Below, piece after piece: positions 1 through 57,637 of a DNA stretch of 57,637 bases. Source of the DNA: an uncultured Candidatus Saccharibacteria bacterium (GTDB lineage Bacteria; Patescibacteriota; Minisyncoccia; Phycocordibacterales; UBA918); assembly GCA_964469295.1 (NCBI GenBank), contig CAYXYJ010000007.1, positions 14,465 through 72,101 of the forward strand, written 5' to 3'. The notes beneath the pieces were generated by a model. That model worked only from the letters and a program-made list of their open reading frames with translations. It had not been told where the DNA came from and did no database searches. The first letter of the stretch is position 1, and the number at the start of each line of letters is the position of its first letter. Made by a program: the position numbers and the translations under genes.

Positions 1-17
1 GGATCTTTTCTCATGTT

Positions 18-929
18 TTACCGAGTCTTTAGCCAGACGTAGATATCTTCGATAGCGCGGACGCCGTCGCCGGCTGAGATGTTGTTTTGGTGATATTTAA
101 TATTAGTACAATCACCAGCGGCCCAGACGCCAAGGACATTGGTTTGCTGCGTCCAGGGGTCAATCTTGATACGATTCATATCATCACGCTCTACCACTCC
201 GTTTACAAAATCAGTGGCCGGAATCATACCAATTTCCACAAATATGCCACCTACGGCCAGTGAATCGGTTTTGCCATCAACGACATACTCAAGAGTTGTT
301 ACAAAAGTTTCTCCGGCCACACCAGTGGGAACGGCGTTTTTTATCGCGCGCATATTCGGATGGGTGAGTACTTTTTCAACGGTAATGGCGTCGGCCTTAA
401 AATCTCCTCGCGACAACAAGGTAACGCTTCTGGCATAGGCGAGCAGTTGAGCTGCGGTTTCAAACCCAGCGTTGCCCCCGCCAACTACCGCGACATCTTG
501 TCCAGCAAACATCGGTCCGTCGCATGATGCGCAGTACGTGAGTCCTTTGTGTTCGTATTGGTCGGCGCCGGGTACGTCTAATCGGCGTCGTGATGATCCG
601 GTGGCAATCAGGAGCGCTTTGCTTTCGTAAGTAGTGGTACCCACAGTTACCGTAATGGTATCGTTGTTTTTATGAATGGACGTGACCGGTTTGCCGGCTA
701 CCACCGTGACATAATCGCCAGCGTACGATAGCAAATGACCTTTTAAATCAGCGGCCAACTTATCGCCACTAATTGATGGTGTCCCAATCCAGTTTTGGAT
801 ATCTGGTGAGACAATACTTTGTCCGCCCCAATCAGTCGTAATAAAACAGGTAGAAAGTCGTTTGCGCGCTGCGTAGACACCAGCAGCGACGCCAGCCGGT
901 CCTCCGCCAATAATAATCAAATCAAACAT
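18..929 (-). CDS. trxB: Thioredoxin-disulfide reductase (TrxB/AhpF C-terminal-like)
   Basis: GGGPAG FAD motif, CASC redox motif, GGGNAG NADPH motif, C-terminal AAGD motif. Confidence 0.9.
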   Translation of the reverse strand: MFDLIIIGGGPAGVAAGVYAARKRLSTCFITTDWGGQSIVSPDIQNWIGTPSISGDKLAADLKGHLLSYAGDYVTVVAGKPVTSIHKNNDTITVTVGTTTYESKALLIATGSSRRRLDVPGADQYEHKGLTYCASCDGPMFAGQDVAVVGGGNAGFETAAQLLAYARSVTLLSRGDFKADAITVEKVLTHPNMRAIKNAVPTGVAGETFVTTLEYVVDGKTDSLAVGGIFVEIGMIPATDFVNGVVERDDMNRIKIDPWTQQTNVLGVWAAGDCTNIKYHQNNISAGDGVRAIEDIYVWLKTR

Positions 930-1017
930 ACAGGCATCATGACGTTAATGAATCAGGTGCTCTAGTGTACCACAACTACCCTTGACCCGTATACTAGAGA
1001 GGGGTATATTGCACCAT

Positions 1018-1251
1018 ATGAAAGCTATTGTTAATCGGTTAAAACGACTGGAAGGACAAATCGCTCGCGTCCGTCAAGAAATCGAAACTGAAGCTGTCTG
1101 TGCGGATTTAATTCCCCAGTTGCTGGCGACGAAAGGGGCATTGGATTCGGCTATTCGTGAATATGTCACTGAATCGCTTCGGGGATGTCCGGGCAAAGCT
1201 ACTGCCGAACAAACCCAATTATTGATAGAAACAATCATAAAAAAGTTGTAA
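1018..1251 (+). CDS. CsoR/RcnR-family metal-sensing repressor
   Basis: IVNRLKRLEGQI...C.DLIPQLLA.KGAL signature; start moved to ATG 1018. Confidence 0.85.
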   Translation: MKAIVNRLKRLEGQIARVRQEIETEAVCADLIPQLLATKGALDSAIREYVTESLRGCPGKATAEQTQLLIETIIKKL

Positions 1252-1285
1252 ACAAAAACACCCACGATCGGGTGTTTTTGTTTAC
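1248..1285. terminator. 16-bp inverted repeat, likely bidirectional terminator
   Basis: GTAAACAAAAACACCC-acgatc-GGGTGTTTTTGTTTAC overlapping the csoR stop. Confidence 0.7.
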
Positions 1286-1368
1286 TTCTGTACAGCCAAG
1301 GAGTGAGTTGTTGCTGAAATCGTGCAGTCCATTATTTTAATTTAGAACGACGCAAAAATGCAGGGACA

Positions 1369-1482
1369 GGTCACAAGTTACTAAGCATAATCATTCACTA
1401 CGTTCTGATTCTGCTAAGTACTTCTGACCACGGCTCGCTGGTTCGGCTCCTGCGGAGTCGCCTCATATCGCTGCGCCCGGCT
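1369..1482 (-). repeat. Structured dispersed element, subfamily B (ftsZ 3' trailer)
   Basis: Aligns by eye with 20677-20788; 12-nt loop TTCACTACGTTC at 1394-1405. Confidence 0.8.
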
Positions 1483-1488
1483 ATGCTG

Positions 1489-2763
1489 CTATTTCAGCTT
1501 GCTGCGCCGCAGAAATGCAGGCACAGCCCCCCAATCGTCCTCATCATCTTCATCCACGGGGTCAACTGGTTTTGGATCACGTCTTGGAAGTTCAGGTTTT
1601 GGTTCCGGCATGGTATCCACGCGTGGCGCCACTGGTGCTTCTTCAGGTTCTGCTTTGCGTGGATTTGTCAGTGAATTAAAAATCCGTCCGCGGATAGGTT
1701 CGGCTGGTTGTTCGCGTTCAATAGTCTCTTCACGGACTGGTGTTGAAACGGAAACTGGCGGAGCAATCGGCGCTCGTCTGGCAATCGGAGTATTATGAGA
1801 ACCACTTTCTTCAGGGAAACCAGTAGCAATCACGGTCACTTTTACTTCGTTCTTTTTTAGCTTGTCATCTTTAATTGCGCCAAAGATAACGCGAGCTTGT
1901 GGATCAATTGACTCAGTGATAACGCGAGCCGCATCTTGGATTTCGAGCATCCCTAAATCGTCGCCGCCAGCAATTGCAAAGAGTACACCCTTGGCTCCGG
2001 TGATAGATACTTCGAGTAATGGGGAATTGATTGCACTGCGCGCCGCTTCCTCGGCCCGCTTTTCACCAGTGGAAACACCAACGCCCATAAGTGCTGATCC
2101 AGCGTTTTCCATAACGCTACGAATATCAGCAAAGTCAACGTTAATGATACCAGGCATGGTAATCAAATCAGAGATACCTTCAACTGCTTGTTTGAGGACA
2201 TTGTCACATTGTTCAAAAGCACTTTTCACAGTGGTTTCTTTATCTACAATCGCGAGGAGTCGGTCGTTTGGAATGGTGATGAGCGCGTCTACTTCTTTTT
2301 TAAGTTCTTCAATGCCTTGCATCGCCAAACGCATACGTTCTTGTCCTTCGAACATGAATGGTTTGGTTACTACCCCAACAGTGAGGGCTCCACTTTCGCG
2401 AGCGATTTTTGCAACCACCGGAGCGGCCCCGGTACCGGTACCGCCACCCATACCACAGGTCACAAAAATCATGTCTGAGCCTTTGATAGCGTTAGCAATT
2501 TCTTCACGAGTTTCCTCAGCTGCGCGGCGGCCCATATCAGGATTTCCTCCAGCTCCCAGTCCGCGGGTGAGATTTTTTCCGACATGAATCTTACGCTTGG
2601 CAAGTGAGTGGTGTAAATCTTGCGCGTCACTGTTGATGGCAATAAACTCAACACCTTTTACTTTGGCACCAACCATATAGTTCACGGCGTTATTGCCTGA
2701 ACCGCCAACACCAACGACGCGGATTCGCGCAAATGATTCGACGTCTGTTTTAATTTGTTCCAT
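1489..2763 (-). CDS. ftsZ: Cell division protein FtsZ
   Basis: GGGTGTG tubulin signature; C-terminal VPAFLRR peptide. Confidence 0.99.
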
Positions 2764-2937
2764 GATAGTATGCGACTAGTGAATAAATTCCAAAACTGCA
2801 CCGAAAAGACACTGGTACCCAACGTCATTTCTAGATGCACACATCATACAGGGAATAAAAGTATCTGTCACGATATTGACTAATACCGGTTTCGTGTTTT
2901 TGACGGATTACAATAAATGTTATTTTATTAAAACGTA

Positions 2938-4107
2938 TCAAGGAAGAAATTGAGATAACCATTCAAGGAGTGTTCGTTTTGTTTGCTTTACTACACCAAG
3001 TGCGGTTGTTTCGGTGCCGTCACTCGCCCCCAGCATACATAGTCCGTACGCAACCGCCCAAGACGCGTCACGAACTTTAGTGTTCTTTCCAAATTCAAGT
3101 GTGGCTACACGAGCTGGCAAATTGAGAGTATTTCGAGCCAGGTCTTGGATACCAACCGTCGTTGATCCACCGCCAGTTAAAATGATGCCGGCTGGTAATA
3201 AGCCATCTTTCTTAATTTTTTTCAGATGTAATCCCACCAATTCAAATATGTCACTCAACCGAGCATTGATAATTTCTTCTAATTTCCGTTTTGGAAACGT
3301 TGCCGATGTCATGCCACCGCGCTTCACTTTCTCAGCTTCTTCAAGAGGGATACGTAACCCAAGGGCAATATCATTCGTAATATCATTGGCACCAATTGGG
3401 AAGACTTTTAGAGAGATGGGAGTGAGGTCTTCAAAGACGACGGTTGAGACTGTTTCTGCACCGATGTTCGCCAAGATACAACCGGCACGTCGTTGCGCTT
3501 TTGATAATATGACAAAACTGGCCGCCAGTGGGGAAGCCATCACATCCTCGACATAAATACCCGTATGTTCTACGGCGCCGATGAGATCGTTTAGATGTTG
3601 TTCGTAGGTAGTAATGAACAACGTGTCTACCTCAAGTTTCGTGCCACGCATACCTTGGGGTTTCCCGAGAACGGCTTCGCCGTCAATGCGGTACCGAAGG
3701 GGAATGGCGTGAATGATTTTTCGGTTGGGGATGTGATCAATAATGCGATCCTCACTATCTTGTGCCACTTTTTCGATGTCAATGGTAGTGATTTCGGAAT
3801 CAGCCCGTGAAGTGATTACTTCTCCCGTAGACACAATTTCGTCCAATCCGATACTTCCAATTGATACATACGCCTTTTTTACTTCCACCCCGGCTACCTT
3901 TTCGGCTTGAGCGACGGCACTGCGAATGCTTCGAACAACATCACTCTCGCTCGTGATATAGCCATTACGTAAACCGCGGCTTTCGGCAAAGCCAGTACCA
4001 ATGACTTGGGGTAATCCGCGTTCGTTTTTGCCTTTGGGGACGCGAACAATAGCTACCTTTACTTGGTAGGTGCCCACATCGATACCAGTGATAATATGAT
4101 CAGACAT
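2938..4107 (-). CDS. ftsA: Cell division protein FtsA
   Basis: GIDVGT actin-like motif, NIGAETV, LTGGGS; directly upstream of ftsZ. Confidence 0.95.
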   Translation of the reverse strand: MSDHIITGIDVGTYQVKVAIVRVPKGKNERGLPQVIGTGFAESRGLRNGYITSESDVVRSIRSAVAQAEKVAGVEVKKAYVSIGSIGLDEIVSTGEVITSRADSEITTIDIEKVAQDSEDRIIDHIPNRKIIHAIPLRYRIDGEAVLGKPQGMRGTKLEVDTLFITTYEQHLNDLIGAVEHTGIYVEDVMASPLAASFVILSKAQRRAGCILANIGAETVSTVVFEDLTPISLKVFPIGANDITNDIALGLRIPLEEAEKVKRGGMTSATFPKRKLEEIINARLSDIFELVGLHLKKIKKDGLLPAGIILTGGGSTTVGIQDLARNTLNLPARVATLEFGKNTKVRDASWAVAYGLCMLGASDGTETTALGVVKQTKRTLLEWLSQFLP

Positions 4108-4124
4108 AGAAGAGTATAGACATA

Positions 4125-4505
4125 TTACACGATTCCGTATTTACGGAGATATCGTTGTTCTTGGGCATCCATGGCGTCACTGTGGTCAAAACCTTTTAAA
4201 TGGAGTAGTCCATGGATAAATAAATAAGCGACGTATCCTTTGACGGTGAGGTTAAATTTTTTTGCTTCCCTCACTGCTACTGTCGGACAGATGTATATTT
4301 CTCCCGTATCCGGCGTCAAAGGAAAAGACAGTACATTGGGTGTGTACGTTTTTTGTCGATACTGTTCATTCAATTGTTGTGCTCTGCGGGCGCCAACAAA
4401 TTGTACGGTCAATGTGTAGCGTTTTCCAATGATGTCATTTTTAATCGTCTCGTATGGCCAATGAGGATACGTTTTGACGGTGCTGTGGAGTGAGAACGTA
4501 GACAT
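4125..4505 (-). CDS. ybeY: rRNA maturation RNase YbeY
   Basis: NVLSF and HGLLHLKGFDH metal-binding motif. Confidence 0.95.
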   Translation of the reverse strand: MSTFSLHSTVKTYPHWPYETIKNDIIGKRYTLTVQFVGARRAQQLNEQYRQKTYTPNVLSFPLTPDTGEIYICPTVAVREAKKFNLTVKGYVAYLFIHGLLHLKGFDHSDAMDAQEQRYLRKYGIV

Positions 4506-4589
4506 GATATTTTAGTATGCCATATTTTTGCCCCAAAATTAAGATTTTGCCTGTGAGTCAGTTTGAATTGTGATGATGATAGGAAGGTG

Positions 4590-4648
4590 GCCGTCGCGGC
4601 TAAGAAAATCCCCCTCGCAGCGAGGGGGATTTTCTTAGCCGCGACGGC
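4590..4648. repeat. Perfect 29-bp-arm palindrome overlapping the rpsU stop
   Basis: GCCGTCGCGGCTAAGAAAATCCCCCTCGC-a-reverse complement. Confidence 0.95.
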
Positions 4649-4883
4649 TACGAGTTCGTTCTTGTACCTTACCAAGTTTCAAGAGAGTTTCGTAGGTTTC
4701 TTTCTTGATGAGCTTTTTAAGGCGAGCGGTTTTTTGCACGTTGCGACTTTTGACGCGAGTGCGATATCGACCGCTACGAACTTTGTTCATTATTCCGGCA
4801 CCTTGGACACGCTTTGTAAAGCGACGAATGACATTCGCACTGCTTTCATTGGTGTTTTTAGTGACTGCTACATTTGTTGCCAT
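4635..4883 (-). CDS. rpsU: 30S ribosomal protein bS21 (CPR-type)
   Basis: V.V.KN.NESSANVIRRFTKRVQ.AGI pattern; small basic protein; start MATNV. Confidence 0.75.
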   Translation of the reverse strand: MATNVAVTKNTNESSANVIRRFTKRVQGAGIMNKVRSGRYRTRVKSRNVQKTARLKKLIKKETYETLLKLGKVQERTRSRRG

Positions 4884-4941
4884 ATGTGGGCATGAGCATA
4901 TCATGGTATCTAGGGAACTGCAAGTAACCCTACAACCATAT

Positions 4942-6117
4942 TTATGCAGTAACTAGGATGCTCTTGCGTAGCCGTTTGGCAACGGTAGTGTGTGGGATTG
5001 ATTCTTGTTTACGGGCTTCCATATCGCGCAAAATCACTGTTCCGTCGACAAATTCCTTTTGACCGATGATGATGACGTGTTTGACACCTTTCATTTCAGC
5101 ATCGCGCAGTTGGGCAGACAGTGAATCATTGGCTAAATCTTGCATGACCGTAATGCCGGCTTTACGGAGCTCGTCAATGATTAATATACTGCGCACTTTT
5201 GGTCCAAAGCCAAGTTGAATGATGTAGACTGACGGTGTTTCTACCTTTATTCGAGGGACTCGCAGTGGAGCGGGGCGTTCACTCAGTAAAGCCACAGCAG
5301 CCACTCCGCCGGTTTTGCGCTTGGCTTTACGTTCAAGGAACGTATCAAATCGTCCGCCGCGCAATGTCAACAACCCACCGTTATTGGTCGTATCGCCAAT
5401 GGTTTCGATAGCAAAGAGAGCGTCACTATAACAATCGTGATGTCCAAGCATCTTTGGATCAATTTCGTATGGAGTGGCGCTCATATCGAGAAATTCGATA
5501 ATATCACGAAAATGTTTGCGACTTTGGTCGCTGAGATATTCAAGCGGGTTTGGTGATTTATAGGCGAGCTCATGATCTTCATCAATCAGGGTTTGTAGCG
5601 CCAAGAGAGAGTGAGATTTCAGCGCTTCGCGGGCAGTTTGTGGCATGGCATCAACACGTTTGCGCAAAAAATTAGTCAGTTCGCGACTATAGCGGGTGAC
5701 GGATTCAGTATCACCTAGTGAATTAATGCGTACGACATGATCAGTTTGGCCTAGTTCGTTGGCAATGGCGCGCATGGTTTGAATAAGAACCGCTTCAGCG
5801 ATACTTTTTTGAACATTAAAAATGTGAAGCGACAACGCGGTTTCATTTTCGTTGGCGGTCGTATCTATTGTATAGAGAAAGAGCGGTTTGCCATAGGCAT
5901 GCAAACCAGCTTCACAAAACGTCAACACACCACGAGCTAAATGTCCGTGCACCCCATCAGTAGCATAGTCACCAGCAGTAATCGTGTGTGACAAGGCGAT
6001 AACACAATCTTTACATTCTGGTATATTAGCGAGCGTGTCAATCGTTTGAAAGCCAAAGTGTTCTGCGGTATGAGCAGCGATCTTGATGAATTCAGTTGGA
6101 CTGTGGGTGATACGCAT
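4942..6117 (-). CDS. Degenerate histidyl-tRNA synthetase paralog with anticodon-binding domain
   Basis: HisRS-like INSLGD..S...Y, GGRFD and C-terminal anticodon domain (IIIGQKE..GTVILRDM); motif 2 absent. Confidence 0.8.
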   Translation of the reverse strand: MRITHSPTEFIKIAAHTAEHFGFQTIDTLANIPECKDCVIALSHTITAGDYATDGVHGHLARGVLTFCEAGLHAYGKPLFLYTIDTTANENETALSLHIFNVQKSIAEAVLIQTMRAIANELGQTDHVVRINSLGDTESVTRYSRELTNFLRKRVDAMPQTAREALKSHSLLALQTLIDEDHELAYKSPNPLEYLSDQSRKHFRDIIEFLDMSATPYEIDPKMLGHHDCYSDALFAIETIGDTTNNGGLLTLRGGRFDTFLERKAKRKTGGVAAVALLSERPAPLRVPRIKVETPSVYIIQLGFGPKVRSILIIDELRKAGITVMQDLANDSLSAQLRDAEMKGVKHVIIIGQKEFVDGTVILRDMEARKQESIPHTTVAKRLRKSILVTA

Positions 6118-6127
6118 AGCAATGTAA

Positions 6128-6763
6128 TTATTGAGTTTGGATAATAGCATCTATATCAACAGCGCCGGGAAGAAAATCCAATTCCTTAGGTGGGAACAAA
6201 CGCATATAAGCTCGTCCGACAATGCGTTCTTCTTGTAATACGCCCCAAATACGAGAATCAGAGCTTTGGTCACGATTATCACCCATCACAAAATATTCTC
6301 GATCACCAAGCTCTTCGGTGACATAGGATCCCTTATCCATGCTTTTAATATATGATTCGTCCCAAGTAAATCCGTTTGGATGACTTTCGTTCGTGATAGT
6401 GACGGTTGATCCATCGATAGTGACGGTATCACCGGGTAGTCCAATGATACGTTTAATGAAAAATTTCGACGGGTCTTTGGGATAGCGGAATATGACGACA
6501 TCACCACGTTTTGGTTCGTTAAATGTATAGGTGAGCTGGTCGACAATGAGGTACTCACCACTATGGAAGGTGTTTTCCATAGATGCTCCAGACACAATAA
6601 ATGGCTGAGCAATAAACATCCGAATCGGAATCACAATAATGAGCGCGAGAATGGTGAAGCGAATGATTTCAGTTAACGGATGTTCGGCTGGTGGAGGAAT
6701 GGGGGTTGCGTCATCAGGAGTTTCTATGACGACAGGAGACGATGTACGAGAGAACAATGACAT
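6128..6763 (-). CDS. lepB: Signal peptidase I
   Basis: SGASMENT catalytic Ser, FIKRIIG catalytic Lys, GDNRDQSSDSR. Confidence 0.95.
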   Translation of the reverse strand: MSLFSRTSSPVVIETPDDATPIPPPAEHPLTEIIRFTILALIIVIPIRMFIAQPFIVSGASMENTFHSGEYLIVDQLTYTFNEPKRGDVVIFRYPKDPSKFFIKRIIGLPGDTVTIDGSTVTITNESHPNGFTWDESYIKSMDKGSYVTEELGDREYFVMGDNRDQSSDSRIWGVLQEERIVGRAYMRLFPPKELDFLPGAVDIDAIIQTQ

Positions 6764-6871
6764 ACCGTAGATAATGATGACATCATTATACTTGATATAA
6801 AATGAAAAACAAATTTTCGTTGCTATATCATTACAAAAAATAAATATTTTTTGTAATGATATACTAAGTGC

Positions 6872-7471
6872 ATGTTTTATATTGTTGGTCTTGGTAATCC
6901 AGGTGCGCAGTACGCACAGACGCGACACAATATTGGCTTTGTGGTGCTTGATGCGTGTGTCGCGAGTTGGGGACTATCGTTACCAACTCTTAAAAAAAAG
7001 TATCAAGGCGACGTGAGCGAAGGAGAGTGTGGTGCTGCATCCGTGATGTTGTTGTATCCGCAGACATTTATGAATAACAGTGGGCTAGCGGTGGCATCAT
7101 TGTTGCCAAAAGATAGTCTGTCACGGCTGGTTCTTGTCTACGATGATGTCGATTTGCCAATCGGGACGGTAAAAGTTTCTTTTGGGAATGGCGCCGGCGG
7201 ACACAATGGAGTAGCGTCGGTGATTGAACGGTTGGGAAGTAAGGATTTTATCCGGGTGCGCATTGGCGTCGCAAAAGTAGGTGAGGAGACCGGTAAACCA
7301 ATCCGTCCCACTGGTGATGAGTTGGCGTCATATGTACTTGGTAAATTTTCACCAGCTGAACAAACGGTAGTGGAAGCGTTGTTACCTAAAATAGTTATCG
7401 TATTGGAAGATATTGTGCGTGACGGTTACGAGCGGGCGATGCAACGCTGGAATGGAGTATCGTTGGGATAA
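6872..7471 (+). CDS. pth: Peptidyl-tRNA hydrolase
   Basis: GLGNPG..YAQTRHNIGF, TFMNNSG, GGHNG motifs. Confidence 0.97.
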   Translation: MFYIVGLGNPGAQYAQTRHNIGFVVLDACVASWGLSLPTLKKKYQGDVSEGECGAASVMLLYPQTFMNNSGLAVASLLPKDSLSRLVLVYDDVDLPIGTVKVSFGNGAGGHNGVASVIERLGSKDFIRVRIGVAKVGEETGKPIRPTGDELASYVLGKFSPAEQTVVEALLPKIVIVLEDIVRDGYERAMQRWNGVSLG

Positions 7472-7494
7472 ATCAGCTCTATGGAAGAAACGCA

Positions 7495-7531
7495 AGAAAC
7501 CGCGGCGGGCCTTTGGCCCGCCGCGGTTTCT
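7495..7531. terminator. 17-bp GC-rich hairpin between convergent pth and rpsA
   Basis: AGAAACCGCGGCGGGCC-ttt-GGCCCGCCGCGGTTTCT. Confidence 0.75.
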
Positions 7532-7550
7532 GTTGTATCTCTTTACTCCC

Positions 7551-8636
7551 TTACTTTTGTTCGACGTCCTTAAACGTCAAGGTCATCCGTTGTTCAGTTG
7601 GCTCAAAGAGAGAAATCTTGAACTGGTAGACACTACCAAGCGATAACGTGGCTTTCATTTTTTCTTCTGATTCAAATTCAGAGATATGCACGAGTCCAGC
7701 GACGCCTTCTTGGATTGATGCTAACGCACCATGTTTGTTGTACTTGATGACCACGCCAGGAACGATTTGGTCTTTGGCAAATTTACCAGACGCTTCGGTC
7801 CATGGATTTTCACGAAGTTGTTTGATTGACAAAGAAATTTTATCATCTTTCACTTCGATGACTTTTACTTTTACTTTGTCGCCAACCTTGTAAAGGCTAC
7901 GCGTATTTTCTACGAGACCCCAATCCAGTTCTGAAATATGAACGAGACCTTCGAGTCCTTGTTCAATTTTAACGAATACTCCAAAGTCTACCGCACCGGT
8001 TACTTCACCATCGAGTACATCGCCGACTTCGTACTTACCGATTTTTTCACCCTTTTCTTCTTTTTCTTGGTGACCTTTTTCAGAGAAAATGAGCTTGTGT
8101 TCTTTTTGGTCGGCCGTAATCATCACGACTGACAAGTGGTTGCCAATCAGTGAATTAAGGGCCGTGAGGATTTTATCCTTGTCACCATTATCAACCCGTG
8201 GATAGTTGTCTGGACCAAGTTGAGATGCTGGAAGGAACCCTTGGATGCCTTGCCATTCCATAATCAGCCCACCCTTGTTCGCTTCTTTCACTTCGAGCGA
8301 CATGACCGTACCTTTCTTGACGGCTTCTTCGGCGTCTGCCCAAATAAGCGCTTGGCGAGCTTCTTTGAGAGAGAGTTCGATGTACCCGTCTTTGTTGTTG
8401 ATGTCTACTACCTTGGCAGCGATGGTGTCGCCGACACTGACTTTGCGGAGAATGTCACGCGCATTCATGTATTCACGGCCAAAGATGATACCGGTACCAA
8501 ATGGTGGTAAGTCAACGAAAACTCGTGCACGGCCGATGGCTGACACAGTTCCTTCAACTAACTGTCCTTCCTTTGGTGCTTCGGGAATAGTGGTGACGTA
8601 CTGTTGCATTACGCCGTTAGTTACTTCTTCTGACAT
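7551..8636 (-). CDS. rpsA: 30S ribosomal protein S1 (short form)
   Basis: Repeated S1 domains (GVFVKIE..LEGLVHISEL); start moved to MSEEV. Confidence 0.93.
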   Translation of the reverse strand: MSEEVTNGVMQQYVTTIPEAPKEGQLVEGTVSAIGRARVFVDLPPFGTGIIFGREYMNARDILRKVSVGDTIAAKVVDINNKDGYIELSLKEARQALIWADAEEAVKKGTVMSLEVKEANKGGLIMEWQGIQGFLPASQLGPDNYPRVDNGDKDKILTALNSLIGNHLSVVMITADQKEHKLIFSEKGHQEKEEKGEKIGKYEVGDVLDGEVTGAVDFGVFVKIEQGLEGLVHISELDWGLVENTRSLYKVGDKVKVKVIEVKDDKISLSIKQLRENPWTEASGKFAKDQIVPGVVIKYNKHGALASIQEGVAGLVHISEFESEEKMKATLSLGSVYQFKISLFEPTEQRMTLTFKDVEQK

Positions 8637-8798
8637 ATTACGTATATATATGTGTTTATTCCGACGACACGCGTCTGGGTTACCGTTGCTCATGGCCGTA
8701 GTCCATAAACCCAGGGTTAACGTGTGTCGCTAGAAACTGATAATTACCTTGCGGTACGCGCGACTATACCAGAAATGATTATGGTTGTAAATGATGAA

Positions 8799-8819
8799 CC
8801 GCCGGGCAAAGCCCGGCGG
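8799..8819 (-). terminator. Hairpin downstream of the small ORF
   Basis: CCGCCGGGC-aaa-GCCCGGCGG. Confidence 0.55.
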
Positions 8820-8836
8820 GGAATGGGGAAGTGCTA

Positions 8837-8923
8837 TTACTTCCAAAACAAGGGCAAGAAAGCGAGTGCGGTAAAGATGACCGCCGCCCCGCCCGCCATG
8901 CCGTAGGCCAGTATTTCAATCAT
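8837..8923 (-). CDS. Unannotated 28-aa hydrophobic small protein (MIEILAYGMAGGAAVIFTALAFLPLFWK)
   Basis: AGGAGG 8 nt before the ATG (alternative ATG at 8929); tandem TAA TAG stops; hairpin downstream; single TM-like segment. Confidence 0.6.
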   Translation of the reverse strand: MIEILAYGMAGGAAVIFTALAFLPLFWK

Positions 8924-9015
8924 GAACATTTCCTCCTACGCATATATAACAATCCATACAGTGTTTGAGTTACATTTTTGCAGAACTAGCCACAACGACG
9001 TATACTACTACCACT

Positions 9016-9636
9016 ATGGTAATCACACATCACGGCGGGCAGTGTTTTAAGGTGTCATTTGGCGATACTACCCTCGCCTTTGATCCAATTGCCAAGGCTT
9101 CAAAGCTGACCCCGGTCAAGTTTGGCGCTGATGTGGCTTTTGTATCTCTCAATCATCCGGATTTTAATGGTGTCGAAAACGCTTCACATGGCGCGAAAGC
9201 TCCATTTGTGGTGCAAGGTCCCGGCGAATACGAAATTGGGTCAGTGACGGCTCGGGGGTATGGAGTAAAAACCATGTACGCCAACAAAGAACATTACTCT
9301 ACTATCTATCAAGTCCGTCTCGAAGATATCAATATGGTTTTTTTGGGGGCGTTAAGTAATCCAGACATTGATCCAAAAATTCTCGGTGAATTGGGTGATG
9401 TGGATATTTTGTTTGTACCAATCGGTGGCGGTGATGTACTTGAAGTACCACAAGCAGCCAAATTAGGACTCAAGTTGGAGGCAAAATTGATTATTCCGAT
9501 GCATTATGACGCGACTGCACTGAAAGCGTTTTTGAAAGAGGCCGGTGCCGATGGGGTAACGCCGGTTGATAAACTGACGATCAAGAAAAAAGATGTAAAC
9601 GAAATGGAAGGAGAAATTGTCGTGTTATCTGTGTAA
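9016..9636 (+). CDS. MBL-fold metallo-hydrolase-like protein (degenerate metal motif)
   Basis: ITHHGGQCF, SLNHPDFN, DILFVPIGG, IIPMHY. Confidence 0.8.
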   Translation: MVITHHGGQCFKVSFGDTTLAFDPIAKASKLTPVKFGADVAFVSLNHPDFNGVENASHGAKAPFVVQGPGEYEIGSVTARGYGVKTMYANKEHYSTIYQVRLEDINMVFLGALSNPDIDPKILGELGDVDILFVPIGGGDVLEVPQAAKLGLKLEAKLIIPMHYDATALKAFLKEAGADGVTPVDKLTIKKKDVNEMEGEIVVLSV

Positions 9637-9652
9637 CCGCGTATTTTGCCGT

Positions 9653-10054
9653 ATGTTTTTTACCTCGATTGACGCCTTAAAGCGAAAGCCAAAAGCCATT
9701 CGTCAACAGTATGCCTTCGTTGGTGCTTTGTTAATTACAGGGGTGATATCCGGAGTGTGGACGCTAACCTTACCAGCGCGATTTTCTCCAACGGTAGAAT
9801 TGGCTGATACCCAGGCCGCGACTGGGCCATTTGCGGGAATGTGGCAATCATTTCGTGATCGTTGGCAGACGATGCAAGATTCGGTGGCGGCTCTGCCAAT
9901 TGCTGCCGTAGCGACCAGCACCAGTAGTAGTACGACTGATATTGATATGTCGGTCGTGACCCATCCGACGACAACCATTCCTAAACCAACAACACCTGAT
10001 CCCGCGCCGGTGATGATTTTGATTGCAACGACGACTGATGCGGTTGGTGAGTAA
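9653..10054 (+). CDS. Hypothetical single-pass membrane protein with Thr/Pro-rich tail
   Basis: One TM segment and a low-complexity C-terminus; fills the gap before gyrA. Confidence 0.7.
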   Translation: MFFTSIDALKRKPKAIRQQYAFVGALLITGVISGVWTLTLPARFSPTVELADTQAATGPFAGMWQSFRDRWQTMQDSVAALPIAAVATSTSSSTTDIDMSVVTHPTTTIPKPTTPDPAPVMILIATTTDAVGE

Positions 10055-10074
10055 TACGTCGATTCAGTAAAATG

Positions 10075-10117
10075 GAACACAGCGCGGGGCGGCCGTAGGC
10101 CGCCCCGCGCTGTGTTC
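10075..10117. repeat. 20-bp-arm palindrome with C(GTA)G triloop
   Basis: GAACACAGCGCGGGGCGGCC-GTA-reverse complement. Confidence 0.9.
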
Positions 10118-10188
10118 ACCTTAAGCAAACCTTTGTGGTATACTAATACCCGTTATTATTCGTATTATCCTAGCTTCAAACGAGTTAT

Positions 10189-12660
10189 ATGCCGAAAAAG
10201 ACTGACAGTACCGAAACGATTCCCACACCAGAACGCGGTATCATGACCGAAGAAATCACTGGCGAAATGGAGCGAGCGTATTTGGACTACGCGATGTCCG
10301 TCATTACCTCACGCGCGCTTCCCGATATTCGTGACGGCTTAAAGCCCGTGCATCGCCGTATTTTATATTCAATGCGCTTAAACGGTTTGACAGCGAGTGC
10401 TAAATTTAAAAAATCAGCGACGGTGGTGGGAGATGTGCTTGGTAGTTTTCATCCGCATGGTGATGGCGCGGTGTATGAATCAATGGTGAAATTGGCGCAA
10501 CCGTTCGCGACCCGCTATCCATTGGTCTTGGGGCAAGGAAACTTTGGTTCGATTGATGGCGACGGAGCAGCGGCCTATCGATATACCGAGGCTAAAATGT
10601 CACGCATTGCCGAAGAAATGTTGCGCGATCTCGAAAAAGATACGGTTGACTGGCGTCCAAACTTTGATGGTACCAAAAAGGAACCAACCGTGTTGCCGGC
10701 GGCGGTACCGAATCTCCTCCTGATGGGATCACTTGGCATCGCGGTGGGAATGGCCACCAATATTCCGCCACATAACCTGCGGGAAATTGCCAGTGCCGTC
10801 GAACATCTGATTGATAATCCTGAGGCCACAACCGAAGATTTATTGAAATACATTAAAGGTCCCGATTTCCCTATGGGTGCAGTCGCCTTTAACCAGAAAG
10901 ATATTGTCCATGCCTACACACATGGACGGGGTGGGGTAACCGTGCGTGGTGAAGCAGAAATTATCGAAGACAAAAAAGGTAATTTCGCTATTGTCATTAC
11001 GTCAATTCCATTTCGAGTCAACAAAGCGGACATGCAAGAAAAAATCGCTGACTTGGTGCGCGAGAAAAAAATCGAAGGCATTCGTGAAATGCGTGATGAG
11101 TCAACGAGCGACATCCGCGTGGTGATTGAATTAAAGTCTGGCGCACAACCACAAACGGTATTGAACAAACTGTACAAACACACCCAACTGGAAGAAACGT
11201 TCCACTACAACATGGTGGCGCTTGTTGATGGCGTGCCACAAACAGTGTCCCTAAAATTGATTTTACAAGAGTATGTCAAACACCGGGCTGAAGTCGTCCG
11301 TCGCCGAACGCAATATGATTTAAATAAGGCCCAAGACCGCGAACACATTTTGCTTGGTCTTAAAAAAGCCCTCGATCATATTGATGCCATTATCAAATTG
11401 ATTCGTGCGGCCAAGGACGTCCCAACCGCGCATGCGGGACTGATGAAAGAATTCAAGTTTTCAGCCATTCAGGCGCAAGCGATTCTGGACATGCGTCTCC
11501 AAAAATTGGCTGGACTGGAACGGAAGAAAATTGAAGACGAATTAAAGGAGGTGCAGAAACTGATTAAAGAACTCGAGGCGATTTTAAAGAGTAAAGCCAA
11601 GATGCTCGGGTTGGTAAAATCGGAGTTACTTGAAGTCGCTCTGAAATACGGTGACGATCGTCGGACTAAAATTGTGAAAGGTGGCGTTAAAATGATGAGT
11701 CAAGAAGACCTTATTGCCGAAGAAGAAAGTGTTCTTGTTCTCACTGCTGGTGGCTACGTTAAACGAACCAATCCCGAAGAATACCGCGTCCAAAAGCGCG
11801 GTGGAGTGGGGGTTGTTGATCTTAACACTAAAGAAGAAGATGTGGTGACGAGTCTTATTACCACTTCCACACACAGTGATCTCTTGTTCTTTACCGATAA
11901 AGGAAAAGTATACCAAAGCAAAATGTATGAAATTCCTGAAGGCCGTCGCGCTACCAAAGGTAAGTCGATTATGAACTTTTTGTCGATGGCTCAAGATGAA
12001 CGAGTTACCTCGGTCTTGCCGGTGCGTAAAGATGAATGGGCTGGAGAATGGGGACTCATGATGGTGACGAGAAATGGTGTTGCGAAAAAATCTGACGCAG
12101 CGGCTTTCAAAGATGTGCGTCGGAGTGGACTCATTGCGATTACACTCAAAGATGATGATTCGTTGATTGCGGCTAAATTTGTCGGCAAAGGCGACGAGAT
12201 GTCGCTTGTGACGCGAAAAGGCCAAGCAATCCGGTTTAAAGAATCTGACGTGCGTGAAATGGGTCGTACGGCGGCTGGGGTGACAGCGATGAAACTCGGC
12301 AAAGGTGATGTGATTGTATCGGCTGATGTAATCAAAAAGGGCGAAAATAAAGCCGAAATTTTGGTTGTGACTGAAAATGGTTACGGTAAAACCTCGCCGG
12401 TAAAAGAATTCAAGGTGCAAAATCGTGGCGGGTCGGGGATTAAAGTGGCCAAAGTGACCGATAAAACCGGTGTGGTGGTGGGTGCGTGCGTGATTTTGGC
12501 TGAAGAACGCGGCGATGGGGAATTGGTCATCATGAGTAAAAAGGGCCAAGTGATCAAGTTACCATTCAAAGATGTGCCAACCCTGGGACGGGATACACAG
12601 GGTGTGCGAGTAATGAAAATGCGGGCCGGGGATGCGATTGCTTCGATTGTCTTCGTGTAA
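10189..12660 (+). CDS. gyrA: DNA gyrase subunit A
   Basis: [13 protein letters not shown] catalytic Tyr, GyrA-box-like QKRGGVG, beta-pinwheel repeats. Confidence 0.98.
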
Positions 12661-12679
12661 AATATTGTATACAGAAACT

Positions 12680-12718
12680 GAAAGCGGGGGGGGCGGCCTA
12701 CGGCCGCCCCCCGCTTTC
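12680..12718. terminator. GC-rich hairpin after gyrA (GTA triloop on the minus strand)
   Basis: GAAAGC(G)8CGGCC-TAC-GGCCG(C)6GCTTTC followed by a T-rich run. Confidence 0.7.
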
Positions 12719-12775
12719 GTTTTTCATCCCCATCACGTTTACCAAAAGTCTATCTTAAACGATATACTTAGTACT

Positions 12776-13324
12776 ATGGAAACTGTTACGATTCCGCGTT
12801 TTCTCTCACCAAAATATGTGTCGTCACATATTCATGCCCGTCCGGGCGATGTGGTGGCTGATTATGGTGCTGGTGCTGGGGCGTTTCTTAAACCGCTTGC
12901 CGAAAAAGTTGGTACGACCGGGCGCCTGGTATGTTGTGATATTGATCAGGCGGCAGTTGAGCGGTTGGGTCGTATGGTGCGCCAACAAGGATTATCACAG
13001 GTAGATGTGCTATGGTGCGATCTTGAGACGCCACAGTCAATACGCATTCCGGACGAATCACTCGATATCGCATTGCTTGTTAATACGTTATATCAGTGTG
13101 CCGATCGCGAGACGGTGATTGAACAAGTGCATCGAACCGTGAGACCAGGAGCAGTGGTGTATGTTGTTGATTGGGCTGACTCTTTTTCTGGAGTTGGTCC
13201 GACAGCGGCTGATGTGGTATACAAAGACGTCATGGTTGATTTATTTGAATCACAGTGTTTTGTGCTGGAACGCGAATATCCAGCTGGGCATTTTCATTAC
13301 GGGTTAGCTTTTCGACGACTATGA
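12776..13324 (+). CDS. Class I SAM-dependent methyltransferase
   Basis: VADYGAGAG motif I; DI, SLDIALLVNTLY. Confidence 0.85.
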   Translation: METVTIPRFLSPKYVSSHIHARPGDVVADYGAGAGAFLKPLAEKVGTTGRLVCCDIDQAAVERLGRMVRQQGLSQVDVLWCDLETPQSIRIPDESLDIALLVNTLYQCADRETVIEQVHRTVRPGAVVYVVDWADSFSGVGPTAADVVYKDVMVDLFESQCFVLEREYPAGHFHYGLAFRRL

Positions 13325-14622
13325 TGAATCTTCGACCGTTTCAGCTCGCATTGCTTGTCGGTTTCGGGTTACTTGGTTTATTGGGGCTTGGTTTATTGGC
13401 TGGCTATCGACCAACGTCTGAAGACACCGGTCCTGCAATCGGGCAGGTGGATATTTGGGGTACGCTTGAGGCTGCGGCGTTCAATGCCACGTTACGACCA
13501 TACGTTGAATCTTCTTCGGCGTATGGCAATATTCGCTATACACAAGTCAAAGCAGAAACGTTTGAAAACGATTTGTTGAATGCCTTGGCCGAGAATCGTG
13601 GTCCGGATTTATTACTGATTCCACACGAAGAACTTGTGTTGTATCGCACGAAATTACAACCAATTTCCTATGATTCATTCTCGCAACGGGATTTCAAAAA
13701 TTTATATATTGATGGCGCTGAAATATTTGCCCTGCAAGATGGGCTCTATGCATTCCCAATTGCGATCGATCCGCTCGTCATGTATTGGAATCGTGATATT
13801 TTAGCCACGAAAAACATCATTACGGCTCCGTCGACGTGGGAAAGTGTTGTATCTACTATCGTGCCAACGTTTGTAGAGCGTGATTTTAATAGAAATGTCA
13901 GCCGTAGCCCAATTGCCTTTGGCGAATACCGAAATGTCAAAAATGCAGCTGCCATTTTATCTATGTTGACGATTCAGGGTGGCAGTCAATTGGTAACCGA
14001 AGGACGTGAAAATACTTATCAAGTAGCATTAAATACAAGCGCCAATAGCACTCGACCATTGGAATCAGCCCTGACTTTCTATACTAATTTTGCAAGTCCG
14101 AGCAACCCATTGTATACCTGGAACCGTTCCAAATCACTTGATCGTGATGGGTTCTTGGCTGGTGATGTAATCTTGTATTTTGGTAAAGGCAGTGAAGCCA
14201 CGTATTTGGCCCAACAAAATCCTAACCTCAATTTTGATATTGCCGAAGTACCACAAGGTGCCACCGCCACCACCCGTCGCACGTATGGATCGTTTTATGG
14301 GCTAGCCTTACTGCGGGCTTCTGATAACAAAAACGGTGCGTACACGGTAATGCAATTGGTGGGAAGTAGTGATTTTGTCAATGCGTATGCCACCCGATTA
14401 GGCATGGCGCCAACGTACCGTTCGTTATTGTTGGCCGGCAGCAACGATACCTATGGTAGAATAATATACAGAGCTGCTGTTGTGGCTCGTGGTTGGTTGT
14501 CGCCCAAACCGGCATCAGTTGACAGTATCTTTACCCAAATGGTAGAAGATGTACTTGCTAACCGGACTCGCCCGACTGGCGCAGCCAGTGATGCTGTTGG
14601 GCGATTAGGACAAGCGTATTAA
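13321..14622 (+). CDS. Membrane-anchored extracellular solute-binding protein (sugar ABC family 1-like)
   Basis: N-terminal TM, IWG, GPDL, YAFPIAIDPLVMYWNRD, FDIAEVPQ. Confidence 0.85.
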   Translation: MMNLRPFQLALLVGFGLLGLLGLGLLAGYRPTSEDTGPAIGQVDIWGTLEAAAFNATLRPYVESSSAYGNIRYTQVKAETFENDLLNALAENRGPDLLLIPHEELVLYRTKLQPISYDSFSQRDFKNLYIDGAEIFALQDGLYAFPIAIDPLVMYWNRDILATKNIITAPSTWESVVSTIVPTFVERDFNRNVSRSPIAFGEYRNVKNAAAILSMLTIQGGSQLVTEGRENTYQVALNTSANSTRPLESALTFYTNFASPSNPLYTWNRSKSLDRDGFLAGDVILYFGKGSEATYLAQQNPNLNFDIAEVPQGATATTRRTYGSFYGLALLRASDNKNGAYTVMQLVGSSDFVNAYATRLGMAPTYRSLLLAGSNDTYGRIIYRAAVVARGWLSPKPASVDSIFTQMVEDVLANRTRPTGAASDAVGRLGQAY

Positions 14623-14627
14623 TTTTT

Positions 14628-15020
14628 ATGAAAACTCTATTTTTTTACATGTTATTAAGTTTTGTCCTTTCTGTGAACGCTGTGTATGCGTTAGAGAATC
14701 CAGGAACTGGCGGGGGAGGTGTTGGTAGTGGCTATACTGGTCCCACAACCGAAACCGTCACCCTCGAAAACCCCCTCAACAACATCAATTCCCTCGAAGA
14801 ACTGTTGGTCGCCATGCTCGATATCTTTATGACACTGATGATTCCTATCATTGTGTTCTTTATTATCTACGCCGGGTTCCGCTATGTGACTGCCCAAGGT
14901 AATCCTGGCAAAATCGAAGAAGCGACCACCACTTTTATGTACGCGGTTATTGGAGGTGTCCTTATATTAGCTGCGGTCGCCATTGCCGAAATTATCAAAA
15001 ATACCGTCGCTGCATTTTAA
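14628..15020 (+). CDS. CPR pilin-like protein (TrbC/VirB2-like)
   Basis: Signal peptide, LENPL, IIYAGFRYVTAQGNPGKIEEA, YAVIG two-TM pattern. Confidence 0.8.
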   Translation: MKTLFFYMLLSFVLSVNAVYALENPGTGGGGVGSGYTGPTTETVTLENPLNNINSLEELLVAMLDIFMTLMIPIIVFFIIYAGFRYVTAQGNPGKIEEATTTFMYAVIGGVLILAAVAIAEIIKNTVAAF

Positions 15021-15023
15021 GGT

Positions 15024-15278
15024 ATGACTCCGCGTACTCCCACAGACTTTGCCGATTTGATGAATTTTTTTATTGAATTCATCAATCTCATTATTGGGGC
15101 AATTTTTGCGCTGACGTTTTTGGTACTCATTTGGAAGTTGATTGATGCGTGGATTTTACATGTTGACGATGCCGGAAAGCGTGAAGAAGGAAAAACCATT
15201 GCGATTACCGCAGTCATTGTCATGATGATTATGCTATCGATTTGGGGTATTCTCAGTCTCTTGCGGAATTCAATCTAA
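15024..15278 (+). CDS. CPR pilin-like protein
   Basis: Two TM segments with a DAGKREEGK loop. Confidence 0.75.
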   Translation: MTPRTPTDFADLMNFFIEFINLIIGAIFALTFLVLIWKLIDAWILHVDDAGKREEGKTIAITAVIVMMIMLSIWGILSLLRNSI

Positions 15279-15317
15279 GTAACAAAAGGGTAGGGTTCTC
15301 ATTAACTTATCAGTTCT

Positions 15318-15385
15318 TATCCCTTCACTACATATTCGTAATGTAGTCGCTTGGCAGGGAATGGAGAATATGTAGTGAAGGGATA
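15318..15385. repeat. 20-bp perfect inverted repeat around a 28-nt spacer
   Basis: TATCCCTTCACTACATATTC (15318-15337) and GAATATGTAGTGAAGGGATA (15366-15385). Confidence 0.9.
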
Positions 15386-15475
15386 GGTGTCATCTTATCC
15401 CCATATTTACTCGGTATATTGAAAAAAGTCTTATTTTACGGTATACTAGCATCATTGTTATAAATTTGAATAATT

Positions 15476-15865
15476 ATGAATAAAATCTTTTCTTTTCTGT
15501 TCGCTTTCGCAATCATGGTTCCGTTTGTAGCTGGCGCTGCAGGTCAAGGTATTTTGGGTGGTGAAACTGGTACAAATAATGATCTCGGTATGTTTTTGGA
15601 AAACGTACTGACGTTTGTTAATGAAATTATCATTCCATTTATCTTGGGTATCGGTTTCCTTTTCTTTGTCTGGGGAATGTTTCAGTACTTTATCCGTGGT
15701 GGTCATAGTGATGAAGCGAAAGAATCAGGAAAATCACTTATTGTGTATGCACTCGCTGGTTTTGTTCTGATTTTTGCTTTCTGGGGTATCATCAATCTGC
15801 TTGTTGGTGCCGTTGGTAATGAAGAGTTGAAAGAAACGATTCCATCTGCAAATCTCATTGAATAA
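15476..15865 (+). CDS. CPR pilin-like protein
   Basis: Signal peptide, FFVWGMFQYFIRGG.SDEAKESGKSLIVYALAG. Confidence 0.8.
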   Translation: MNKIFSFLFAFAIMVPFVAGAAGQGILGGETGTNNDLGMFLENVLTFVNEIIIPFILGIGFLFFVWGMFQYFIRGGHSDEAKESGKSLIVYALAGFVLIFAFWGIINLLVGAVGNEELKETIPSANLIE

Positions 15866-15870
15866 TCAAT

Positions 15871-15918
15871 TCACCAAAAACAAAAAACACCCTAACGGGT
15901 GTTTTTTGTTTTTGGTGA
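15871..15918. terminator. 22-bp hairpin, likely terminator
   Basis: TCACCAAAAACAAAAAACACCC-taac-reverse complement. Confidence 0.75.
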
Positions 15919-15936
15919 TGATATACTGGTACCATT

Positions 15937-16308
15937 ATGTCGTTTCTAAATGTGGCACATGCTCAAGTATCTCCGGGAGTGACAGAAGCGGCGGAATTTG
16001 TGGCGCGAGTGAACGAGACGTTTTTGTTTCCGTTAATTGCTTTTTTAACCGCATTGGCGTTGTTGTATTTTATGTACGGCGCTTTCCTCTATATCATTCA
16101 CGCTGATGATAGTCACGCTCGGGAAGAAGGACGACGCCATATCATGTGGAGCATCATTGGCATGCTCATTATGTTGATTGCCTATACGATTTTATCAATT
16201 GCCGCGGGAACTATTGGTGTTGAAGACGAATTAGATTGTGCTAATGATCCCACTGCTGCTAATTGTGCTGGACGGGCAAGTCGTGACCTTGGATCATTTA
16301 ATCCTTAG
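15937..16308 (+). CDS. CPR pilin-like protein
   Basis: YFMYGAFLYIIHADDSHAREEGRRHIMWSIIG; C-terminal Cys pair. Confidence 0.8.
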   Translation: MSFLNVAHAQVSPGVTEAAEFVARVNETFLFPLIAFLTALALLYFMYGAFLYIIHADDSHAREEGRRHIMWSIIGMLIMLIAYTILSIAAGTIGVEDELDCANDPTAANCAGRASRDLGSFNP

Positions 16309-16465
16309 TTGATATTGTTGGTACCAGAATTTTGGTGATTTTTTAATATTTTTAATAAAAGTATATAAAAGAAAACCCCCGCATAAAGGCGGAGGCTGGG
16401 GTGTTAACCTCAAAGAACAAGAGATTTGGTCGGGCGGGTGCATGAAGCATCCCGCCCGCAAACCA

Positions 16466-17209
16466 CTAGCACGTGGCTGGACGACGCCTTGCCTCAACGG
16501 TGAAGATGAGGGTGGTGTCGTCCGGATGAGGGACGAGATTGATGGTCTGCCAGGGGTTCGTCTCCGGACCGATAGGAATCAATCTCGGAGGAAGTCCTGA
16601 CGCTGGTGTCACATAGATGCACGTGTATTCGGTAGTGATTCGAAAATTCGTGCCGCCAGCCGAGATCTGTCCGGTCTTGATATCGCCAGCTCGTAGGTCA
16701 TAGGTCATGTACTGACCCCATCCCTCTGTTCTGGCTATTGGGGAGATTTGGTTCGGGATGACCTGCTCTAGCATGGCCCCCAGGCCTTCTTCCCGACCCA
16801 TGGCGATGGCTTCTGCCGCCCTTTCCGGCTTGTTGAAGGCCAGATAGACGAACGACACTACCATGATGGCGACGAGGAATCGCTTCCCCTTGCTGATAGC
16901 GAGTAGGAAGAGTCCCAAGAGCACCATCGTGACCGCCACCATCTGGTAGGCCCCGCCGATGGAGCTGATCCAGTTACGCCCCCAGATGATCATGAGGATC
17001 ATGATCCCCAGGATGGTCCCGTAGATGGTCAAGAGGCCCCAAGACAGCGGTGCCTTCAGGGTGTTGAGCACCGCTGTTGTCTTGCTCGTCGTGGTGGTGG
17101 TCGGCGGGACAGGAACCGTCCCGCCGACCCTCTTAACGGGCCGTTTCTTCATCAGTTGCGGTGTCGTAAACAACGCGACGACCGCCAGAAAAAGAAGAAT
17201 GTACCCCAT
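16466..17209 (-). CDS. Hypothetical multi-pass membrane protein with extracellular C-terminal domain
   Basis: Four hydrophobic segments; SD AAGGAG overlapping the upstream stop; GC-rich codons. Confidence 0.75.
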   Translation of the reverse strand: MGYILLFLAVVALFTTPQLMKKRPVKRVGGTVPVPPTTTTTSKTTAVLNTLKAPLSWGLLTIYGTILGIMILMIIWGRNWISSIGGAYQMVAVTMVLLGLFLLAISKGKRFLVAIMVVSFVYLAFNKPERAAEAIAMGREEGLGAMLEQVIPNQISPIARTEGWGQYMTYDLRAGDIKTGQISAGGTNFRITTEYTCIYVTPASGLPPRLIPIGPETNPWQTINLVPHPDDTTLIFTVEARRRPATC

Positions 17210-17215
17210 TCGTTG

Positions 17216-18403
17216 TTACTCCTTTTTGGGGGGGAGAGCGGCTTTGGCAAGACCGATCAGCTGGCTGATGCCGTCGGCACCAACCACGATGGTATTTCCT
17301 TTGTCGCCGATAGCACGGGCGGTTTCGGCCGCCAGTACCTGTTCACCAGCTTTCACTGCTTGGACGTCCTTGGCCATTTGTTTCAGACCAACTGCGCGGC
17401 CAACCAAGGTTTCTTGTTCCAGGGCGCGAGCGGCCGTAGCAGTACCGTCGCCCTCGAGAATCAGCTTCTGCTTCTCAGCTTCAGCGGTACGGATCTTGGC
17501 AGCCGCAGCGAAGGTCGCTTCTGCGACGCCGGTGATGGCGTCGTTGAGACCGCGATTGAAGGTAATCGGCTTGATTGCCGCTCCCTCGAGATCGATACCC
17601 CATTCTTCCGAGTGACCGTCGTCGTCTGCTTTGATGCGCAAACAGACTTTTCTGAAGAGAACAGCGTTGATCCAGGCGATATTACGTTGTGCCTGGGCCA
17701 CTGTGATCTGCGCCAAGATGGTATTCAAGGCAATGACCTGTTCGTCCTCAATTTGCCGAAAGACCTCGTCGATTCGATCGCCGTCCTCCGCGGGAGGAAT
17801 GGCGATGGTGAATCTGACGGCATCCATGATGCGGTAACGGCTGATGTGTGGAACCTCAGCCGTGACCCGTGAGTTGGCGAGACCGTCGTCGGTTTGCTCA
17901 ACATCGGCCACAAAAGTAGGCGAGGCCTTATTGACCGTGACCGAGAAAAAATCACCAAATACTTTCTTGGCATCAGCTTCGCTGATGGGATTGGCCGCAA
18001 AGGTGATCCGCAGCGGCGGCACCATGCCAGCCGGTGCCTCCTCCTTGTCCTCTTTGCGCGGACGGAAGATTTTTTCCGGTTCTGCGGGGAACTCCCGTTG
18101 CAGGGTCGCGGTCGAGTAGCGGATGATCTCCACTATGCCAAGTGGCGCGAAGACAGGACCGGAACCGACCGTATCGAACGGTCGACCGAGAATGACTCGC
18201 ACCCCCTGTTGGTCGGGTCCGACGGGATCCCAGATCCGAAATCCGGACAGGATGTACCCCGCCGCGAACACCACCCAGAGCCACTTCGGCTCCAGGCCGA
18301 AGATCGGTGCCAGGCCCATCAGAGCGATGGCCACGAACACCATCACACTGATACCGATGAACCATCCCAGGAGGATGGCAGTCTTCGATTTCATCTTTGC
18401 CAT
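17216..18403 (-). CDS. SPFH/band-7 (stomatin/HflC-like) membrane protein
   Basis: N-terminal TMs, GVRVILGR, WGIDL..AAIK, Ala-rich coiled coil AEAEKQKLILEG. Confidence 0.8.
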   Translation of the reverse strand: MAKMKSKTAILLGWFIGISVMVFVAIALMGLAPIFGLEPKWLWVVFAAGYILSGFRIWDPVGPDQQGVRVILGRPFDTVGSGPVFAPLGIVEIIRYSTATLQREFPAEPEKIFRPRKEDKEEAPAGMVPPLRITFAANPISEADAKKVFGDFFSVTVNKASPTFVADVEQTDDGLANSRVTAEVPHISRYRIMDAVRFTIAIPPAEDGDRIDEVFRQIEDEQVIALNTILAQITVAQAQRNIAWINAVLFRKVCLRIKADDDGHSEEWGIDLEGAAIKPITFNRGLNDAITGVAEATFAAAAKIRTAEAEKQKLILEGDGTATAARALEQETLVGRAVGLKQMAKDVQAVKAGEQVLAAETARAIGDKGNTIVVGADGISQLIGLAKAALPPKKE

Positions 18404-18679
18404 CTTTTTATCCTTTCGAGTTGTCAAAGTGGCTCGTTGCCGCTGCTGTTTTTATGGGGAGTATACCCCGGTTTGTCGATGGATGTTGTCCATGGAGAAG
18501 TCGACGCACACTGCCCCCATTCCATTTACTATCATATCATATTTAGTCAAAAAAGTCAAGTTTTTAACACTTCAAATAACCTTATTAAATAAGGTTAAAA
18601 TTGATATTTATTGTGATATTTACCGTGTTTTGACTGTTACTTTTTTGATTGTGTGGTAGGATAATGGACATCATTTTCT

Positions 18680-19726
18680 ATGAATCAAGCTATGAGTGCT
18701 CAGAAAAAGCCGGTGGTGTCTCGTGAAGATATGCGGGCAATTGTGGCAAATGACACACGTCCTCGAACGACGTTGTCGTTTTATCGATATGTGCATATCG
18801 CAGATCCCGTACTTTTTCGTCAGCGATTAATGGACGCATTTGGTCGATTTGAATGTTTGGGACGGATTTATATTGCGCATGAAGGTGTCAATGCGCAAAT
18901 GAATGTGCCAACAGAGCATTTTGCTGCACTCGATACGTGGATTCAGAATCAGTCAGAATTAAACGGGACTCCATATAAAATCGCAGTCGAAGAAAAAGGC
19001 TTTTCTTCATTTTACAAATTAACTGTGAAAGTAAAGCAAAAAATTGTGGCTGATGGACTTGATGACACCTCATTTGATGTGACGAATACTGGGGCCTATC
19101 TGACTGCTGAGGAAATGAATGCGTATATTGATGATCCTGATGCGGTGGTGGTGGATATGCGTAATGCCTACGAAAGTGAGGTCGGACATTTTGAAAAGGC
19201 GATTTTGCCACAAGTTGATACATTCCGTGAGGAGTTGGCTGTGTCGCCTGAATTATTGAAAGTCCATAAAAATAAAAAAATTGCCCTCTATTGTACCGGC
19301 GGTATTCGGTGTGAAAAAGCCAGCGCCTGGTTAAAACACAATGGCTTTACTGATGTCAGACACTTAAAGGGGGGTATTATTGACTATGCGCATCAAGTGA
19401 AAGAAAAGGGTCTCCCCAACAAATTCCACGGCACAAATTTTGTGTTTGATGAGCGATTGTCGGAACGAATTGGTGACGATATTATTTCCCGTTGTCATTT
19501 GTGTCGCGCGGCCAAAAGTGACACTCATTATCACTGTAAAAACCAAATTTGCCACGTGTTGTATATTGGCTGTGACGCGTGTGTAAAAAAGCGTGACGGC
19601 TATTGTTCAACCTGGTGTGCGGTGACAGATCGGTTGCCGGCCACTTATAAAAAAGCCTACGCTCGCTTTCATAATCGATATTTTCGCCCTGCGCAGTTTA
19701 AAAAGGCTCGTCTAAAAGCGTCGTAA
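18680..19726 (+). CDS. trhO: Rhodanese-domain tRNA uridine(34) hydroxylase TrhO/YceA-like
   Basis: GRIYIAHEGVN, DMRNAYESEVGHF, YCTGGIRCEKAS, FVFDER. Confidence 0.9.
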   Translation: MNQAMSAQKKPVVSREDMRAIVANDTRPRTTLSFYRYVHIADPVLFRQRLMDAFGRFECLGRIYIAHEGVNAQMNVPTEHFAALDTWIQNQSELNGTPYKIAVEEKGFSSFYKLTVKVKQKIVADGLDDTSFDVTNTGAYLTAEEMNAYIDDPDAVVVDMRNAYESEVGHFEKAILPQVDTFREELAVSPELLKVHKNKKIALYCTGGIRCEKASAWLKHNGFTDVRHLKGGIIDYAHQVKEKGLPNKFHGTNFVFDERLSERIGDDIISRCHLCRAAKSDTHYHCKNQICHVLYIGCDACVKKRDGYCSTWCAVTDRLPATYKKAYARFHNRYFRPAQFKKARLKAS

Positions 19727-19745
19727 ATTTGGTTGGAACAAATTG

Positions 19746-20165
19746 CTATTGCTTCGACATATGGTCGACAGCGATTTTCGTGGCGTCCTGGATGTGTTTA
19801 AAACGGTCGCCCATTAATTTAATGCCACCAAACCATCTGGTGACACAAATCACGCCATTGCGAACATCATGCTTTTGCATAAGACGGAGAATTACCATAC
19901 CGGCACCCGTTTCACCATCATCGCTTTTGGTTTCGTAAATAACGCCGTCGTGCTCGATCCGGGCTGCGTATGAATTGTGATCAGCACGGGCATACGCTTT
20001 GTCTTTTTTGAGGGTGACAAGGAAATTTTTGATATCGTCGCGGTTATGCACTAATCCATAACTGAGACTATACCGACTGCCGCGATCTTCGATAATGTGT
20101 TCGAGTTGTGTGAATGCTGTCGTTGGGACAAGGCCATCGCCAAACGCAAACGGAGAAGTGGACAT
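19746..20165 (-). CDS. YigZ/IMPACT family protein (N-terminal domain only)
   Basis: ADHNSYAARI, SDDGETGAG, VTRWFGGIKL. Confidence 0.9.
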   Translation of the reverse strand: MSTSPFAFGDGLVPTTAFTQLEHIIEDRGSRYSLSYGLVHNRDDIKNFLVTLKKDKAYARADHNSYAARIEHDGVIYETKSDDGETGAGMVILRLMQKHDVRNGVICVTRWFGGIKLMGDRFKHIQDATKIAVDHMSKQ

Positions 20166-20262
20166 GAAATGAGTATAGCAAACGATTACAGAGTCGTCCT
20201 ACCTATTCGGTAGGGCGGTTGTGCGCCATGCGTCCGTCGGTCAAAAGCCAACGAGTCAATTT

Positions 20263-20347
20263 TGGTGCGTGAGAGAGGACTTGAACCTCCACGGATTACT
20301 CCACTAGTTCCTAAGACTAGCGCGGCTACCAATTACGCCACTCACGC
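20263..20347 (-). tRNA. tRNA-Leu(TAG)
   Basis: Cloverleaf with long variable arm, loop CTTAGGA, encoded CCA. Confidence 0.95.
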
Positions 20348-20522
20348 AGTGTCTGTGAGTGTAGCATAAAATAGCGAGGAGGGAAATGTGCGGCGATTAT
20401 CGTTTGATAGTGGTGGTTTTTTGTATTCTTTCCGGCAGTACTTCATTCGTCAATAATGGTACCAAAATGGATATACTGCTCTTGAATTTTTTGTATAATT
20501 CTTGTACACTCGTCGCACAGAT

Positions 20523-20595
20523 GCCCTCTTAGCTCAGTTGGTAGAGCAGCTCCCTCTTAAGGAGACGGTCCAAGGTTCGAGCCCTTGAGGGGGCA
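20523..20595 (+). tRNA. tRNA-Lys(CTT)
   Basis: Cloverleaf, anticodon loop CTCTTAA, GTTCGAG T-loop; CCA not encoded. Confidence 0.93.
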
Positions 20596-20676
20596 CAGAC
20601 GCAAAACGAAATCACTCACTTTTTAAAGTGAGTGATTTCGTTTTAGCACCTGATTAGTATCAGGTGCGGCGTCTGT

Positions 20677-20788
20677 GCCGGCCGCAGCGATGTTTTCTTT
20701 TTATCTAAAATGAAAACCGCGAGGCGGGGTCGCAGGTACTTAGATTTTTATAAACGAAGTGAAATAAAAAGCTTAGTAACCTGTGACC
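20677..20788 (+). repeat. Structured dispersed element, subfamily B (tRNA-Lys trailer)
   Basis: Homologous to the reverse complement of 1369-1482; loop AAACGAAGTGAA at 20752-20763. Confidence 0.8.
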
Positions 20789-20809
20789 ACTAAATATCGT
20801 AAAGGACTT

Positions 20810-20930
20810 GGTCACTCTCGTGGCTTAATTATTTCACTTTGTTCATAATTGAGCTCACTCGTGCGGCCTCGACCGTTTCGGTCCTAAAGGGGACCCCGAA
20901 ACAGTCTTTCAAGTCCTGCCCCGGGCTACA
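20810..20930 (-). repeat. Structured dispersed element, subfamily A (tRNA-Leu(TAA) trailer)
   Basis: Colinear with 29150-29270; loop at 20833-20844; anti-tRNA segment at 20908-20926. Confidence 0.85.
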
Positions 20931-20976
20931 AAACAATAGCTTCACCATGCATTCGCATAGTGAAGCTTTGTTGTTG

Positions 20977-21060
20977 TGCCCGGGGCGGGACTTGAACCCG
21001 CACGACCTTGCGGTCACAAAATTTTAAGTCTTGCGTGGCTACCGATTACACCACCCGGGC
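20977..21060 (-). tRNA. tRNA-Leu(TAA)
   Basis: Cloverleaf with long variable arm, loop CTTAAAA. Confidence 0.95.
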
Positions 21061-21125
21061 ATTACTGAAACCAGTAATGCGTATGCACACGAGTACAACA
21101 TTTGCTTCCAAATGTTGTACTCGTG

Positions 21126-21197
21126 AGTCCTGGGCGGGAATCGAACCCGCGCATGGAGGATTTGCAGTCCCCAGCGTTACCTCTTCGCCACCAGGAC
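21126..21197 (-). tRNA. tRNA-Cys(GCA)
   Basis: Cloverleaf, loop CTGCAAA, U discriminator. Confidence 0.95.
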
Positions 21198-21316
21198 GGT
21201 AATGTGCCACCTACTGTACCATTGAAAAGCAACAAAACCAACTTCACTGTTGGTGGTAGTAATGGCGTAACGGGGGCCAGTTCCTATGGAACTGGCCCCC
21301 GTTACGCGTCCATATT

Positions 21317-21667
21317 TTATTTGGCAGTATCTATCTCACGAGCAATGTCATCGATATGTTGTCGATGTCTTTCTCCGTAATCGACGGAAAAATCAAGATG
21401 CGGAATAATTTTTAGGTTTGTGTGCTTTTTAACATACTCTCGCATTTCACTTGCAGATCGTTTTAAAAATATTTCGGCATCAGATTCACGACCATCAGGA
21501 ATAGTGGTAAAGAAAACAGTCACCCGTCGGTAGTCTGGTGAAATCGTGACATTGGTCACGGTGATAAGGGGATTGGCGTTAGCCTCGTGGCGGATGTACG
21601 TTGCTACGACTTCTTTGATGAGCGACGTAGCGCGGTCGTGCCGATCAAAATTTAAACTCTTGGCCAT
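21317..21667 (-). CDS. rbfA: Ribosome-binding factor A
   Basis: ITVTNVTISPDY...V.VF, IIPHLDF..D; follows infB. Confidence 0.9.
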   Translation of the reverse strand: MAKSLNFDRHDRATSLIKEVVATYIRHEANANPLITVTNVTISPDYRRVTVFFTTIPDGRESDAEIFLKRSASEMREYVKKHTNLKIIPHLDFSVDYGERHRQHIDDIAREIDTAK

Positions 21668-21669
21668 AG

Positions 21670-23166
21670 TCAGGTAATAATCACTTCAAACCCCTCAATG
21701 ATATCGCCGGGCGCTACTTCAAATTTGGCATCAACTTGCAAACCAAATTCTCCTTCACTAACTTGTTTGACGTCAGATTTTTGTTGCTGGAGATTTTTAA
21801 TGGTGCCGCGACCAACTTCAATATCGCGGCGAAGAATGCGGACGCCCGTACCAAATTTTAATAGTCCGGTTTCTACCCGAGCGCCCAGAACATGCGTGTT
21901 TTTTTGGGTACTAAAGTGCTTTAACACTTTGGCTTGACCAGTAACAATTTTTTCTTCCATCTTTGGGGTACGATTTTTAAGAGCGGTGTGTAACCATTCA
22001 GACAATTCATAAATGACCGAAAATGTATCAATTTCCACACCAAGTCTGTCGGCCAAGTCTTTGGCTTCTCGGTCAACTTTTACATTAAACCCAACAATGA
22101 TTGCGTCGCGAGTAGCACTCACTGCTTGCACGTCACTGACACTAATCGGGCCAACGCCGGTGTCAATGACGCGCACGGTAATACGTTCGGAAGCCAACCC
22201 AGCTAATTCGTGTTCAATGGCATCAATTGTACCAAGTGCATCCGCTTTGATGAGAATGGGAATGGTGGGGAGATTGGTTTTTTTGTGTATTGGTGGAGTG
22301 GGTGTCGTCATTTCGGCGATATGAGTCTCGGCTTCCTTTTTGTTAGCGACGGTGTAAAATCGACTCCCAACTTTGGGAATATTCGTCCACCCAACAATTC
22401 CCACTGGTTCGGCCAAACCCGCCGATTTTAAGGTTTTGCCGTTTGCGTCCTCCATAATTCGCACCGGGGCAAAACAGTTGCCCGATACCACAAATTGCCC
22501 AGTAGATAAGGTGCCGTCGGTAATAATGAGGGTCGCGGTATTACCGCGTTTGGGGTCAAGATTGCCTTCAATAATGGTACCGCTCGCCAGCGCACCAGAA
22601 TTTCCCTTCAACTCTAACAAATCGGCAGATAAAATAACTAAATCAAGCAAATCAGCAACTCCGGTGCCCGCTTTGGCAGAAATGGGCGCCCAGGGAATAT
22701 CGCCACCCATGCCTTCGATGTAAATTTCATTTTCGATGAGTGATGTCTGAGTTCTTACCAAATCCGCACCCGGTTTATCAATTTTGTTGATGGCAACAAC
22801 AAACGGAATATTTGCTTCTTTGATGGCTGCTAAGGCTTCTAGCGTTTGTGGTTTAACGCCGTCTTCGGCCGAAACAATGAGAATGGCAATATCAGCAACA
22901 TCAGCACCACGTAAGCGCATTTTCTGAAAGGCGGCGTGACCAGGTGTATCGAGAAAGGTGATTTTTTCTTCAGATCCTTCTTTGGTTTTGTGTGTGACGA
23001 CATACGCCGAAAGATGTTGGGTGATGCCACCGGCTTCTTTATCAACGACGTTTGAATGCCGAATGTAATCAAGCAAGGTTGATTTGCCGTGGTCAATATG
23101 ACCCATGACAACAACAATCGGCGGTCGTTTCTCGATACTTTCGGTAGGTTTTTTTGCTTTTGCCAT
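21670..23166 (-). CDS. infB: Translation initiation factor IF-2 (short form)
   Basis: RPPIVVVMGHIDHGKSTLLD, EAGGITQH, DTPGHAAF, NKID. Confidence 0.98.
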   Translation of the reverse strand: MAKAKKPTESIEKRPPIVVVMGHIDHGKSTLLDYIRHSNVVDKEAGGITQHLSAYVVTHKTKEGSEEKITFLDTPGHAAFQKMRLRGADVADIAILIVSAEDGVKPQTLEALAAIKEANIPFVVAINKIDKPGADLVRTQTSLIENEIYIEGMGGDIPWAPISAKAGTGVADLLDLVILSADLLELKGNSGALASGTIIEGNLDPKRGNTATLIITDGTLSTGQFVVSGNCFAPVRIMEDANGKTLKSAGLAEPVGIVGWTNIPKVGSRFYTVANKKEAETHIAEMTTPTPPIHKKTNLPTIPILIKADALGTIDAIEHELAGLASERITVRVIDTGVGPISVSDVQAVSATRDAIIVGFNVKVDREAKDLADRLGVEIDTFSVIYELSEWLHTALKNRTPKMEEKIVTGQAKVLKHFSTQKNTHVLGARVETGLLKFGTGVRILRRDIEVGRGTIKNLQQQKSDVKQVSEGEFGLQVDAKFEVAPGDIIEGFEVIIT

Positions 23167-23278
23167 ACATCGCTATTATATTAAAACGGAAAAAGCCGAT
23201 AGGCGGCTTACTGATAAAACAAGTGCTTATAGTATAGCAGATATTTACAGAAATGACAGCCCGTGTCATGATTTTTAC

Positions 23279-24508
23279 ATGTGGTCACTTTTTGAAAAAA
23301 AGTCCTCCCCGTACAGAGATTCATCGCTAGCAAAGCGAGTGTATTTAGACTATGCCGCAGCGACACCGCTGTTGCCGGAAGTGTTGTCGGCAATGTTGCC
23401 GTACTTCCATGATACGTTTGGTAACGCCGGCAGTATTCACCAAGAGGGTGTGGTGGCCAAACGATCACTGGAAGAGTGTCGCACGCGGGTGGCGCGGGTG
23501 CTCGGCGTACAAGATACCGGTATTGTATTTACGAGTGGGGGAACTGAAAGTAATAATCTTGCAATTACTGGGTATGTTGAACGGTTGGTGGCTGGCGGGC
23601 GAGCCTATGAGGGTATAGAAATTGTGACGACGCACATCGAGCACTCGGCAACGGGAGAAACAATGGCGAGGCTCGCCCGCCGTGGCGTACGAATTGTGTA
23701 TGTGCCGGTAACGGATGACGGCGTGATAGACGTGGACATCCTCGAGTCACTCTTGACCGACCAGACGGTACTCGTGACGGTGTCGTATGTAAACAGTGAA
23801 GTTGGCGCTATTACTCGCTGTCGGGATATTCGTCGGATCATTGACGGATACACCAAAAAATCACAAACAACAATTGCACTACATATTGATGCCGCTCAAG
23901 CGCCGTTATGGTTACCGTGTGACTTGCCACGTCTTGGTGCCGATCTGTTGTCACTTGATGCGGGAAAGATGAATGGTCCAAAAGGTTGTGGTGTTTTGGC
24001 AATGCGAAAAGGAATGCAGGTGTCGGCAATTGTTGGTGGTGGTGGCCAAGAGCGTGGGATGCGTCCCGGAACGGAACCATTGCCAAGTATTGTCGGATGT
24101 ACCGTGGCGCTTGAATTAGCGCAACACAATTGGCAAGAACGGGCGGCGCGTGTAAGCACTGTTCGTGATTATTTTTTAGCGCGGATTACTGATGAAGTGC
24201 CAAATGTCATCGTCAATGGTCCTCTTGGTAACGATCGGGTAGCCAACAACGTCCACATTTCAATTCCGGGTCTTGATGCCGAATTTGCAGTGATTACGCT
24301 TGATGCGCAGGGTATCGCTGCGAGTACCAAAAGCGCGTGTAGTAGCAAAGGTGGGGGAGCCAGTGCCGTTGTGCTCGCCATGACGGGTGACGAAGCACGG
24401 GCCACCAGTACGTTACGATTCACGCTTGGTCCAGACAATACGACAGCAGATATCGATGTGGCTATTTTGACATTGACACAACACCTCACCAACACTGCCC
24501 AGCTCTAA
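23279..24508 (+). CDS. Cysteine desulfurase (IscS/NifS type)
   Basis: YLDYAAATP, FTSGGTESNN, PLP Lys in DAGKMNGPKG, catalytic SACSS. Confidence 0.93.
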   Translation: MWSLFEKKSSPYRDSSLAKRVYLDYAAATPLLPEVLSAMLPYFHDTFGNAGSIHQEGVVAKRSLEECRTRVARVLGVQDTGIVFTSGGTESNNLAITGYVERLVAGGRAYEGIEIVTTHIEHSATGETMARLARRGVRIVYVPVTDDGVIDVDILESLLTDQTVLVTVSYVNSEVGAITRCRDIRRIIDGYTKKSQTTIALHIDAAQAPLWLPCDLPRLGADLLSLDAGKMNGPKGCGVLAMRKGMQVSAIVGGGGQERGMRPGTEPLPSIVGCTVALELAQHNWQERAARVSTVRDYFLARITDEVPNVIVNGPLGNDRVANNVHISIPGLDAEFAVITLDAQGIAASTKSACSSKGGGASAVVLAMTGDEARATSTLRFTLGPDNTTADIDVAILTLTQHLTNTAQL

Positions 24509-24628
24509 TTTACAAAACGAGTTTTTTATAGCATTATAAGATAACTTCCAGTCCGTTTGTTAGATATTCAGTAATGGTTGATTTGTCGGTTCGTCACTAT
24601 CAGGGAAGCTTCTATAATTTTGTACATC

Positions 24629-27343
24629 ATGCCTAGTTTTCACAATTTTACCTCAAAAGCCAAAGAGGCCATTCGTAAAGCGCATGAACTCGCTATCGAA
24701 CGTGGTCAAAACCACGTGAGCCCGATTCACCTTTTAACCGCTCTCGCGATGCAGGATGAGAGTATGGTTATTTCGGTGCTTGATCGACTCGATATTGATG
24801 TTATTGCGCTGACGGATTTGTTGCTTGAAGCGCTTGAAGGACCCGAAGGGAACGCCACTATTTCGCAATCATACCAACTATATCTCACCGCAGAGTTGGC
24901 CAAAGCGCTCGAATATTCTGGACAACTCGCCGAACAGTTGGGTGATTCATACGTTGGGGTGGAACATTTATTTGTTTCAATCTTGGAAAATCCCGGTCCG
25001 GCCGCCGAGATTATTATGCGTGCGCAAATTGATAAGACTCGCGTCATGAATGCCATCAAAGAAATTCGGGAGAACCGCGTGTCTGATGCTTCGGCCCCTA
25101 AAAAATTCCGTTCACTCGCAAAATACACACGTAACCTCACCAAGTTGGCACAAGAAAATAAGCTTGACCCGGTGATTGGTCGTGATGTGGAAGTGCAACG
25201 CGTCATTCAGATTTTGTCCCGACGCACCAAAAATAACCCCGTGTTAATTGGAGAAGCGGGTGTCGGTAAAACCGCCATCGCCGAAGGCTTGGCGCAACAA
25301 ATTGCGCAAGGCCAAGTGCCAGAATCTGTGAAAGAAAAAGAAATTCTATCACTTGATTTAGGATTGCTGGTAGCGGGTACCAAATTCCGCGGTGAATTTG
25401 AAGAGCGACTTAAGGCCGTCATGAAAGAAGTCGAAAGTTCGGCGGGTCGTATTATTTTATTTATTGATGAGTTGCACACCATTGTTGGTGCGGGACAAGC
25501 GGAAGGATCGATGGACGCGTCAAATATGCTTAAGCCTGCATTGGCTCGCGGTGAATTACGGGTCATTGGCGCCACCACTTTAAAGGAATACCAAAAGCAC
25601 ATTGAACGTGACCCTGCTTTAACGCGGCGATTCCAGCCAGTGTTTGTGAATGAACCCAGTCAAGAAGACGCCATTGCTATTTTGCGTGGCATTGCCGAAA
25701 AGTACGAGTTATTTCACGGTGTGCGTATTACGGATGATGCCATTGTCGGCGCGGTAGAATTGTCGTCACGGTATATCACAGACCGTTTCTTGCCTGACAA
25801 AGCCGTTGATTTGATTGATGAAGCGGCGTCGGCACTCCGGATTTCACTGGAAAATAAACCAGATGAGTTGGTCGTATCAGATCGACAAATTCGACGCTTA
25901 GAAATCGAAAAAGAAGCCTTGAAAAAGGAGTCTGAAGTATCCGAGTTAACCCCAGAGCGCAAAAAACGGATCAAAGATCGACTGAAAGAAATTGATGGCG
26001 AGATTGGTGAGTTACGCGAAACAACTTCGGCGCTGGAAACCAAATGGAACAATGAAAAGGAATCACTTGGCACGATTAGTAGCTTGAAAAAAGAACTCGA
26101 AGAGTTGCGACTCGAGGCTGAGGGAGCCGAAGCTTCGGCTGATTTGACGCGCGCGGCCGAAATCCGGTACGACAGTATTCCTTCGGTTGAAAGTGAATTA
26201 GAACAAGAACAAAAGCGTCTGAAAAAATTGCAACGGAGTCGTCGTTTATTAAAAGAAGAAGTGACCGAAGAAGATATTGCGGCAGTAGTATCGCGGTGGA
26301 CGGGTATTCCCGTGTCACGCATGCTTGAAGCGGAAGCAGAAAAATTAGCCCGTATTGAAGACGAGTTACGTAAGCGAGTGGTTGGTCAAGATCACGCTAT
26401 TCAGTTGGTGGCCAATGCTATTAAACGATCGCGCGCTGGTATTGCCGACCCAAATCGTCCTATCGGTTCGTTCTTATTCCTTGGACCGACCGGTGTTGGC
26501 AAGACTGAATTATCACGGGCCTTAGCCGAATTCATGTTCAATGATCCAGACGCGATGGTGCGGATTGACATGTCTGAGTTTATGGAAAAACACGCCGTCT
26601 CAAAAATTATTGGATCGCCACCAGGATATGTGGGGCATGAAGAGGGAGGAAATATTGCCGAACGAGTACGCCATCGACCGTATTCAGTGATTTTGCTTGA
26701 TGAGGTGGAAAAAGCCCATCCCGAGGTGTTTAATGTACTATTGCAAGTACTTGATTCTGGTCATTTGACCGACGCCAAAGGACGCAAGGTAAACTTCCGT
26801 AACACCGTCATTATTATGACGTCAAATATCGGAGCTGAACACATTGATCGAATGTCTAACTGGGGCTTTGTGCACGATCATGGTGAAAAGGCTCAGTATA
26901 CACAAGCAAAAGATAAGGTCATGGAAAGTCTCAAGGGATTTTTCCGGCCGGAATTTCTCAACCGACTAGATGAAATTATCATCTTTGATATTTTGTCGCC
27001 CGAGACTATCCGCAGTATCGTGTCGCTCCAAATTACTGATGTGACCCGGCGTTTGCAACAAAAAGAAATTGCTTTGACGGTAAGTGATGCTGTGCTCGAT
27101 TATTTGGCCAAAGAAGGCTATGATCCAAAATTTGGTGCTCGCCCATTAAAGCGAGTAATCCAAAACAAGATTTTGACCCCGGTCGCCAACATGATGATTA
27201 GAGAGGGAATGTTGCGTGGCGGGACGGTGCGCATTGACATGAAAAAAGACGAATTGTCATTTGATGTCAAAAAGAAGGCGTTATCACGTCGCAATACTGC
27301 CAAGAAAACAGTTGTGGCGAATCCAACACCGGTAACGCTCTAA
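24629..27343 (+). CDS. clpB: ATP-dependent chaperone ClpB
   Basis: Two AAA modules ([17 protein letters not shown]), long middle coiled coil, [13 protein letters not shown]. Confidence 0.93.
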
Positions 27344-27356
27344 ACTAATAGTGAAC

Positions 27357-27397
27357 CAATAACAACAGGCGGCGCGAAGTGCCGCCTGTTGTTATTG
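27357..27397. terminator. 19-bp hairpin with C(GAA)G loop between convergent genes
   Basis: CAATAACAACAGGCGGCGC-GAA-GTGCCGCCTGTTGTTATTG. Confidence 0.75.
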
Positions 27398-28936
27398 TCC
27401 ATGCAATCGAAATTGTTTCGCTATGAGGGGTTCAACCGGTTGCTTGTCGTCAGTAAAAATCACATCATCAACCAAGGCGCTCTCCGGAATAGTGATGTAT
27501 CGACTATTCGCTGAAAAACTGTAGCCCGCGATTGAATGGGTAATTGTGACGTCGGGGAAAATAATTTCCTGTCCTTCGTGTCGAGCAACGAACAAAATAT
27601 TTTGCATACCACTGTCGTGCGGATTGCTCACCGGAATGATGGCAAGATTAGGGAATACCGTCTTAATGGTCTTTATGAGTGAGCCGGTCATGCTCGTACC
27701 GTAGGTATCGAGACTGCCGATGTAGTTAAAGATAGCCACTCCCTCAGGTGATAAGCGATCTTTCACCGCCGCAAAAAATTCGCTGGTGGACAAGTGGGCG
27801 GGAATAAAATGTCCACTATTCATCACATCGGAAAAGATAACATCATATTGTGTGGTAGTACTTTGGAGAAATACTCGCGCATCCACGGTATAGTGGTGAA
27901 GATTTTCACTAACCGGTAACTCGAAATAATCGTACGCAATTGGCAATAATTGTGGTTCCATTTCGACGGTATCAATGGGAATATTGGGATAGAGCGCGTG
28001 GACGTATCGAGGGACGGTAAAGGCTCCGCCACCGAGAGCAAGATAATTACGGGGGGTTGGCACCATTTTTTCGGTCAAGACAGCATATTGGGCGTACGGA
28101 AAGACAATTTGATTACTGCCGGGAATAATGGCTGATGAATGGTTGGTATCATTTTTTAAAAAACGGTACGTGGTACCGTTAATGGTTCTTTCGAACACTT
28201 CGATGTGGCTATAGAGTCCGTCCGTGCTATAGAGTAAGGCTTTTCCTGTGCTTGATGAATGGTATGACACTACAAATATCGTGCTGACAAGAGCAATAAC
28301 CACACTAGTACCAGCGACAATCAATCGTTGTGTCGTTTGTTTTCCAGTGCGCCACCACAGCATGCTAGTCCAAACGGTAAGAAACAATGCGGTATAGGCC
28401 ATTCCAGCAATCAATCCAATATACGGAATAAGAAAAAAGCCAGTGCTCAAGCTGCCGGTAATACTGCCAATTGTGCTCCAAAAAAATACCGTCCCGACCA
28501 TCGCTCCAGCCGTGTCAGAAGTCTCGCGCATGGTCAATAACTTAATCACAAACGGTGAATCAATGCCCAGGAGAAGTGCTGGCAAAAAGTAAAACGCTAC
28601 CGCTAAGACCAGTGGACCAAATTGCAAACCGAGAGCCGGAGCAACCATTGGCAAAAGCATTACTGCCATCATGATGACTAACAGTAGCAATAATCCAGCA
28701 CTGGCCAACACTGCCATCAACGTTGTTGGTTTGGGGGAGTAATCGGCTAATCTGCCACCCCAGTAATAGCCGAGACTAAGGGCGAGTAAGACCACGGTAA
28801 TGACACTCGAAATGACCGGCAGTGAACTGCCGTAGTATGGTGCTAATAATCGCACGCCAGCAATTTCGATCACGAGTACCGCCGCCCCGGTGATAAACAC
28901 TGTCGCCAGTAAGAGATACTTTTGGTTGGGAAACAT
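27392..28936 (-). CDS. Fused membrane domain / spermidine-synthase-like protein
   Basis: Multi-TM N-terminus; LALGGGAFT, DTVEME, DARVFL, YDVIFSD, IFTDDKQPVE. Confidence 0.9.
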   Translation of the reverse strand: MFPNQKYLLLATVFITGAAVLVIEIAGVRLLAPYYGSSLPVISSVITVVLLALSLGYYWGGRLADYSPKPTTLMAVLASAGLLLLLVIMMAVMLLPMVAPALGLQFGPLVLAVAFYFLPALLLGIDSPFVIKLLTMRETSDTAGAMVGTVFFWSTIGSITGSLSTGFFLIPYIGLIAGMAYTALFLTVWTSMLWWRTGKQTTQRLIVAGTSVVIALVSTIFVVSYHSSSTGKALLYSTDGLYSHIEVFERTINGTTYRFLKNDTNHSSAIIPGSNQIVFPYAQYAVLTEKMVPTPRNYLALGGGAFTVPRYVHALYPNIPIDTVEMEPQLLPIAYDYFELPVSENLHHYTVDARVFLQSTTTQYDVIFSDVMNSGHFIPAHLSTSEFFAAVKDRLSPEGVAIFNYIGSLDTYGTSMTGSLIKTIKTVFPNLAIIPVSNPHDSGMQNILFVARHEGQEIIFPDVTITHSIAGYSFSANSRYITIPESALVDDVIFTDDKQPVEPLIAKQFRLHGQ

Positions 28937-29149
28937 GGTACCTAGTATAGCAGAATATAGTGGAGATAACGGGCGGCCCTACGGGCCGCTCGTATCAATA
29001 TAAGAAAACCGTCTGACCAATAAAAGTTGGCTCGTTCGTACTTCACTGTTCGAATCCCTCTAGTCAGTGACATTTAGTCACGTACTCCCGGCGCACGCAA
29101 TAAAAATCGCCTAGGCAAATGTCTGAGTAATTTTTTATATTTGAGATTC

Positions 29150-29270
29150 GGTCACTCTCGCGGTTAAATTAGTTCACTTCGTTCCTAATTTAACTCGCTC
29201 GTGCGACCTCACCAGTCTCGGCCCTAAAGGGGACCCCGAGACTGGTTTTCGAATCCCTCCGGCGCTACAA
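29150..29270 (-). repeat. Structured dispersed element, subfamily A (original tRNA-Tyr trailer)
   Basis: Colinear with 20810-20930; loop at 29173-29184; anti-tRNA-Tyr segment at 29248-29265. Confidence 0.85.
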
Positions 29271-29413
29271 ACAGCAACGACCCAAATGCGAATGCATTTG
29301 GGTCGGCTGATCTGTGCGCCGAAATGGAAGCGGTTCGACAAATGTGTGTAGTGTAAATAAGCCTGAAATCGTGAAAATCTTGTGAATCTACCGCAAAATA
29401 GTAGGATGTCTAT

Positions 29414-29857
29414 ATGTCTGAATATAGACTCTCGCAAGAAATAGTGGCTTTATCTGAATCAGATAAGTGGGACGAAGCTCGACTTGAGTGGGAGCTTTTT
29501 CGAATGTTTGATCAAGATGATCTTGATACTTGCTTGTGTGGTCATTATCCCATAAAAGAAATATGTGTCCTGAGAAACAAAAAGAACGATAACCAGGCCA
29601 TCGTGGGTAACTGCTGTGTTCAGAAGTTTATGGGTATTTCTTCAGACAAATTGTTTGCTGCCCTTAAAAGGGTGAAAAAGGACATTGGCAAACCATTTAA
29701 CGCTGATGTTATAGAGTTTTCGTTTGAGCGTGGATATATTAGTGATTGGGAAAAGGGTTTTTATCTTGATACCTGGCGAAAGAGGGACTTGAGTGAGAAA
29801 CAGACAAAAGAAAGAGTTAAAATCAATAAGAAGATTCTGCTTAAACTATCAAAGTAA
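29414..29857 (+). CDS. Hypothetical Cys-rich (putative Zn-binding) protein
   Basis: CLCGH...C...VGNCC; ends 4 nt before the OLD nuclease start. Confidence 0.8.
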   Translation: MSEYRLSQEIVALSESDKWDEARLEWELFRMFDQDDLDTCLCGHYPIKEICVLRNKKNDNQAIVGNCCVQKFMGISSDKLFAALKRVKKDIGKPFNADVIEFSFERGYISDWEKGFYLDTWRKRDLSEKQTKERVKINKKILLKLSK

Positions 29858-29861
29858 ATTT

Positions 29862-31961
29862 ATGTTTTTATCAGTCGTAAAATTATGGAATTTCAGACAG
29901 TTTGGTTCAGTAGGATCTGAAAAAAACAGAAAACCTGACTTGCATACAACATTTGGTCCAGGGCTTAACTTGTTTGTGGGAGAGAATGATTCAGGTAAGA
30001 CGACTGTTGTTGACGCGATAAATTACATCGTTATTCCGCAGAGCTACGAAAACATGCGAATCAGGCATGATGATTTTTTTGGTGATGAAGATTGGCTAAG
30101 AATTGAATGTGTCTTTACTGGATTCACTTCAAATCAGGCTAAAAACTTCATCGAGTACTTAACAATTGATGATAAAAAAGTTTCAGAAATTGCAGCTGAA
30201 GAATTAACTGAGGATGAGCTAATAGAGAAACAGATTGCAAATCTAGAGATGACACTATTTTTGGAAGCTGAAAAAAATAGTGGAGATAAGCCTTTGTGGC
30301 ATAGGGTCAAAGTAAAAGTTGGAGATGAGGTGGTCGACTTAAGTGGTGATGTTCGATTTCAGTTTCTCAGATCAATGTATCTCAAGCCTTTAAGAGATGC
30401 AGAGAGCGAACTCACTGCTAAGCCAAGGTCAAGATTGTCACAGATTCTTCTTAAACATGATTCTTTTGAAGAGGCAAAGGGAGAAAAACACCCTCTCACC
30501 AAGGTATTTTCTGTGGCGAATACTGACATCAGAGGCTTCTTCGAAGGCGAATTTGCAGACCCTGAATCGGTACTGGATATTTTGAGTAGATTATTTATCT
30601 TGTCATCGAAAAAGGTTGAGCAAGGTCTGAATGCTGCAGATGAGGCAGAGTTAAGTTCTTTGCTTGATGAATACCATGATATTAAAACCAATAAAAATGT
30701 CTCTGGTAAAAGAGTAAGTGAACAAATTGGAGAGCACCTAAACAGGTTTCTTTCAAAGAAAAAGAGTAAACAGGCAAAGTTTGATATTTCTGATCAGCAA
30801 TTGTCACAGGTTTTGCAAAAACTTAATCTGGCTCTTGATGAGAAGCGCTCTGGCTTAGGTGCATTAAATATTTTGTTTATGAGTGCTGAACTGCTTCTTT
30901 TGGCAAGAGAGAAGTCAGCAAGTTTACAGTTGGGCATTATTGAGGAGGCTGAGGCACATCTTCATACACAAGCACAGATGAGAGTTCTTGATTACCTACA
31001 ATCGTTAGCTGACAAGAGTGCAGATTCTATGCAGCTATTCGTTACAACACACAGCACTCATATTGCTTCAAAGGTTAAGCTCAAAAACTTAATCTTGTTT
31101 AGAAATGGTAAGGCTTTCAGTATGGCGCCCAACCACACGAAACTTGAACCTCAAGATTACTCATTTCTGGAAAGATTCCTTGACGCAACAAAAGCAAATT
31201 TGTTTTTTGCTGAGGGAGTTTTAATTGTTGAGGGAGATGCTGAGAATATTTTGCTTCCCAGTCTGGCAAAGTTGATTGGCAGAGATCTTGTTTCTTACGG
31301 AGTTTCAGTTGTAAATGTGGGACATTCAGGACTCACACGATTTTCTGATATTTTCATTCGTAAAGAAGGTGAAAGTGAGCTTGATGTGCCTGTCGCAAAT
31401 ATTAAGGATCTTGATGTAAATTACAAAGATTATCTTGTAGAAGGAAAGTTAACGCTTCCTGAAAATATTGCAGAACTGGAGTTATCAAATTGGGAGAAAA
31501 AGGTAGAAGGAGAAGATCAGTGTGTGAAAAATTTTATTTCACCTCACAAAACTCTTGAATACGACTTGGCTCTAGATCAAGAGTTGAGAACTTTGTTTGC
31601 TAGGGCTGTATTTAGGATGATTCATTCTAGGCGCAAACAAGGTGAAGGGATTTTTATACAGGATGAAGCTTCGTTAAAAGCTGCAGATGAAGAGGCGGAT
31701 AATTTCATAAAAGAATCAGTGGAGGCCGGTAAAACTGACCAGCAAACAGCTTACGATTTATATAGGAAATGTAAGAAACACAAGACTCTAACAGCTCAAT
31801 TTTTTGCTCAGATATTAGAGGAATTCACACCTTCTGAACACCTCGATCCTAAGGGGCAGTTAATGTGTCGTGCAGTACAGGCTTCATTGGTCGCTAAGTT
31901 AAAACGTGGGAATGCTGGTTATTTGTTGAATGCTATTGAATATGTGACTGAACCTTTATAA
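29862..31961 (+). CDS. gajA: OLD-family ABC-ATPase/TOPRIM nuclease (Gabija GajA-like)
   Basis: GENDSGKT Walker A, IIEEAEAHLH Walker B, VTTHS, TOPRIM IVEGDAE and DLD. Confidence 0.85.
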   Translation: MFLSVVKLWNFRQFGSVGSEKNRKPDLHTTFGPGLNLFVGENDSGKTTVVDAINYIVIPQSYENMRIRHDDFFGDEDWLRIECVFTGFTSNQAKNFIEYLTIDDKKVSEIAAEELTEDELIEKQIANLEMTLFLEAEKNSGDKPLWHRVKVKVGDEVVDLSGDVRFQFLRSMYLKPLRDAESELTAKPRSRLSQILLKHDSFEEAKGEKHPLTKVFSVANTDIRGFFEGEFADPESVLDILSRLFILSSKKVEQGLNAADEAELSSLLDEYHDIKTNKNVSGKRVSEQIGEHLNRFLSKKKSKQAKFDISDQQLSQVLQKLNLALDEKRSGLGALNILFMSAELLLLAREKSASLQLGIIEEAEAHLHTQAQMRVLDYLQSLADKSADSMQLFVTTHSTHIASKVKLKNLILFRNGKAFSMAPNHTKLEPQDYSFLERFLDATKANLFFAEGVLIVEGDAENILLPSLAKLIGRDLVSYGVSVVNVGHSGLTRFSDIFIRKEGESELDVPVANIKDLDVNYKDYLVEGKLTLPENIAELELSNWEKKVEGEDQCVKNFISPHKTLEYDLALDQELRTLFARAVFRMIHSRRKQGEGIFIQDEASLKAADEEADNFIKESVEAGKTDQQTAYDLYRKCKKHKTLTAQFFAQILEEFTPSEHLDPKGQLMCRAVQASLVAKLKRGNAGYLLNAIEYVTEPL

Positions 31962-31963
31962 AT

Positions 31964-33892
31964 ATGACCAGCGATGAGATTGATATTTTAGAAATTGAAA
32001 AGATTTTACTCCCAGCAGGAGCCAGCTTTAATGATGAGAGACGAAAATTTATATTTGAAAACTCAAAAAATGTTGACCTCATTGCTTGTGCTGGAAGTGG
32101 AAAGACAACAGCTTTGCTTGCAAAATTACTATTGCTTGAACGACAACATAAAGCTAAAGATGGCATATGTGTTCTAACTCATACTAATGTCGCAATAAAC
32201 GAAATCAAAGATAAGATTTCATCTGACTCCATTCTTCTTCAATTCCCTAGCAGTTTCAGTACCATACAACAGTTTGTTGATCGTTTTCTAACTATCCCTG
32301 CATATAGGCATTTAACAGGGCACAACCTTAAGCAAATTGATACTGAAGCAGCCAATAAACGCTTTGTGAACAACCTTTATGCTCTACCTAACTCTACTGA
32401 GAAAACTGCGCTGTTTGGTTATCAAAGTTTTGGAAGAGAATGGGAAGATCGTAAAAAGGTTCTTGAAAGAGGTGTTGAATATATTATTGAAGTGGGGTCC
32501 GGTCATTTTAAATTTACAGGCAATCACAATAACAGACCAATACCTCTGAAAAACCCTAATAGTAATTGCTATAAAGCGACCAAAAAAGCAAAAGATGCAG
32601 TTTTTCTTGAAGGGTACATTACATATGATGAGGCTTATTCGCTCGCTTTTTGGTATTTAGATAAGTTTCCGTTTATTGAAAAGTGTCTTTCGGAAAGATT
32701 CCGTTTTGTGTTTGTTGATGAGATGCAAGATTCGTCAAAAATCCAAATTGATCTGCTTAAAAGAATTTTCAGACATCCTGATAATGTGTTTCAAAGAATT
32801 GGCGATCCAAATCAAACTATCTATGACACAAACAATGATAACTTGTGCGAATGGGAGCCATCAGAAAATCTGCATAACCTGAAAGGGAGTTTGCGACTTT
32901 CTACATCTACCGTTAAGGCTATTTCAGGCATTAGAAATGATTGTACAGAGGAAATAGAGGGGAATGAAAATTTACCTACAATAAATCCTCACATCATTAC
33001 TTTTAAAGAAGGTGAAGAAAATAAAGCTATTCATGAGTACAAGAATTTGCTGATAAAGCATTGGTCCGAATTAGATTACAAGGAAGGTGATCAAATAAAG
33101 ATTGTGGGTTGGACAGGGAAAGACAATGGTGATTTATGTTTGCCTAGGTATAACCCATTATTTTCTAATTCTACTTCAAAGAAATATCTTCCAAATATTG
33201 AGAGCTACAAATCTCAGTTTGAATCACATATCAGAAAGCGGGGGTCATTAAAGGCCGCCAGGTCCTTGATTCTACAAACTGCCACTCAGCTACTATTTGA
33301 GTTGGGAGTAAAAAATGAAAATAAATATTACACCCAAGTAGATGTTGAAGAGAAAATTGAGTCTCACGTGGATTTGAATCGAAGATTATTGAATCTGTCT
33401 GTAAATCTGGCTTATTCAGAAAATGCTTGGGATAGAGTTAATGAATTCATTTCAAACAATGTTTTACCACTGTTTATTCAAGATGAAAAAAGTATTGATC
33501 ATGAAAAGCTTAATGAATTCCTAAACGGTGAATCAGTCGTTTCAATTACATCTGAAGAACCTAATGATGCAGAGGATTTCTTGGTGGTAGATGATTTTGA
33601 CACAAAGATTCCGATTACGACTTCGACCATTCACTCAGTCAAAGGGGAGACTCATAAATCTACCTTGTATGTAGAGACTAAGTACCATAAATATGATTTG
33701 GAACGATTATTAAAGGGTCTCTGTGGAGGTTTGGAAAAAGCAGATAACTTAGACGGAAAGAGAAAGATGATGGGCTATGTTGCTATGTCCAGAGCGTCTC
33801 ACCTACTTTGTTTAGCGGTCCGTGATGTTGTTATTGACCAAGATTTAGAAAAGCAATTACAAGGTATTGGTTGGGAAGTGGTAAGGGCTTAG
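31964..33892 (+). CDS. gajB: UvrD-like helicase (Gabija GajB-like)
   Basis: ACAGSGKT, LTHTN, VDEMQD, IGDPNQTIY, TIHSVKGE, YVAMSRA; 2 nt after the OLD nuclease. Confidence 0.85.
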   Translation: MTSDEIDILEIEKILLPAGASFNDERRKFIFENSKNVDLIACAGSGKTTALLAKLLLLERQHKAKDGICVLTHTNVAINEIKDKISSDSILLQFPSSFSTIQQFVDRFLTIPAYRHLTGHNLKQIDTEAANKRFVNNLYALPNSTEKTALFGYQSFGREWEDRKKVLERGVEYIIEVGSGHFKFTGNHNNRPIPLKNPNSNCYKATKKAKDAVFLEGYITYDEAYSLAFWYLDKFPFIEKCLSERFRFVFVDEMQDSSKIQIDLLKRIFRHPDNVFQRIGDPNQTIYDTNNDNLCEWEPSENLHNLKGSLRLSTSTVKAISGIRNDCTEEIEGNENLPTINPHIITFKEGEENKAIHEYKNLLIKHWSELDYKEGDQIKIVGWTGKDNGDLCLPRYNPLFSNSTSKKYLPNIESYKSQFESHIRKRGSLKAARSLILQTATQLLFELGVKNENKYYTQVDVEEKIESHVDLNRRLLNLSVNLAYSENAWDRVNEFISNNVLPLFIQDEKSIDHEKLNEFLNGESVVSITSEEPNDAEDFLVVDDFDTKIPITTSTIHSVKGETHKSTLYVETKYHKYDLERLLKGLCGGLEKADNLDGKRKMMGYVAMSRASHLLCLAVRDVVIDQDLEKQLQGIGWEVVRA

Positions 33893-33913
33893 ATTTGATA
33901 TATAAATTGTTGC

Positions 33914-34324
33914 ATGAGTAATTTACTTGATTTAATAACTAAAAACTACTGTACGCTTCTTAACGTGCCAACTTCAAAATCTGCCGAAGGGCAGGCTTGG
34001 CAAATAATTGCTAATTTTTGGTCCCAGCTCTGGCCCTACTTGTTAGGATTCCTGGTCGTGGTGGTGTTGGCCGAGTTGCTGACTCGCCATAAAAATGAAT
34101 ATAACTCTGCAAATGGATTTACGCCTCAATTTAATAGATTTGTGGGGAGTGGCACATACATGGGGCTTCAGATTGGTCTATATTTTCTGGTCCATTTAAT
34201 ATTTGGAAACATTGCTTATTGTTTCCCTTGGCCGTATCTAGCTCACATAGTGGTGTTTTCGCTGACATTTTACATTCTGCATTGGATAGGATTTTGGCCT
34301 AAAAAATATAAGAGAAAGTACTAA
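33914..34324 (+). CDS. Hypothetical membrane protein (about 3 TM)
   Basis: Hydrophobic segments; 21 nt after the helicase. Confidence 0.7.
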   Translation: MSNLLDLITKNYCTLLNVPTSKSAEGQAWQIIANFWSQLWPYLLGFLVVVVLAELLTRHKNEYNSANGFTPQFNRFVGSGTYMGLQIGLYFLVHLIFGNIAYCFPWPYLAHIVVFSLTFYILHWIGFWPKKYKRKY

Positions 34325-34397
34325 ATGGTTTTGACCAAAGCATAGGCTTGTGACTACAATAAGTTTGAATCTTTGATTCTTATCAAAAATCAAACTT

Positions 34398-34697
34398 ATG
34401 GCACGAGGAGGCAAAAGACCAGGCGCCGGTCGTAAAAAAGGATTTTCAGCAATCACCGCGGAAGAGAGTCGCAAAGTTATTGCTGATCTTGTAGCTAAAG
34501 ATATTGCTCCAATTACTAAGGCCTTAATTAAAAAAGCAAAACAGGGAGATGTAAAAGCAGCTAGCTTGCTGTTTGATCGTGCGTTTGGAAAGCTTGAGAC
34601 AAAAGCTCAAAAACCATCTTTTTTCTACAATGTAGCTGATGTTCGAGAGCGATATGGATCCGGGGCAATGGCGGAGGAGCGAAAGAAGTTCAGTTAG
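34398..34697 (+). CDS. Small phage-type protein, terminase-small-subunit-like
   Basis: MARGGKRPGAGRKKG N-terminus; KAKQGDVKAASLLFDRAFGK helix. Confidence 0.55.
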   Translation: MARGGKRPGAGRKKGFSAITAEESRKVIADLVAKDIAPITKALIKKAKQGDVKAASLLFDRAFGKLETKAQKPSFFYNVADVRERYGSGAMAEERKKFS

Positions 34698-34709
34698 TCA
34701 TTTTTAAGA

Positions 34710-35243
34710 TTAGAATCCAGTCTTGAGTCCGAGTATATCTTCTCTTAACTTTTTAATGAACATAGCTTCCTTTTCGCGTAGTTCGACTACCAAAAGAGCG
34801 TTCTCTAAATTAAGTTGCTCATCAGAACTATCGCTAAGGTGCTGAGCGAAAGCTGATCCGATGACTGGTTCATTATCGTCATTGAAAATATTGTCGTACT
34901 CTCTGTATCTATCGTTCAGTAAGTCACTAATACTAGATCTTTGCTCAAAGTTATAGCCATTTCTCTTATATGCTGAAAAATACTCCTCATGTACTAAATC
35001 TAGAAACAGATGATTAGTGAGTTTGTCTGTATAAATTGGATTAATTCTTAAGTACCAAAGAAGATATGCCATGGACTCAAATTTAAAGACTTCTTTAAAT
35101 TTGCCACTCCATGGATTTACCTCACTTTCATTTTCGAGTACAACATTGTGAGCAATTAAGGCAAGTTCACTTGATACAACTAATGCTACTTTTCTCAACG
35201 CTCTTTTAAAGCGCTTGAATTTTAAAAATTTAATTATTGACAT
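34710..35243 (-). CDS. Hypothetical protein
   Basis: 177-aa ORF preceded by a structured leader. Confidence 0.7.
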   Translation of the reverse strand: MSIIKFLKFKRFKRALRKVALVVSSELALIAHNVVLENESEVNPWSGKFKEVFKFESMAYLLWYLRINPIYTDKLTNHLFLDLVHEEYFSAYKRNGYNFEQRSSISDLLNDRYREYDNIFNDDNEPVIGSAFAQHLSDSSDEQLNLENALLVVELREKEAMFIKKLREDILGLKTGF

Positions 35244-35249
35244 ACAAAA

Positions 35250-35378
35250 AGCCCGCTACCAGGTAGGACCGAAGTCCATATCTAGAGTTTCCCCCAAATA
35301 GCACAAACAAGTGACCCCTGATAACGGGTTCTTTACTTGTTTGTGACTAACTTATTCGCACCATACCGCCAGCGGGCT
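35250..35378 (-). promoter_or_regulatory. Structured leader RNA / attenuator
   Basis: AGCCCGCT/AGCGGGCT closing helix plus U5 just before the ATG; 11-bp inner helix; cUUCGg hairpin. Confidence 0.65.
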
Positions 35379-35472
35379 GTCGGGTTAGGTGACTATATTG
35401 TGTTTGTAATATTACACTTAGTTTCTTGGTCCGCAAGCGTTACTTTTCACGGAAAAGAGCTAATATAAAATC

Positions 35473-36093
35473 ATGAAGGAGCTGGAGATTGAAGATACAT
35501 GTGGTGTATGTGAGAAAATTCAGAAAATTGCTGAGGGAAGTTCTTCTGGCCAGGTGTTAACTTACCTACTTGAGACAAGCTCCAACACTCGTTTAAAGAA
35601 AGAAAGAGCATGTCTTGAAGAACTCGCAAATGAGTACCATGCTATTACTTTTGTTGGTAGGGCTGAGACGCATCTAAATAAAATAAAATATAAATTCCGA
35701 ATAAACGAGAAGCGATTTCAAAAGCATTTAAACGACGAGTGTAATCCTGAACATTTCCCTAGAAAAATTGGTGACAGAGTTCAGATTATCGCAAGCATGA
35801 GGTGGGGTTTGTTTGTAAAAGGAAGGCCTGAGTACCGATGTAGATTGTCTCCGCGTAGAATGAAATTCATTTTTAACTTAATGTATGGATCTGATGATAT
35901 TCCAACGCGAAATGGTAAGAAAATGTCTACTTCAAACAAAACTAAAGCTGTGAATATTATCAACGACCAATTCATGAGTAGTCTGGGTTTTGATAAGAAG
36001 CTTGTTGAAGGGGATGGGGGTCGTGGTTATTACTTGAATGAGCTAGTTTATATTGTTACTCCAGACCAACAATATTCCACGGAAATGGAATAA
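35473..36093 (+). CDS. Hypothetical protein with possible C-terminal winged-helix DNA-binding domain
   Basis: C-terminal ...AVNIINDQF...LVEGDGGRGYYLN resembles an OmpR-type wing. Confidence 0.6.
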   Translation: MKELEIEDTCGVCEKIQKIAEGSSSGQVLTYLLETSSNTRLKKERACLEELANEYHAITFVGRAETHLNKIKYKFRINEKRFQKHLNDECNPEHFPRKIGDRVQIIASMRWGLFVKGRPEYRCRLSPRRMKFIFNLMYGSDDIPTRNGKKMSTSNKTKAVNIINDQFMSSLGFDKKLVEGDGGRGYYLNELVYIVTPDQQYSTEME

Positions 36094-36116
36094 AATGATA
36101 GTCGAATGATTTATGT

Positions 36117-36216
36117 CAGCTCTGTACTCTCGTAAGTACGGAGCTGGTTTTCGTTAAGACTCGTCACCAGTAAGGACTCTCCAAACCAGCTCCTTGGAGG
36201 GTCCTTACTGGTTTTT
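36117..36216 (+). promoter_or_regulatory. Two-hairpin RNA switch upstream of the rep/integrase gene run
   Basis: 12-bp and 19-bp stems each followed by T-runs; 11-nt cross-complementarity between 36140-36150 and 36183-36193. Confidence 0.65.
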
Positions 36217-36219
36217 ACT

Positions 36220-36378
36220 ATGCAACTTTCTGAACAACACGTTGAAGCGTTCATTGAACTATATAAAAAACATTATGGTGTTGTTCTTGATCGTGAAGTT
36301 GCAGTCGAGAAAGGTATTCAGCTTTGTAGATTAGTAGAACTTGTTGATTTTAGTCAAAGTGAATATGAAGAAGAATAA
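36220..36378 (+). CDS. Unannotated 52-aa protein (MQLSEQHVEAFIELYKKHYGVVLDREVAVEKGIQLCRLVELV...)
   Basis: Open frame ATG 36220 to TAA 36378, overlapping the next ORF; amphipathic helical pattern; below the ORF-track size cut-off. Confidence 0.7.
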   Translation: MQLSEQHVEAFIELYKKHYGVVLDREVAVEKGIQLCRLVELVDFSQSEYEEE

Positions 36379-36679
36379 AAAATTACTTGAAAGTGTTGTG
36401 GAAGTTTTTACCTTTAAAGAAGCGGTGGTTTTGCAATACACAGGTCACTCTCTTAGATCAATTGATAAAAATAATGACATTGATTGTCCGTATATCTATC
36501 GTTTCTTTCTTAGGAGCGACACATTAGCACTGCTTGATGATTTTGGAGAAGGTACGATTATGGTCGAACCGGGTTGTTTTATTGATGCTTTGGGAAACTT
36601 ATTGGAGCAAAAAGAACGCTTTGTGGGAGGGGGTAAGAATAAAAAAGATGACAATAAAGGGCTGGATCAAATTATTTAG
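36365..36679 (+). CDS. Hypothetical protein
   Basis: Overlapping ORF in the island operon. Confidence 0.55.
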   Translation: MKKNKKLLESVVEVFTFKEAVVLQYTGHSLRSIDKNNDIDCPYIYRFFLRSDTLALLDDFGEGTIMVEPGCFIDALGNLLEQKERFVGGGKNKKDDNKGLDQII

Positions 36680-37139
36680 GAGAGAATTTGAATGGTTCAA
36701 GGATCTTTCAAATCCAGAAATAGTGTATTTACTCGCTGCACGAGTCGTTGCAGAGTGGGATAATAAAAAGGAGCAATTTGGGACTTTTGATGCAAGAATC
36801 AAAGAAATGCAGAAGATTCTCGGATGGTCTGATGGTACTATAAGCAGAGTTGGCAAATTGCTTTTGAGCAAGGGTTATTTTCATAAAACTGATGACCATA
36901 GGCGCTGGAGGATAACAAATGCAGAATTATTTTTCTCTAAGGGTGGCAGTAGTAAAAAAGCTGAAAAAATTATTTTAGATACCGAAACTAATCTTCAAAC
37001 ACACGAACTTAATCTTCAGATATCTGAATATTTTCCAGATAAGATTAAGCAAGGAATCAAGGATTTAAAGGATAAAATGAGTGTGTCTGATGGCTCTAAG
37101 AAGAAGAATCAAGAAGATAAAGAAAATACAAATAAGTAA
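36648..37139 (+). CDS. Phage-type replication initiator / HTH protein
   Basis: N-terminal GWIKLFRR resembles the GWIKLHR motif of phage replisome organisers; HTH-like LGWSDGTISRVGKLL..KGY. Confidence 0.6.
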   Translation: MTIKGWIKLFRREFEWFKDLSNPEIVYLLAARVVAEWDNKKEQFGTFDARIKEMQKILGWSDGTISRVGKLLLSKGYFHKTDDHRRWRITNAELFFSKGGSSKKAEKIILDTETNLQTHELNLQISEYFPDKIKQGIKDLKDKMSVSDGSKKKNQEDKENTNK

Positions 37140-37142
37140 AAC

Positions 37143-38981
37143 ATGGACAGATATAAAGCAAGTAAATATTTCCTATACCTAAGACGGTCCCAAGACGCGG
37201 AAGATCGGCAGATGGCATCACTTGAAGACCAGGAGTCTGAGATGGTTGCTGTTGCTGAAAAACTAGGCCTAGAAATTGTTGACGTTATTGAGGAGTCTCA
37301 ATCAGCTAAAAAACCAGGAAGACCAAAATTTAATGACATGATTGCGAGAATCCATGCTGGAGAGGCAGATGGAATTGTTTGCTGGAAAATCAATCGCCTG
37401 GCTCGTAATCCAGTTGATGGTGGTCAGATCTCATGGCTTTTGCAGCAAGGGGTAATTAAACATATTCAAACGTACTCACGTGACTATCAGCCGTCAGACA
37501 ACGTGATTATGATGGCGGTTGAGCTTGGTATGGCGAACCAGTTTGTGAATGACTTGAGTGTCGATGTGAAGCGAGGAATGAGACAGAAGGCTGAACGTGG
37601 TTGGTATCCGCAGAGGTCTCTTCCTCCTGGCTACAAGCACAATAAGGGGTATGAAAAAGGTGAGGTTGAGATTGTGAGCACGAAGGAGCTCTCAATAGTG
37701 AAGAAGCTTTTCGAGGATATGCTGACCGGCAACTATTCTGCTTCGGATATTCAGAGAAAGTGTGGCACGTATGGAATAACCGGAAGGAAGGGGCAGCCAT
37801 TACCGCTTCAAACAGTCTTTAACATTCTCACCAATGAATTTTATTGTGGGTATTACTATTGGAAAGATTCTAATGGAGAAGAGGTAAGACACAAGGGCAA
37901 GCATAAGGCTATTTTGAGCGAGGATGAGTTTAATCGGGTCCAGAGGTTGTTGGGTAAGAAAGGGAGGCCAACACGCGTTAATAAGCTAGATTTTGCGTTT
38001 AGAGGCCCATTGAATTGTGGGGAGTGCGGGTGTGCTGTTACAGCTGAAGAAAAAGTGCGTTGTGTCTGTACTGGCTGCCGCTACAAATTCTCAGCCAAGA
38101 CTAGGACTGATTGTCCTAAGTGTGGTCTAGATCTATCAGAAATGAATGATCCAAAAATATACCGAAATGTCTACTACCACTGTACGAAAAAGAGAAAGGA
38201 CTATAAGTGCACTCAAAGTGTTATTGATGAAACGCAACTCAAGAAACAGGTGTATGGAGAATTAGGCAAAGTTGAGATTGATGAGGATTTCTACAACTGG
38301 GCAGTAGCGGCCCTTAAGCATACTCACGGTGATGAGATGCAGACTCAAGGTGACATCTTGAAGGGTCTTAATGATCGTTCTGTGGCTATTCAAGCACGTA
38401 TTGATAAGTTTGTACTGATGCGTGCAGATGGAGAGATTTCAAGTGATCAGCTTGCTCGTATGACAGCTGATGAAGAGAAAAGCTTAAAAGATATTGAAAA
38501 AGAGCAGAAGCGTCTTCATGCTCGTATGACAGAGTGGTCCGCTACTGCCGACAAGTATCTAACTTTTGCTGATCGGGTCCGCAGAAAATTCAATAAAGCT
38601 TCAAATGAAGAGAAAAGAGAGATGTTGACCATGTTAGGTTCGACACTCGAAATAACTGACAAAAAATTCAGAGTTATAGTCGCGAATGAGCTTTTAGGCT
38701 TCAAAAACGTCTATGTGAAATTGGGTAAGAAATTAGGAAGGTTCGACACTCAAAAAGCCCTTGATATACAAGGACTTTCTGAACAAAAACGCTTAGTTTT
38801 TGATGAACTGTGCGCCGGGAGGGATTCGAACCTTCGTAGGCTGATGCCAGCAGATTTACAGTCTGCCCTCGTTGACCGCTTGAGTACCGACGCAATTATG
38901 TGCATGAGGTGGTCAAACCTCATCTGTGTCGTACAACTTACCACAGATTGCCACTATTTTCAAAGGGGTCTTGTGTGGTAG
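37143..38981 (+). CDS. Large serine recombinase (integrase)
   Basis: YLRRSQ catalytic Ser, SAKKPGRPKF, INRLARN, recombinase domain, Zn-ribbon (CGECGC...YYHC), coiled coil. Confidence 0.96.
   Translation: MDRYKASKYFLYLRRSQDAEDRQMASLEDQESEMVAVAEKLGLEIVDVIEESQSAKKPGRPKFNDMIARIHAGEADGIVCWKINRLARNPVDGGQISWLLQQGVIKHIQTYSRDYQPSDNVIMMAVELGMANQFVNDLSVDVKRGMRQKAERGWYPQRSLPPGYKHNKGYEKGEVEIVSTKELSIVKKLFEDMLTGNYSASDIQRKCGTYGITGRKGQPLPLQTVFNILTNEFYCGYYYWKDSNGEEVRHKGKHKAILSEDEFNRVQRLLGKKGRPTRVNKLDFAFRGPLNCGECGCAVTAEEKVRCVCTGCRYKFSAKTRTDCPKCGLDLSEMNDPKIYRNVYYHCTKKRKDYKCTQSVIDETQLKKQVYGELGKVEIDEDFYNWAVAALKHTHGDEMQTQGDILKGLNDRSVAIQARIDKFVLMRADGEISSDQLARMTADEEKSLKDIEKEQKRLHARMTEWSATADKYLTFADRVRRKFNKASNEEKREMLTMLGSTLEITDKKFRVIVANELLGFKNVYVKLGKKLGRFDTQKALDIQGLSEQKRLVFDELCAGRDSNLRRLMPADLQSALVDRLSTDAIMCMRWSNLICVVQLTTDCHYFQRGLVW
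38811..38893 (-). tRNA. tRNA-Tyr(GTA)
   Basis: Cloverleaf, loop CTGTAAA, long variable arm; lies antisense inside the recombinase ORF tail. Confidence 0.95.
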
Positions 38982-39008
38982 AGTAAGGGTACTTTAATTT
39001 GATTTCTC

Positions 39009-40073
39009 ATGGTTTCGTACCTGTTTAGATTACTGGCCTTCACGTTTGTTTTTGTCAATATTTTATTTGTTCCGGCGGCATTGGCGGAGGAGCCGATGTA
39101 TCTTGGTGAAATTAATTTTAATAGCGGGTTGGTACCCTGTGGTGGGCAAGGGCAAGAACCGTGCCAAGCCTGTCATGTGATTGATCTAACCAACGGCGTC
39201 ATTGAGTGGTTGGTGATGGTGCTCGGTACCTTGGCCGCCATTATCATTGTCTATGCCGGATTCAAATTAGTAGTATCGGGCGGGAATCATCATGCTCGCG
39301 AAGAAGCCAAAAGCATGATTACAAATATGATTATTGGGTATGTGATTGTGCTGGCGGGGTGGTTGTTAATTGACACGGCGATGAAAGCGCTCTTGGATGA
39401 GGGTGAATTTGGTATTTGGAATCAAGTGCAGTGTGTAACGCAGCCAGACGTATTATGGACCGATCCCGCTACTTTTCTTAGTGGTACCAATGGTTGGAAT
39501 TCTACCGGAGTCACTGGCGTTGTGGGAGTAGAGTGTGGGTACGTGAGAGGTCCGGCCGGTATGCCAACGACCGAACGCGATTGTTCGGTTGCCATCGCGC
39601 AGTGTGAGGCGGTACCTGGAATAGCGACCGTTTCACCTGATGGTGCATCCGTTACTTGTGCACCGGCGCCAGTGCAAGGAAGTAGTGGCGGAGGAGTGCA
39701 GTGTAATCCTGGTAACACGGCGTGTAGTGTCAGTGCCTTGCAAGGGTATGGACTAAATGCGCAACAAGCGAATATTATGTCTTGTATTGCAATGACGGAA
39801 AGTTCTGGGATTCCGAGCATTCCGCCTTACAATCTTGCTCATCCCGAATCAAATTCGTCAGCATGTGGTACATTTCAGATTGTACGGACAACGTGGAATA
39901 GCTACGCTAGTCAAATATCGACTGATTGTCGTGACCATGCTTCCAGTTGTCAAAATGCTCGCTGTAACGCTCAACTAATGGTAGCGTTGGTGCGTGCCAG
40001 AGGATATAATGATTGGACCTGTCCAGGTTGTAATAGACGAGCGGCGGCCTGTGTTTCCCGGTATGGTGGCTAA
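39009..40073 (+). CDS. CPR pilin-like domain fused to a lytic-transglycosylase/lysozyme-like domain
   Basis: N-terminal IVYAGFKLVVSGGN...EEAKSMITNMIIG; C-terminal IAMTESSG, SACGTFQI..TTW, CN. Confidence 0.75.
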   Translation: MVSYLFRLLAFTFVFVNILFVPAALAEEPMYLGEINFNSGLVPCGGQGQEPCQACHVIDLTNGVIEWLVMVLGTLAAIIIVYAGFKLVVSGGNHHAREEAKSMITNMIIGYVIVLAGWLLIDTAMKALLDEGEFGIWNQVQCVTQPDVLWTDPATFLSGTNGWNSTGVTGVVGVECGYVRGPAGMPTTERDCSVAIAQCEAVPGIATVSPDGASVTCAPAPVQGSSGGGVQCNPGNTACSVSALQGYGLNAQQANIMSCIAMTESSGIPSIPPYNLAHPESNSSACGTFQIVRTTWNSYASQISTDCRDHASSCQNARCNAQLMVALVRARGYNDWTCPGCNRRAAACVSRYGG

Positions 40074-40085
40074 TAATTATCTGGC

Positions 40086-40574
40086 ATGAAAAAAATCATC
40101 ATTATTATTTTTGTCCTATTTATTCCTATTGGGGTTATGGTGGGGTATAAAAAATTTTCTAACCAATCTATTGTGGACGACACCAGTCCGGTGCAATATA
40201 CAGACCTTACCATTTCATTGACTCCAGCCCAATCAGATAAAGTGATTGTTGGCAATTTTCTGCAGCGACCCGATGTAACGGAAGATCGGCACAACAGCAT
40301 GTATTATTTTTTAGGAAATACTTTCGACAGTACTACCGCACCATATGTCGTTACCTTTGATGCTGTTGGTCGATATTTTACTGTTGCACTTTTACAATCG
40401 CCATTTGGTGAATCTCGTCGTGCTGCAGAGCAATATTTACTCGGTGTATTAGACATCAGTGAAGCAGAAATGTGCACGCTTTCCTATGCCGTAAGTGTCC
40501 CGGGGTACGTTTCAGAATCTGCTTCTGGTGAGGATTATCGATTTAGTTTCTGTTCAGACGCAAAGCAATTGTAA
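40086..40574 (+). CDS. Membrane-anchored extracellular hypothetical protein
   Basis: N-terminal TM; Cys pair; between two pilin-hydrolase fusions. Confidence 0.75.
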   Translation: MKKIIIIIFVLFIPIGVMVGYKKFSNQSIVDDTSPVQYTDLTISLTPAQSDKVIVGNFLQRPDVTEDRHNSMYYFLGNTFDSTTAPYVVTFDAVGRYFTVALLQSPFGESRRAAEQYLLGVLDISEAEMCTLSYAVSVPGYVSESASGEDYRFSFCSDAKQL

Positions 40575-40579
40575 TCAAT

Positions 40580-41506
40580 ATGAAATTATTATTTTGGACA
40601 GTGGGAGTGTTCGGACTACTATTTTTTATGAGTCCGGATGTGTCTCTCGCCCAAGGATTGGCGGATTTGGCACAATGTTCTGGAACCGATTGTTCGGCAT
40701 GTAATATTGTTTATTTGGCTAATGGTGGCATTAAATGGCTTGTGGGCTTTTTGTGTGTGTTGTGCGCGGCGCTCATTGCGTGGGCGGGATTTGGATTAGT
40801 GATGTCTGGTGGAAATCGACATGCGCTTGATGAGGCGAAAAATACTTTCACTAATGCCATCATTGGTCTGATCATTCTTTTGTCCGCTTGGTTGATTGTA
40901 GATACCATCATGCGGGCGCTGGTAGGTAACGACGAAAATCCAGGTTCAGTGCAAACTGTTAACGGCTGGCTTTTCTGGAGTGATGTGCAATGTCAGGTGC
41001 AAGAGGAACCAGAATATACACCGCACTCTAATGATGATATTAGTATGGTGCCAATGGTGCCTGGCCCAGCGGGTATGCCAGTTGCTGGTACCGGTGCAAA
41101 TTGTCCTGTTCCTGATGCTGGGGGCATGGTATCGATTCCCGGACAAGAAAGGTTTGTCGCGACACCTGATACGGTATCTCGTTTTGTACAAATGCGTACG
41201 GCAGCTGCGGCTGATGGTATTACATTAACTGTTACCAGTGCGTATCGTTCGGAAGCAGAACAAGTACAGATTTGGACCAGCCGAGGATGTCATAATAATC
41301 CTTCTCTATGTAGTGGAAGAGCAGCTATGCCTTGTAGCTACGGTGGAAACGGCTCCAATCATAACTCTGGTGTAGCACTTGATATTAGTGTTGGACAATC
41401 AGGCAGTGCTACATTTAATTGGTTAAAGAGAAATGGCGGAAGATATGGATTTTATAATAACCTAGATGCTCGAGATCCATTTCATTGGTCACCATCAGGA
41501 CGGTGA
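40580..41506 (+). CDS. CPR pilin-like domain fused to an M15B (VanY-like) D-Ala-D-Ala peptidase
   Basis: IAWAGFGLVMSGGN...DEAKNTFTNAIIG; SAYRS..EQ, SNHNSGVALD, PFHW. Confidence 0.85.
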   Translation: MKLLFWTVGVFGLLFFMSPDVSLAQGLADLAQCSGTDCSACNIVYLANGGIKWLVGFLCVLCAALIAWAGFGLVMSGGNRHALDEAKNTFTNAIIGLIILLSAWLIVDTIMRALVGNDENPGSVQTVNGWLFWSDVQCQVQEEPEYTPHSNDDISMVPMVPGPAGMPVAGTGANCPVPDAGGMVSIPGQERFVATPDTVSRFVQMRTAAAADGITLTVTSAYRSEAEQVQIWTSRGCHNNPSLCSGRAAMPCSYGGNGSNHNSGVALDISVGQSGSATFNWLKRNGGRYGFYNNLDARDPFHWSPSGR

Positions 41507-41513
41507 TTGGTGT

Positions 41514-41587
41514 TGGCGAGCCCACGAGGATTCGAACCTCGGTCAACGGTTTTGGAGACCGTTATTCTACCACTGAACTATAGGCCC
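41514..41587 (-). tRNA. tRNA-Trp(CCA)
   Basis: Cloverleaf, loop CTCCAAA, encoded CCA. Confidence 0.95.
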
Positions 41588-41633
41588 AATTTACAGTGCG
41601 CTCATAGTACGAAAAAATGGACGGAAAAGCAAA

Positions 41634-42551
41634 CTATGAGCGTGGGATAGGGTGCTGTGCCAAAAAAGTATCTATGCATTGTGTTATGTCATGCATATTT
41701 TCCGGATTAATCCATTGAATCGTTTTGTCACGTTTCAGCCAAGTGCATTGCCGTTTTGCAAATTGACGGATTTTTGTTTCAAGTATTGTGCACATGTCAT
41801 CGTATGTCATCTCTTTGCGTAGATACCGAGAAATGTATCGGCATTCAAGACCGAGTGATTCCAGTCGTTCATGGGTGATGCCTTGTTCAAGTAACGTTTC
41901 AATTTCTTTGACCATGCCGGCTGCCAACCGTTCGTGCAGTCGAGTGTGAATATTCTGCTGCAGCTGCACTGGAGCAATCGTGATGCCTATTTTCAGTACT
42001 TCATAGGGAATATCTGCTGGTGACGATTTTGGTACGTGTCCTAGAGCGGTGGCAATTTCAATAGCACGAATGATCCGTCGGGGGTTCTGGGTATCTATGG
42101 TACCTGCTCTCGCTTGGTCAAGAGTCGCTAATTTTTCCATCAATTCAGTAGTGGATAGAGTGTCTAATGTGTCACGGAGTGCAATATTGGGTGGAACGCT
42201 TGGTAATGTTGTATGTCCTAAAAAAGCGTCAATATAAAAGAAGGTACCGCCAGCGATAATGGGGAGATGTTGTCTGTGAATAATATCGGTCGTAGCTACA
42301 GTTGCATCATGTACGAAGTCATTTGCTGTATAGGTTTGTGTAGGATCGGCGATATTTAAAAGATGATGTTGAACACTCTGCATCTCTTGTGTAGTGACTT
42401 TGCCGCTGGCCAAATCAAGACCTCGATAGACTTGGCGCGAATCAGCTGAAATTACCTCGCCGGCAAATTGTTGCGCGAGTTTAATGGAAAGTGAGGTTTT
42501 GCCAGACGAGGTCGGTCCGACTATCACCATGATGGGTGGTTTTGTGGCCAT
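41634..42551 (-). CDS. miaA: tRNA dimethylallyltransferase
   Basis: GPTSSGKT, ISADSRQVY, GGTFFY, NPRRIIRA, AKRQ.TW. Confidence 0.97.
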   Translation of the reverse strand: MATKPPIMVIVGPTSSGKTSLSIKLAQQFAGEVISADSRQVYRGLDLASGKVTTQEMQSVQHHLLNIADPTQTYTANDFVHDATVATTDIIHRQHLPIIAGGTFFYIDAFLGHTTLPSVPPNIALRDTLDTLSTTELMEKLATLDQARAGTIDTQNPRRIIRAIEIATALGHVPKSSPADIPYEVLKIGITIAPVQLQQNIHTRLHERLAAGMVKEIETLLEQGITHERLESLGLECRYISRYLRKEMTYDDMCTILETKIRQFAKRQCTWLKRDKTIQWINPENMHDITQCIDTFLAQHPIPRS

Positions 42552-42606
42552 TTGGTCGAGTGTAGCAAGACTAGGAAAAATCGCAAAGTACCGTACGATA
42601 GTAGAT

Positions 42607-43227
42607 ATGGAGTATGGTGTTGACGTAGCCAGTATGCGCCTTGATGATCTGGATAAAAAGATCGTGGCGGCAGTGAGAGAGCGTACATTGGCCGGATTAT
42701 CGACCCGGGTAGTGGATGTTGGGTGTGGAAAAGGAGGGTTGTGTGTGGCGCTGTTGGCTGCTGGTGCCGAAGTGATTGGTATTGATATTGGAGCGTACGA
42801 AACTACGATTCGAGAATCTCTGATGAGTGCGGATGTAGACGCTACTCGCTTTAGCTATTATCAGCAAGATTTGCGACATGGTGACATTCCAGCCTGTGAT
42901 ATGTTGGTGCTGCAACGCGTACTCCACTATGTGCCGTATACCGATGCGCAGGCATGGCTGAAGCAGTGTCGTACACAGGCGACACAGCTATTCGTGTCAA
43001 TGACTGGTGTGGCAACCGCTATTGGTCAGCATTACGCCGCCGCTCAGTTGCCGGTGCATGAACGGTGGGGCAGACTTGATGAGGTTGGACAGCAGCTGTT
43101 TTCGATTACTGCACCGCTGTGTTTGTATACCGAGACTGAGTGTCTCCAGTTGCTACGTGACGCCGGTTGGGAGGTGGCTTGGTCGCGAGTGTCTGATTTT
43201 GGGAATATTAAAGTAGTGTGCGGCTGA
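42607..43227 (+). CDS. Class I SAM-dependent methyltransferase
   Basis: VVDVGCGKG, GIDI, QDLR, QRVLHYV. Confidence 0.85.
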   Translation: MEYGVDVASMRLDDLDKKIVAAVRERTLAGLSTRVVDVGCGKGGLCVALLAAGAEVIGIDIGAYETTIRESLMSADVDATRFSYYQQDLRHGDIPACDMLVLQRVLHYVPYTDAQAWLKQCRTQATQLFVSMTGVATAIGQHYAAAQLPVHERWGRLDEVGQQLFSITAPLCLYTETECLQLLRDAGWEVAWSRVSDFGNIKVVCG

Positions 43228-43244
43228 AAATACCTACTTTTGCT

Positions 43245-43421
43245 TTGTGCCTCGGGAGGGGGTCGAACATTACATGTTCAGTATAGGTTGTCACCCGTTC
43301 GTTTCCTGTCAGTCACAAACGGGTAGACAACCTTTTCGACCCACGCCACGCTTTTTATTAGAAGCTGCTCCTCCCTCACCACTCCTCACTTTGTTCGTTG
43401 TGCCTCGGGAGGGGGTCGAAC
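43245..43421. repeat. 24-bp direct repeat of the tRNA-Leu(CAA) 3' end enclosing a 129-bp structured spacer
   Basis: TTGTGCCTCGGGAGGGGGTCGAAC at 43245-43268 and 43398-43421. Confidence 0.92.
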
Positions 43422-43482
43422 CCTCACACCTTGCGATACACGATTTTGAGTCGTGCGCGTATACCAATTCCGCCACCGAGGC
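43401..43482 (-). tRNA. tRNA-Leu(CAA)
   Basis: Cloverleaf, loop CTCAAAA, long variable arm. Confidence 0.95.
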
Positions 43483-43644
43483 AATCTGTGTCTGTGACAG
43501 TGTGGGCATCATACCAGATAATTGAAAACTTATAAACACCTCGGCGTTGGGGAGTTATGATACACTACAGGAACGGGCACGCGTTGGCGTTTTGGAGGTC
43601 ATCTTTAGTCCGGTTTTTCCACGTTTTTATTCTCGTTATTTACT

Positions 43645-44979
43645 ATGGCATTTCAGCAAGATTCCATCTTTTGGGTAGAAGTAGAAAAGATTGTCCCGAA
43701 CCCCTATCAGCCACGGCGTGAATTTGATGAAATAAAATTAAAAGAATTATCCGAATCCGTTCGCATGTACGGCATTTTGCAGCCACTGACAGTGACGCGC
43801 AAGGAAATTCAAGGAGCTGACGGATCATTTCGTAGTGAGTATGAATTGATTGCTGGCGAGCGACGGTTACGGGCGAGTAAATTGGCTGGGTTGCAACTCG
43901 TTCCAGTCATCATTCGTGATGGTGAACAAACCGAACAGGAAAAACTCGAACTTGCTATTATTGAAAATTTGCAACGTGAGGATTTAAATGCGGTTGACCG
44001 AGCGCTCGCGTTTCGTCAATTGGCGGATGTTTTTGGGTTGTCGCATAGTCAGGTCGGGGTAAAGGTGGGCCGCAGTCGCGAATACGTATCAAATTCGATT
44101 CGCTTACTGGCGTTGCCAGACTACATGTTGTCGTCGCTTCGCACTAATGATATTACGGAAGGTCATGGCCGGACATTATTGATGCTAAATGATCGTCCGG
44201 AAGAACAAGACGTGGTGTACCGTGAAATTTTATTAAAGAAATTATCAGTGCGGGAAGTAGAACGGATTGCCCGCGGGATTGCCACCGAACGAGTGCGAAA
44301 AAAGGAATTAGTCGATAATGATTTATTACAAATTGAGAAAGAGTTTACTTCGGCACTCGGCACTCGAGTTAGTATTACCAAGACTGACTTTGGTGGTCGA
44401 CTGACGATTGATTATTTTTCAGTCGAAGATTTAGAAGAAATGTTAGCCAAAATGAAGGCAGAAGCGCGCGGAGAAATAGCGGTAGAATATCGTGATGAAT
44501 CAGAAGACACGGTGGTCAGTGACGCCGTGGATGAAGAATTGGCGACCCTGGCTGCGCTCGCTCATAGTACTGGTATCGAACCGGTTGCCGCGGAAGTATC
44601 TATGCCACAACCAAACACCAGTGCAATACTGACAGAAACGGAAATGGATACTATTACAAACGCGGGAGAAGATGTTGATCTTGATGTCGTACCTTCCTCT
44701 ATAATTTCTGACAGAGAAAGCATTACCGCGGCGTCTAGCAACGACCCAATTATAGAAACGGTCGTTACCACAGTCGTTACTCCAGCGACGACGCCCGTAA
44801 AAAATAGTCTGCGGGATCAACTCGCCGCCCTGTTAGGAAAACGACAAGATGCGCCCGTTGACACTATTGTTGCAGTCACTGCTCCATCGCAACCAGAACC
44901 AACAAATGCACCTGATGATGCGTCAAAAGGTAATGATGACGAGAGTGATTTGTATTCGACAAACCGTTTTACTATTTAG
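43645..44979 (+). CDS. parB: ParB/Spo0J partition protein with long acidic tail
   Basis: PNPYQPRR, GILQPL, YELIAGERRLRA, IIENLQREDL, HTH. Confidence 0.95.
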   Translation: MAFQQDSIFWVEVEKIVPNPYQPRREFDEIKLKELSESVRMYGILQPLTVTRKEIQGADGSFRSEYELIAGERRLRASKLAGLQLVPVIIRDGEQTEQEKLELAIIENLQREDLNAVDRALAFRQLADVFGLSHSQVGVKVGRSREYVSNSIRLLALPDYMLSSLRTNDITEGHGRTLLMLNDRPEEQDVVYREILLKKLSVREVERIARGIATERVRKKELVDNDLLQIEKEFTSALGTRVSITKTDFGGRLTIDYFSVEDLEEMLAKMKAEARGEIAVEYRDESEDTVVSDAVDEELATLAALAHSTGIEPVAAEVSMPQPNTSAILTETEMDTITNAGEDVDLDVVPSSIISDRESITAASSNDPIIETVVTTVVTPATTPVKNSLRDQLAALLGKRQDAPVDTIVAVTAPSQPEPTNAPDDASKGNDDESDLYSTNRFTI

Positions 44980-44999
44980 GATACAGTATCCAAGCAAGG

Positions 45000-46550
45000 C
45001 TATTTGCCGGTTGCGGGAATACCTAATTCGGCTCGAATGTGTTTACGCGCGATTGAGGTTTTGGCAATATCAAGCCACTTTTTGGTTGGTTTGGCAGAGT
45101 CTTTGGTGTCGATTTCGACAATGTCACCGTTCTTTAATTCAGTTTCCAGTTGCACTAACTTTTTGTTTACTTTGGCGCCAGCAATATGGTTGCCAATCTC
45201 TGAGTGAATAGCGTAGGCAAAATCAATGGGTGTGGCTCCAACCGGTAAATCAACCACGTCACCATTGGGGGTAAAGACAAAGATGCGATTCATAAAGAAA
45301 TCTTGTTGCATGTCAGCCAAAAATTGACCTTCACCGTTGTCGTCTTTGGTATACGTTTCACCAATTTGGCTGATCCACTGGGGAATCCGTGATTTATGAT
45401 CGGCGGTTAACGTCTCGGCTGGGGTAGTATTGGTACTTGATTTTCGACTAAACGGTCGAAACAGCATCGGAATGAGATTAGAAAATCGCCCTCCGGTCGT
45501 GGTAGCTTTTTCACCAGTAGCGCTGGTAGTGTCTTTGTATACCAAATGTGATGCAATACCGAATTCGGCTTCTTGGTGCATTGCCGCGGTTCGGATTTGA
45601 ATTTCCATAATGGTGCCGTTTTTGGTTGTGACGGTCGTATGAATTGATTTGTATCCGTTTGGTTTGGGAAATGCAATGTAGTCTTTTACGCGACCTGGTA
45701 ACGGTCGCCATAATTCATGAATGATGCCCAACGTGCGATAACAATCTTCAACGGTCGGTACGATAACGCGCATTGCTAATAGATCGTACACACTATCAAC
45801 ATTCCAATCTTTGCGCATCAATTTGTGGTACATCGAATACAATCCTTTCACTCGGTACGACGTATGAAAATTAAGCAATTTGGCATCAGCTAATCGCTTC
45901 TGCAACACTTTTCTTTCACGTTCGAGCATATCGTGACCAGCCCGGTTTTCCAAAATTTCTTTCACTCGTTCATGTTCGGTGGGGTATACATAATGAAAGG
46001 CAATGTCTTCGAGTTCTTTACGAATCTTACCCATTCCCAATCGGTGGGCGATGGGAACGTAAATTTCGAGTGTCTCGCGCGCAATTCGTAATTGCTTTTC
46101 CGGCGGCACGTATGACAGGGTTTCCATGTTGTGCAACCGGTCGGTTAATTTGATGATGAGGACACGAATATCCTGACTGGTGGCAACGAATAATTTACGA
46201 AGCGATTCATTGTGACGATCCTTGCCGTAATAACGCACCGAAGACAATTTGGTTACTCCTTCGACTAAAAAGAGTACTTCTTCACCAAACTTACTTTTAA
46301 TATCATCAGCCGTAATTTTGGTATCCTCGATAGTGTCGTGTAACAACCCGGCTGCGACCGTTCGGGGGCCCATGCCCATGGTAGCGAGCTTGTAGCCGAC
46401 CTCAGCGATATGGGCCATGTATGGTTCGCCAGAATAGCGTTTTTGTTCATGGTGGGCTGATTCAGCAAAATCATACGCGCTCTTAATAAGGTGCTCGTCG
46501 GCTTCAGTCATTTTGGCCATTTTGCCAATGATGTCAGCGGCGGTTTTCAT
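45000..46550 (-). CDS. rel: RelA/SpoT homolog (HD hydrolase, synthetase, TGS)
   Basis: LLHDTIED, KDYIAFPKPNGYKSIHT, EIQIRT, TGS FVFTPNG...DFAYAIHS. Confidence 0.93.
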   Translation of the reverse strand: MKTAADIIGKMAKMTEADEHLIKSAYDFAESAHHEQKRYSGEPYMAHIAEVGYKLATMGMGPRTVAAGLLHDTIEDTKITADDIKSKFGEEVLFLVEGVTKLSSVRYYGKDRHNESLRKLFVATSQDIRVLIIKLTDRLHNMETLSYVPPEKQLRIARETLEIYVPIAHRLGMGKIRKELEDIAFHYVYPTEHERVKEILENRAGHDMLERERKVLQKRLADAKLLNFHTSYRVKGLYSMYHKLMRKDWNVDSVYDLLAMRVIVPTVEDCYRTLGIIHELWRPLPGRVKDYIAFPKPNGYKSIHTTVTTKNGTIMEIQIRTAAMHQEAEFGIASHLVYKDTTSATGEKATTTGGRFSNLIPMLFRPFSRKSSTNTTPAETLTADHKSRIPQWISQIGETYTKDDNGEGQFLADMQQDFFMNRIFVFTPNGDVVDLPVGATPIDFAYAIHSEIGNHIAGAKVNKKLVQLETELKNGDIVEIDTKDSAKPTKKWLDIAKTSIARKHIRAELGIPATGK

Positions 46551-46580
46551 ATATTCATCGTAGCGGGGAAGTACTAAAGT

Positions 46581-46634
46581 TGCAAGCCACCAGCCGGAAG
46601 AGGGATGAATCCCTCTTCCGGCTGGTGGCTTGCA
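46581..46634. repeat. 25-bp-arm perfect palindrome upstream of rel
   Basis: TGCAAGCCACCAGCCGGAAGAGGGA-tgaa-reverse complement. Confidence 0.92.
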
Positions 46635-46729
46635 GAAACCATTCATCCGTGGTTAAATTTTTACCTGGGCCTACCAGATAAACTGGTGGGGTGAACCAGT
46701 CCCTCACAGGGGGAGAAGAGGATACGATA

Positions 46730-46915
46730 ATGAATAAAAAAGTTGAAATGTCGGAGAAGACCGTTCCGGCCTGGATGGTTGGGGTGCTGGCTCGCACGGC
46801 CCACCTGAATCGCGGGCCGAGGATGCCTGTCAATCGGCTGCCGCCTGCTCCCAGACAGGATGGGTACAGCGGCGGCCGGATCATGTCCGACGGTTCGATT
46901 TGGCGGGAGGACTGA
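46730..46915 (+). CDS. Putative 61-aa orphan protein
   Basis: GAGGA SD 7 nt before the ATG; occupies the rel-topA gap on the opposite strand; GC-rich codons. Confidence 0.5.
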   Translation: MNKKVEMSEKTVPAWMVGVLARTAHLNRGPRMPVNRLPPAPRQDGYSGGRIMSDGSIWRED

Positions 46916-47018
46916 GGCCAAGCAGGGCCGTGGGTAGGGCGTTCGCGCCCCACCCAACCACAGACGAGTTCTTACGTTAAGAAGTGAATTCAGACACCGT
47001 AACATGGCGTCTTTTGTT

Positions 47019-49373
47019 TTACTGCTTCAACAATTCAACCGCGACTTCCAAGGTGAGGTCGTCGGTTTTTATAGTGTCAGGAATACTGATCCGTTTGAAT
47101 CCTTTACGGAAATAGCGACCGGATTTTGACTCGTACAGATTTATCATCTTTTTAGTGCGGGGATGGAGACCGATTTGTTTTAATAACGTTTCCCCTTTGC
47201 GTCCTTGTTTTGGTTGCTTATAAATTTCCAACGCACGGTTGTATGTAATGGTGTATGGATCATCGTCACCCTTAAGTGAACGAAAATCACCAACGTGTGC
47301 GAGATATGGACCAAATTTTCCGGTATTGGCGACAATAGGTTCGTTGGTATCTGGATGAGTACCAAGCGTGCGGGGCAAGGTGAGATAGCGCACGGCCATA
47401 TCGAGGGTAACGTCTTCGGGATTAACGCCGGTGGGGATACTTGCACGTTTTGGTTTTTCTATTTTTTTACCCTTTATCTTTTCTGGGGTGGCTCCCAATT
47501 GGACATACGGACCAAATTTACCAGTTAACACGTAAATCGCTTCACCCGTTTCTGGGTGCTGACCGAGCGGTGCGTCGTCAGTGGTTTTCAATTCGCTCCC
47601 ATCAATCAATCGTGATCCTTCACAATCAGGAAAACGTTCACAAGACAAAAAAGTACCCGTACGACCAAGTTTAATCACCATCGCTGCGCCACAAATCGGA
47701 CAGGGAAATTGCTTTGGGCCAGCGCCGAGATTGGTTAATTTGGGAATATTTTCTTTACTCTGTACGTCCTTATGAAAAGGGGTGTAGAATTCTCCTAGCG
47801 TAGTTTGGTATTTCCGGGTACCAAGTGCAATATCATCAAGCTGATCTTCCATGTCACTCGTAAACGTATCGCTGATGTAGTCAGTAAAATATTGTTCCAG
47901 AAAAGTAGAAACCACATCCCCGGTATCCGTTGGGATAAGTGTCCGACCTTCTTTAGTGACGTACCCACGTTCGGTAATTGTGTTCATAATCGACGCATAC
48001 GTTGACGGTCGACCGATACCACGTTTTTCTAATTCTTTAATGAGTCCAGCTTCACTGTAACGGTGTGGCGGTTCGGTTTGTTTGGCTTCAACCATTACTG
48101 TTGGTACCGTAAAAGTGGTACCGGTTTTTAACGGCGGTACTTCGGTATCTTCACCACGAGAGGTGGTATCAACAGCCAGCCACCCATCAAAAGTGACACG
48201 AGCACCATTGACGGAAAAATCGGGAATAGTATTGTCGGCCTGTATATTGGCGATGATTTTGGTACGAGCGAGTATAGCGTCACTCATTTGTGAACTAACG
48301 GCGCGGCGCCAGATTAATTCGTACAATGCTTTTTGGTCGGCGGTCAAACCAGCGGTTGTCGTATTAATATTTGTTGGACGGATCGCTTCATGAGCTTCTT
48401 GGGCTGACTTACTTTTGGTTTTGTACTGGCGCGGTGATAGGTATTTGTCCCCAAATGCTTTGGTAATATGAGAAATAATTTGTTTTTGTGCGACCACACT
48501 AAGTGTGGTGCTGTCGGTACGCATATATGTAATATGACCATTTTCATACAATTTTTGGGCTGCGCCCATTGTACGCGATGGAGAAAATCCTAGTCGAGTA
48601 GAAGCTGCTTGTTGTAGTGTCGAGGTGGTGAAAGGGGCACGTGGTGAACGCCTTGCGTCAGTTTCTTTGATGGTTTTTATTTCCCAGAGATTTTTTTCAC
48701 CGATAGTTTTAATTCGATCGGCTTCAACTTTATCCGTTGGTTCAACCGTACAAAGAAAGGGAATCTGGTATTTGTCGATTGTAGTTGGTGCCGTTAAGAC
48801 AAAATAATCATTCGGAATAAACGCCCGAATTTCGCGTTCCCGTTCCATAATGATACGTAATGCTGGAGATTGTACTCGACCGGCCGATAACCCATAGCGG
48901 ACTTTTTTCCAAATTAAACCAGATAAATCGTATCCTACTAATCGATCAAGTACTCGTCTCGCTTCTTGAGCAGATTTAAGATTTTCGTCGATCTTTCGCG
49001 GGTGATTGATGGCTTCTTTTACAGCGCCTTCAGTAATTTCATGAAAAACTACTCGTTTGAGATTTTTGTTGGCATCTTTGATGAGCTCAGCGACGTGCCA
49101 CGCGATGGCTTCACCTTCGCGATCCGGGTCGGATGCCAGTAGTACCATGTCGGCTTTTTTGGCCGCTGATCGGAGTCCGGCGATGACTTTTTCTTTTCCG
49201 GGGGAAATGATGTAGCGGGGGACAAAACCACCTTCAATGTCAACGGCGTCTTTATTGGTTTTGGGCAAATCGCGGACGTGTCCGATCGAAGACATGACGG
49301 TATATCCAGGCCCGAGATATTTCTCGATAGTTTTGGCTTTGGCCGGAGATTCAACAATAACAAGGATGTTCAT
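47019..49373 (-). CDS. topA: DNA topoisomerase I
   Basis: IVESPAKAKTI, SIGHVRDL, DPDREGE, SAGRVQS, ITYMRTD, EAHEAIRPT. Confidence 0.98.
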   Translation of the reverse strand: MNILVIVESPAKAKTIEKYLGPGYTVMSSIGHVRDLPKTNKDAVDIEGGFVPRYIISPGKEKVIAGLRSAAKKADMVLLASDPDREGEAIAWHVAELIKDANKNLKRVVFHEITEGAVKEAINHPRKIDENLKSAQEARRVLDRLVGYDLSGLIWKKVRYGLSAGRVQSPALRIIMEREREIRAFIPNDYFVLTAPTTIDKYQIPFLCTVEPTDKVEADRIKTIGEKNLWEIKTIKETDARRSPRAPFTTSTLQQAASTRLGFSPSRTMGAAQKLYENGHITYMRTDSTTLSVVAQKQIISHITKAFGDKYLSPRQYKTKSKSAQEAHEAIRPTNINTTTAGLTADQKALYELIWRRAVSSQMSDAILARTKIIANIQADNTIPDFSVNGARVTFDGWLAVDTTSRGEDTEVPPLKTGTTFTVPTVMVEAKQTEPPHRYSEAGLIKELEKRGIGRPSTYASIMNTITERGYVTKEGRTLIPTDTGDVVSTFLEQYFTDYISDTFTSDMEDQLDDIALGTRKYQTTLGEFYTPFHKDVQSKENIPKLTNLGAGPKQFPCPICGAAMVIKLGRTGTFLSCERFPDCEGSRLIDGSELKTTDDAPLGQHPETGEAIYVLTGKFGPYVQLGATPEKIKGKKIEKPKRASIPTGVNPEDVTLDMAVRYLTLPRTLGTHPDTNEPIVANTGKFGPYLAHVGDFRSLKGDDDPYTITYNRALEIYKQPKQGRKGETLLKQIGLHPRTKKMINLYESKSGRYFRKGFKRISIPDTIKTDDLTLEVAVELLKQ

Positions 49374-49400
49374 ATGTATGTATATCGTGCGTAACAAATA

Positions 49401-50318
49401 CTAGGTTTTGTCGGTGCTGTCAAATGATGTGTTGGGAGTAGAGTGAGGAGACGGATGATGTAGTGTGGTGTAGGTGCCATTTACTTCCATAATAATTCCT
49501 TCAATTTCTAAACGCATTAATAAAGTGCTCGCTTCGGTAATAGGTAAATTCAGTAATCGAATAAGGGTGTCTCTCGGTTTTGGTTCATTTAGGTGTACAA
49601 GGACTGGTGTGGCATAGTCTGGTATGGAAATAGTGGTGTTAACAGTGTCAATGCGGGGTATAAGTGAAAGAGCGTCAACGATGTCAGTACTGGTGGTGAT
49701 GGGAGTGGCACCAAGCTTTAAAAATTGATGGGTGCCAAATGATGAGGAAGAAAAAATGCTGCCCGGCACCACCAATACTTCGCGATTGTAATCGGTTGCC
49801 AGGCGTGCCGTAATGAGTGTGCCTGATTTTTCACCGGCTTCTATTAGTAAGGTCGCTTGGCACATACCAGCCATGATGCGATTGCGCGCAGGAAATGTCC
49901 AATCGGCAGAGGGTGTCGTTGGTGGTAATTCTGATAATAGACCACCACCGCGGGCGACAATTTTTTCGGCTAACGCATAATGACGGCGCGGGTAGAGGAC
50001 TTTGTCGCCAAGGCCACTGCCGGGGACGGCGAGGGTATAGAGGCCAGCGGCCAGGGCCGCTTCGTGAGCGATACCATCAATACCAATAGCGAGTCCAGAG
50101 ACAATGCCAACGTGATAGGAGGTTAACCCGGCAATCAGATGTTCGGTCACTTGTCGACCATAGGTAGAATATTTGCGTGACCCAACAACCGCCAATAGAG
50201 GAAGATCAGGTGAGGGCATAGTGCCAACTGCCCAGAGCGATTTTGGCGGTTGGGGAATTTCTGCCAACAGTGGAGGGAATTCAGATGGGGATAGAGTGCG
50301 AATCGAAAAAGAACACAT
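49401..50318 (-). CDS. dprA: DNA-processing protein DprA
   Basis: AVVGSR, IVSGLAIGID.IAH, FPARNRIMAG, SGTLITA; C-terminal winged helix. Confidence 0.96.
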   Translation of the reverse strand: MCSFSIRTLSPSEFPPLLAEIPQPPKSLWAVGTMPSPDLPLLAVVGSRKYSTYGRQVTEHLIAGLTSYHVGIVSGLAIGIDGIAHEAALAAGLYTLAVPGSGLGDKVLYPRRHYALAEKIVARGGGLLSELPPTTPSADWTFPARNRIMAGMCQATLLIEAGEKSGTLITARLATDYNREVLVVPGSIFSSSSFGTHQFLKLGATPITTSTDIVDALSLIPRIDTVNTTISIPDYATPVLVHLNEPKPRDTLIRLLNLPITEASTLLMRLEIEGIIMEVNGTYTTLHHPSPHSTPNTSFDSTDKT

Positions 50319-50326
50319 AAACGTAG

Positions 50327-50371
50327 CATAACACAAGCGGGCGGGGCGAAGCCCCGCCCGCTTGTGTTATG
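50327..50371. repeat. 21-bp-arm palindrome with C(GAA)G triloop
   Basis: CATAACACAAGCGGGCGGGGC-GAA-reverse complement. Confidence 0.9.
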
Positions 50372-50460
50372 ACGTCCGCCTCAGACCATCATAACGTCAT
50401 GATTGATTTTTATGTAAAAATGTGGTATTATTGAAATAGACAAAGATATGAGGTGGTACT

Positions 50461-51141
50461 ATGTGGAGGATTGTATTCCTGCCATTGATGACGTTGATGG
50501 TGATGCTTTCGACGACTGTGGCGCGATCTGAGACTCCGTTTGCGGGGTTTCACCTATCGTACGGTCCGAATCAGCAACAAGGTCACAACGATTTGCGGTT
50601 GGGCCACAACGATTTCGGATCGGTCGAATTGTGGTCGATTCCGCTCTCGACAGCGGTTACTGGAGAATCATTCGCCATGGGCTATCGCTGGCCGCTTGGT
50701 GATTCACGGTGGCGGATTGGACCGACTGCTGCGTTGCTGGCTGGACCGTTGTTCGGTTCAATCGGCGCCACTACCGCAGACAACACCGGTGCTATTTCGC
50801 TTGGTTACTCAAGCGAGTTTGTAGCCACCATCGGCGGCGAAGTTGGCTATGTGGTCGGTGACCAATGGCTCGTGACGGCAGAAGCTGGAGTGGTGGCGTC
50901 ACCTGCGGCGTTGATGCTCTCGGCCTCATACGACCGCTACGGTGATTCGTGGTCTGCTACCGGTTACCTTGTCGGTTCTTACTATGCTCTCGGCGTCACC
51001 CACGCGTTTCCATCTGGTCTGACGCTTGGAGTCAAGGTGGGTCAGTACGACCTCCAGGTCACGGATCAGGCGGAGGATTGGTATGGTGTTTTGTCCACGG
51101 AGAGTGTCATCGCCACGGTGGCGGTCGGGTGGCAATTTTGA
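50461..51141 (+). CDS. Secreted protein resembling an outer-membrane beta-barrel
   Basis: Sec signal peptide; alternating Gly/aromatic beta-strand pattern; terminal ...VATVAVGWQF. Confidence 0.65.
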   Translation: MWRIVFLPLMTLMVMLSTTVARSETPFAGFHLSYGPNQQQGHNDLRLGHNDFGSVELWSIPLSTAVTGESFAMGYRWPLGDSRWRIGPTAALLAGPLFGSIGATTADNTGAISLGYSSEFVATIGGEVGYVVGDQWLVTAEAGVVASPAALMLSASYDRYGDSWSATGYLVGSYYALGVTHAFPSGLTLGVKVGQYDLQVTDQAEDWYGVLSTESVIATVAVGWQF

Positions 51142-51264
51142 AATGATACGGGCGGCGGGCTTTGGTCCGCCGCCCTCACCCAGCGCTATCCAGTGCTGGG
51201 CTTTTCTTTTACAATTTAGAAACTCATGTATACTTTTATGATTACTGTATAAACGGTGTGTTGT

Positions 51265-52527
51265 ATGCTCGACATTAAATTCATTCGCGACAATCTTGAT
51301 ATTGTTAAGTTGGCGGCCAAAAAGAAAAAAATTACGGTTGATCTTGATCGGTTGGTCGTGCTTGATGATACTCGTCGTTCGCTCATGACAACAATCGAAA
51401 CCAAAAAAGCTGAACAAAATCGCGTCTCTGATGAGATTGCCAAAACGGCGGATGCAGCGAAACGTCAAGATTTAATTGCCAGCATGCAACCACTGAAGGC
51501 CGCCATTCAAACTGAAGAAGAATCATTAAAACCGGTCTTGGAAGAATGGAAAGCTTTGATGCTCCAAGTTCCGAATGTTCCTGACATGACCGTTCCCGAT
51601 GGCGACAGTGATGCTGATAATGTCGAAATACGTTCTTGGGGCGAACAAACCAAATTCTCCTTTGATGCCAAGGATCATGTTGAACTCATGTTGTCTCATC
51701 ATATGGTTGATTTTGAACGTGGGGCGAAAGTGCATGGTTTTCGTGGCTACTACATGATTGGTGATGGTGCCCGTTTGATGTGGGCGATTTGGAATTACGC
51801 TAATGATTTTTTTGGCGCTCGGGATTTTGTGCCAATGTTACCGCCGACAATTGTTCGGAAAGCTAATTTGTATGGCACTGGTCATTTACCAAACGACGCT
51901 GACGATGTGTATCGCACGCAAGATGATGATTATTTGATTGGAACGAGTGAAGTATCCGGTATGGGATTTTATGCTGATGAAGTATTAGAAAAAAGTCAGC
52001 TGCCAGTAAAGTTTTTAGCTTTTTCGCCTTGTTATCGCCGAGAAGCCGGCAGTCATAGCAAAGACGTAAAAGGATTAATTCGTGTGCATGAGTTTTATAA
52101 AGTCGAACAAATTGTGTTATGCGAAGCGAGTCACGAAGAAAGTGTAAAATGGCACGAAGAAATTACTAAAAACACCGAAGATTTTATGCAATCATTAGGT
52201 ATTCCGTATCACGTTGTCTTAAACTGTGGTGCTGATATTGGTCAAGGTCAAGTCAAGAAATACGACATTGAAGCGTGGGTGCCAAAGGAACACAAGTATC
52301 GAGAAACGCACTCTGCCTCATACTTTCACGATTTTCAAACGCGACGATTTAATATTCGTTACAAAGACAGTGATGGCAGTGTTCGGTATGCACATTCGCT
52401 CAATAACACCGCGGTGGCTGCACCACGCATTTTGGTATCACTGGTAGAAAATTTCCAACAATCAGACGGTTCTATCATCATTCCTCCGGTGTTGGTACCA
52501 TATTTTGGTAAGACAAAAATTGGATAG
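51265..52527 (+). CDS. serS: Seryl-tRNA synthetase
   Basis: MLDIKFIR, PNVPD..VP.G, LIGTSEV, CYRREAG, GLIRVHEF, AHSLNNT. Confidence 0.98.
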   Translation: MLDIKFIRDNLDIVKLAAKKKKITVDLDRLVVLDDTRRSLMTTIETKKAEQNRVSDEIAKTADAAKRQDLIASMQPLKAAIQTEEESLKPVLEEWKALMLQVPNVPDMTVPDGDSDADNVEIRSWGEQTKFSFDAKDHVELMLSHHMVDFERGAKVHGFRGYYMIGDGARLMWAIWNYANDFFGARDFVPMLPPTIVRKANLYGTGHLPNDADDVYRTQDDDYLIGTSEVSGMGFYADEVLEKSQLPVKFLAFSPCYRREAGSHSKDVKGLIRVHEFYKVEQIVLCEASHEESVKWHEEITKNTEDFMQSLGIPYHVVLNCGADIGQGQVKKYDIEAWVPKEHKYRETHSASYFHDFQTRRFNIRYKDSDGSVRYAHSLNNTAVAAPRILVSLVENFQQSDGSIIIPPVLVPYFGKTKIG

Positions 52528-52541
52528 GGACAACAGCCACG

Positions 52542-52582
52542 AACACAAACGGGTGGGAGCTTCGCTCCCACCCGTTTGTGTT
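52542..52582. repeat. 19-bp-arm palindrome with GAA triloop on the minus strand
   Basis: AACACAAACGGGTGGGAGC-TTC-reverse complement. Confidence 0.9.
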
Positions 52583-52593
52583 ACTATAAGCAC

Positions 52594-53562
52594 ATGTTTA
52601 AACAAAAGTCTCCAGTTAAAAAGAAATTTGGGACTATTCCAGCGACCAAAAAACGGCGTCGACCACTTAATCCACGAACTCGGTTGCTCTTGCGACAAAT
52701 AGTTATTGGAACGGGATTGTGTGTGTGTATTGCGGTAATCATTACGGGTATTTGGTTTGGTACACGATTGACATTTTTTACTATCGCAACGGTAACCGTC
52801 GATGGTGGAGAAACGATTAATCATGACGAGGTTCGTGCCAAAGTTGAAGAGCAACTACAAGGTGAATACCTCGGCTTAGTTCCGCGCCGCTTTGTGTGGT
52901 TATATCCACAAGAGGCGATAACCACAGCGGTGCAATCGATACCACGGTTAAAGGAACCGATGGTTGAACGTGACGGAACTATTGTGTCAGTGACATTCAC
53001 AGAATACATTCCGCACGCTTTGTGGTGTGATGACAAAACGAGTGAACACTGTTTATTTATTGATGATGCGGGGTTTGCTTTTGCTGAGGCACCACAACTG
53101 AGTGGGGGAGCTTTCCCTCGGTTCCATGTTATCGGCTCTACTCCTGTCCTAAAAACATTCATGCTTCCGTCGGCAGATTTGGTGGCGATTGAAACGCTTC
53201 GAGAACAAGTGAGCGACACACTCGATTTGCCAATTTTATATGTTGAAACTGATATTATGCGTGATGTGTTTATGGGGGTGGCGGGTGGTGGTGAAATAAA
53301 AGCGACGTTACGGATGTCTCCGCTCGAAACGTTTGATAATTTGCAAACGGTGTTGTCCTCGCCGGCCTTTAAAAATCTTGCCCCTGGCAATTTTCAATAT
53401 ATTGATTTACGTTTTGGCAACAAGGTATTTGTCAATGAAGAATTACCCACGGTGGCCACAACATCAGCGTCGTCAACCGATAGTCATGCCGTCCCAGAAG
53501 ACACAACTCCCGCTACGTCTACGCACCAAGGGACTAATCCAATAGAAGAACCACCGGCGTAA
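52594..53562 (+). CDS. ftsQ: Cell division protein FtsQ/DivIB-like
   Basis: Basic N-terminus, TM, POTRA-like region, C-terminal YIDLRFGNKVF. Confidence 0.8.
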   Translation: MFKQKSPVKKKFGTIPATKKRRRPLNPRTRLLLRQIVIGTGLCVCIAVIITGIWFGTRLTFFTIATVTVDGGETINHDEVRAKVEEQLQGEYLGLVPRRFVWLYPQEAITTAVQSIPRLKEPMVERDGTIVSVTFTEYIPHALWCDDKTSEHCLFIDDAGFAFAEAPQLSGGAFPRFHVIGSTPVLKTFMLPSADLVAIETLREQVSDTLDLPILYVETDIMRDVFMGVAGGGEIKATLRMSPLETFDNLQTVLSSPAFKNLAPGNFQYIDLRFGNKVFVNEELPTVATTSASSTDSHAVPEDTTPATSTHQGTNPIEEPPA

Positions 53563-53615
53563 TTACTACCATATCCGTTGGATTATGGTATATTGCCACG
53601 CATTAAAACCGTCCC

Positions 53616-54701
53616 ATGTCTCATTTTTGGCAAAACCTTCCAGCAGCATTTTTGGCCGTCGCACCAATGGCTGATGTTACCGATGTGGCGTTTCGGCGCA
53701 TGATTGCAAAGTATTCTCGTCATACACGAGCCGATGGAACAGTTGGCGGTCCGGATGTGATGTGGACCGAATTTGTAGCGGCTGACGGACTACTATTGGC
53801 ACCAAAGGCCGGGAGAGATAAATTAATGGCTGATTTGTTGTACAGCGAAGCAGAACGACCAATTGTGGCGCAATTGTTTACCAGACATCCGGAACATATG
53901 GAAGCCGCCGCCCGTCTCTGTCTGGAATTAGGATTTGACGGCATTGATATCAATATGGGTTGTCCAGCAGGCACCATTATTGATCAAGGGTGCGGTGCGG
54001 CAATGATTAAAACACCAGATCTCGCTCGTGCTGTCATTCAAGCGGCGAAAAGAGGGGCAGACAGTGATGCTGGTGGTATCCCCGTATCGGTGAAAACTCG
54101 CCTTGGCTACCATACTGATCAAGTGGAAGAATGGCTACCGGTTATTTTGTCAGAACAACCAGCCGCGGTAACGGTCCATGCTCGTACTCGTAAAGATATG
54201 AGCAAGGTACCAGCCCGATGGGAACGCTTACGGCGAGTGGTGGAGTTACGAAATGAATTATCACCGACAACCAAAATAATTGGTAATGGAGACGTGCTCA
54301 CTCGATCCGATGCCTATAAAAAAATTGCGACCTATGGTGTTGATGGAGCGATGGTGGGGCGAGCGTTATTTGGGAACCCATGGTTTTTTCATCCGACAAG
54401 ACAATTGCCGACACAACTGACGGCTTTACCGACGCATGGGGTGAATCGAGAAACGATTATTACGACTGATACGAGTGACGATGCGGTGGATTACGTGTCA
54501 CTAGCGGAACGGTTTCAGGTTCTGGTTGAACATTCGTACTTGTTCTGTGAATTATTGCCACATAAAAACTTCGCGATAATGAAAAAACATTACAAAGCGT
54601 ACGTTAATGGTTTCCCGGGTGCTGGTGAACTACGGTTGCGATTAATGGCAGCACCATCACCAAGGGCGGTGGCCGAAATCATTGCTAAGTGGCAATGTTA
54701 A
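53616..54701 (+). CDS. tRNA-dihydrouridine synthase (DusB-like)
   Basis: APMADVTD, DINMGCP, PVSVKTRLG, VHART, GNGD, GRALFGNPW. Confidence 0.95.
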   Translation: MSHFWQNLPAAFLAVAPMADVTDVAFRRMIAKYSRHTRADGTVGGPDVMWTEFVAADGLLLAPKAGRDKLMADLLYSEAERPIVAQLFTRHPEHMEAAARLCLELGFDGIDINMGCPAGTIIDQGCGAAMIKTPDLARAVIQAAKRGADSDAGGIPVSVKTRLGYHTDQVEEWLPVILSEQPAAVTVHARTRKDMSKVPARWERLRRVVELRNELSPTTKIIGNGDVLTRSDAYKKIATYGVDGAMVGRALFGNPWFFHPTRQLPTQLTALPTHGVNRETIITTDTSDDAVDYVSLAERFQVLVEHSYLFCELLPHKNFAIMKKHYKAYVNGFPGAGELRLRLMAAPSPRAVAEIIAKWQC

Positions 54702-54841
54702 CGTTCTTGCCTGTCCCCATTTAGGGTACAAAAATAATTCGTTTACGGTACAATAGAAAGTGATAGGTCGTCGAGTTATTGTATTATAAGGACGACTTTA
54801 TCGCTCAATTTGGTTGGCGTGTTTAGGGAACTGTTTATTGT

Positions 54842-55132
54842 ATGAATGAAATATTACAAGCAAATATTTTCTTTGTCATCGCAAGTGTCGCAACGGTGAT
54901 TTTTCTCATTCTCGTATCGATTGCGTTATTTCAAGTGATAAAGATACTGATTGCGGTGCGTACCGTGACTGAACGTATTGCTTCAGGGAGTACACAACTG
55001 GCTGACAATGTGGCTGATATACGGGACTTTGTCGCTGGTGGTGGGTTGATTGCGTATATTATGTCATTCGTCACCAAGAGAAAATCAAAGTCCCGATCCA
55101 CAAAGACCAAAACGGCGCGTGACGATAACTAA
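54842..55132 (+). CDS. Hypothetical membrane protein
   Basis: N-terminal TM followed by a coiled region. Confidence 0.7.
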   Translation: MNEILQANIFFVIASVATVIFLILVSIALFQVIKILIAVRTVTERIASGSTQLADNVADIRDFVAGGGLIAYIMSFVTKRKSKSRSTKTKTARDDN

Positions 55133-55149
55133 ACTAATTATATTTACCT

Positions 55150-55587
55150 ATGGCAGATAAGAAAAAGACGCTCACTAATAATGACAAGTTTACCATCGGC
55201 ATTGGCATTACCGCAGCCGCGGTAGCAGCGGCCGGAGCTTATTTCCTCGCTGGAAGTAAAAATGCTGCCAAAAACCGAAAGACGGTAAAGAGCTGGGCGC
55301 TAAAGGCTAAAGCGGAAGTATTGGAAGGTCTGGAAAAAGCCCAGCAAATGTCCCAAAAGGAGTATGAGGATTTGATTGAAACAGTGGCCGGGGCTTATGC
55401 TGGTCTCCAGAGTGCTTCCAAAAGTGATTTGGCAGGATTCAAGAAAGAAATGAAAGAACACTGGCAAAAGATTGCTAAAACCGCTACCCCAAAGAAAAAG
55501 ACGGTCAAAAAGGTAGCCACCAAAGCCGCGGCCGCAGTAACCAAAACCGCGGTCAAAAAAGTAGCTAAAAAGATAACGGATAAATAA
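55150..55587 (+). CDS. YtxH-like protein with Lys/Ala-rich tail
   Basis: AAAVAAAGAYFL hydrophobic segment, helical body, KKTVKKVATKAAAA tail. Confidence 0.65.
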   Translation: MADKKKTLTNNDKFTIGIGITAAAVAAAGAYFLAGSKNAAKNRKTVKSWALKAKAEVLEGLEKAQQMSQKEYEDLIETVAGAYAGLQSASKSDLAGFKKEMKEHWQKIAKTATPKKKTVKKVATKAAAAVTKTAVKKVAKKITDK

Positions 55588-55602
55588 TAAAAGAAAACGG
55601 GG

Positions 55603-55633
55603 AAAGGAGCGAGGCATTTTGCCTCGCTCCTTT
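55603..55633. terminator. 14-bp hairpin
   Basis: AAAGGAGCGAGGCA-ttt-TGCCTCGCTCCTTT. Confidence 0.65.
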
Positions 55634-55647
55634 GTTATGATATGTCT

Positions 55648-56544
55648 ATGCGTCAGATGTATATTGTGCTGGTTCTACTGGCGAGCGGGGTACTATTTTT
55701 TTTGGCAATTTTTTTGTACCCGCTGGCGGCCGTTGATGCTGGCCGAACGACTCCTTCCACTCCGTATGTATTTGCTGTCACCAATTTGTCTTACACCATG
55801 TCAAATGTAGTCGCGTTCGCAGTGATTGATAAAGTCACGGGGGAAGTATTGGTATCACAAAACGGAGAAAAGCGGTTGCCGTTAGCATCAGTGACGAAAT
55901 TACTGGTCGCCGGTGCGATTATTGACGAACCGTGGTTATCGGACACTGCAACAATCACAGCGTCAGATGTTACTGTTCCAGGTATGACCGGAGGATTGGT
56001 AGTGGGTCAGGTGTATACTTATCGCGAGTTACTCTTCCCGTTTCTATTAGCGTCCGCCAATGATGCTGGGGCAGCGTTGTGGCGAAATAAAGAATCGGAA
56101 ATTACCAATGCGGTAACAACGATGTTGCAGGAAGCTGATGTGGCAACCGGTATTACTTTGACAGATTCCACCGGCTTAGCAACGACCGATCAAGGAACGG
56201 CAATAACAGTGGCTAGCTTGGTACGGTATTTGGCGATACATCGACCGACAGTATTTGATATTACGGAACTGCCTTTCTATGTTGGGCCGTATACCGCTTA
56301 TCAAAACAACATTCCAGTCGCATCAGATGTATCATACCGTGGCGGGAAACACGGGTATACGGATGCCGCCGGTCGAACCTTGACGGCGATATTTACGACG
56401 CCGTTTGCTGACGGTGAACGGGAATTGATATACGTTATCTTGGGAGCTGATAATGTGGTAAAAGCCCAAGCCGAGTTGGCTGATTTTGTGACGAACCACA
56501 TTACCCGTACCGCCACCACTTCTGTTATAATAAGCAATCCATGA
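55648..56544 (+). CDS. D-alanyl-D-alanine carboxypeptidase (peptidase S11)
   Basis: PLASVTK (SxxK), SAND (SxN), KHG (KTG variant); N-terminal TM. Confidence 0.88.
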   Translation: MRQMYIVLVLLASGVLFFLAIFLYPLAAVDAGRTTPSTPYVFAVTNLSYTMSNVVAFAVIDKVTGEVLVSQNGEKRLPLASVTKLLVAGAIIDEPWLSDTATITASDVTVPGMTGGLVVGQVYTYRELLFPFLLASANDAGAALWRNKESEITNAVTTMLQEADVATGITLTDSTGLATTDQGTAITVASLVRYLAIHRPTVFDITELPFYVGPYTAYQNNIPVASDVSYRGGKHGYTDAAGRTLTAIFTTPFADGERELIYVILGADNVVKAQAELADFVTNHITRTATTSVIISNP

Positions 56545-57578
56545 CCGAATCATCCGTGTTATATCGTAAATATCGTCCACAAACATTTTCTGAAGTGCGT
56601 GATCAAGAGCACATTATTTCTGTATTGGAAGGAGCCATCGCTAAAAATACTATTCCTCACGCCTTATTATTTTCGGGTACTCGGGGGACGGGGAAAACCA
56701 CGACGGCTCGACTATTTGCCAAAGCGATTGGGACCAACGATATTGATTTGTATGAAATTGATGCAGCGAGTAATCGTGGCATTGATGATATTCGTGAACT
56801 TCGTGAAGCGGTGCACACGTTGCCGTATGAATCACGGTTTAAAGTGTACATCATTGATGAGGTGCATATGCTGACGAAAGAAGCCTTCAATGCACTCCTC
56901 AAAACACTCGAAGAACCACCCGCGCATGTTGTGTTTATTTTGGCCACGACCGAAGAAGAACGATTGCTTGATACCATTTTATCTCGGTGTCAGGTATTTC
57001 GGTTTCGTTCACCATCACGATCGATTCTGGCCCTGACGGTCACTGATATTGCCCGTCAGGAAGGTTTTACGTTATCGCCGGAAGCAGCTGACCTAATCGC
57101 GATTGCGGCTGACGGTTCGTTTCGTGATGCACTGGGGGTGACGCAAAAGGTCATGTTGGCGTCCGGTGACACGATTGGGAATGTCGACGAAGTGGCTGCG
57201 ATTATTGGCGCACCAAAAACCGCTGTTATTTCGGCTCTCGTAACCGCTTTGCATGAGAAAAATATTCCCAATGGTCTACAGGCGGTACGTGATGCGGTAG
57301 AGGCACACGCTGATATGAAGCTTTTTTTACGGTTGCTCGTACAGCAAATTCGAGCGGTGATGTTGTTACGAAATGAACCTAATAATGAAGAAGCAATTCT
57401 TGCTTCTTTTGGCGCGGATACGCGTACGTATATATCCGCGTATGCCCAAGCTACTGCTACGCCGTTAAATTCACATCTCTTATCACGACTATTAAAAGTT
57501 ATTGACGAGTCATCGCGATCACCATTACCGGCCTTGCCGCTGGAAATCGCGATTATTGAGCATTGTGGTCTTACCTAA
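56541..57578 (+). CDS. dnaX: DNA polymerase III gamma/tau (short form)
   Basis: LYRKYRPQTF, GTRGTGKTT, EIDAASNRG, IIDEVHML, AFNALLKTLEEPP, SRC. Confidence 0.97.
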   Translation: MTESSVLYRKYRPQTFSEVRDQEHIISVLEGAIAKNTIPHALLFSGTRGTGKTTTARLFAKAIGTNDIDLYEIDAASNRGIDDIRELREAVHTLPYESRFKVYIIDEVHMLTKEAFNALLKTLEEPPAHVVFILATTEEERLLDTILSRCQVFRFRSPSRSILALTVTDIARQEGFTLSPEAADLIAIAADGSFRDALGVTQKVMLASGDTIGNVDEVAAIIGAPKTAVISALVTALHEKNIPNGLQAVRDAVEAHADMKLFLRLLVQQIRAVMLLRNEPNNEEAILASFGADTRTYISAYAQATATPLNSHLLSRLLKVIDESSRSPLPALPLEIAIIEHCGLT

Positions 57579-57593
57579 CTACTGACACATCAT

Positions 57594-57637
57594 ATGGCAA
57601 AACGTATTTACCTCGTCCGGCATGGTGAAACCACCAG
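57594..57637 (+). CDS. Histidine phosphatase family protein (5' partial)
   Basis: MAKRIYLVRHGETT with the RHG motif; runs off the window edge. Confidence 0.8.
   Translation, partial: MAKRIYLVRHGETT

Follow-up and report, generated by a model that had tools for sequence, protein, structure and literature searches.

Integrative elements that carry a replacement for the 3' end of their target gene are represented by the P4-type islands and phages at tRNA genes and by e14 and phage 21 at icd. The four structured repeats described here lie in a window of 57,637 nucleotides (the whole stretch of DNA analysed) from an uncultured Candidatus Saccharibacteria bacterium, and they resemble these systems in that they sit within a conserved gene's 3' end, that end is present as a direct repeat, and an element-borne copy of it keeps the gene intact. 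As with e14 and phage 21 at icd, the two copies of the protein-coding target, here ftsZ, differ synonymously. However, the present elements measure 100–250 nt instead of kilobases and encode no integrase, they hold an extra inverted copy of the target together with a conserved, covarying and strand-specific fold, and a single family occupies more than 30 different targets. The four repeats appear to be members of a very abundant family of structured, enzyme-less mobile elements of Patescibacteria, 100–250 nt long and apparently undescribed. Such a family probably consists of miniature (about 100–250 nt), non-autonomous, site-specific integrative elements that insert inside the 3' ends of conserved genes and use a folded single strand as their recombination module.

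A sequence-only reading of the window had reported four copies of a two-hairpin fold with a 12-nt loop, and all four are present where it placed them. The loop occurs as an exact RAACRWAGTGAA motif, with 0 mismatches, at 1394-1405(-), 20752-20763(+), 20833-20844(-) and 29173-29184(-), and GTGACC lies 17–19 nt downstream of each motif. Folding agrees with the description of a hairpin 1 followed by a long irregular hairpin 2 capped by the 12 nt (Z-scores -1.9 to -4.7). The compensatory stems quoted in that reading are correct; in a 27-member subfamily alignment, changes on both sides are seen in 9/10 upper-stem pairs, while the basal GGUCGC/GUGACC stem is invariant with a conserved G.U. Covariation is strong, with both-side changes in 27/29 pairs, and paired cells reach 93.8% as compared to 65.8% in shuffles and 32–44% with slid partners. 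Hairpin 2 reads GGGGTCG ... YGTGAC at its foot in 45–50 sequences, the G.U is found in 45/47 sequences, and the bulged A is also conserved. The 12-nt loop, GARCNNAGYGAR, is a compact module made up of a tandem G.A, a triloop and two pairs that covary, and recurs on the tips of several hairpins; it most likely makes contact with a protein. A covariance model of the long hairpin was built from eight sequences including all four window copies, so that their recovery at 66–79 bits in a search of the window is by construction; no other copy was found there, and the next match, at 20 bits, is the opposite strand of a copy. The strand on which the fold operates had been argued from mismatches in the arms of one copy, designated A1, that were said to become G-U pairs only on the tRNA strand. 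That argument is wrong, since hairpin 2 of A1 has one G.U and two C.A on the tRNA strand and two G.U and one C.A on the opposite strand, and the + strand of A1 folds slightly better (-41.2 vs -38.4 kcal/mol). The conclusion itself, that the functional strand is the gene-sense strand, holds across the family, as the sense strand folds better in 57/57 elements by a mean of -9.2 kcal/mol.

Read on the strand of the gene, the inserted unit has a constant order of parts. The gene runs to the junction and is continued by an element-borne copy of its 3' end, followed by a trailer, which often contains a hairpin, and by an antisense copy of the 3' end that extends 2 nt beyond the junction. A closing stem with hairpin 1 and then hairpin 2, terminating in YGTGAC, complete the element, after which comes the displaced original 3' end with C as its first base. 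For tRNA genes the junction falls between T55 and C56 of the T-loop and the repeat begins at C56; for ftsZ it falls in the Ala codon preceding a conserved 11-residue C-terminal peptide. The antisense tRNA ends, the GTGAC beside a sense copy starting from C56, and the double ends of ftsZ show that the elements are insertions into gene 3' ends. The sequence-only description of them as 3' trailers did not capture this anatomy.

Three of the window copies are associated with tRNA genes. Element B2 (20597..20788, +; z -4.58; 69.7 bits) follows tRNA-Lys(CTT) at 20523..20596(+). Its trailer forms two hairpins (20603-20644 and 20647-20668) and is followed by gcgtctgtgcc at 20669-20679, an antisense segment complementary to 20592-20602, and by hairpins 1 and 2 at 20680-20727 and 20728-20788, all on the + strand; on its right side, the tRNA-end repeat is no longer present in the window sequence. 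Element A1 (20804..20975, -; 73.9 bits) follows tRNA-Leu(TAA) at 20976..21060(-), whose C56-A73 (20977-20994) corresponds to the element-side copy of the tRNA end. On the same strand, the trailer of A1 forms a terminator-like hairpin (20938-20967); tRNA positions 73 to 54 are copied in antisense (20908-20929), hairpins 1 and 2 occupy 20871-20906 and 20810-20868, and CAAGTCC (20804-20810) is a short copy of the T-loop in sense orientation. Element A2 (29145..29311, -; z -4.66; 79 bits) is similarly organized on the - strand, with a hairpin in the trailer (29278-29305), the tRNA-Tyr 3' end copied in antisense (29248-29267), hairpins 1 and 2 at 29211-29246 and 29150-29208, and CGAATC (29145-29150) as the remnant of a sense T-loop. 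Its ortholog in a relative lies at L003 216-274. In both A copies the first ~20 nt are an inverted copy of the 3' end of the upstream tRNA, and the terminator-like hairpins of their trailers are separate from the conserved core. The statement that the copy at 29150 originally stood after tRNA-Tyr is right: A2 was behind tRNA-Tyr(GTA) (38810..38893, -) until the arrival of a 9.5-kb island (29322-38807), which is flanked by ctgtgcgccg at 29312-29321 and 38808-38817. This island in tRNA-Tyr carries a serine recombinase, and it crosses over at the acceptor end instead of C56.

The partial loop motifs that had been noticed at about 29042 and 43386 are also real, and each belongs to a further element. 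The first lies in a degenerate second element in tandem behind A2 (29010..29095, -), which has an antisense tRNA-Tyr end at 29049-29060 plus 29085-29095(-), split by a 24-nt hairpin, and behind it a decayed core that contains the motif; a small hairpin interrupts the antisense segment in L058, L038 and L082 as well. The second lies in the tRNA-Leu(CAA) locus (43245..43482, -; tRNA at 43400-43482), where a 131-nt element of a different, second type (43269-43399, -) has GAACAAAGTGAG as its trailer motif, along with an antisense T-arm and two hairpins, the one at the right end capped by a TGTAA loop; behind it, 22 nt of the tRNA end, starting at G53, are directly repeated without mismatch (43247-43268, -).

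The remaining window copy is associated with ftsZ. Element B1 (1369..1488, -; 65.7 bits) consists of a residual antisense CAGC (1485-1488), hairpin 1 with the closing stem (about 1430-1484) and hairpin 2 with the terminus GTGAC|C (1369-1429), all on the - strand, and is located ahead of the ftsZ terminator, with one copy of the C-terminal coding sequence on either side. The functional ftsZ 3' end (1489..1527, -; 12 residues, Ser = AGC) is presumably the element-borne replacement copy. The displaced original end (C TGT CCC TGC ... TAA; 1332..1369, -) forms a direct repeat with 1489-1526 and still encodes the same 11-residue C-terminal peptide. Since the displaced end encodes the same peptide with synonymous changes, the element supplies a replacement 3' end. 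The codon version of the functional end, ..CGGCGCAGCAAGCTGAAATAG followed by CAGC, is one base off that of L225 and close to those of L229, L223 and L236; most relatives have TCN-Ser versions. The displaced end of the window is identical over 30 nt to the functional end of the relative L242. Behind ftsZ, a homologous element occupies the same position as B1 in about 38/80 relatives, and a second ftsZ end follows. When right ends were found by position alone, 13/26 encoded an identical peptide with only synonymous differences, and half of the ftsZ right ends kept just the first 6–16 nt of the repeat. The A-type copies of the window likewise all retain merely the first 6–16 nt of the right-hand repeat. 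Right-hand repeats are thereby bimodal, and the short ones keep exactly the stretch that pairs with the antisense segment, unlike the prediction of simple decay of a displaced copy. The closing helix could be under selection where it stands, for a function in the host or as RNA, or there could be a second type of junction. Additionally, elements behind ftsZ are syntenic across 76–92% FtsZ identity, which could reflect vertical inheritance under selection instead of repeated insertion.

The family is widespread outside the window. The pattern GAGGCGGGGTCG..GTGACCGA is found at at least 120 loci, nearly all in Patescibacteria; 87 of these matches have a same-strand tRNA upstream, representing 31 anticodons. 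In an unselected sample of relatives, an antisense T-arm lies within 400 nt downstream of 86/284 tRNA genes (about 30%). A direct repeat of the tRNA's own 3' end is present 95–330 nt downstream of 43/309 tRNAs (<=1 mismatch in 17; 30 exact), in a scan whose typical best match had 7 mismatches, and a second tally gave a direct repeat of the tRNA end within 400 nt for 100/473 tRNAs. As in integrative elements of the tyrosine-integrase type at tRNA genes, the flanking repeat of the tRNA 3' end is accompanied by an intact tRNA. Among type I elements, 43 have GTGAC followed by a repeat that is 15 nt or longer and begins exactly at C56, and in 4/4 genome matches to the A-type pattern the core stands between an antisense and a sense copy of the tRNA end. 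Occupation is patchy: syntenic tRNAs of the window and L001 have different elements or none, and all four infB-linked tRNAs are empty in nine relatives. Furthermore, tandem and cargo-bearing versions of the elements exist.

Searches for an enzyme and for described relatives of the elements were negative within their scope. Rfam 15 at gathering thresholds gave no match on the elements over the whole window, and at E up to 10 only sub-threshold, microRNA-type chance matches appeared in 20500-21100 and 28950-29350. The claim that no transposase is adjacent holds for the window and for 150 neighbouring ORFs of relatives: no recombinase family is among the 25 commonest Pfam families of the 150 ORFs within 2.5 kb, and a Y1 transposase was found neither in the window nor in these neighbourhoods. 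The inserts of 95–330 nt contain no ORF, hence no integrase gene lies within the element. Neither an excised form nor a same-strain empty allele nor a mobilising enzyme came to light, and an empty-site probe gave 0 matches.

The suggestion of a non-autonomous, structured mobile element acted on in trans fits the target-end repeats, the replacement ends, the patchy sites, the tandem arrays and the lack of a neighbouring recombinase. Under such a mechanism, the form that moves or is recognised would be the gene-sense strand, single and folded, as ssDNA or as RNA. Its antisense segment would pair with the target sequence, in the element's own copy or in an empty site, and would thereby bring the junction to the base of hairpin 2, where the invariant GGUCG/YGUGAC stem lies with its G.U wobble and bulged A. 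Strand exchange would be carried out by a recombinase encoded elsewhere in the genome. A more tentative possibility, to which we give limited credence, is that scaffold and antisense segment form a programmable, nucleic-acid-guided recombination module. The same guide of 10–20 nt would then pair alternately with the element's own target copy and with the empty target, both junctions would be aligned at the foot of hairpin 2, with either a host recombinase or the RNA/DNA fold performing the exchange.

Among the other explanations, the likeliest is a vertically inherited, cis-acting host RNA in the 3' trailer or 3' UTR, acting in stability or processing, or as a pairing switch whose antisense segment binds either the downstream mimic or the end of the upstream tRNA or mRNA; the repeats would then have arisen as by-products. 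The covarying, sense-strand-specific structure is in keeping with such an RNA, as are the 31/45 cores that have no terminator between them and the gene, the position of B1 ahead of the ftsZ terminator, its conservation in many relatives, and truncated right ends that retain exactly the pairing segment. We nevertheless regard it as unlikely, because it gives no role in the RNA fold to a full second coding copy of the ftsZ peptide with synonymous differences only, and because orthologous tRNAs are patchily occupied, syntenic sites bear different element types, arrays and cargo genes occur, A1 and A2 stand behind terminator-like hairpins, and one core is shared by unrelated genes. Quite unlikely is a REP- or PATE-like origin, with ssDNA mobilised by a HUH Y1 transposase (IS200/IS605 TnpA or RAYT) encoded once elsewhere and the antisense segment as an extended cleavage-site guide. 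The strand-specific hairpins, the conserved bulged base and wobble at the foot of the terminal hairpin, the junction fixed at GTGAC|C, the 2-nt extension of the antisense segment into the flank and an enzyme not encoded nearby would all suit it, and REP-like palindromes sharing GGAACGAAGTGAAGCG..CGAGAGTGACCGGAT are found behind ORFs in another organism. However, neither the window nor the surroundings of 150 elements showed a Y1 transposase, IS200/IS605 and REP elements lack copies of a target-gene end whereas long target repeats are present here, and the left-end hairpin differs for each target. Inert scars, that is attL/attR remnants after the loss of tRNA-integrated phages, plasmids or islands, are highly improbable: integration classically leaves tRNA 3' ends directly repeated, and an island does occupy tRNA-Tyr in the window, but a 29-pair structure with compensatory changes would not persist over more than 50 genomes, neither the fixed junction nor an antisense copy of each target is expected, viral contigs, phage records and plasmids give no match to the elements, and the island's crossover is not at C56. 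Nor do the elements amount to an intrinsic terminator, which would be only a G+C-rich hairpin with a T run: the conserved core is separate, and a terminator-like hairpin is present in just 14/45 elements.

Among known systems besides the P4 and e14 types, integron cassettes with their attC sites are also enzyme-less units recombined in trans, in which structure is conserved over sequence. Both form arrays and both occasionally carry cargo, and the single-strand-specific imperfect hairpin of attC, with extrahelical bases by the crossover, may have a counterpart in the sense-strand-specific fold with its conserved bulged A and G.U, if that fold forms in DNA. In contrast to attC, RYYYAAC/GTTRRRY boxes are absent here; the arrays stand behind tRNA genes and ftsZ with no intI-attI platform or neighbouring integrase; and the sites are dispersed tRNA T-loops and ftsZ codons, with the element holding both a copy and an anti-copy of the target. 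REP/BIME-RAYT and the palindrome-associated elements of IS200/IS605 are likewise small, non-autonomous, strand-specific hairpin repeats located extragenically behind genes, and IS200/IS605 offers a precedent for a cleavage site recognised by pairing with a short internal guide, comparable to the antisense segment. Those elements lack target duplication and gene-end replacement, their guides measure 4 nt as against 10–20 nt here, and their Y1 transposase has no counterpart in the window or the element neighbourhoods. CTX-phi-type users of XerCD, with a folded single-stranded attP, are similar in that the sense copy can pair with the antisense copy to mimic, as a duplex, the double-stranded target and in relying on a host enzyme in trans, which by analogy may also apply here; the target is not dif, and size and architecture are unrelated. 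The bridge RNAs or seekRNAs of IS110/IS1111 adjoin a DEDD/serine recombinase gene and have two internal loops and only a 2-nt core repeat, none of which is seen here: the units of 100–250 nt have no adjacent ORF of any kind. They are alike in having a scaffold with a target-complementary segment beside a donor-matching one and probably in being re-targeted by a change of guide. A guided module, if true, would explain the re-targeting of one family to more than 30 tRNA species and ftsZ, and would constitute a guided system distinct from both IS110 bridge RNAs and IS200/IS605 guides.

The four copies proposed by the sequence-only reading are real: RAACRWAGTGAA is found four times as an exact match in the window, with GTGACC 17–19 nt after each. 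Every copy also has the fold described there, a first hairpin followed by a long irregular second hairpin capped by a 12-nt loop. R1, a covariance model of the long hairpin for which the four window copies and four from other genomes were used, finds just these four in the window at 66–79 bits; a copy read on its reverse strand comes next, at 20 bits. No named RNA family could be assigned either, since Rfam at gathering and permissive thresholds yielded no known family for the elements, even at E up to 10. The host itself is placed in Patescibacteria, class Paceibacteria, by its IF-2 and FtsZ relatives. The antisense and sense copies of the target gene end were overlooked by that first reading. 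On the tRNA strand, the A-type copy behind tRNA-Leu(TAA), A1, starts with GTAGCCCGGGGCAGGACTTGAA, the antisense of the adjoining upstream tRNA (positions 73 to 54), and ends with GTGAC-CAAGTCC, a sense copy of its T-loop. The second A-type copy, A2, is built likewise with tRNA-Tyr (GCGCCGGAGGGATTCGAA ... GTGAC-CGAATC). Additionally, tRNA-Leu(CAA) in the window is followed by a 131-nt insert and then by 22 nt that repeat the tRNA's 3' end exactly.

The same anatomy is widespread in relatives. A strict A-type pattern matches four loci in species-representative genomes, and all four show tRNA, hairpin, antisense of the tRNA 3' end, hairpin 1, hairpin 2, GTGAC and sense T-loop in this order. In a sample of 80 infB loci from relatives (1.18 Mb), a direct repeat of the gene's own 3' end lies 95–330 nt downstream in 43 of 309 tRNA genes with at most 1 mismatch in 17 (exact in 30), the typical best match for such a repeat having 7 mismatches. 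In this unselected sample 284 tRNAs were assessable, and 86 of them have an antisense T-arm within 400 nt downstream. Based on their right ends, the inserts are of two kinds. Type I, which includes the A and B copies of the window, ends in GGGGTCG[variable hairpin]YGTGAC/C56, where the slash marks the junction and C56 is a T-loop base, while type II, which includes the tRNA-Leu(CAA) insert, ends in a terminal hairpin whose loop is TGTAA. The type I pattern matches at least 120 further loci, some of them G+C-rich chance matches, nearly all in Patescibacteria and three in Elusimicrobia MAGs. A same-strand tRNA lies upstream in 87 of the pattern loci, covering 31 anticodons, and in 43 type I loci the repeat begins exactly at C56 and extends to the tRNA end, including CCA where encoded. 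As the Elusimicrobia-labelled contigs (L101, L106 and L148; three MAGs, 30–140 kb) carry type I elements with tRNA repeats, the family may reach beyond Patescibacteria, or these bins may be contaminated.

Several further features were seen at these tRNA loci. In eight type I elements (L091, L116, L137, L153, L169, L177, L182 and L187), the downstream T-loop copy is broken after CGA by a mini-hairpin of 12–15 nt (e.g. AAGTGTACTCACA) similar to the type II right end. A small hairpin with a AACTGCTT loop separates the antisense acceptor segment from the antisense T-arm segment at many loci, with examples in the trailers of L095, L105, L158, L197 and L199. The Cys, Leu-TAA, Lys and Leu-TAG tRNA genes follow rbfA in most relatives (window 20263–21197; L005–L084), in many of them rearranged in order and orientation. 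No significant link was found in the infB cluster between element presence and tRNA gene inversions (14/33 vs 4/14, p = 0.52).

The copy behind ftsZ discriminates between the models. R1 matches 70–150 nt after the ftsZ stop codon, on the same strand, in about 38 of 80 ftsZ loci from relatives of 76–92% identity, and directly after GTGAC/C a second copy of the last 12 ftsZ codons follows. Among 26 loci whose right ends were found by position alone, these ends are bimodal: 13 encode an identical C-terminal peptide with synonymous differences only, and 13 stop after about 14–16 nt, forming a discrete class in which just the part that pairs with the antisense segment is retained. Functional and second ends show 11 differences in L225, and all 34 aligned bases are equal in L289. 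An antisense copy of the ftsZ end is present after the stop codon, for instance in L220 and L246, of which only CAGC is left in the window and L225. The functional end of the window uses AGC for Ser (..AAGCTGAAATAG, then CAGC), a version that recurs in L225, L229, L223 and L236 one to few bases apart, while 30 nt of the displaced copy (1332–1369) are identical to the functional end of L242. Since the two ends match different relatives, the element appears to supply its own ftsZ end, with the native end shifted downstream. As the codon versions of the two ftsZ ends differ, staggered cutting is excluded as the source of a target-site duplication.

The fold is supported by covariation. The type I core model R2, which takes in the helix that the antisense segment forms with the downstream T-loop, finds 51 elements in 1.24 Mb of unselected sequence. 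In its alignment 93.8% of cells are paired, compared with 65.8% in shuffled alignments and 32–44% with slid partners; the alignment is fitted to the model and thus biased toward structure, but the margin is nonetheless large. Changes on both sides occur in 27 of 29 pairs. Of 47 sequences, 45 have G.U as the fourth pair of hairpin 2, and the 3' strand has a bulged A that the seed sequences conserve. The subfamily of the sequence-only reading shows the same behaviour, with compensatory changes at 9 of 10 upper-stem pairs above an invariant basal stem. The 12-nt loop consists of a tandem G.A, two covarying pairs (GAACGAAGTGAA vs GAGCGAAGCGAG) and a triloop, and other members have the same module at the tip of hairpin 1 and in their trailers. 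The gene-sense strand folds better than its complement in all 57 unique cores (mean difference −9.2 kcal/mol), with 117 G.U pairs vs 26; as the sense strand is favoured throughout, the fold is predicted to belong to a single sense-polarity strand, either RNA or ssDNA. Terminator-like hairpins precede the A1 and A2 cores and are present in just 14 of 45 type I elements, and the B-type copy B1 lies upstream of the ftsZ terminator. By inspection, hammerhead, HDV and K-turn readings of the junctions did not fit.

Signs of mobility are found across relatives. Orthologous tRNAs are occupied patchily, all four infB-linked tRNAs being empty in nine relatives. The parB–tRNA-Leu(CAA)–miaA–tRNA-Trp region of the window contains a type II element, with nothing inserted at tRNA-Trp, whereas the syntenic region of L001 has one A-type and one B-type element instead. 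Tandem arrays exist behind tRNAs and behind ftsZ, and hairpin 1 and hairpin 2 types are reshuffled among members, as in L003 (7738–7868) or in L213, which combines a B1-like hairpin 1, an A-type hairpin 2 and a full repeat. A search for larger autonomous versions via long-range tRNA-end repeats gave recombinase-free cargo cassettes and serine-recombinase island remnants. At L004 (2994–4390), 1.2 kb of cargo at a tRNA end, with two ORFs lacking a Pfam match and no recombinase, is flanked by two copies of the right half of hairpin 2 (TTAATCTAGCCACGAGAGTGACCGA). L073 (4207–5020) has an Asp/Glu-racemase-like ORF, again with no recombinase, between repeats of the tRNA-Trp end. The T-loop of tRNA-Gly(GCC) in L084 (7686–8100) is interrupted by an insert of 333 nt with a flanking 19-nt tRNA-end repeat; the insert encodes an 87-aa GIY-YIG nuclease ORF (Pfam E 3e-14) and might be a nuclease-bearing relative of the mini-elements. 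Another candidate larger version, L155, was a false positive from two similar tRNA-Gly genes, and YraN-like genes near elements are merely syntenic with tRNA-Gly. Strain-level polymorphism was also sought; the RbfA of the window lies on a single 986-nt contig, and an empty-site probe for tRNA-Leu(CAA) had no match.

Among 150 ORFs located up to 2.5 kb from elements, the 25 most frequent Pfam families include no recombinase or transposase, and in Pfam scans of about 30 window ORFs the island's serine recombinase was the sole recombinase. Its crossover is at the acceptor end of tRNA-Tyr, not at C56. As for a phage or plasmid origin, two patterns had 0 matches in viral contigs, and no blastn match was obtained in phage or plasmid records. 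A primer-binding site for tRNA-primed reverse transcription is rejected from the sequence because the antisense segment lacks TGG for CCA. The anatomy, the replaced gene ends, the fixed GTGAC/C junction and the sense-strand fold are all demonstrated. In the mechanism proposed here, the antisense segment, extending 2 nt over the junction on the target side, would pair with the target sequence, and this would bring the junction to the base of hairpin 2 for strand exchange by an enzyme acting in trans.

The island (29322–38807) is 9.5 kb long with low G+C (0.36–0.40), lies in the acceptor end of tRNA-Tyr, separates A2 from that gene and is flanked by a 10-nt repeat, ctgtgcgccg. It encodes an OLD-type ATPase-TOPRIM protein (29793–31961) and a UvrD helicase (31964–33892), a pair that looks Gabija-like, small ORFs of no known function, and a large serine recombinase (37143–38981) whose ORF spans the tRNA. 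Between two ORFs of no known function is a LOOT RNA on the minus strand (35265–35391; 48.3 bits, gathering threshold 46.4), the sole non-tRNA Rfam match in the window. L003 has an island at the same tRNA-Tyr position. Beside tRNA-Tyr and tRNA-Trp are two adjoining ORFs (39009–41506) whose N-termini resemble type IV secretion pilins; this part is joined to a lysozyme-like domain in one ORF and to a VanY peptidase domain in the other. In metagenome Ga0082212, from a G+C-richer organism, long REP-like palindromes stand right after ORF stops (L205, L211, L214, L216 and L218); they contain GGAACGAAGTGAAGCG..AACGAGAGTGACCGGAT, as hairpin 2 does in the A copies, and AGCCGGG..GCGCAGCG, as hairpin 1 does in B1, a likeness that may be chance or distant relationship.

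If this reading holds, the small genomes of Patescibacteria have been colonised at large scale by enzyme-less elements of 100–250 nt. About a third of sampled tRNA genes, and ftsZ in about half of the relatives, would carry an element, and the 3' ends of essential genes would have been rewritten yet left unbroken. Duplicated ftsZ ends, isolated 3' fragments of tRNAs and unusual tRNA 'trailers' in these genomes would then have an explanation. Gene flow between uncultured lineages would be marked by tRNA 3' halves and ftsZ-end codon versions of foreign origin. The question raised is which trans-acting enzyme recognises a folded strand whose guide-like antisense segment pairs with the target. Should target choice depend on this pairing, the elements would be a natural case of re-programmable site-specific insertion.

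Full-text literature searches found no description of these elements, which are filed here as site-specific integrative elements. They have the logic of a replacement 3' end in common with tRNA- and icd-integrating phages. As enzyme-less, structured and arrayed units they are similar to integron cassettes, their hairpins behind genes are similar to REP elements, and the guide-like segment brings IS200/IS605 and IS110 to mind. Membership of each of these systems fails on a defining feature, and the targeting principle has a real chance of being new.

Follow-up and report, generated by a model that had tools for sequence, protein, structure and literature searches.

A conserved hairpin scaffold carrying a mirror copy of the neighbouring tRNA 3' end: a candidate miniature mobile element in a Paceibacteria-like genome

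Mobile DNA at tRNA genes and folded attachment sites

The genes for tRNAs are classic landing sites for mobile DNA, and the known arrangement combines a direct copy of the tRNA end with an integrase that the element encodes. Integron attC sites use extrahelical bases much as the attachment site of the CTX phage uses the asymmetry of its central region. That phage carries two oppositely oriented dif-like sites some 90 bp apart, and its active att site is the structure into which they fold when the DNA is single-stranded (PMC3089051). The central regions of the CTX att hairpin are unequal, and both sites stay beside a functional dif after integration (PMC3089051).

The window, the 57,637-nt stretch of DNA analysed here, is chromosomal and holds seven tRNA genes. 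It codes for a short IF-2, ClpB, FtsZ/FtsA, gyrase, topoisomerase I, RelA/SpoT, DprA and type IV secretion pilins. The nearest homologues of its IF-2, at 80-83% identity, are in Parcubacteria/Paceibacteria metagenome bins, and the host is, judging by its sequence, a CPR bacterium of Paceibacteria-like affinity. The DprA gene (49401-50336, minus strand), whose product handles incoming single-stranded DNA, has a loose bearing on the idea of a single-stranded intermediate discussed below. A near-perfect 32-nt inverted repeat (97% complementary, 1-nt loop) lies at 4587-4651 in an intergenic or overlapping-ORF region. The subject of this report is a family, denoted A, with two members in the window, A1 (20803-20976) and A2 (29143-29321), that share a scaffold of two hairpins, P1 and P2.

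Among described systems, tRNA-targeting integrative elements and CIMEs resemble A in that it inserts at a tRNA 3' end, has an identity block from the T-loop to the 3' end, brings a trailer and a terminator, and codes for no genes. As in CIMEs and tandem accretion, it stacks with the newest element nearest the tRNA, and displaced 3' fragments decay. A differs from these elements in its size of ~180 nt, in having no integrase that was found and a distal direct repeat that is mostly truncated, and in carrying both an inverted copy of the att block with a 1-nt bulge and a covarying scaffold of two hairpins. The likeness to CTX attP(+) and attC lies in inverted, target-like copies tens of bases apart, with a stem that mimics the double-stranded target and an asymmetry (the bulge) on one arm. 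As with CTX (PMC3089051), the inverted copies of A persist beside a functional target site. The target of A, however, is the end of a tRNA gene instead of dif or attI, and a part for Xer, IntI or a single-stranded intermediate would be hypothetical in its case; A is far smaller than the CTX phage and, unlike integron sites, stands outside any cassette array.

Two further comparisons concern non-coding units. Guide-RNA systems (IS110 bridge RNA, TnpB omega-RNA, Cas12 crRNA) share with A a scaffold followed by a 16-20 nt target-identical segment, but A has no nearby DEDD recombinase, TnpB, IscB or Cas gene, no IS ends and no covariance-model match. Unlike the IS110 bridge RNA, moreover, A has constant P1 internal loops and two variable segments that pair with each other. 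REPINs, which are RAYT-mobilised inverted REP doublets, are comparable as ~100-nt non-coding hairpin units that follow genes and contain two inverted ~20-nt sequences. REP sequences are uniform genome-wide and abundant, whereas the arms of A are tRNA-specific and its copies rare.

Structure of the A elements

A1 begins with a left flank denoted V1 (AGGACTT, 20803-20809, plus strand), which is the reverse complement of tail positions 57-63. The scaffold follows on the same strand, with P1 (20810-20868; GGTC...GGCC, conserved internal loops and the apical loop TTCACTTTGTTC) and P2 (20871-20906; loop CCTAAAGGGGAC), both assigned from the fold and from compensatory changes. The tail (20907-20928, plus strand) reads TTTC-AAGTCCTGCCCCGGGC-T-A and consists of a constant TTTC, a copy of tRNA-Leu(taa) positions 57-72, an extra T (20927) and the discriminator A. 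A mirror trailer, the hairpin P3 (20938-20967) and the tRNA trailer, together spanning 20929-20976, form the centre of a long palindrome whose second arm is the 3' part (20977-20996) of tRNA-Leu(taa) (20977-21060, minus strand). P3 of A1 has an intrinsic-terminator score on the tRNA strand.

A2 has the same layout on the plus strand, with V1 (GAGATTC, 29143-29149), the scaffold (29150-29246; P1 at 29150-29208, P2 at 29211-29246) and the tail TTTC-GAATCCCTCCGGCGC-T-A (29247-29267), in which the copy of tRNA-Tyr 57-72 has one C missing and is followed by the extra T (29266) and the discriminator A. Its last segment (29268-29321) comprises the mirror trailer, P3 (29279-29304), the flank GGCTGATCTG and, from the 3' end of tRNA-Tyr, the first 7 nt. 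The tRNA-Tyr gene beside which A2 originally lay is at 38811-38893 on the minus strand. The scaffolds of A1 (20810-20906) and A2 (29150-29246) are 79% identical and fold into the same two hairpins.

A sequence-only reading of the window had noticed that each of these copies carries an antisense copy of the 3' end of its own neighbouring tRNA, and this observation is confirmed, also beyond the window. In A1, TTCAAGTCCTGCCCCGGGC (20908-20926) is the reverse complement of tRNA-Leu(taa) 20978-20996 with a single mismatch, at position 62; in A2, TTCGAATCCCTCCGGCGC (29248-29265) corresponds to tRNA-Tyr positions 54-72 minus one C. After both segments comes T-A-CAAA where the tRNA has A-CA, so that the same extra T is present in A1 and A2. 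A1 and A2 each have such a tail, an opposite-orientation copy of positions 54-73 of the neighbouring tRNA with an extra T between 72 and 73. The match is specific to the tRNA. When each tail was locally aligned with the 3' ends of all seven tRNAs in the window, the best score was 17 for A1, with Leu(taa), and 16 for A2, with Tyr; the next best was 10 in each case. The segment described as variable does vary and does match the neighbour, but its true start is position 57, since TTTC is constant. The tail thus starts at T54 and its variable part at R57, and the extra T falls at 72/73 in four of four copies, which represent three tRNA species.

Tail, P3 and tRNA end together form one hairpin of 88-90 nt, in A1 and in A2 once an intervening island is removed. 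It is made up of 19 bp with the tRNA end, the bulged T, ~10 bp of discriminator and trailer, and then P3. Its free energy as DNA is -41 to -42.5 kcal/mol (z = -12 to -14), and none of 200 shuffles folded as well. The single bulged T occupies the same place in the folds of A1, A2 and a further copy, A4, and, by sequence, in the copy A3. The spacer hairpins that had been pointed out are both there, at 20938-20967 and 29279-29304, although their 4-nt loops are not identical as had been read; on the plus strand they are ATTC in A1 and GAAT in A2, the reverse complements of each other. A single 12-mer makes up the P3 apex in both elements, oriented oppositely in A1 and A2.

Pairings P0, P1, P2 and P3 are all kept in RNAalifold, with 18 compensatory pairs among three copies and 23 among four. 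The strands of P0 are V1, here the 7-16 nt immediately before GGTCAC, and the tail from positions 57-63 on. V1 covaries with the T-loop variant in all four copies, and in A1 it is either the 5' strand of P0 or the leftover of a displaced tRNA 3' end. Identity by descent could be another source of the P0 covariation, both strands being copies of the same T-loop. Counts of G-U and A-C among the pairs of A are balanced and indicate neither the strand nor RNA as opposed to DNA. Across the copies, the scaffold keeps its structure, positions 54 and 57 are fixed boundaries and the bulge does not vary. A is unlike a MITE, which has constant terminal inverted repeats and a target-site duplication of fixed length, in that its inverted flanks (V1 and tail) differ from copy to copy, follow the tRNA and are 7-16 nt long.

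Searches for known relatives of A returned little. Rfam gave no match to A at gathering or permissive thresholds (E<=10), only tRNAs and a LOOT RNA elsewhere in the window, and a consensus promoter scan at A gave no site on either strand. A phage collection yielded tRNA matches only. Viral contigs scanned for exact words from an A loop, from the C family and from the P3 flank of A returned no matches or chance-level ones, and profile searches confirmed that none was real. The candidate that A is a plus-strand pseudo-tRNA or tRNA-like cloverleaf was rejected; its acceptor 3' strand has no partner and ARAGORN finds nothing. No integrase, Xer-type recombinase, transposase or guide-RNA effector was found in or beside any A copy, no DEDD (RuvC-like) recombinase gene near A1, A2 or A3, and no tnpB/iscB, Cas gene or IS ends near A. 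The only recombinase within the 57-kb window is a serine recombinase, part of a different island whose attB needs no A.

That 9.5-kb island (29322-38817, plus strand) lies between A2 and tRNA-Tyr and is not part of A. It is bounded by a 10-bp direct repeat, CTGTGCGCCG (29312-29321 and 38808-38817), sits in the tRNA-Tyr 3' end and puts tRNA-Tyr 9.5 kb from A2. When 29322-38817 is removed, the geometry seen at tRNA-Leu(taa) comes back at tRNA-Tyr, as had been proposed. The island carries a Gabija-like pair (OLD-type ATPase/TOPRIM, 29793-31961; UvrD-like helicase, 31964-33892), several ORFs without Pfam matches and the large serine recombinase. Its LOOT RNA (Rfam RF03000; 35265-35391, minus strand) scores 48.3 bits against a gathering score of 46.4, and its reconstructed attP contains the dyad TTGATGAAC...GTTCGACAA. 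The serine recombinase ORF (37143-38981, plus strand) crosses attR and tRNA-Tyr antisense, so that host DNA supplies its last ~55 codons; in other genomes, homologues at this locus have 565-611 aa, as expected if integration alters the C-terminus.

Serine-recombinase islands hold tRNA-Tyr in the relatives L130-L133 as well as in the window. The possibility that A is a part or half-site of the serine-recombinase island was rejected, given that homologous islands at tRNA-Tyr in four other genomes have no A and that the left half of attB varies by genome. Also ruled out was a single family for the islands beside A2 and A3, whose helicases and neighbouring proteins are not homologous. On the attL side of the L132 island (597-665), a plus-strand tRNA-like 3' end, GGTTCGAACTCCATCCCGACCCCTAC, is convergent with the tRNA-Tyr terminator, and ARAGORN reports no tRNA at that place.

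Insertion sites, further copies and the C family

Orthologous sites in sister genomes bear on how A came to its position. A homology search of L001-L004 with A1 and A2 found only 19-nt tRNA-end matches and no A scaffold. In L002, L003 and L004, tRNA-Leu(taa) is followed by an unrelated terminator and then by a convergent tRNA-Leu(tag), and in L001 by an element of the C type described below. Nor was the A scaffold found in the four further relatives L130-L133; in L131, where the attL of the island was located, a plain terminator follows tRNA-Tyr. Because the orthologous sister sites have no A scaffold, A is an insertion. Outward from tRNA-Tyr, the window has the serine-recombinase island, A2 and an old C remnant that is also in L002 and L004, an order that fits successive integrations with the newest closest to the tRNA.

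The surroundings of A1 have also been rearranged. The segment with tRNA-Leu(tag) and tRNA-Lys is inverted in the window (20263-20596) and L001 relative to L002 (12295-12561) and L004 (12785-13146), and one breakpoint of this inversion is the convergent tRNA-Leu(taa)/Leu(tag) junction, the present site of A1. In L004 (12675-12870), a partial duplicate of tRNA-Leu(tag), its 3' two-thirds, precedes tRNA-Leu(tag), and the convergent tRNA-Leu(taa) and tRNA-Leu(tag) fragment use one perfectly symmetrical bidirectional terminator.

To look for copies outside the window, 185,579 species genomes and the JGI metagenome collection were scanned with exact anchors. A single further locus emerged, in a Saccharibacteria MAG (L008, and again in L010-L012), with the copy A3; a subsequent profile search turned up A4, a fourth and diverged copy, in L010. 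The total recovered is four A copies at three loci, by scans that needed exact anchor words and so missed diverged members. A3 is ~77% identical to A1 and A2, and the flanking DNA is unrelated. The P3 flanks ACAGCAACGACC...GGTCGGCTGATYTGTG are common to A2 and A3, that is, to Paceibacteria and Saccharibacteria copies, and therefore belong to the element and travel with it. These comparisons show A to be mobile between lineages. The two strains L010 and L011 are identical through A3 and diverge right after GGCTGATTGTG, which puts an island junction there, at the position that it has in A2.

The L010 locus is an array. Outward from the tRNA are a terminator, a C-type element, a full sense copy of positions 54-75 and A4, and beyond A4 a 13/16 copy of 57-73, older C pieces and, further out, A3. 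In the tRNA direction, A4 consists of P3, a perfect antisense copy with the extra base, P2 and P1. It thereby mirrors a displaced tRNA 3' fragment perfectly across P3, with the same extra T. The tail-plus-P3 modules of A3 and A4 are 100% identical, and their scaffolds have diverged. The expectation that copies elsewhere would match their neighbours was therefore borne out beyond the window, where the variable segment mirrors the sequence across P3. It follows from the array that A attaches to any copy of 54-73 and that the newest elements are nearest the tRNA. A distal direct repeat is present in A4 as 13/16 of positions 57-73, and in A1, A2 and A3 as only 7, 7 and 11 nt.

The C family has a scaffold unrelated to that of A, a conserved hairpin ending in GCGACAASSTGTACTG plus GTACTG, in an element of 100-160 nt. 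Its copies follow tRNA-Tyr, Leu(caa), Leu(taa), Trp and a Saccharibacteria tRNA, five tRNA species in all, and lie at 43238-43399 in the window, L004 543-725, L002 3541-3710, L010 1-200, L131 12561-12680, L133 15040-15300, and L001 7327-7500 and 7714-7771. The window copy (minus strand) follows tRNA-Leu(caa) and has, from the tRNA outward, a 50-nt spacer, a partial antisense T-loop, the conserved hairpin and a full direct repeat of positions 53-76. C is bounded by clean direct repeats of 18-24 nt that start at 53-56 and end at 74-76. Its antisense piece is specific to each tRNA and is either 8-13 nt or full-length. A ~22-nt hairpin splits the full-length form at the T-stem/acceptor junction, and this form makes with the tRNA end a long palindrome across the terminator (L002, L004, L010 and window 29049-29096). 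The last of these (29049-29096, plus strand) is what remains of an older C-type element; a 24-nt hairpin interrupts its inverted copy of tRNA-Tyr 53-73, the second such copy at this tRNA, and its arrangement is also found in L002 and L004. A and C follow one plan, with a sense copy, a hairpin, an antisense copy that is modified and a conserved scaffold. The fixed asymmetry is a different one in each family.

A third arrangement, denoted B, follows tRNA-Lys (20592-20679, plus strand). The pairing of 20592-20602 with 20669-20679 that had been described there is exact. It closes B with an 11-bp stem, of which the final 4 nt of the tRNA are part and inside which two hairpins lie. The two enclosed hairpins make B in the window a three-way junction. 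The terminator palindrome of tRNA-Lys takes in the last 4 tRNA nt (GGCA...TGCC) both in the window (20597-20679) and in L001 (7990-8054).

A proposed attachment-site copy and rival explanations

There is, in our estimate, an even chance that A is a small (about 175-190 nt), protein-less, non-autonomous and horizontally mobile element integrated at tRNA 3' ends or displaced copies of them, and that the matched segment is its attachment-site copy. The sequence-only reading had seen an address in the combination of a common scaffold with a neighbour-matched segment. The match is indeed beyond chance, tRNA-specific and recurrent in independent copies, and the idea of an address holds for an attachment-site copy, given the insertion, the arrays and the displaced-fragment target; an RNA guide is unsupported. 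In the tRNA direction, the proposed unit would consist of tRNA positions 54-73, a short trailer, P3, the mirror trailer, the antisense copy 73-54 with the extra base, P2, P1 and a short sense remnant from position 57. With the copy inverted, the tRNA end, P3 and the copy would fold as a ~90-nt hairpin with one bulged T. Integration would proceed by site-specific recombination in or near the T-loop, with a recombinase that is probably encoded elsewhere and acts in trans. By analogy with CTX phage attP(+) and integron attC, the form seen by the enzyme may be the folded hairpin as single-stranded DNA, and on this analogy a folded-hairpin attachment site would be favoured for A.

Several features fit an attachment-site copy. 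The start in the T-loop, the new trailer and terminator and the order of accretion agree with site-specific integration, and the variable repeat boundaries would suit T-loop integration blocks rather than fixed target-site duplications. A length of 120-190 nt without genes agrees with non-autonomous attachment-site modules that are mobilised in trans. The C family, at five tRNAs and with the same logic, is a parallel that supports this reading of A. The objections are nonetheless substantial. No recombinase is linked to A, and in the sequences covered neither an excised form nor a transcript came to light, nor a population with both empty and filled sites. A crossover in the T-loop predicts a distal direct repeat, yet A1-A3 have 7-11 nt and only A4 has a near-full one. 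Both arms, moreover, are correct for three tRNAs with the same 1-nt bulge, which the model does not account for.

Two rival readings bear on the same features. The matched segment might be a guide, with A as a plus-strand small RNA gene convergent with the tRNA, whose 16-20 nt 3' guide sends a trans-encoded effector (an RNA-guided recombinase, transposase, nuclease or repressor; compare bridge RNA, omega-RNA and crRNA) to the tRNA gene end. Two covarying hairpins, the constant TTTC, a target-identical segment from 57 and then a hairpin would suit such a gene, as would a scaffold that stays constant while targets differ between copies. This is quite unlikely, however. No recombinase or other effector gene lies beside any copy, there is no Rfam match and no promoter-like site was found; the terminator score of P3 is on the tRNA strand only, and A2 and A3 have no U-run on the plus strand. 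The bridge-RNA-like logic that had been suggested also fails on the variable segments, since V1 and the tail are complementary to each other and not to adjacent target halves, unlike bridge-RNA guide pairs. Identity to an essential single-copy tRNA gene would be self-targeting, and the mirrored trailer and array structure are left unaccounted for. Alternatively, the mirror copy could have arisen in place, through synthesis that folds back or switches template at the terminator (quasi-palindrome extension) or by palindrome gene conversion, with selection holding the tRNA arm. The palindrome is unbroken from P3 via the trailer into the tRNA, the A3 and A4 tail-plus-P3 modules are 100% identical despite their diverged scaffolds, the A1/A2 P3 apex 12-mer is flipped as spacer flipping between inverted repeats predicts, and the terminator palindromes after tRNA-Lys also extend 4 nt into the tRNA. 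Local copying is still unlikely, in that templating would not give the same extra T in four of four copies at three tRNAs, would not end at T54 each time, and would not give P3 flanks common to Paceibacteria and Saccharibacteria. Most tRNAs in these loci have ordinary terminators that stop short of the tRNA, which is weak evidence on terminator reach only, the palindrome survey being ungapped and poor on bulged palindromes.

Functions at the tRNA itself fare worse. As a cis-acting tRNA 3' trailer, A would have its antisense segment pair with the T arm and the acceptor 3' strand and so modulate termination, 3' processing (by RNase Z or exonucleases) or folding. For the tRNA strand P3 resembles a terminator, and any transcript that ran past it would include the antisense segment; the bulge sits precisely between positions 72 and 73, beside the RNase Z site; and the C-type antisense with its T-stem/acceptor-junction hairpin is kept at tRNA-Tyr in three diverged genomes. 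A trailer function is nevertheless very improbable. Most relatives with the same tRNAs have no A, which is therefore not needed for maturation; A4 adjoins a displaced fragment and not a tRNA, an island now parts A2 and A3 from the tRNA, and the conserved P1 and P2 are given no role. The inverted copy might also be a decoy attB, on the host or the element side, that diverts tRNA-targeting integrases or aborts secondary integrations, and tRNA-Tyr and its neighbours are indeed integration hot spots in the clade, with mini-elements built up at several tRNAs. A decoy is extremely unlikely, given that islands entered next to A2 and A3 anyway, that the serine-recombinase attB has a left half that varies between genomes and does not involve the inverted copy, and that neither a conserved scaffold nor a fixed bulge would be needed. 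The fold-back, trailer and decoy-attB options explain less than an attachment-site copy does, because the fixed extra T, the conserved scaffold and the presence in two CPR classes are unaccounted for.

Beyond an attachment-site copy in A, a wider proposal is tentative and rather unlikely, namely that A and C together are a new class of ~120-190 nt non-autonomous CPR elements that would integrate at tRNA genes by means of either a folded single-stranded hairpin that imitates the double-stranded end of the target gene or the scaffold and matched segment as an RNA guide for a recombinase encoded elsewhere. If the hairpin defines the class, the bulge in A or the side hairpin in C would set the choice of strand.

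The elements described here run to only 120-190 nt, lack genes and pair a sense copy of a tRNA end with a mirror copy. The asymmetry is specific to each family, and the elements recur at several tRNAs in bacteria of two CPR classes. Should the hairpin be the active form, recombination on folded DNA, known so far for dif and attI, would reach tRNA targets and the smallest known mobile units, and would account for the build-up of islands in gene-poor CPR genomes. A guide role for the matched segment would make it a programmable system of a new kind. Either way, if true, these elements would amount to a retargetable address system for tRNA genes. If neither applies, the arrays still mark islands and att sites in CPR metagenome bins.

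Follow-up and report, generated by a model that had tools for sequence, protein, structure and literature searches.

The free and the integrated form of a small element from Patescibacteria (CPR) are predicted to encode one large serine recombinase (Int) with two different C-termini, because the site at which the element recombines lies within the final codons of the integrase gene (int) that it carries. As attP straddles the end of int, integration detaches 11 codons and fuses the open reading frame to 54 codons that are antisense to a tRNA-Tyr gene. As far as can be read from sequence, this exchange of C-terminal isoforms between the two states is real, and the attP-in-int layout recurs in a large, apparently undescribed family of tRNA-targeting serine integrases. 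The analysis established the anatomy, both coding states, and their recurrence in relatives. The explanation favoured here, which I consider very likely as a whole, is that the element, which carries a Gabija defence system, would have been inserted by its own serine recombinase just beyond the 3' end of tRNA-Tyr in an ordinary serine-integrase attP × attB reaction, with the C-terminal swap mostly a by-product. All coordinates (Table 1) refer to the window, i.e. the whole stretch of 57,637 nucleotides that was analysed.

Table 1. Positions of the features discussed in the text, numbered along the window.
Feature	Position	Strand	Description
Host terminator hairpin, B arm of former attB	29278-29305	-	12-bp stem followed by TTGCTGTTTG (terminator scan)
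Integrated element, ~9.5 kb	29312-38817	.	Low G+C, flanking cores, similarly sized relatives
attL core, left copy of CTGTGCGCCG	29312-29321	+	Exact repeat; predicted crossover TG at 29313-29314
P' arm of attP	29321-29356	+	Last 11 codons and stop of the excised-state integrase; zinc-ribbon-type motif AGCGGTTCG
Gabija defence system, cargo	29793-33892	+	GajA 29793-31961, GajB 31964-33892
52-aa ORF	36220-36378	+	Accompanies the integrase family; upstream of int
Large serine recombinase gene, integrated-state frame (612 aa)	37143-38981	+	Pfam Resolvase, Recombinase, Zn_ribbon_recom
Motif U, GGTTCGACAC in the window	38740-38749	.	Codons 532-535; family consensus palindrome GGTTCGAACC(T)
Intrinsic terminator, antisense in int codons 537-545	38752-38775	-	34 nt beyond the tRNA-Tyr 3' end
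P arm of attP	38784-38807	+	int codons 548-556; carries AAAAACGCT; four-element half-site comparison
attR core, right copy of CTGTGCGCCG	38808-38817	+	Codons Leu556 to Gly559; predicted crossover TG at 38809-38810
tRNA-Tyr(GTA), left intact	38811-38893 (start 38810/38811)	-	ARAGORN; Rfam 49.4 bits
Integrated-state-specific 54 codons and stop	38817-38981	+	Run antisense to tRNA-Tyr and the sequence upstream of it; pLDDT 29-41

Anatomy of the element and its integrase

The element stands out as a block of 36-43% G+C between flanks of 45-49%, and the composition changes at both copies of an exact 10-mer, CTGTGCGCCG, which occurs only twice in the window. Islands of relatives are 9.6-11 kb in size (L168, L169, and L005). 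The initial annotation had proposed this 10-mer as the core of the attachment site, with its second copy in a serine recombinase ORF, and a repeat search and Pfam placed both copies exactly so. In dinucleotide-preserving shuffles 0.10 matches were expected by chance and two or more copies were seen in 0 of 100; a lone 10-mer shared between zones of such size would be only moderately significant. The repeat is lifted beyond chance by what follows its left copy, namely a coding stretch for a tail that is homologous to the C-terminal ends of relatives in the unintegrated state. The right copy falls within int codons 556-559 and includes the final 7 nt of tRNA-Tyr; given the ARAGORN and Rfam placement of the tRNA, it spans 3 nt of trailer, the discriminator, and six bases of the acceptor stem. 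The sequence left of 29312 is host-like: it has a paralogue at 20.8 kb and matches a Saccharibacteria genome. A search of 28800-29500 for tRNA-like fragments (ARAGORN with intron and low-score options; Rfam at E≤10) returned nothing convincing.

Int has a resolvase-type catalytic domain (PF00239, E=7e-19, residues 10-153), a Recombinase domain (PF07508, E=5e-14), and a weakly matching zinc ribbon (PF13408). R14, R15, and S16, the last at the position of the nucleophile serine, are almost invariant among homologues, and C292, C295, C309, C312, C324, C327, C347, and C356 are invariant. An AlphaFold model was confident up to about residue 527 and placed a coiled coil at residues 381-485, with long helices (381-428 and 434-485) between strands. 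Disorder starts at residue 533 of the model, and pLDDT drops below 50 from residue 556, a value that applies to the model of the integrated isoform only. In the integrated state the ORF reads antisense through the entire tRNA-Tyr and ends in ...DELCA-GRDSNLRR...GLVW, while joining the ends of the element yields a 569-aa protein that ends in ...DELCA-EMEAVRQMCVV, with a TAA stop at 29354-29356. Both translations, including the 54-aa tail, had been claimed before and were reproduced here, and the claim that the integrated ORF runs antisense through the tRNA agrees with the ARAGORN and Rfam placement. The residues that change are those after Ala558 only, and the folded domains are left untouched.

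The cargo was identified by PADLOC as Gabija (GajA, E=7e-172; GajB, E=4e-149), with Pfam domains AAA_15, OLD-like TOPRIM, and UvrD helicase; GajA (ATPase plus TOPRIM) and GajB (UvrD-like helicase) lie next to each other, 2 nt apart, as is characteristic of this system. Excision by serine integrases requires a separate recombination directionality factor. The 52-aa ORF is a candidate for such a factor or for a regulator: tblastn located it in 36 related loci, on the upstream side of int, including the circular contig L002, and it had no match in Pfam or among the PHROGs. The element showed no phage hallmarks. Apart from the integrase, PHROGs yielded a single weak hit, which was small-terminase-like, and relatives of the integrase were absent from the viral contigs of IMG/VR.

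Attachment sites and the two states among relatives

A comparison of half-sites in the four elements for which both junctions are known was used to resolve the attachment site. The P' arm carries AGCGGTTCG, the P arm carries its inverted counterpart AAAAACGCT, and the symmetry of the two arms centres on the TG within TGTGCGC, the sequence at which the attL and attR identities of the four elements intersect. The B' arm consists of the acceptor and T-arm of the tRNA, and the T-arm carries AGGGATTCG, which is 5 bp nearer to the centre than its counterpart in the P' arm, a shift found in all four elements. With TG as the centre, the motif occupies positions 16-24 in P' and 11-19 in B', which are the positions at which the zinc-ribbon motif of the Listeria A118-type (LI) integrase has been modelled. 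Such a 5-bp offset between attP and attB is known for serine integrases, and it leads to a predicted crossover at TG 38809-38810, which is most likely placed at the first two trailer bases beyond the discriminator; this dinucleotide was derived from symmetry and shared identity alone. Identity between attP and attB extends over 7-10 bp. In the proposed reaction, the tRNA acceptor and T-arm would serve as the B' half-site, the P' half-site would repeat its AG-G-TTCG motif 5 bp farther out, codons 548-556 would form the P arm, and the last 11 codons with the stop would form the P' arm.

The B arms were poorly conserved from host to host. In the empty site the host terminator hairpin would lie 6 nt beyond the core, just downstream of tRNA-Tyr, and a hairpin with a T-run was found in the B arm of 4/4 reconstructed attB sites of relatives. 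The paralogous locus at 20806-21060 has element, hairpin, and minus-strand tRNA in uninterrupted order.

More than 1600 homologues of the integrase were found. The homologues share ...F..LCA followed by either antisense tRNA or a tail of the excised type. Among the best 120, 75 continue into antisense tRNA and 26 have an excised-type tail, i.e. these homologues are read past the core rather than stopping upstream of it. Of 163 loci, 56 have an int that reaches into the 3' end of a tRNA gene, the tRNA being Asn, Tyr, His, Trp, or Arg. Four lineages were found in both states, with divergence exactly at the core, and near-identical elements occurred in both states in different samples. Unrecombined relatives join at the same position, among them L002, an 8.4-kb circle with a 22-nt terminal overlap in which the ORF is restored over the junction. 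The proposal of two integrase isoforms that depend on the state of the element is thus borne out by these lineages and by the tails of eight relatives.

Far-end tails were recovered for WIN, L005, L168, L169, L053, and L034. In eight close elements of 56-82% identity the excised-state tail is exactly 11 codons long and follows the same pattern, although it is closed by TAA, TAG, or TGA; its Glu is encoded by GAA or GAG, its hydrophobic position by ATG, ATA, CTG, or TTG, and all eight tails terminate in small or hydrophobic residues. Part of this conservation, that of the V-R-T/Q codons, stems from the DNA site rather than from the protein. More distant relatives have a longer excised-state peptide that is conserved via synonymous codons, with [VI]-P-[SD]-F exactly 13 codons past VRT and well beyond a 50-bp att site. 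Integrated tails of relatives range from 2 to 62 codons and are patternless.

The attP junction and the empty attB of the element itself, predicted as TTTGATGAACTGTGCGCCGAAATGGAAGCG and GGTCGGCTGATCTGTGCGCCGGGAGGGATT and suggested as a check in the initial annotation, were absent from every read, contig, and protein record searched, and exact searches of species-representative genomes left both unmatched. An exact look-up in the protein collection found neither Int isoform, nor was the window's own protein among its entries. A syntenic empty site was sought via the left flanking gene (27392-28936), for which the one relative found had 54% identity, no nearby tRNA, and no synteny.

Signals within the 3' codons of int

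On the strand opposite to int, the 3' stretch of the gene contains an intrinsic terminator that would replace the one lost by the tRNA. The built-in terminator scan missed this hairpin, which was confirmed via folding (z=-4.9 on the minus strand), a scan of my own with controls, in which it was present in 24/42 non-redundant integrated relatives vs 8/252 control windows, and covariation (95.8% of cells paired, with compensatory change at three pairs). It is predicted to substitute for the displaced host terminator of tRNA-Tyr, so that the tRNA-Tyr transcript probably ends about 60 nt into int.

Slightly further upstream in int lies motif U, which is constrained at the DNA level: its codon use is far off background, the codon before it is NGG whether R, W, or G is encoded, and its distance to the P' motif is fixed at 88 bp in 36/42 elements. 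As judged from these constraints, the palindrome shows that the 3' region of int holds at least one functional DNA signal. Two roles for U were considered and ruled out. One was a further att-like site, centred near 38721, of which U would form the right half; the would-be left half varies at synonymous positions, which led to its rejection. In the other, as a P-arm zinc-ribbon motif U would be ~60 bp off centre, and the P arm has a motif of its own at the symmetric position. Both the antisense terminator and the DNA-constrained palindrome GGTTCGAACC within the 3' codons of int are newly found here.

Competing explanations, known systems, and significance

I infer that the layout is mainly due to the need to abut the end of the tRNA and to re-supply its 3' signals. 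The last ~35 residues of Int would then be a disordered tail whose codons double as DNA and RNA signals, and a swap within such a tail would in this subfamily have a modest effect at most, on the level of Int rather than on catalysis. Three observations sit uneasily with a mere by-product, namely the tail of exactly 11 codons in eight elements with three different stops, the longer peptide that distant relatives keep through synonymous codons, and U as a functional DNA signal in the same region. In a tentative and clearly less probable explanation, the exchange is an evolved state sensor, i.e. a directionality or stability switch, with the tail needed for integration or marking Int for turnover. 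Integrated Int would be less active, stable, or abundant, and the element would be locked in; a lower amount of integrated Int could be expected in part from an mRNA that has to pass head-on through an active tRNA gene. The fixed tail length, the Glu and hydrophobic positions kept through differing codons, the uniformly small or hydrophobic tail ends, and the distant [VI]-P-[SD]-F motif outside the att site are all consistent with such a sensor, as is the precedent of Mx8, in which the same kind of swap altered activity. Against it, the tail is only 11 aa long here, the DNA motif dictates its best-conserved part (V-R), the C-terminus of the modelled integrated isoform is of very low confidence, and the lack of pattern among integrated tails implies that any effect would come from loss of the tail and not from its replacement.

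A relic left by one-way integration that disables the enzyme, as in the "suicidal" SSV-type integrases, appears improbable. SSV-type archaeal integrases also have the recombination site within the integrase ORF, and no directionality factor has been identified in the element. However, SSV-type enzymes are tyrosine recombinases whose gene is split in two by integration, whereas int is not split here and is probably not inactivated: its catalytic and recombinase domains, like its zinc ribbon and coiled coil, are intact and confidently modelled, near-identical elements exist in both states, and the conserved 52-aa partner may itself be a directionality factor. Least probable of all is a coincidental 10-bp repeat, with the island ending elsewhere or the integrase being a resident gene that abuts the tRNA. 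The initial finding was based on the repeat alone, and, taken by itself, a 10-mer common to a 50-nt zone and ~10 kb upstream is expected by chance ~0.4 times by estimate. This idea was in effect tested and fails, as the sequence downstream of the left copy encodes the unintegrated tail of relatives, including the codon at which it stops, and contains the shifted TTCGA motif, the sequence to the left of it is host-like, and the G+C content changes at both cores.

The initial annotation aptly compared the element to Myxococcus phage Mx8, in which attP lies inside the integrase coding sequence and integration turns intP into intX with a new C-terminus, and for which a lock-in of the element has been proposed. 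The likeness is one of layout, with attP within the int ORF and a C-terminus replaced on integration; Mx8 Int is a tyrosine recombinase, whereas here a large serine recombinase exchanges 11 codons that overlap P', and its serine recombinase domains make it Mx8-like in layout but not a member of the Mx8 family. Mx8 reportedly targets the 3' end of a tRNA-Asp gene and is said to have a much longer C-terminal segment replaced. A related effect is said to underlie the integration-dependent immunity of mycobacteriophage BPs and its relatives, in which a tyrosine integrase acts on an attP in the repressor gene and a degradation tag is removed: there, too, a phage protein receives an altered C-terminus on integration, since its gene contains attP, but this protein is a repressor instead of the integrase.

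Among serine integrases, A118/LI, phiC31, and Bxb1 share the same domain set, short att sites of little shared identity, and a zinc-ribbon motif that is 5 bp nearer to the centre in attB than in attP; the numbered positions found here agree with those of the LI model. As far as is known, attP is located outside int in these three, and attB within a protein-coding gene or in intergenic DNA. According to a survey of 2014, targeting of tRNA genes was not known for serine integrases, and in the literature searched, of incomplete coverage, there were none with attP in int or with tRNA targets. Targeting of tRNA genes was earlier credited to tyrosine integrases only, such as those of Islander-class islands, which sit at the 3' end of a tRNA with int beside it and preserve the tRNA. 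The element resembles these islands in all three respects; it differs in that they duplicate a long 3' portion of the tRNA, whereas here identity is limited to 7-10 bp and the crossover is predicted to fall just beyond the mature tRNA.

Serine integrases are prized for genome engineering because their sites are short and direction is set by protein alone, and tRNA genes are, as far as is known, targets conserved in every genome. The family would add a natural class of tRNA-aimed serine integrases, together with natural attP/attB pairs whose recognition motif can be read from the tRNA. It is conceivable, if somewhat less likely than a state sensor of any kind, that a widespread family in Patescibacteria, Bacteroidota, and other phyla is specialised on tRNA 3' ends with the near-universal T-arm sequence as zinc-ribbon motif, and that the last ~40 codons of int pack attP, a replacement terminator, the T-arm-like palindrome U, and a state-dependent peptide that acts as a built-in state sensor tuning Int level or direction. 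An Int C-terminus that reports the free or integrated state would allow effects of the extreme C-terminus on direction and stability to be probed. The small element tightly overprints coding sequence, recombination site, and host-gene terminator, and it documents a mobile carrier of Gabija in CPR bacteria.

The core repeat and the two forms of the integrase

The 57.6-kb window holds exactly two copies of the 10-bp core CTGTGCGCCG, against 0.10 matches expected from a dinucleotide-preserving shuffle, and the second copy lies inside int, as the initial annotation had claimed. The domains of the int product identify it as a large serine recombinase. The right core copy takes in the discriminator of tRNA-Tyr together with six bases of its acceptor stem and three of its trailer, and the int ORF runs antisense over the entire tRNA gene, which agrees with the annotated orientation. 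Joining 38817 to 29322 keeps the frame and yields a 569-aa protein ending in DELCA-EMEAVRQMCVV, so that the proposed change of C-terminus was borne out by translation. The G+C content is 36-43% within the island and 45-49% outside, and the cargo is a complete Gabija system (GajA, E=7e-172; GajB, E=4e-149). Neither the excised form of this element nor its own empty site was found by exact searches of species-representative genomes, isoform look-up in the protein collection or left-flank synteny.

Also inside the island, a match to the Rfam LOOT RNA (RF03000; 48.3 bits, threshold 46.4 bits) lies directly upstream of a minus-strand ORF. A 52-aa ORF without a family match is conserved ahead of int in 36 related loci, the circular L002 among them, and could encode a directionality factor or a regulator.

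Coordinates of the features in the window
Feature	Position	Strand	Remark
Left core copy	29312-29321
Right core copy	38808-38817
int ORF	37143-38981		612 aa; Resolvase, Recombinase and zinc-ribbon domains
TAA stop of joined int	29354-29356
tRNA-Tyr(GTA)	38811-38893	minus
TG, predicted crossover	38809-38810
Palindrome U	38740-38749		reads GGTTCGACAC
Terminator	38752-38775	minus	GUCCUUG-UAUAU-CAAGGGC-UUUUU; 34 nt beyond tRNA end
LOOT RNA match	35265-35391	minus
ORF next to LOOT RNA match	34710-35243	minus
52-aa ORF	36220-36378	plus
354-aa ORF	39009-40073
Structured element	29150-29270	plus	~120 nt
Structured element, paralogue	20806-20935	plus	~120 nt
tRNA-Tyr 3'-end-like sequence	29049-29107	plus	TTCGAATCCCTC ... 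CCCGGCGCAC

Both C-terminal states among related elements

More than 1600 integrase homologues exist, and the best 60 aligned all share ...F..LCA(G/E) and diverge after that point. The majority of these 60 go on as xDSNxRR..., the translated antisense T-arm GGATTCGAACC, while a minority finish LCA-GMEMVRTRCFA, -GMELVRTWCVG, -EIEAVRQFCSV or -ELEAVRTFCLA, which are homologous to the tail predicted from the joined ends. Around 160 related loci were retrieved; at 56 of 163, int extends over the 3' end of a tRNA gene on the opposite strand (Asn 30, Tyr 16, His 7, Trp 2, Arg 1). The far end could be located in six integrated elements, and in all six a 7-10 bp core copy is followed by an in-frame tail of like kind: EMEAVRQMCVV in the window, EMEAVRQLCVV in L168, ELEAVRQRCVA in L169, GIELVRNFYLV in L005, and WLEDVRTWI and WIEDVRTCAV in L053 and L034, which target tRNA-Asn. 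Both states were seen in four lineages with int nucleotide identity of at least 93%, the sequences splitting exactly at the core (L001 vs L086 and L090; L073 vs L072, L075 and L081; L132 vs L144 and L145; L057 vs L067). L002, an 8.4-kb contig with an integrase 70% identical to that of the window, has a terminal overlap of 22 nt across which the ORF is restored, and is thus a circle or tandem form carrying attP. No members of the family were found in IMG/VR.

Several relatives differ in their surroundings. On the chromosome-like 190-kb contig L164, an int with an intact excised-type tail (10001-11767; 57% identical) adjoins two tyrosine integrase genes and a DUF87/TrwB-like ATPase; its attP seems not to have been used, and a larger island may carry the element along. 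Cargo varies, and a Prim-Pol/PriCT_1 replication protein in L169 (7545-9806) suggests an integrative-plasmid lifestyle. In several relatives (L168, L169, L170 and L171), int/tRNA-Tyr is directly followed by genes with T4SS_pilin (PF18895) hits, some also with SLT hits, at the position of the 354-aa ORF in the window, and the elements may share a single conserved site on the chromosomes of related hosts. In L034 (positions 650 and 3956) and L005 (1734 and 2746), a single integrase is preceded by two or more attL-like sites or by additional direct copies (16-22 nt) of the tRNA 3' end, a pattern that points to tandem or decayed insertions into one tRNA.

The attachment site and a probable replacement terminator

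Beyond the common ...GCC, the sequence is GGGAGGGA-TTCGAAC on the side of the tRNA and GAAATGGAAGCGG-TTCGAC on that of the element; the motifs AGGGATTCG and AGCGGTTCG agree at 7 of 9 positions, with the element copy 5 bp further out, and the identical shift is found in L005, L053 and L034. Rutherford et al. showed that serine integrases recognise attB and attP by a zinc-ribbon motif whose position differs by 5 bp between the two, modelled at base pairs 11-19 and 16-24. TGTGCGC is the stretch common to the attL/attR identities of four elements, and the P arm (in int) holds AAGCGTTTT, the inverted counterpart of the motif in P' (after the left core), which puts the centre on the first TG and the motifs exactly at 11-19 (B', the tRNA half) and 16-24 (P'). 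Crossover is predicted in the first two trailer bases, and would leave the tRNA untouched. Since the B arms vary between hosts, recognition must depend mainly on the half formed by the tRNA.

The tRNA's own terminator sits in the B arm in 4 of 4 reconstructed empty sites, and integration shifts this arm ~9.5 kb away. With the host terminator displaced and a hairpin in the int antisense strand, the element appears to supply a replacement, encoded on the strand opposite int codons 537-545. Folding of the 75-nt trailer gives -25 kcal/mol (z=-4.9), and 95.8% of cells are paired in 14 close relatives, with compensatory changes in three pairs, some of which couple a synonymous with a non-synonymous substitution. 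Hairpin sequences vary between subfamilies. Of 42 non-redundant integrated relatives, 24 have a hairpin with T-run no more than 130 nt from the tRNA end, compared with 8 of 252 int-body control windows. Immediately past the T-run on the minus strand lies U, GGTTCGAACC(T), a perfect palindrome that resembles a T-loop and has GGTTCGAACCT as its family consensus. It falls in codons for R/x-F-E/D-P and is conserved as DNA: TTC exceeds TTT 69 to 12 (background TTC share 35%), GAA exceeds GAG 112 to 9, CCT is strongly favoured, and the codon just before has GG as its last two bases, be it one for R, W or G. From U to the P' motif downstream the distance is exactly 88 bp in 36 of 42 diverse elements.

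Other tRNA-like structures lie left of the island. The two ~120-nt structured elements (82% identity, compensatory changes, fold z=-4.5), which Rfam and ARAGORN did not recognise, consist of two long hairpins and a tRNA-like T-arm and acceptor 3' end; downstream of each come a hairpin terminator and then the 3' end of a convergently oriented tRNA (Tyr or Leu). The tRNA-Tyr 3'-end-like sequence, found also in L163 (943-1000) and L005 (1639-1700 and 2845-2895), has a 26-nt hairpin GTGAGTGAC-ATTTA-GTCACTCAC between T stem and acceptor strand, then GCAATAAAAA. It is kept, with compensatory stem changes, in Saccharibacteria-like and Kaiserbacteria genomes, and could represent the scar or pseudo-site of a different element targeting tRNA-Tyr.

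The exchanged tail

The V-R-T codons of the excised tail are near-invariant as DNA (GTT 16/16, CGA 13/16, ACC 15/16), and correspond to the att motif. In ~40%-identical relatives, [VI]-P-[SD]-F follows exactly 13 codons beyond V-R-T, outside any 50-bp att site, with freely varying codons (CCT/CCC/CCG and TCC/TCT/TCG/TCA), so that this part is conserved as protein. In the window's subfamily the tail is shortened to 11 aa, a length shared by eight elements with TAA, TGA and TAG stops, and its Glu codon alternates between GAA and GAG. The evidence points to an excised tail that is both a protein feature and a DNA by-product, and weakly but detectably under selection. The AlphaFold model is confident to about residue 527 only (pLDDT <50 at 533-544 and 556-612), and the integrated-state tails of relatives range from 2 to 62 codons (median 12) without pattern; the integrated tail is thus unselected.

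Mx8 is the right analogy for the layout, but its integrase is a tyrosine recombinase; SSV-type integrase genes are split on integration, unlike int. According to a 2014 survey, no serine integrases were known to target tRNA genes, and I found no report of such targets or of an attP inside a serine int in the literature searched, the coverage of which was incomplete. The structural account is very probably correct: the insertion at the tRNA-Tyr 3' end is a canonical serine-integrase event, attP overlaps the int stop, presumably because the element has to lie flush against the tRNA and restore the 3' signals of that gene, and integration therefore exchanges 11 native int codons for 54 arbitrary ones. 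All functional claims about the element are read from sequence. That the swap is a true switch of direction, activity or stability seems rather doubtful for the window's subfamily; it could act through loss of the excised tail, or because int and the tRNA gene are transcribed head-on, which would leave int mRNA lacking a stop codon. Such a switch would be likelier in the long-tailed relatives.

What the first reader, a model, noticed from the sequence alone, without database searches (positions are those of the whole stretch)
29312..38817. Phage-satellite-like defence island in a CPR genome
The ~9.5 kb AT-rich island carries an integrase, a GWIKL-type replication protein, small regulatory ORFs, a terminase-small-subunit-like gene and defence cargo, but no capsid, portal, tail or conjugation genes. 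That inventory resembles PICI/P4-type satellites, which are established to carry anti-phage hotspots. The satellite assignment is inference.
Basis: partly seen in the sequence, partly recalled or inferred. Interest (0 to 1): 0.65.

Follow-up and report, generated by a model that had tools for sequence, protein, structure and literature searches.

The report
Mobile anti-phage island in a CPR bacterium
A 9.5 kb mobile island inserted at the end of a tRNA-Tyr gene in a tiny CPR (Patescibacteria) bacterium carries a Gabija anti-phage system, a copy of a phage DNA-packaging gene and a conserved structured RNA, and belongs to a family that swaps defence systems, so it is probably a small parasite of phages, though that is not proven.

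Summary
A 10-bp repeat, CTGTGCGCCG (29312-29321 and 38808-38817), is the 3' end of tRNA-Tyr. GC is about 0.37 against 0.46 in the flanks.

- **Mobility.** Four sludge or wastewater metagenomes hold both flanks at 98% identity or more, with no island.
- **Cargo.** The cargo is Gabija (GajA and GajB). About ten related islands in other CPR contigs keep the backbone but carry Shedu, DISARM, another Gabija or unknown large proteins in the same slot.
- **Terminase-like gene.** The 99-aa protein belongs to a DUF5681-type family. In phage contigs this family sits directly upstream of the large terminase (profile match 99.8%; 7 of 10 neighbours are TerL). Its fold matches no solved structure.
- **"GWIKL replication protein".** This is only a winged-helix DNA-binding protein, and several relatives lack it. 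No replication gene was found.

Two new points emerged.
- The orphan Rfam motif LOOT RNA is a conserved backbone part.
- The serine integrase gene spans attP, so excision restores a conserved 11-residue C-terminus.

Satellite status remains inference. I found no helper phage, no circular junction and no virome copy. This is a new variant of a known kind.

The parts
29312..29321 (.). attL core: copy of the last bases of tRNA-Tyr (CTGTGCGCCG)
   Evidence: Direct repeat with 38808-38817. Similarity to L003 and L001 begins here. The X2 contig diverges at 29314.
29321..29356 (+). 11 codons plus stop (EMEAVRQMCVV*) that complete the integrase reading frame in the excised circular form
   Evidence: Joining 38817 to 29322 gives a 569-aa integrase. 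The same tail is encoded at the left ends of L003 (EMEAVRQLCVV*) and L001 (ELKAVRQLCLV*). The differences are synonymous or conservative, and the stop falls at the same position.
29414..29857 (+). 147-aa Cys-rich ORF, function unknown; part of the left arm
   Evidence: ORF. No family hit. Contigs in runs X1-X3 conserve it, then diverge at 29790, where the cargo begins.
29793..31961 (+). GajA (OLD-family ATPase + TOPRIM nuclease) of Gabija; likely true start at the ATG at 29862
   Evidence: PADLOC GajA 7.1e-172, aligned over residues 24-720. Pfam AAA_15 1.2e-25 and OLD-like_TOPRIM 3.3e-13.
31964..33892 (+). GajB (UvrD-like helicase) of Gabija
   Evidence: PADLOC GajB 4.1e-149. Pfam UvrD-helicase 3e-25.
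33914..34324 (+). 136-aa hydrophobic (membrane) protein, the last gene of the variable cargo slot
   Evidence: ORF, no family hit. Conservation with other islands starts only at about 34328.
34331..34360 (+). Promoter-like site (TTGACC-18-TACAAT) at the start of the conserved backbone block upstream of the TerS-like gene
   Evidence: Consensus scan, 10 of 12 matches. It lies in the block conserved in L001, L002, L003, L006 and L009. A consensus match only; function not shown.
34398..34697 (+). 99-aa DUF5681-type protein, homologue of phage proteins in the small-terminase position
   Evidence: - **Family scans:** Pfam DUF5681 5.6e-4, below the cut-off. phrog_15261 5.8e-6. phrog_24579 (TerS) 8e-4.
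- **Distribution:** present in every related island.
- **Phage link:** hhalign against the phage family gives 99.8%, E 3.7e-29. In phages it lies directly upstream of TerL.
- **Selection:** dN/dS 0.07-0.19.
- **Structure:** all-helical model, pLDDT 76, with no fold match.
34710..35243 (-). 177-aa ORF downstream of LOOT on the minus strand; unknown function, a variable position in the family
   Evidence: ORF. No family hit. Relatives have unrelated ORFs of 59-163 aa at this position.
35254..35401 (-). LOOT RNA (Rfam RF03000; Rfam match 35265-35391) with a conserved TATAGT just 5' of it
   Evidence: - Rfam score 48.3 bits against a gathering score of 46.4.
- Relatives score up to 71.7 bits.
- My own covariance model finds it in all related island loci that hold this region except L094/L095.
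- 17 of 34 pairs show compensatory changes.
- It is 95.6% identical to L006, while synonymous sites of the neighbouring gene are saturated.
35473..36093 (+). 206-aa backbone protein of unknown function; first rightward gene of the divergent control region
   Evidence: Homologues at about 25% identity sit in the same position in L001, L002 and L093. There is no family, PDB or database relative.
36115..36212 (+). Terminator-like hairpin (36115-36148) and a 19-nt inverted repeat (36166-36184 / 36194-36212) between the 206-aa gene and the integrase-proximal operon
   Evidence: Pattern matches only.
36220..36679 (+). Two small ORFs (52 aa, 36220-36378; 112 aa, 36341-36679), unknown; candidate regulator or directionality factor
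   Evidence: The 52-aa gene is about 80% identical at DNA level in L001 and L002. No family hits. The role is inference.
36648..37139 (+). 163-aa winged-helix DNA-binding protein (the 'GWIKL' ORF)
   Evidence: - AF2 model pLDDT 78, with a wHTH core above 90.
- Foldseek finds MarR, SarA, IclR and TubR with probability 0.98-1.0 and E about 4e-3.
- The PDB profile search finds MecI/BlaI weakly.
- Weak MarR, TrmB and DnaD_N hits appear in relatives.
- It is found only in the window, L001, L002 and L091.
37143..38981 (+). Large serine recombinase. In the integrated state the ORF reads through attR into antisense tRNA-Tyr (612 aa).
   Evidence: Pfam Resolvase 7.4e-19 and Recombinase 5e-14; Zn_ribbon_recom weak. 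phrog_95 integrase 2.5e-69. dN/dS against L003 is 0.05.
38808..38893 (-). attR core (38808-38817) and the intact tRNA-Tyr(gta) gene (38810-38893)
   Evidence: ARAGORN and Rfam tRNA, 49.4 bits. Repeat.

Best explanation
The region is a 9.5 kb site-specific integrative island of a Patescibacteria (CPR) bacterium.

**Integration.** A large serine recombinase inserted it exactly between the 3' end of tRNA-Tyr and the host's native downstream module. The 10-bp core keeps the tRNA intact.

**Layout.**
- A short left arm.
- A variable cargo slot, about 29.8-34.3 kb, holding a complete Gabija system. GajA is a nuclease-ATPase and GajB a UvrD-type helicase. The 136-aa membrane protein is also in this slot.
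- A conserved backbone: a gene homologous to phage small-terminase-position proteins, a divergent control region with the LOOT RNA, a few small or orphan proteins including a winged-helix DNA binder, and the integrase.

**Integrase switch.** attP lies inside the integrase gene. The integrated copy makes an integrase with a tRNA-antisense tail. The excised circle restores a conserved 11-residue C-terminus.

**Proposed life cycle (inferred, not shown).** The island is a minimal phage satellite.
- On infection by a helper phage it excises.
- Its TerS homologue directs the helper's large terminase to package island DNA, so it spreads in phage particles.
- Meanwhile the cargo protects the host against other phages.

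**What is shown.** Boundaries, presence/absence polymorphism, cargo exchange among relatives, homology of the 99-aa protein to the phage family, purifying selection, conservation of LOOT, and the split integrase frame.
For: **Boundaries and mobility**
- att core and breakpoints.
- Island-free populations of the same organism occur in four metagenomes.
- Relatives L097 and L105 have ClpB and tRNA-Tyr adjacent, with no island.

**Cargo slot**
- Gabija here.
- SduA 1e-145 plus a UvrD-like helicase in L001, DrmA 8e-228 (DISARM) in L091, and GajA 9e-241 with MazG and HNH in L009.
- Unknown proteins of 1265 aa and of 465+451 aa in L003 and L007.
- Contigs diverge at 29790 and conservation resumes at about 34328.

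**TerS link**
- 80 IMG/VR loci encode relatives.
- The next ORF is TerL in 7 of 10 tested, followed by a 550-720 aa ORF.
- Profile-profile match 99.8%, E 3.7e-29 over residues 1-74.
- The TerS-like gene is the only backbone protein present in all islands, apart from an integrase.

**Not a wreck**
- dN/dS is 0.07-0.19 for the TerS-like gene and 0.05 for the integrase.

**Split integrase**
-.

**LOOT**
-.

**No structural or conjugation genes**
- None in the window or, by the precomputed Pfam tables, in relatives.
Against: - No helper phage is identified.
- No attP junction, LOOT copy, integrase relative or wHTH relative was found in IMG/VR.
- The one metagenome scan for attP used a pattern that did not cover the window's own junction.
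- Contigs in the available runs show no joints.
- No replication, primase, capsid-size or interference gene is recognisable. Six ORFs are orphans.
- The 99-aa protein is shorter than its phage relatives (100-137 aa) and aligns only over about 74 residues.
- Its fold matches no solved TerS. BFVD matches are insignificant, E 0.14 or worse.
- Pfam DUF5681 is below its cut-off.
- That the phage family is truly TerS rests on gene position, not on experiment.
- A small basic helical protein could equally be a regulator or a recombination directionality factor.
Confidence: 0.5

Rival explanations
1. It is a mobile integrative defence island, but not a phage satellite. It moves by another route, such as natural transformation, vesicles, generalised transduction or mobilisation. 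The DUF5681-type protein is a DNA-binding regulator or the recombination directionality factor of the integrase, recruited from a phage.
For: - The only invariant partners are the small protein and an integrase, as expected for an Int/RDF or Int/regulator pair.
- No replication or capsid-redirecting genes are present.
- No copy occurs in virome collections.
- There is no TerS fold match.
- The minimal member L009 has only two further small ORFs.
Against: - The small protein stays with the backbone even where the serine integrase is replaced by a tyrosine integrase (L093). That argues against a dedicated RDF of the serine enzyme.
- Its phage relatives sit at the TerS position, not next to integrases.
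- No relaxase, oriT or T4SS gene is present in any member.
Confidence: 0.3
2. It is a largely sedentary defence hotspot at tRNA-Tyr. The integrase and backbone are domesticated, and the cargo is exchanged by homologous recombination between conserved backbone arms rather than by movement of the whole element.
For: - Cargo differs between islands that share conserved arms on both sides of the slot.
- L003 sits at the same chromosomal site in a related genome with different cargo.
Against: - Island-free populations of the same organism exist.
- The same left arm occurs with a different host flank.
- Family members sit at tRNA-Glu in other hosts.
- The integrase is under strong purifying selection, and its frame is conserved across attP.
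- GC is 9 points below the host's.
Confidence: 0.15
3. It is a decayed prophage fragment that happens to retain an integrase and a small-terminase gene.
For: An integrase and a phage-derived packaging-type gene sit next to a tRNA, with no other phage genes.
Against: - The same compact architecture (5.8 to over 14 kb) recurs in about ten independent loci with intact ORFs.
- dN/dS is far below 1.
- LOOT and the upstream promoter block are conserved.
- No pseudogenised structural genes are seen.
Confidence: 0.04

Closest known systems
Phage-inducible chromosomal islands (SaPIs and other PICIs) that encode their own small terminase
   Same: - A small integrated island at a fixed att site, with an integrase and a divergent control region.
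- A TerS homologue without TerL.
- No virion genes.
- Accessory cargo, including anti-phage systems.
   Different: - It has a serine integrase (tyrosine in one relative) instead of the typical tyrosine integrase.
- No primase/replicase, AlpA/Stl-type regulator, Ppi/Rpp or capsid-morphogenesis genes are detectable.
- The host is a CPR bacterium.
- The TerS-like protein is a DUF5681-type family.
- It carries a conserved structured RNA (LOOT).
- Induction and packaging are unshown.
P4-like satellites and P2 prophages with defence hotspots (PMC9122126)
   Same: A conserved mobile backbone with one slot in which different anti-phage systems replace one another between relatives.
   Different: No Psu, Delta, Sid, alpha primase or epsilon homologues. 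Different integrase class, different host phylum and a much smaller backbone.
Minimal satellites such as PICMIs of marine vibrios (recalled from memory, not checked here)
   Same: Very small islands (about 6 kb in the smallest relatives) that appear to lack their own replication module and would depend on a helper for everything but integration.
   Different: The gene content is unrelated. PICMI markers (AlpA, Fis-site integration) are not seen. The comparison rests on my recollection of that literature.
Integration-dependent switches of mycobacteriophages, where attP lies inside a gene so that integration changes the product's C-terminus (Broussard et al. 2013, from memory)
   Same: attP lies in the 3' end of a gene, so the integrated and excised forms encode proteins with different C-termini. 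The excised-form tail is conserved.
   Different: Here the gene is a serine integrase itself, not a repressor or tyrosine integrase. No degradation tag is evident, and the functional consequence is unknown.
Gabija defence system (GajA/GajB)
   Same: Adjacent GajA (ATPase + TOPRIM) and GajB (UvrD helicase) with full-length PADLOC matches.
   Different: Nothing unusual in the system itself. The setting, a mobile island of a CPR bacterium, is the notable point.
LOOT RNA motif (Rfam RF03000; Weinberg et al. 2017, PMC5737381)
   Same: It passes the family's gathering score and keeps the predicted helices through compensatory changes.
   Different: As far as I recall, the motif was known only from environmental sequence, with no organism or function. 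The main text of the paper does not discuss it. Here it has a defined home: the control region of these islands.

Membership tests
Gabija | GajA: ABC/OLD-type ATPase fused to a TOPRIM nuclease | tested here: met
   PADLOC GajA 7.1e-172 over the whole model. Pfam AAA_15 and OLD-like_TOPRIM above their cut-offs.
Gabija | GajB: UvrD-like helicase encoded next to GajA | tested here: met
   PADLOC GajB 4.1e-149. The gene starts 3 nt after the GajA stop.
Large serine recombinase (phage-type serine integrase) | N-terminal resolvase catalytic domain, recombinase domain and zinc-ribbon/coiled-coil C-terminal part | tested here: met
   Resolvase 7.4e-19 and Recombinase 5e-14. Zn_ribbon_recom is only 4.7e-3, below its cut-off. 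phrog_95 integrase 2.5e-69. The N-terminus reads YLRRSQ, the usual catalytic Ser context.
Large serine recombinase (phage-type serine integrase) | Short identical core at attL and attR, with no long repeats | tested here: met
   10-bp core in the window, 8 bp in L003, 10 bp in L001, 7 bp in L009.
Phage small terminase (TerS) | Sequence membership in a curated TerS family | tested here: inconclusive
   phrog_24579 'terminase small subunit' 8e-4. Best PHROG hit is an unknown family, 5.8e-6. Pfam DUF5681 scores 20.9 bits against a cut-off of 27.5.
Phage small terminase (TerS) | Encoded directly upstream of the large terminase in phage genomes | tested here: met
   This holds for the phage homologues, not the island. 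The downstream ORF is TerL in 7 of 10 IMG/VR loci. Homology of the two sets is 99.8%, E 3.7e-29.
Phage small terminase (TerS) | TerS fold (N-terminal HTH, oligomerisation core) or DNA/TerL binding | tested here: not met
   The AF2 model (pLDDT 76) has no PDB match. BFVD matches are insignificant, with DUF5681 proteins on top. The PDB profile search finds nothing relevant. Binding is not testable here.
PICI (gene set as used for satellite detection: integrase, AlpA/Stl-type regulator, primase-replicase, optional TerS/Ppi/Rpp; recalled from memory) | Primase/replicase module | tested here: not met
   No primase, helicase or Rep hit in Pfam, PHROGs or NCBIfam for any backbone ORF, here or in relatives. 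The 'GWIKL' ORF is only a wHTH. Orphan ORFs leave room for an unrecognised module.
PICI (gene set as used for satellite detection: integrase, AlpA/Stl-type regulator, primase-replicase, optional TerS/Ppi/Rpp; recalled from memory) | Induction, excision and packaging by a helper phage | not testable with these tools
   No cultured host. No junction reads or virome copies were found.
P4-like satellites | Psu, Delta, Sid, alpha (primase), epsilon, AlpA | tested here: not met
   No PHROG or Pfam hit to any of these in the island ORFs.
Integrative conjugative or mobilisable element | Relaxase, and/or a T4SS coupling protein or VirB4, inside the element | tested here: not met
   None in the island or in relatives' precomputed Pfam tables. 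The T4SS_pilin-domain genes at 39009-41506 lie outside the island and are also present where there is no island.
LOOT RNA (RF03000) | Score at or above Rfam's gathering threshold, with the consensus helices kept | tested here: met
   48.3 bits against 46.4 in the window, and 49.8-71.7 bits in relatives. 17 of 34 predicted pairs show compensatory changes among 7 island copies.

The most novel reading that the evidence does not exclude
These 'LOOT-TerS islands' are the first phage satellites of CPR/Patescibacteria and a new satellite class.
- Their minimal hijacking kit would be a TerS homologue plus the LOOT RNA, with no replication module.
- Integrase directionality or stability would be toggled by the integration-dependent swap of its C-terminus.
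- The single cargo slot would be a reservoir of known and unknown anti-phage systems. The unknowns include the 1265-aa protein of L003 and the 465+451-aa pair of L006/L007.
Probability: 0.3. Interest if true: 0.8.

Novelty: new variant of a known kind. Interest (0 to 1): 0.64.

Why it matters
CPR bacteria are a large, mostly uncultured part of bacterial diversity. Their phages, mobile elements and defences are poorly known. My literature searches found no paper describing a phage satellite in CPR/Patescibacteria.

- **A tractable mobile family.** It has exact att sites, so it can be counted and tracked in metagenomes.
- **Movement of defence systems.** Gabija, Shedu and DISARM move between CPR genomes on one backbone.
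- **A place to look for new defence genes.** The same slot holds several large proteins of unknown function.
- **A context for LOOT.** This orphan RNA motif now has a genomic setting from which its function can be tested.
- **An unusual integrase.** A serine integrase whose C-terminus depends on the integration state may interest people who use these enzymes as tools.

Tried and rejected
**Searches that found nothing**
- Exact-sequence look-ups of the integrase and GajB found nothing, probably because the gene calls on record differ.
- The wHTH protein family was not found in GTDB genomes, IMG/VR or JGI metagenome contigs by pattern scans. An exhaustive HMM search gave 60 representatives.
- tblastn of the 99-aa protein against GenBank phages gave no match.
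- The 206-aa protein has no database relative except itself, no PDB match and no PHROG match.
- Scanning for an attP junction gave nothing in IMG/VR.
  - My first pattern was faulty. It matched L003- and L001-type junctions but not the window's own.
- A 17-mer of LOOT hit three IMG/VR contigs. They are chance matches, with no LOOT by covariance model and no island proteins.
- Runs X1-X3 hold only fragments of related islands, and no joints were seen.
- No tandem repeats or iterons lie in the island.

**Readings considered and rejected**
- I suspected that the inverted tRNA-like fragment and hairpin left of the island belonged to the island or to an older element, or was a hidden tRNA or tmRNA.
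  - ARAGORN with relaxed settings and Rfam found nothing.
  - The module proved to be a host feature downstream of many tRNAs, including empty tRNA-Tyr sites.
- 'Replication protein' for the GWIKL ORF is rejected.
- The flanking T4SS-pilin genes as part of the element are rejected.


Full report
**1. Is the island there?**

Yes, and at the stated coordinates.
- GC drops from about 0.46-0.48 to 0.36-0.41 between 29 and 37 kb and returns to 0.49 after 39 kb.
- A tRNA-Tyr(gta) gene lies at 38810-38893 on the minus strand.
- The repeat search found CTGTGCGCCG at 29312-29321 and at 38808-38817. The right-hand copy is the last bases of the tRNA plus two bases.

Four independent comparisons break at that point.
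- Locus L003 is a related genome with an island at the same chromosomal site. It starts to resemble the window at 29312, and its own left end begins with CTGTGCGC.
- L001 has TTTGTGCGCCGAACTTAAGGCGGTTAGACAAC at its left end, after a copy of its own tRNA-Tyr end.
- A contig of run X2 carries the island's left arm joined to a different flank and diverges from the window at 29314.
- In four activated-sludge or wastewater metagenomes (X5-X8), contigs cover both flanks at 98% or more, while depth is zero across about 29.5-38.5 kb.

The island is therefore a strain-variable insertion.

**2. Host**

- The ClpB gene left of the island is 64-68% identical to ClpB of Patescibacteria/CPR MAGs (Paceibacterota, Kaiserbacteria, 'Saccharibacteria', Patescibacteria group). 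It is 54% or less identical to anything else.
- In several of those relatives ClpB is followed within about 100 bp by tRNA-Tyr, with no island.

**3. Gene content**

- *Left arm.* A 147-aa Cys-rich ORF with no family hit.
- *Cargo.* GajA (PADLOC 7e-172; AAA_15 + OLD TOPRIM) and GajB (4e-149; UvrD helicase) form a complete Gabija system. A 136-aa membrane protein follows.
- *Backbone.*
  - The 99-aa protein, 34398-34697.
  - A 177-aa ORF on the other strand.
  - LOOT RNA.
  - A 206-aa orphan.
  - Two small ORFs.
  - The 163-aa 'GWIKL' protein.
  - A large serine recombinase with Resolvase and Recombinase domains.
- *What is absent.* No ORF hits a capsid, portal, tail, relaxase or T4SS family.

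**4. Relatives**

Look-ups of homologues of the GWIKL and 99-aa proteins gave about ten distinct related loci. They share a common plan: a cargo slot, the 99-aa gene, a short opposite-strand ORF with LOOT upstream of it, a few small genes, and an integrase whose ORF runs into a tRNA. L001 places LOOT on the other side of the 99-aa gene.

| Locus | Cargo | Notes |
|---|---|---|
| Window | Gabija | tRNA-Tyr |
| L001 | UvrD-like helicase + Shedu SduA (1e-145) | tRNA-Tyr |
| L091 | DISARM (DrmA 8e-228, with methylase, DrmE_C and MZB domains) | integrase cut by contig end |
| L009 | MazG + HNH + another Gabija (GajA 9e-241) | tRNA-Glu |
| L093 | 1039-aa DUF4365/REase-like protein | tyrosine integrase |
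| L003 | 1265-aa unknown protein | same site as the window |
| L006/L007 | 465+451-aa unknown pair | contig ends just after LOOT; integrase end not seen |
| L094 | unknown ORFs | tRNA-Glu, no LOOT |

PADLOC values are. tRNA assignments are.
- In the window, contigs of X1 and X2 diverge at 29790, and backbone conservation resumes at about 34328. These two points bound the slot.
- No relative carries a relaxase or a T4SS gene.
- Island sizes run from about 5.8 kb (L094) to over 14 kb (L091).

**5. The terminase-like gene**

Direct family evidence is weak.
- Pfam DUF5681 is below its cut-off.
- The best PHROG hit is an unknown family.
- A TerS PHROG scores 8e-4.
- The AlphaFold model (pLDDT 76, all-helical) has no PDB match and only insignificant BFVD matches, topped by DUF5681 phage proteins. 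The PDB profile search found nothing.

Context evidence is strong.
- A scan of IMG/VR with the family alignment returned 80 viral loci.
- In these, the matching ORF of 100-137 aa is followed at once by a 400-530 aa ORF and then a 550-720 aa ORF.
- Seven of ten of the middle ORFs are large terminases above Pfam's cut-offs.
- A profile-profile comparison of the island family with those phage proteins gives 99.8% probability, E 3.7e-29, over residues 1-74.

The island gene is thus a homologue of phage proteins in the small-terminase position.
- It is the only backbone protein found in every island besides an integrase.
- It has its own conserved promoter-like block.
- It is under purifying selection, dN/dS 0.07-0.19.

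That the phage family really acts as TerS, and that the island copy does, is inference.

**6. The 'GWIKL replication protein'**

- An exhaustive profile search found only 60 representatives in 1.8 billion proteins.
- Scans of 30 members gave only weak MarR, TrmB, SarA and DnaD_N hits.
- The model has a confident winged-helix core.
- It matches MarR, SarA, IclR and TubR regulators and, weakly, MecI/BlaI.
- L003, L009, L093 and L094 lack it.

It is a DNA-binding protein. Nothing shows that it initiates replication, and no iterons were found. No replication module is recognisable in any member.

**7. A split integrase gene**

The integrase ORF crosses attR and continues through the antisense tRNA, giving 612 aa.
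- If the island is circularised at the core, the frame continues into the left end for 11 codons and stops, giving 569 aa that end ...DELCAEMEAVRQMCVV.
- The same construction gives ...DELCAEMEAVRQLCVV in L003 and ...QELCAELKAVRQLCLV in L001.
- The nucleotide differences are synonymous or conservative, and the stop is at the same position.

This coding constraint across the junction shows that the circular or pre-integration form is a selected state. It also means integration swaps the enzyme's C-terminus. What the swap does is unknown.

**8. LOOT RNA**

- Rfam's LOOT model matches 35265-35391 on the minus strand, just above its gathering score. It matches relatives at up to 71.7 bits.
- A covariance model built from island copies finds LOOT in the window, L001, L003-L010 and L091-L093. 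It finds none in the 80 viral loci.
- Among seven distinct copies, 17 of 34 predicted pairs keep pairing through changes on both sides.
- The element is 95.6% identical between the window and L006, while synonymous sites of the adjacent gene are saturated.
- A conserved TATAGT lies just 5' of it, and a variable ORF follows it. It is therefore the start of the leftward transcript of the control region, either a leader or a small RNA.
- A metatranscriptome contig covers part of a near-identical copy at low depth. This is weak evidence of transcription.
- The paper that introduced the motif does not discuss it in its main text.

**9. The left flank**

An inverted copy of the tRNA's T-arm and acceptor end, plus a hairpin, lies just left of the island. 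The same arrangement is seen at L009 and L094, where it matches tRNA-Glu.
- It is not a hidden tRNA or tmRNA.
- It is a host module found downstream of many tRNA genes in these genomes.
  - It occurs at empty tRNA-Tyr sites in L096, L097, L103 and L105.
  - It also follows the window's own tRNA-Leu(taa).
- The island therefore sits exactly between the tRNA end and that module, which fits the boundary. The module itself remains unexplained.

**10. Mechanism and verdict**

*Shown:* site-specific insertion at the tRNA end, presence/absence polymorphism, exchange of defence cargo in one slot, a selected phage-derived packaging-type gene, a selected structured RNA, and an integrase frame that closes only in the circle.

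*Inferred:* the island excises on phage infection and uses its TerS homologue to have a helper's terminase package it, like terS-encoding PICIs.

*Against:*
- There is no helper, circle or virome copy. One of these scans was faulty.
- There is no replication or capsid-redirecting gene.
- There is no TerS fold match.

It fails the gene-set definitions of PICI and P4, so I do not file it in those families. It works most like a minimal terS-carrying satellite. My literature searches found no paper describing a satellite in CPR bacteria.

I rate it a new variant of a known kind, with interest about 0.64. My probabilities are:

| Reading | Probability |
|---|---|
| Satellite model | 0.5 |
| Non-satellite mobile island | 0.3 |
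| Sedentary hotspot | 0.15 |
| Prophage wreck | 0.04 |

Noticed in passing
window 35254-35401 (-); L001 6575-6727; L003 10520-10668; L006 10540-10686; L009 10551-10685; L091 10712-10862; L093 10533-10675: The orphan Rfam motif LOOT RNA is a conserved component of this island family. It always lies on the strand opposite the integrase, preceded by a conserved TATAGT and followed by a variable ORF. It is absent from the phage loci that carry TerS-like relatives.
   Followed up: yes
window 29321-29356 with 37143-38817; L003 4845-4880; L001 1426-1461: attP lies inside the 3' end of the serine integrase gene. The island's left end encodes a conserved 11-residue C-terminus, E(M/L)(E/K)AVRQ(M/L)C(V/L)V*, which is joined to the integrase only in the excised form. 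The integrated form reads into antisense tRNA instead.
   Followed up: yes
window 28990-29311 and about 20780-20975; L096 about 13650-13823; L097 about 12839-13000; L009 4700-4910; L094 9700-9880: Many tRNA genes in these CPR genomes are followed by a dispersed module.
- The module comprises a terminator-like hairpin, a G/T-rich linker (GTTGCTGTTTGTAG type), an antisense copy of the last ~20 nt of that same tRNA, a long hairpin and a GGTCGC(A/G)CGAG-type motif.
- The conserved parts are shared between different tRNAs and different genomes, while the antisense part tracks the neighbouring tRNA.
- There is no Rfam, tRNA or tmRNA hit, and the function is unknown.
   Followed up: partly
L003 5471-9268 (+); L007 8159-9556 (-) and 6823-8178 (-); L094 10764-11939 (-): The cargo slot of some family members holds large proteins with no Pfam or PADLOC match: 1265 aa in L003, a 465+451-aa pair in L007, and 391 aa in L094. 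By position they are candidate new anti-phage genes.
   Followed up: partly
L093 12203-13303 and 13484-15112: One island with the same TerS-like gene, LOOT and 206-aa-type gene has a tyrosine integrase (PF00589) where the others have the serine recombinase, followed by a further 543-aa ORF cut by the contig end. Integration modules are exchanged on this backbone.
   Followed up: no
L096 about 13405-13440 and 13651-13700, next to tRNA-Tyr 13824-13910: In the closest GTDB relative, direct repeats of the tRNA-Tyr 3' end, followed by a repeated ~45-nt sequence, lie 170 and 420 bp from the tRNA. They look like remnants of earlier integrations at the same site.
   Followed up: no
window about 43250-43270, downstream of tRNA-Leu(caa) 43400-43482: A 19-nt direct copy of the 3' end of tRNA-Leu(caa), GTTCGACCCCCTCCCGAGG, lies about 130 nt downstream of that tRNA. 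It may be an att scar of another element.
   Followed up: no
L101 18369-19730, next to tRNA-Trp 19817-19888: A related CPR genome has a different serine-integrase gene (33% identical) abutting tRNA-Trp, next to the pilin-type genes. No TerS-like gene was detected there. tRNA ends in this neighbourhood are a general landing zone.
   Followed up: no
window 39009-40073 and 40580-41506: Just right of the island, two secreted proteins fuse a T4SS_pilin domain to a lysozyme-like (SLT_3) domain and to a VanY D,D-carboxypeptidase domain. Relatives without the island also carry them, so they are host genes.
   Followed up: partly
window 35242-35351 (run X4): A 185-nt contig from a salt-lake metatranscriptome matches the 3' two-thirds of LOOT with 2 mismatches, while its flanks differ. 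LOOT-bearing elements thus occur outside wastewater and may be transcribed. Depth is low, and DNA carry-over is not excluded.
   Followed up: partly

Follow-up and report, generated by a model that had tools for sequence, protein, structure and literature searches.

Gene content of the island

The window (the whole 57,637-nucleotide stretch analysed here) contains a 9.5 kb integrative island (29312-38817) that carries a Gabija cargo, adjoins tRNA-Tyr and is bounded by a 10 bp direct repeat, CTGTGCGCCG, at 29312 and 38808. The GC content of the island is 0.36-0.42, compared with 0.44-0.50 across most of the remaining window. The genes are arranged in the order Gabija-like OLD ATPase/TOPRIM protein, UvrD helicase, membrane protein, DUF5681 protein, minus-strand 177-aa gene, 206-aa orphan, two hairpins (denoted hairpin 1 and hairpin 2), 52-aa ORF, 104-aa DUF5659-like ORF, 163-aa GWIK-type protein and large serine recombinase.

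The 206-aa ORF (35473-36093, plus strand) lies upstream of the hairpins and is probably the first gene of a transcription unit. Searches of Pfam and PHROG with it give no matches, and it shares 29% identity with the 208-aa ORF that occupies the same position in a related locus (L065). The 104-aa ORF (36365-36679, plus strand) is a divergent DUF5659-like ORF that overlaps the 52-aa ORF by 14 nt. It is 37% identical to a 111-aa ORF of L066 and can be aligned by eye only, with no tool alignment, to the 77-aa ORF of a further relative (L005), which matches DUF5659 at 1.8e-8. The 163-aa protein (36648-37139, plus strand) has a GWIKxFRRE motif and is 73% identical to a 163-aa protein of L066. It is probably a winged-helix DNA binder; a Pfam scan of the window protein gives no match and its relative in L067 has a weak MarR-like winged-helix signal, which leaves the ‘rep’ label that the first-pass annotation had attached to this gene unproven.

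The large serine recombinase (37143-38981, plus strand; phrog_95, 2.5e-69) has a 3′ end that runs antisense through tRNA-Tyr (38810-38893). The second copy of CTGTGCGCCG (38808) sits inside the recombinase ORF, such that integration would alter the C-terminus of the recombinase. The integrase ORFs of L005 and L067 likewise finish at or within a tRNA. A LOOT RNA (Rfam RF03000) is found at 35265-35391 on the minus strand of the window (48.3 bits; gathering threshold 46.4), directly upstream of the minus-strand 177-aa ORF. The match is stronger in the related island L067 (1682-1812, minus strand, 71.7 bits), and the LOOT RNA seems to belong to the backbone of this island family. Beside the integrase end of the related island L005, positions 2735-3031 (G034:C122) match a group I intron with 61.7 bits.

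The 52-aa ORF belongs to a conserved small-protein family

The 52-aa ORF (36220-36378, plus strand) is absent from the ORF track, as had been pointed out, and is a genuine gene, a member of an unnamed conserved small-protein family with homologues in 35 of the 401 genomes of the order and at nine metagenome loci. The family has the pattern MxLxDxxIxxFxxLYxKxFG...A.EKG..L.RL; no relatives of the 52-aa protein are found in Pfam, PHROG or the PDB. In nearly all relatives the small ORF begins 1-7 nt after an ORF of 75-139 aa (mostly 77-99 aa), which is DUF5659 in L005, the single relative scanned. Because the small ORF abuts the preceding ORF, these relatives have no spacer equivalent to that of the window. 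The same holds for the nine metagenome loci, recovered by an alignment-based search, in all of which a DUF5659 gene abuts the small ORF. The window and three related loci (L065, L066 and L067) have the small ORF and the DUF5659-like gene in swapped order relative to the other relatives.

Five of the relatives with DUF5659 first (L005, on its reverse strand, L059, L060, L062 and L068) share a leader about 30 nt before the DUF5659 gene. It consists of a CTTATAC-type -10-like box followed by a hairpin, TAGACTC-N9-GAGTCTA. This hairpin abuts the ATG in L005, L059, L060 and L062, and its sequence is unrelated to that of the hairpins in the window.

Two stem-loops separate the 206-aa and 52-aa genes

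Hairpin 1 (36115-36148, plus strand) begins 22 nt beyond the stop codon of the 206-aa gene. It has a stem of 13-14 bp, a 6-nt loop and a folding energy of -19.8 kcal/mol alone, and looks like a terminator. Its core is formed by 36117-36128 paired with 36135-36146 (12 bp including one G.U), followed by TTTTCGTT; the U-tract is UUUUCGUU (36147-36154). A linker of 15 nt (36151-36165, plus strand), which is poorly alignable with the relatives, leads to hairpin 2 (36166-36212, plus strand), the conserved core of the element. Here 36166-36184 pair with 36194-36212 in a stem of 19 bp, including one G.U, closed by a 9-nt loop, ACCAGCUCC, with a folding energy of -32.1 kcal/mol alone. The 3′ tail of hairpin 2 is TTTT(T)ACT, or UUUU(U)ACU in the transcript, and the ATG at 36220 lies 7 nt past the stem. 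Both U-tracts are short, with four to five U, and CTGGTTTT is common to the 3′ ends of the two hairpins. A terminator scan flags hairpin 1; hairpin 2 is missed solely because the scan allows loops of up to 8 nt.

The segment GGAGCTGGTTT (36140-36150, plus strand), made up of the 3′ arm of hairpin 1 and the first bases of its U-tract, is exactly reverse-complementary over 11 nt to AAACCAGCTCC (36183-36193, plus strand), which comprises the top two nucleotides of the 5′ arm of hairpin 2 and its whole loop. The two hairpins, both T-runs and this cross-complement are thus all present as described in the first-pass annotation. Its reading of both hairpins as terminator-like also stands for the window, where they are stable plus-strand stem-loops with U-rich tails; relatives have no U-tract (see below).

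Neither the fold nor the complement is a product of chance. The 132-nt region that holds both hairpins folds with -60.8 kcal/mol, compared with -30.1 ± 3.6 kcal/mol for shuffled sequences (z = -8.5), and the minus strand of the spacer folds 10.5 kcal/mol more weakly than the plus strand. A perfect inverted repeat of at least 11 nt appears in 2 of 3000 dinucleotide shuffles of the 132-nt region (P about 0.0007). The hairpin region is present as a single copy in the 842-kb genome. Genes in this genome are often followed by long-stem hairpins with T-runs (57 sites, stems of 9-25 bp), and the window holds 27 perfect inverted repeats of at least 11 nt.

Hairpin 2 is conserved in related islands

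The closest homologues of the small ORF (75% and 69% identity) lead to L065-L067, which share the gene order of the window: a 208-aa gene, a 151-nt spacer, a 53-aa ORF, a DUF5659-like ORF, a GWIK protein and an integrase. The flanking proteins of these relatives are 29%, 73%, 37% and 73% identical to those of the window. The cargo differs: the window has Gabija, and L067 (1-5659) an SduA_C (Shedu) protein. Judged by gene content, this is an island family with a common backbone (DUF5681, the 206/208-aa protein, the hairpins, the small ORF, the DUF5659-like ORF, the GWIK protein and a tRNA-adjoining serine integrase) and exchangeable defence cargo. The spacers of L065 and L066 are identical, so that the comparison comprises three distinct spacers (the window, L065/L066 and L067), two of which are close to each other.

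The stem of hairpin 2 reaches 21-22 bp in L065 and L067. Two double changes between homologues occur in the lower stem (C:G to U:A and G:C to A:U), A:U to U:A flips occur at the top, and several single changes stay paired via G.U. Two segments are invariant in all three spacers, the loop motif CAGCUCC and, within the 3′ arm, GGAGGGUCCUUA. Conservation of hairpin 1 is partial: its GCUC/GAGC core and an inner helix of 4-5 bp are kept in L065 and L067. Scored jointly, the two hairpins have 92% of cells paired and five pairs with double changes, in an alignment of three sequences of which two are close; none of 500 shuffles matches this, and controls in which the alignment was slid give 37-50% paired. 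Wherever a stem position of the three homologues departs from Watson–Crick pairing, it is G.U on the plus strand and never A.C, which we take to indicate a single-stranded fold of the plus strand, that is, an RNA. Across the three homologues, folding of the plus strand is favoured over that of the minus strand by 2-11 kcal/mol.

In L065 and L067 both hairpins lack a U-tract. Hairpin 1 is followed there by AAAACAACC or CAAAUUACC and hairpin 2 by GCUGGAGG, beyond which the relatives have a further 28 nt able to form a third hairpin. Since the U-tracts are absent, termination is not the reason for the conservation of hairpin 2 and its invariant loop, and an element that is kept without a U-tract must have another, sequence-specific role.

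Searches for further homologues of the hairpins covered several collections. A DNA search of 61 relatives matches the 52-aa ORF only, in G034, and leaves the hairpins unmatched; a search of a phage collection with the hairpin region gives no match. No related locus is found with the 52-aa protein in the genome contigs, with the 206-aa protein in the viral contigs or by the alignment-based locus search (A6) of the viral contigs. An exact-pattern scan for the outer stem of hairpin 2 has no matches in genome or viral contigs, and the pattern CAGCTCC-N2-4-GGAGGGTCCTTA is absent from the viral contigs and, among the 401 genomes, occurs in the window only. Word-based protein searches with the 206-aa and 208-aa queries return self-matches only, and exact look-ups of three neighbouring proteins return the same contigs again. 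The matches of a covariance model over the 401 genomes are generic long hairpins sharing AAGGAC...GTCCTT, either terminators or in-ORF palindromes of one genome, and are not homologues.

The palindromes of that genome (G295) form a set of their own. Near-identical copies, GGCAAGGACTCTCCTT-N9-11-AAGGAGAGTCCTTGCC, are present at no fewer than four loci (at least 4) on four contigs (L072, L080, L084 and L086). All lie inside long ORFs (407-776 aa), an arrangement that recalls palindromic elements inserted in coding sequence.

Promoter-like and ribosome-binding sequences

The genome looks largely leaderless and devoid of Shine–Dalgarno (SD) use. SD-like cores precede 6.3% of 495 long ORFs, compared with 8.1% in controls, and are thus not enriched. 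Upstream of genes, TATACT is enriched 13-fold, and in 42 of 85 cases its last base lies 5-9 nt ahead of the ATG, a spacing that is the signature of leaderless mRNAs. Promoters were assigned from hexamer statistics alone. By this measure the 206-aa gene has a candidate promoter, TAATAT, 6 nt ahead of its ATG, a spacing typical of the leaderless promoters of the genome. No -10-like box is found within 50 nt upstream of the 52-aa ORF, and those of the genes downstream of it are weak at best. The linker between the hairpins contains AAGACT, 6-8 nt ahead of hairpin 2, which matches TATACT at four of six positions; its counterpart in the relatives is CATACT or CATACA. AAGACT may be regarded as a weak promoter lead.

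Two other candidate signals were considered and rejected. The GGAGG in hairpin 2 is not given a Shine–Dalgarno role because the genome does without SD use. A leaderless promoter (TTTACT/TACTAT) just before the ATG would stand at a distance of 0 nt, as opposed to the usual 5-9 nt.

The cross-complementary segments

The first-pass annotation had proposed that pairing of the 3′ arm of hairpin 1 with the loop of hairpin 2 forms a pseudoknot or antiterminator that alternates with the two terminators and so gates the rep and integrase genes. In its favour are the exactness of the 11-nt complement, which is improbable by chance, and an observation in the relatives, where a different segment, UUUGCUCC, located further downstream, is an extended complement of the GGAGC arm and alternative folds come within 3-4 kcal/mol of the minimum free energy (MFE); for this reason we keep a small probability for some long-range interplay. 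The cross helix itself loses on energy, on order of synthesis and on conservation, and we consider a switch of this kind very improbable.

Forcing the 11-bp cross helix costs 27.5 kcal/mol on 36094-36240 and 30.2 kcal/mol on 36094-36222 relative to the two-hairpin fold, and its ensemble probability is 0. In a growing transcript, hairpin 1 has formed by 36148 and then persists, and the cross helix is in no MFE structure of any transcript prefix from 36130 to 36238. The helix overlaps the loop of hairpin 2 and just two nucleotides of its stem, and thus sequesters no terminator strand; its 3′ strand (36183-36193) is transcribed later than the U-tract of hairpin 1. With so small an overlap and so late a 3′ strand, the cross helix cannot prevent either termination event. 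A pseudoknot alongside hairpin 2 would, from the coordinates, have connecting loops of 0 nt, which counts against it given the geometry of H-type pseudoknots.

Comparison with L065/L066 and L067, the two distinct homologous spacers recovered, gives the same answer, and it is the outcome that the annotation had named as speaking against its proposal. In these spacers the helix loses six of its 11 pairs, with no compensating change inside it. The counterpart of AAACCAGCTCC in the relatives is UUGUCAGCUCC or UUGCCAGCUCC. The part kept is GGAGC:GCUCC, five pairs that never vary; each of the remaining six is unpaired in at least one of the relatives. Counts for the cross helix do not differ from those of shuffles (146/500 and 219/500). 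Compensatory change, which the annotation had suggested looking for in all three helices, is found in hairpin 2, in an alignment of three sequences; hairpin 1 is partly kept, and the cross helix has no such change. Nor is a known sensor associated with the region: at a permissive threshold, Rfam gives no match better than E = 2 for 36059-36289, and there is no leader ORF on the plus strand of 36094-36219.

The complement is best accounted for as a putative lineage-specific by-product that probably forms no functional alternative state. Five bases of the 11-nt match follow from two independently conserved motifs, the GGAGC arm of hairpin 1 and the CAGCUCC loop. Two further bases derive from the base of hairpin 1 in the window, CAGCUC/GAGCUG, where the relatives have CUGCUCC or GAGCUCA, and another four from the window-specific U-tract opposite the A-rich top of hairpin 2.

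Function of the stem-loop module

We give about an even chance to the reading that the hairpins are a conserved plus-strand stem-loop module in the backbone operon of the island, which in the window has gained U-tracts and serves as a pair of tandem leaky terminators. Transcription would most likely start at the leaderless-type promoter directly ahead of the 206-aa gene. Polymerase would reach hairpin 1 and its U-tract and, 64 nt further on, hairpin 2 and its U-tract. Both would act as leaky intrinsic terminators in this island, and a small read-through fraction would feed the 52-aa ORF and the genes of the DUF5659-like protein, the winged-helix protein and the serine integrase, each of which lacks a convincing promoter of its own. 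With just 7 nt between hairpin 2 and the AUG, and in a genome that seems to be SD-less, ribosome loading on the 52-aa ORF is probably hindered as well. The idea that the hairpins gate the small-ORF, winged-helix and integrase genes is thus plausible as a limiting, constitutive attenuation, with the hairpins placed between a promoter-like box and these genes; its two-state part is not upheld. Several points weigh against tandem termination as the whole account: the U-tracts of the window are short; the exact 11-nt complement is improbable by chance (P about 7e-4), and the by-product account is conjectural; and hairpin 2 with its loop is conserved where no U-tract exists, which termination leaves unexplained.

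This conservation is the starting point of a different reading, to which we attach a rather low but real probability, that hairpin 2, together with hairpin 1, serves above all as a conserved RNA element of sequence-specific action that would set the level of the small-ORF/integrase transcript, the U-tracts being secondary. Candidate roles are those of a binding site for a protein, a target of RNase III processing or a 5′-terminal stabilizing stem-loop. The CAGCUCC loop and the GGAGGGUCCUUA 3′ arm are invariant and the lower stem covaries between loci whose upstream protein is just 29% identical, and the U-tracts are absent from the relatives. A stem of 19-22 bp is comparable in length to RNase III substrates. 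Also in favour of this reading are the A/CATAC-like boxes 6-9 nt before hairpin 2 in all three sequences, and the relatives with DUF5659 first, which have a -10-like box and then a hairpin abutting the ATG. Against an RNA element of this kind, the candidate -10 boxes are weak, with CATACT and AAGACT showing no positional preference genome-wide; a window transcript that started at hairpin 2 would run into the U-tract immediately; and the sample is three sequences. More speculative still, and in our view unlikely, is the specific proposal that hairpins 1 and 2, together with the third hairpin of the relatives, are an undescribed cis-regulatory RNA of integrative defence islands of the CPR, whose CAGCUCC loop and GGAGC arm would be read by an island protein or RNA partner that sets expression of the small ORF, winged-helix and integrase genes and thereby controls excision. 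A function at the level of DNA, with hairpin 2 acting as a cruciform or single-strand hairpin (an origin, a nick site or an operator for the winged-helix protein or a recombinase), seems improbable to us. As DNA, hairpin 2 reads as a 47-bp imperfect palindrome whose centre is conserved; the winged-helix gene lies about 450 bp and the integrase gene about 950 bp downstream, and the short motif GCTCC/GGAGC recurs three to four times. Every mismatch in the palindrome, however, is G.T on the one strand, a pattern that suits a plus-strand, single-stranded fold rather than a duplex operator; stems of 19-22 bp are far longer than usual operators; the island has no HUH Rep or relaxase; and the arms are unlike the flanks of the 10-bp att core. 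An att-like site in particular was rejected after comparison by eye of the hairpin 2 arms with the sequences around the 10-bp core at 29312 and 38808.

As it stands, the arrangement is an ordinary way of keeping the integrase and replication-type genes of an integrated element quiet, by terminator-like stem-loops past a promoter. Its value is modest and lies in the annotation of a poorly known family of CPR defence islands, in which a shared backbone is combined with interchangeable cargo, Gabija in this island and Shedu in a relative. Among the backbone parts are a hairpin that is conserved together with its invariant loop, a LOOT RNA and a small, unnamed protein that is widespread in the order. 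Were the loop a recognition site, it would offer a handle on excision control of such islands in organisms that cannot yet be cultured.

Comparison with known systems

Tandem or intra-operon Rho-independent terminators, which give graded operon expression, are similar in having G+C-containing stem-loops with U-runs in gene orientation, here two in series before genes for which low expression would be expected, with the first starting 22 nt after a stop codon. Hairpin 2 differs from them in being unusually long and stable (19 bp, -32 kcal/mol) and in ending 7 nt before the next start codon. Its conservation without a U-tract and its invariant loop indicate that termination is not the sole or ancestral role. 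Classical attenuators (trp-type 1:2 / 2:3 / 3:4 leaders and riboswitch expression platforms) share with the locus consecutive hairpins with possible cross-pairing upstream of regulated genes. Unlike theirs, the alternative helix here spares the 5′ arm of the terminator, is about 28 kcal/mol worse and is not conserved, and neither a leader peptide nor an aptamer or Rfam match is present.

Intercistronic stem-loops and RNase III sites are found in phage and operon mRNAs, among them the T7 early region and the sib-type retroregulation of int in lambda. These resemble hairpin 2 in being long, near-perfect plus-strand stems between cistrons of a mobile element, near an integrase operon; the hairpin described here is upstream of int, not downstream. 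The leader hairpin of the relatives with DUF5659 first (TAGACTC-N9-GAGTCTA) is unrelated in sequence, has a stem of 7-8 bp and is a single hairpin without a U-tract, but it too stands directly before the first gene of the module and abuts its start codon.
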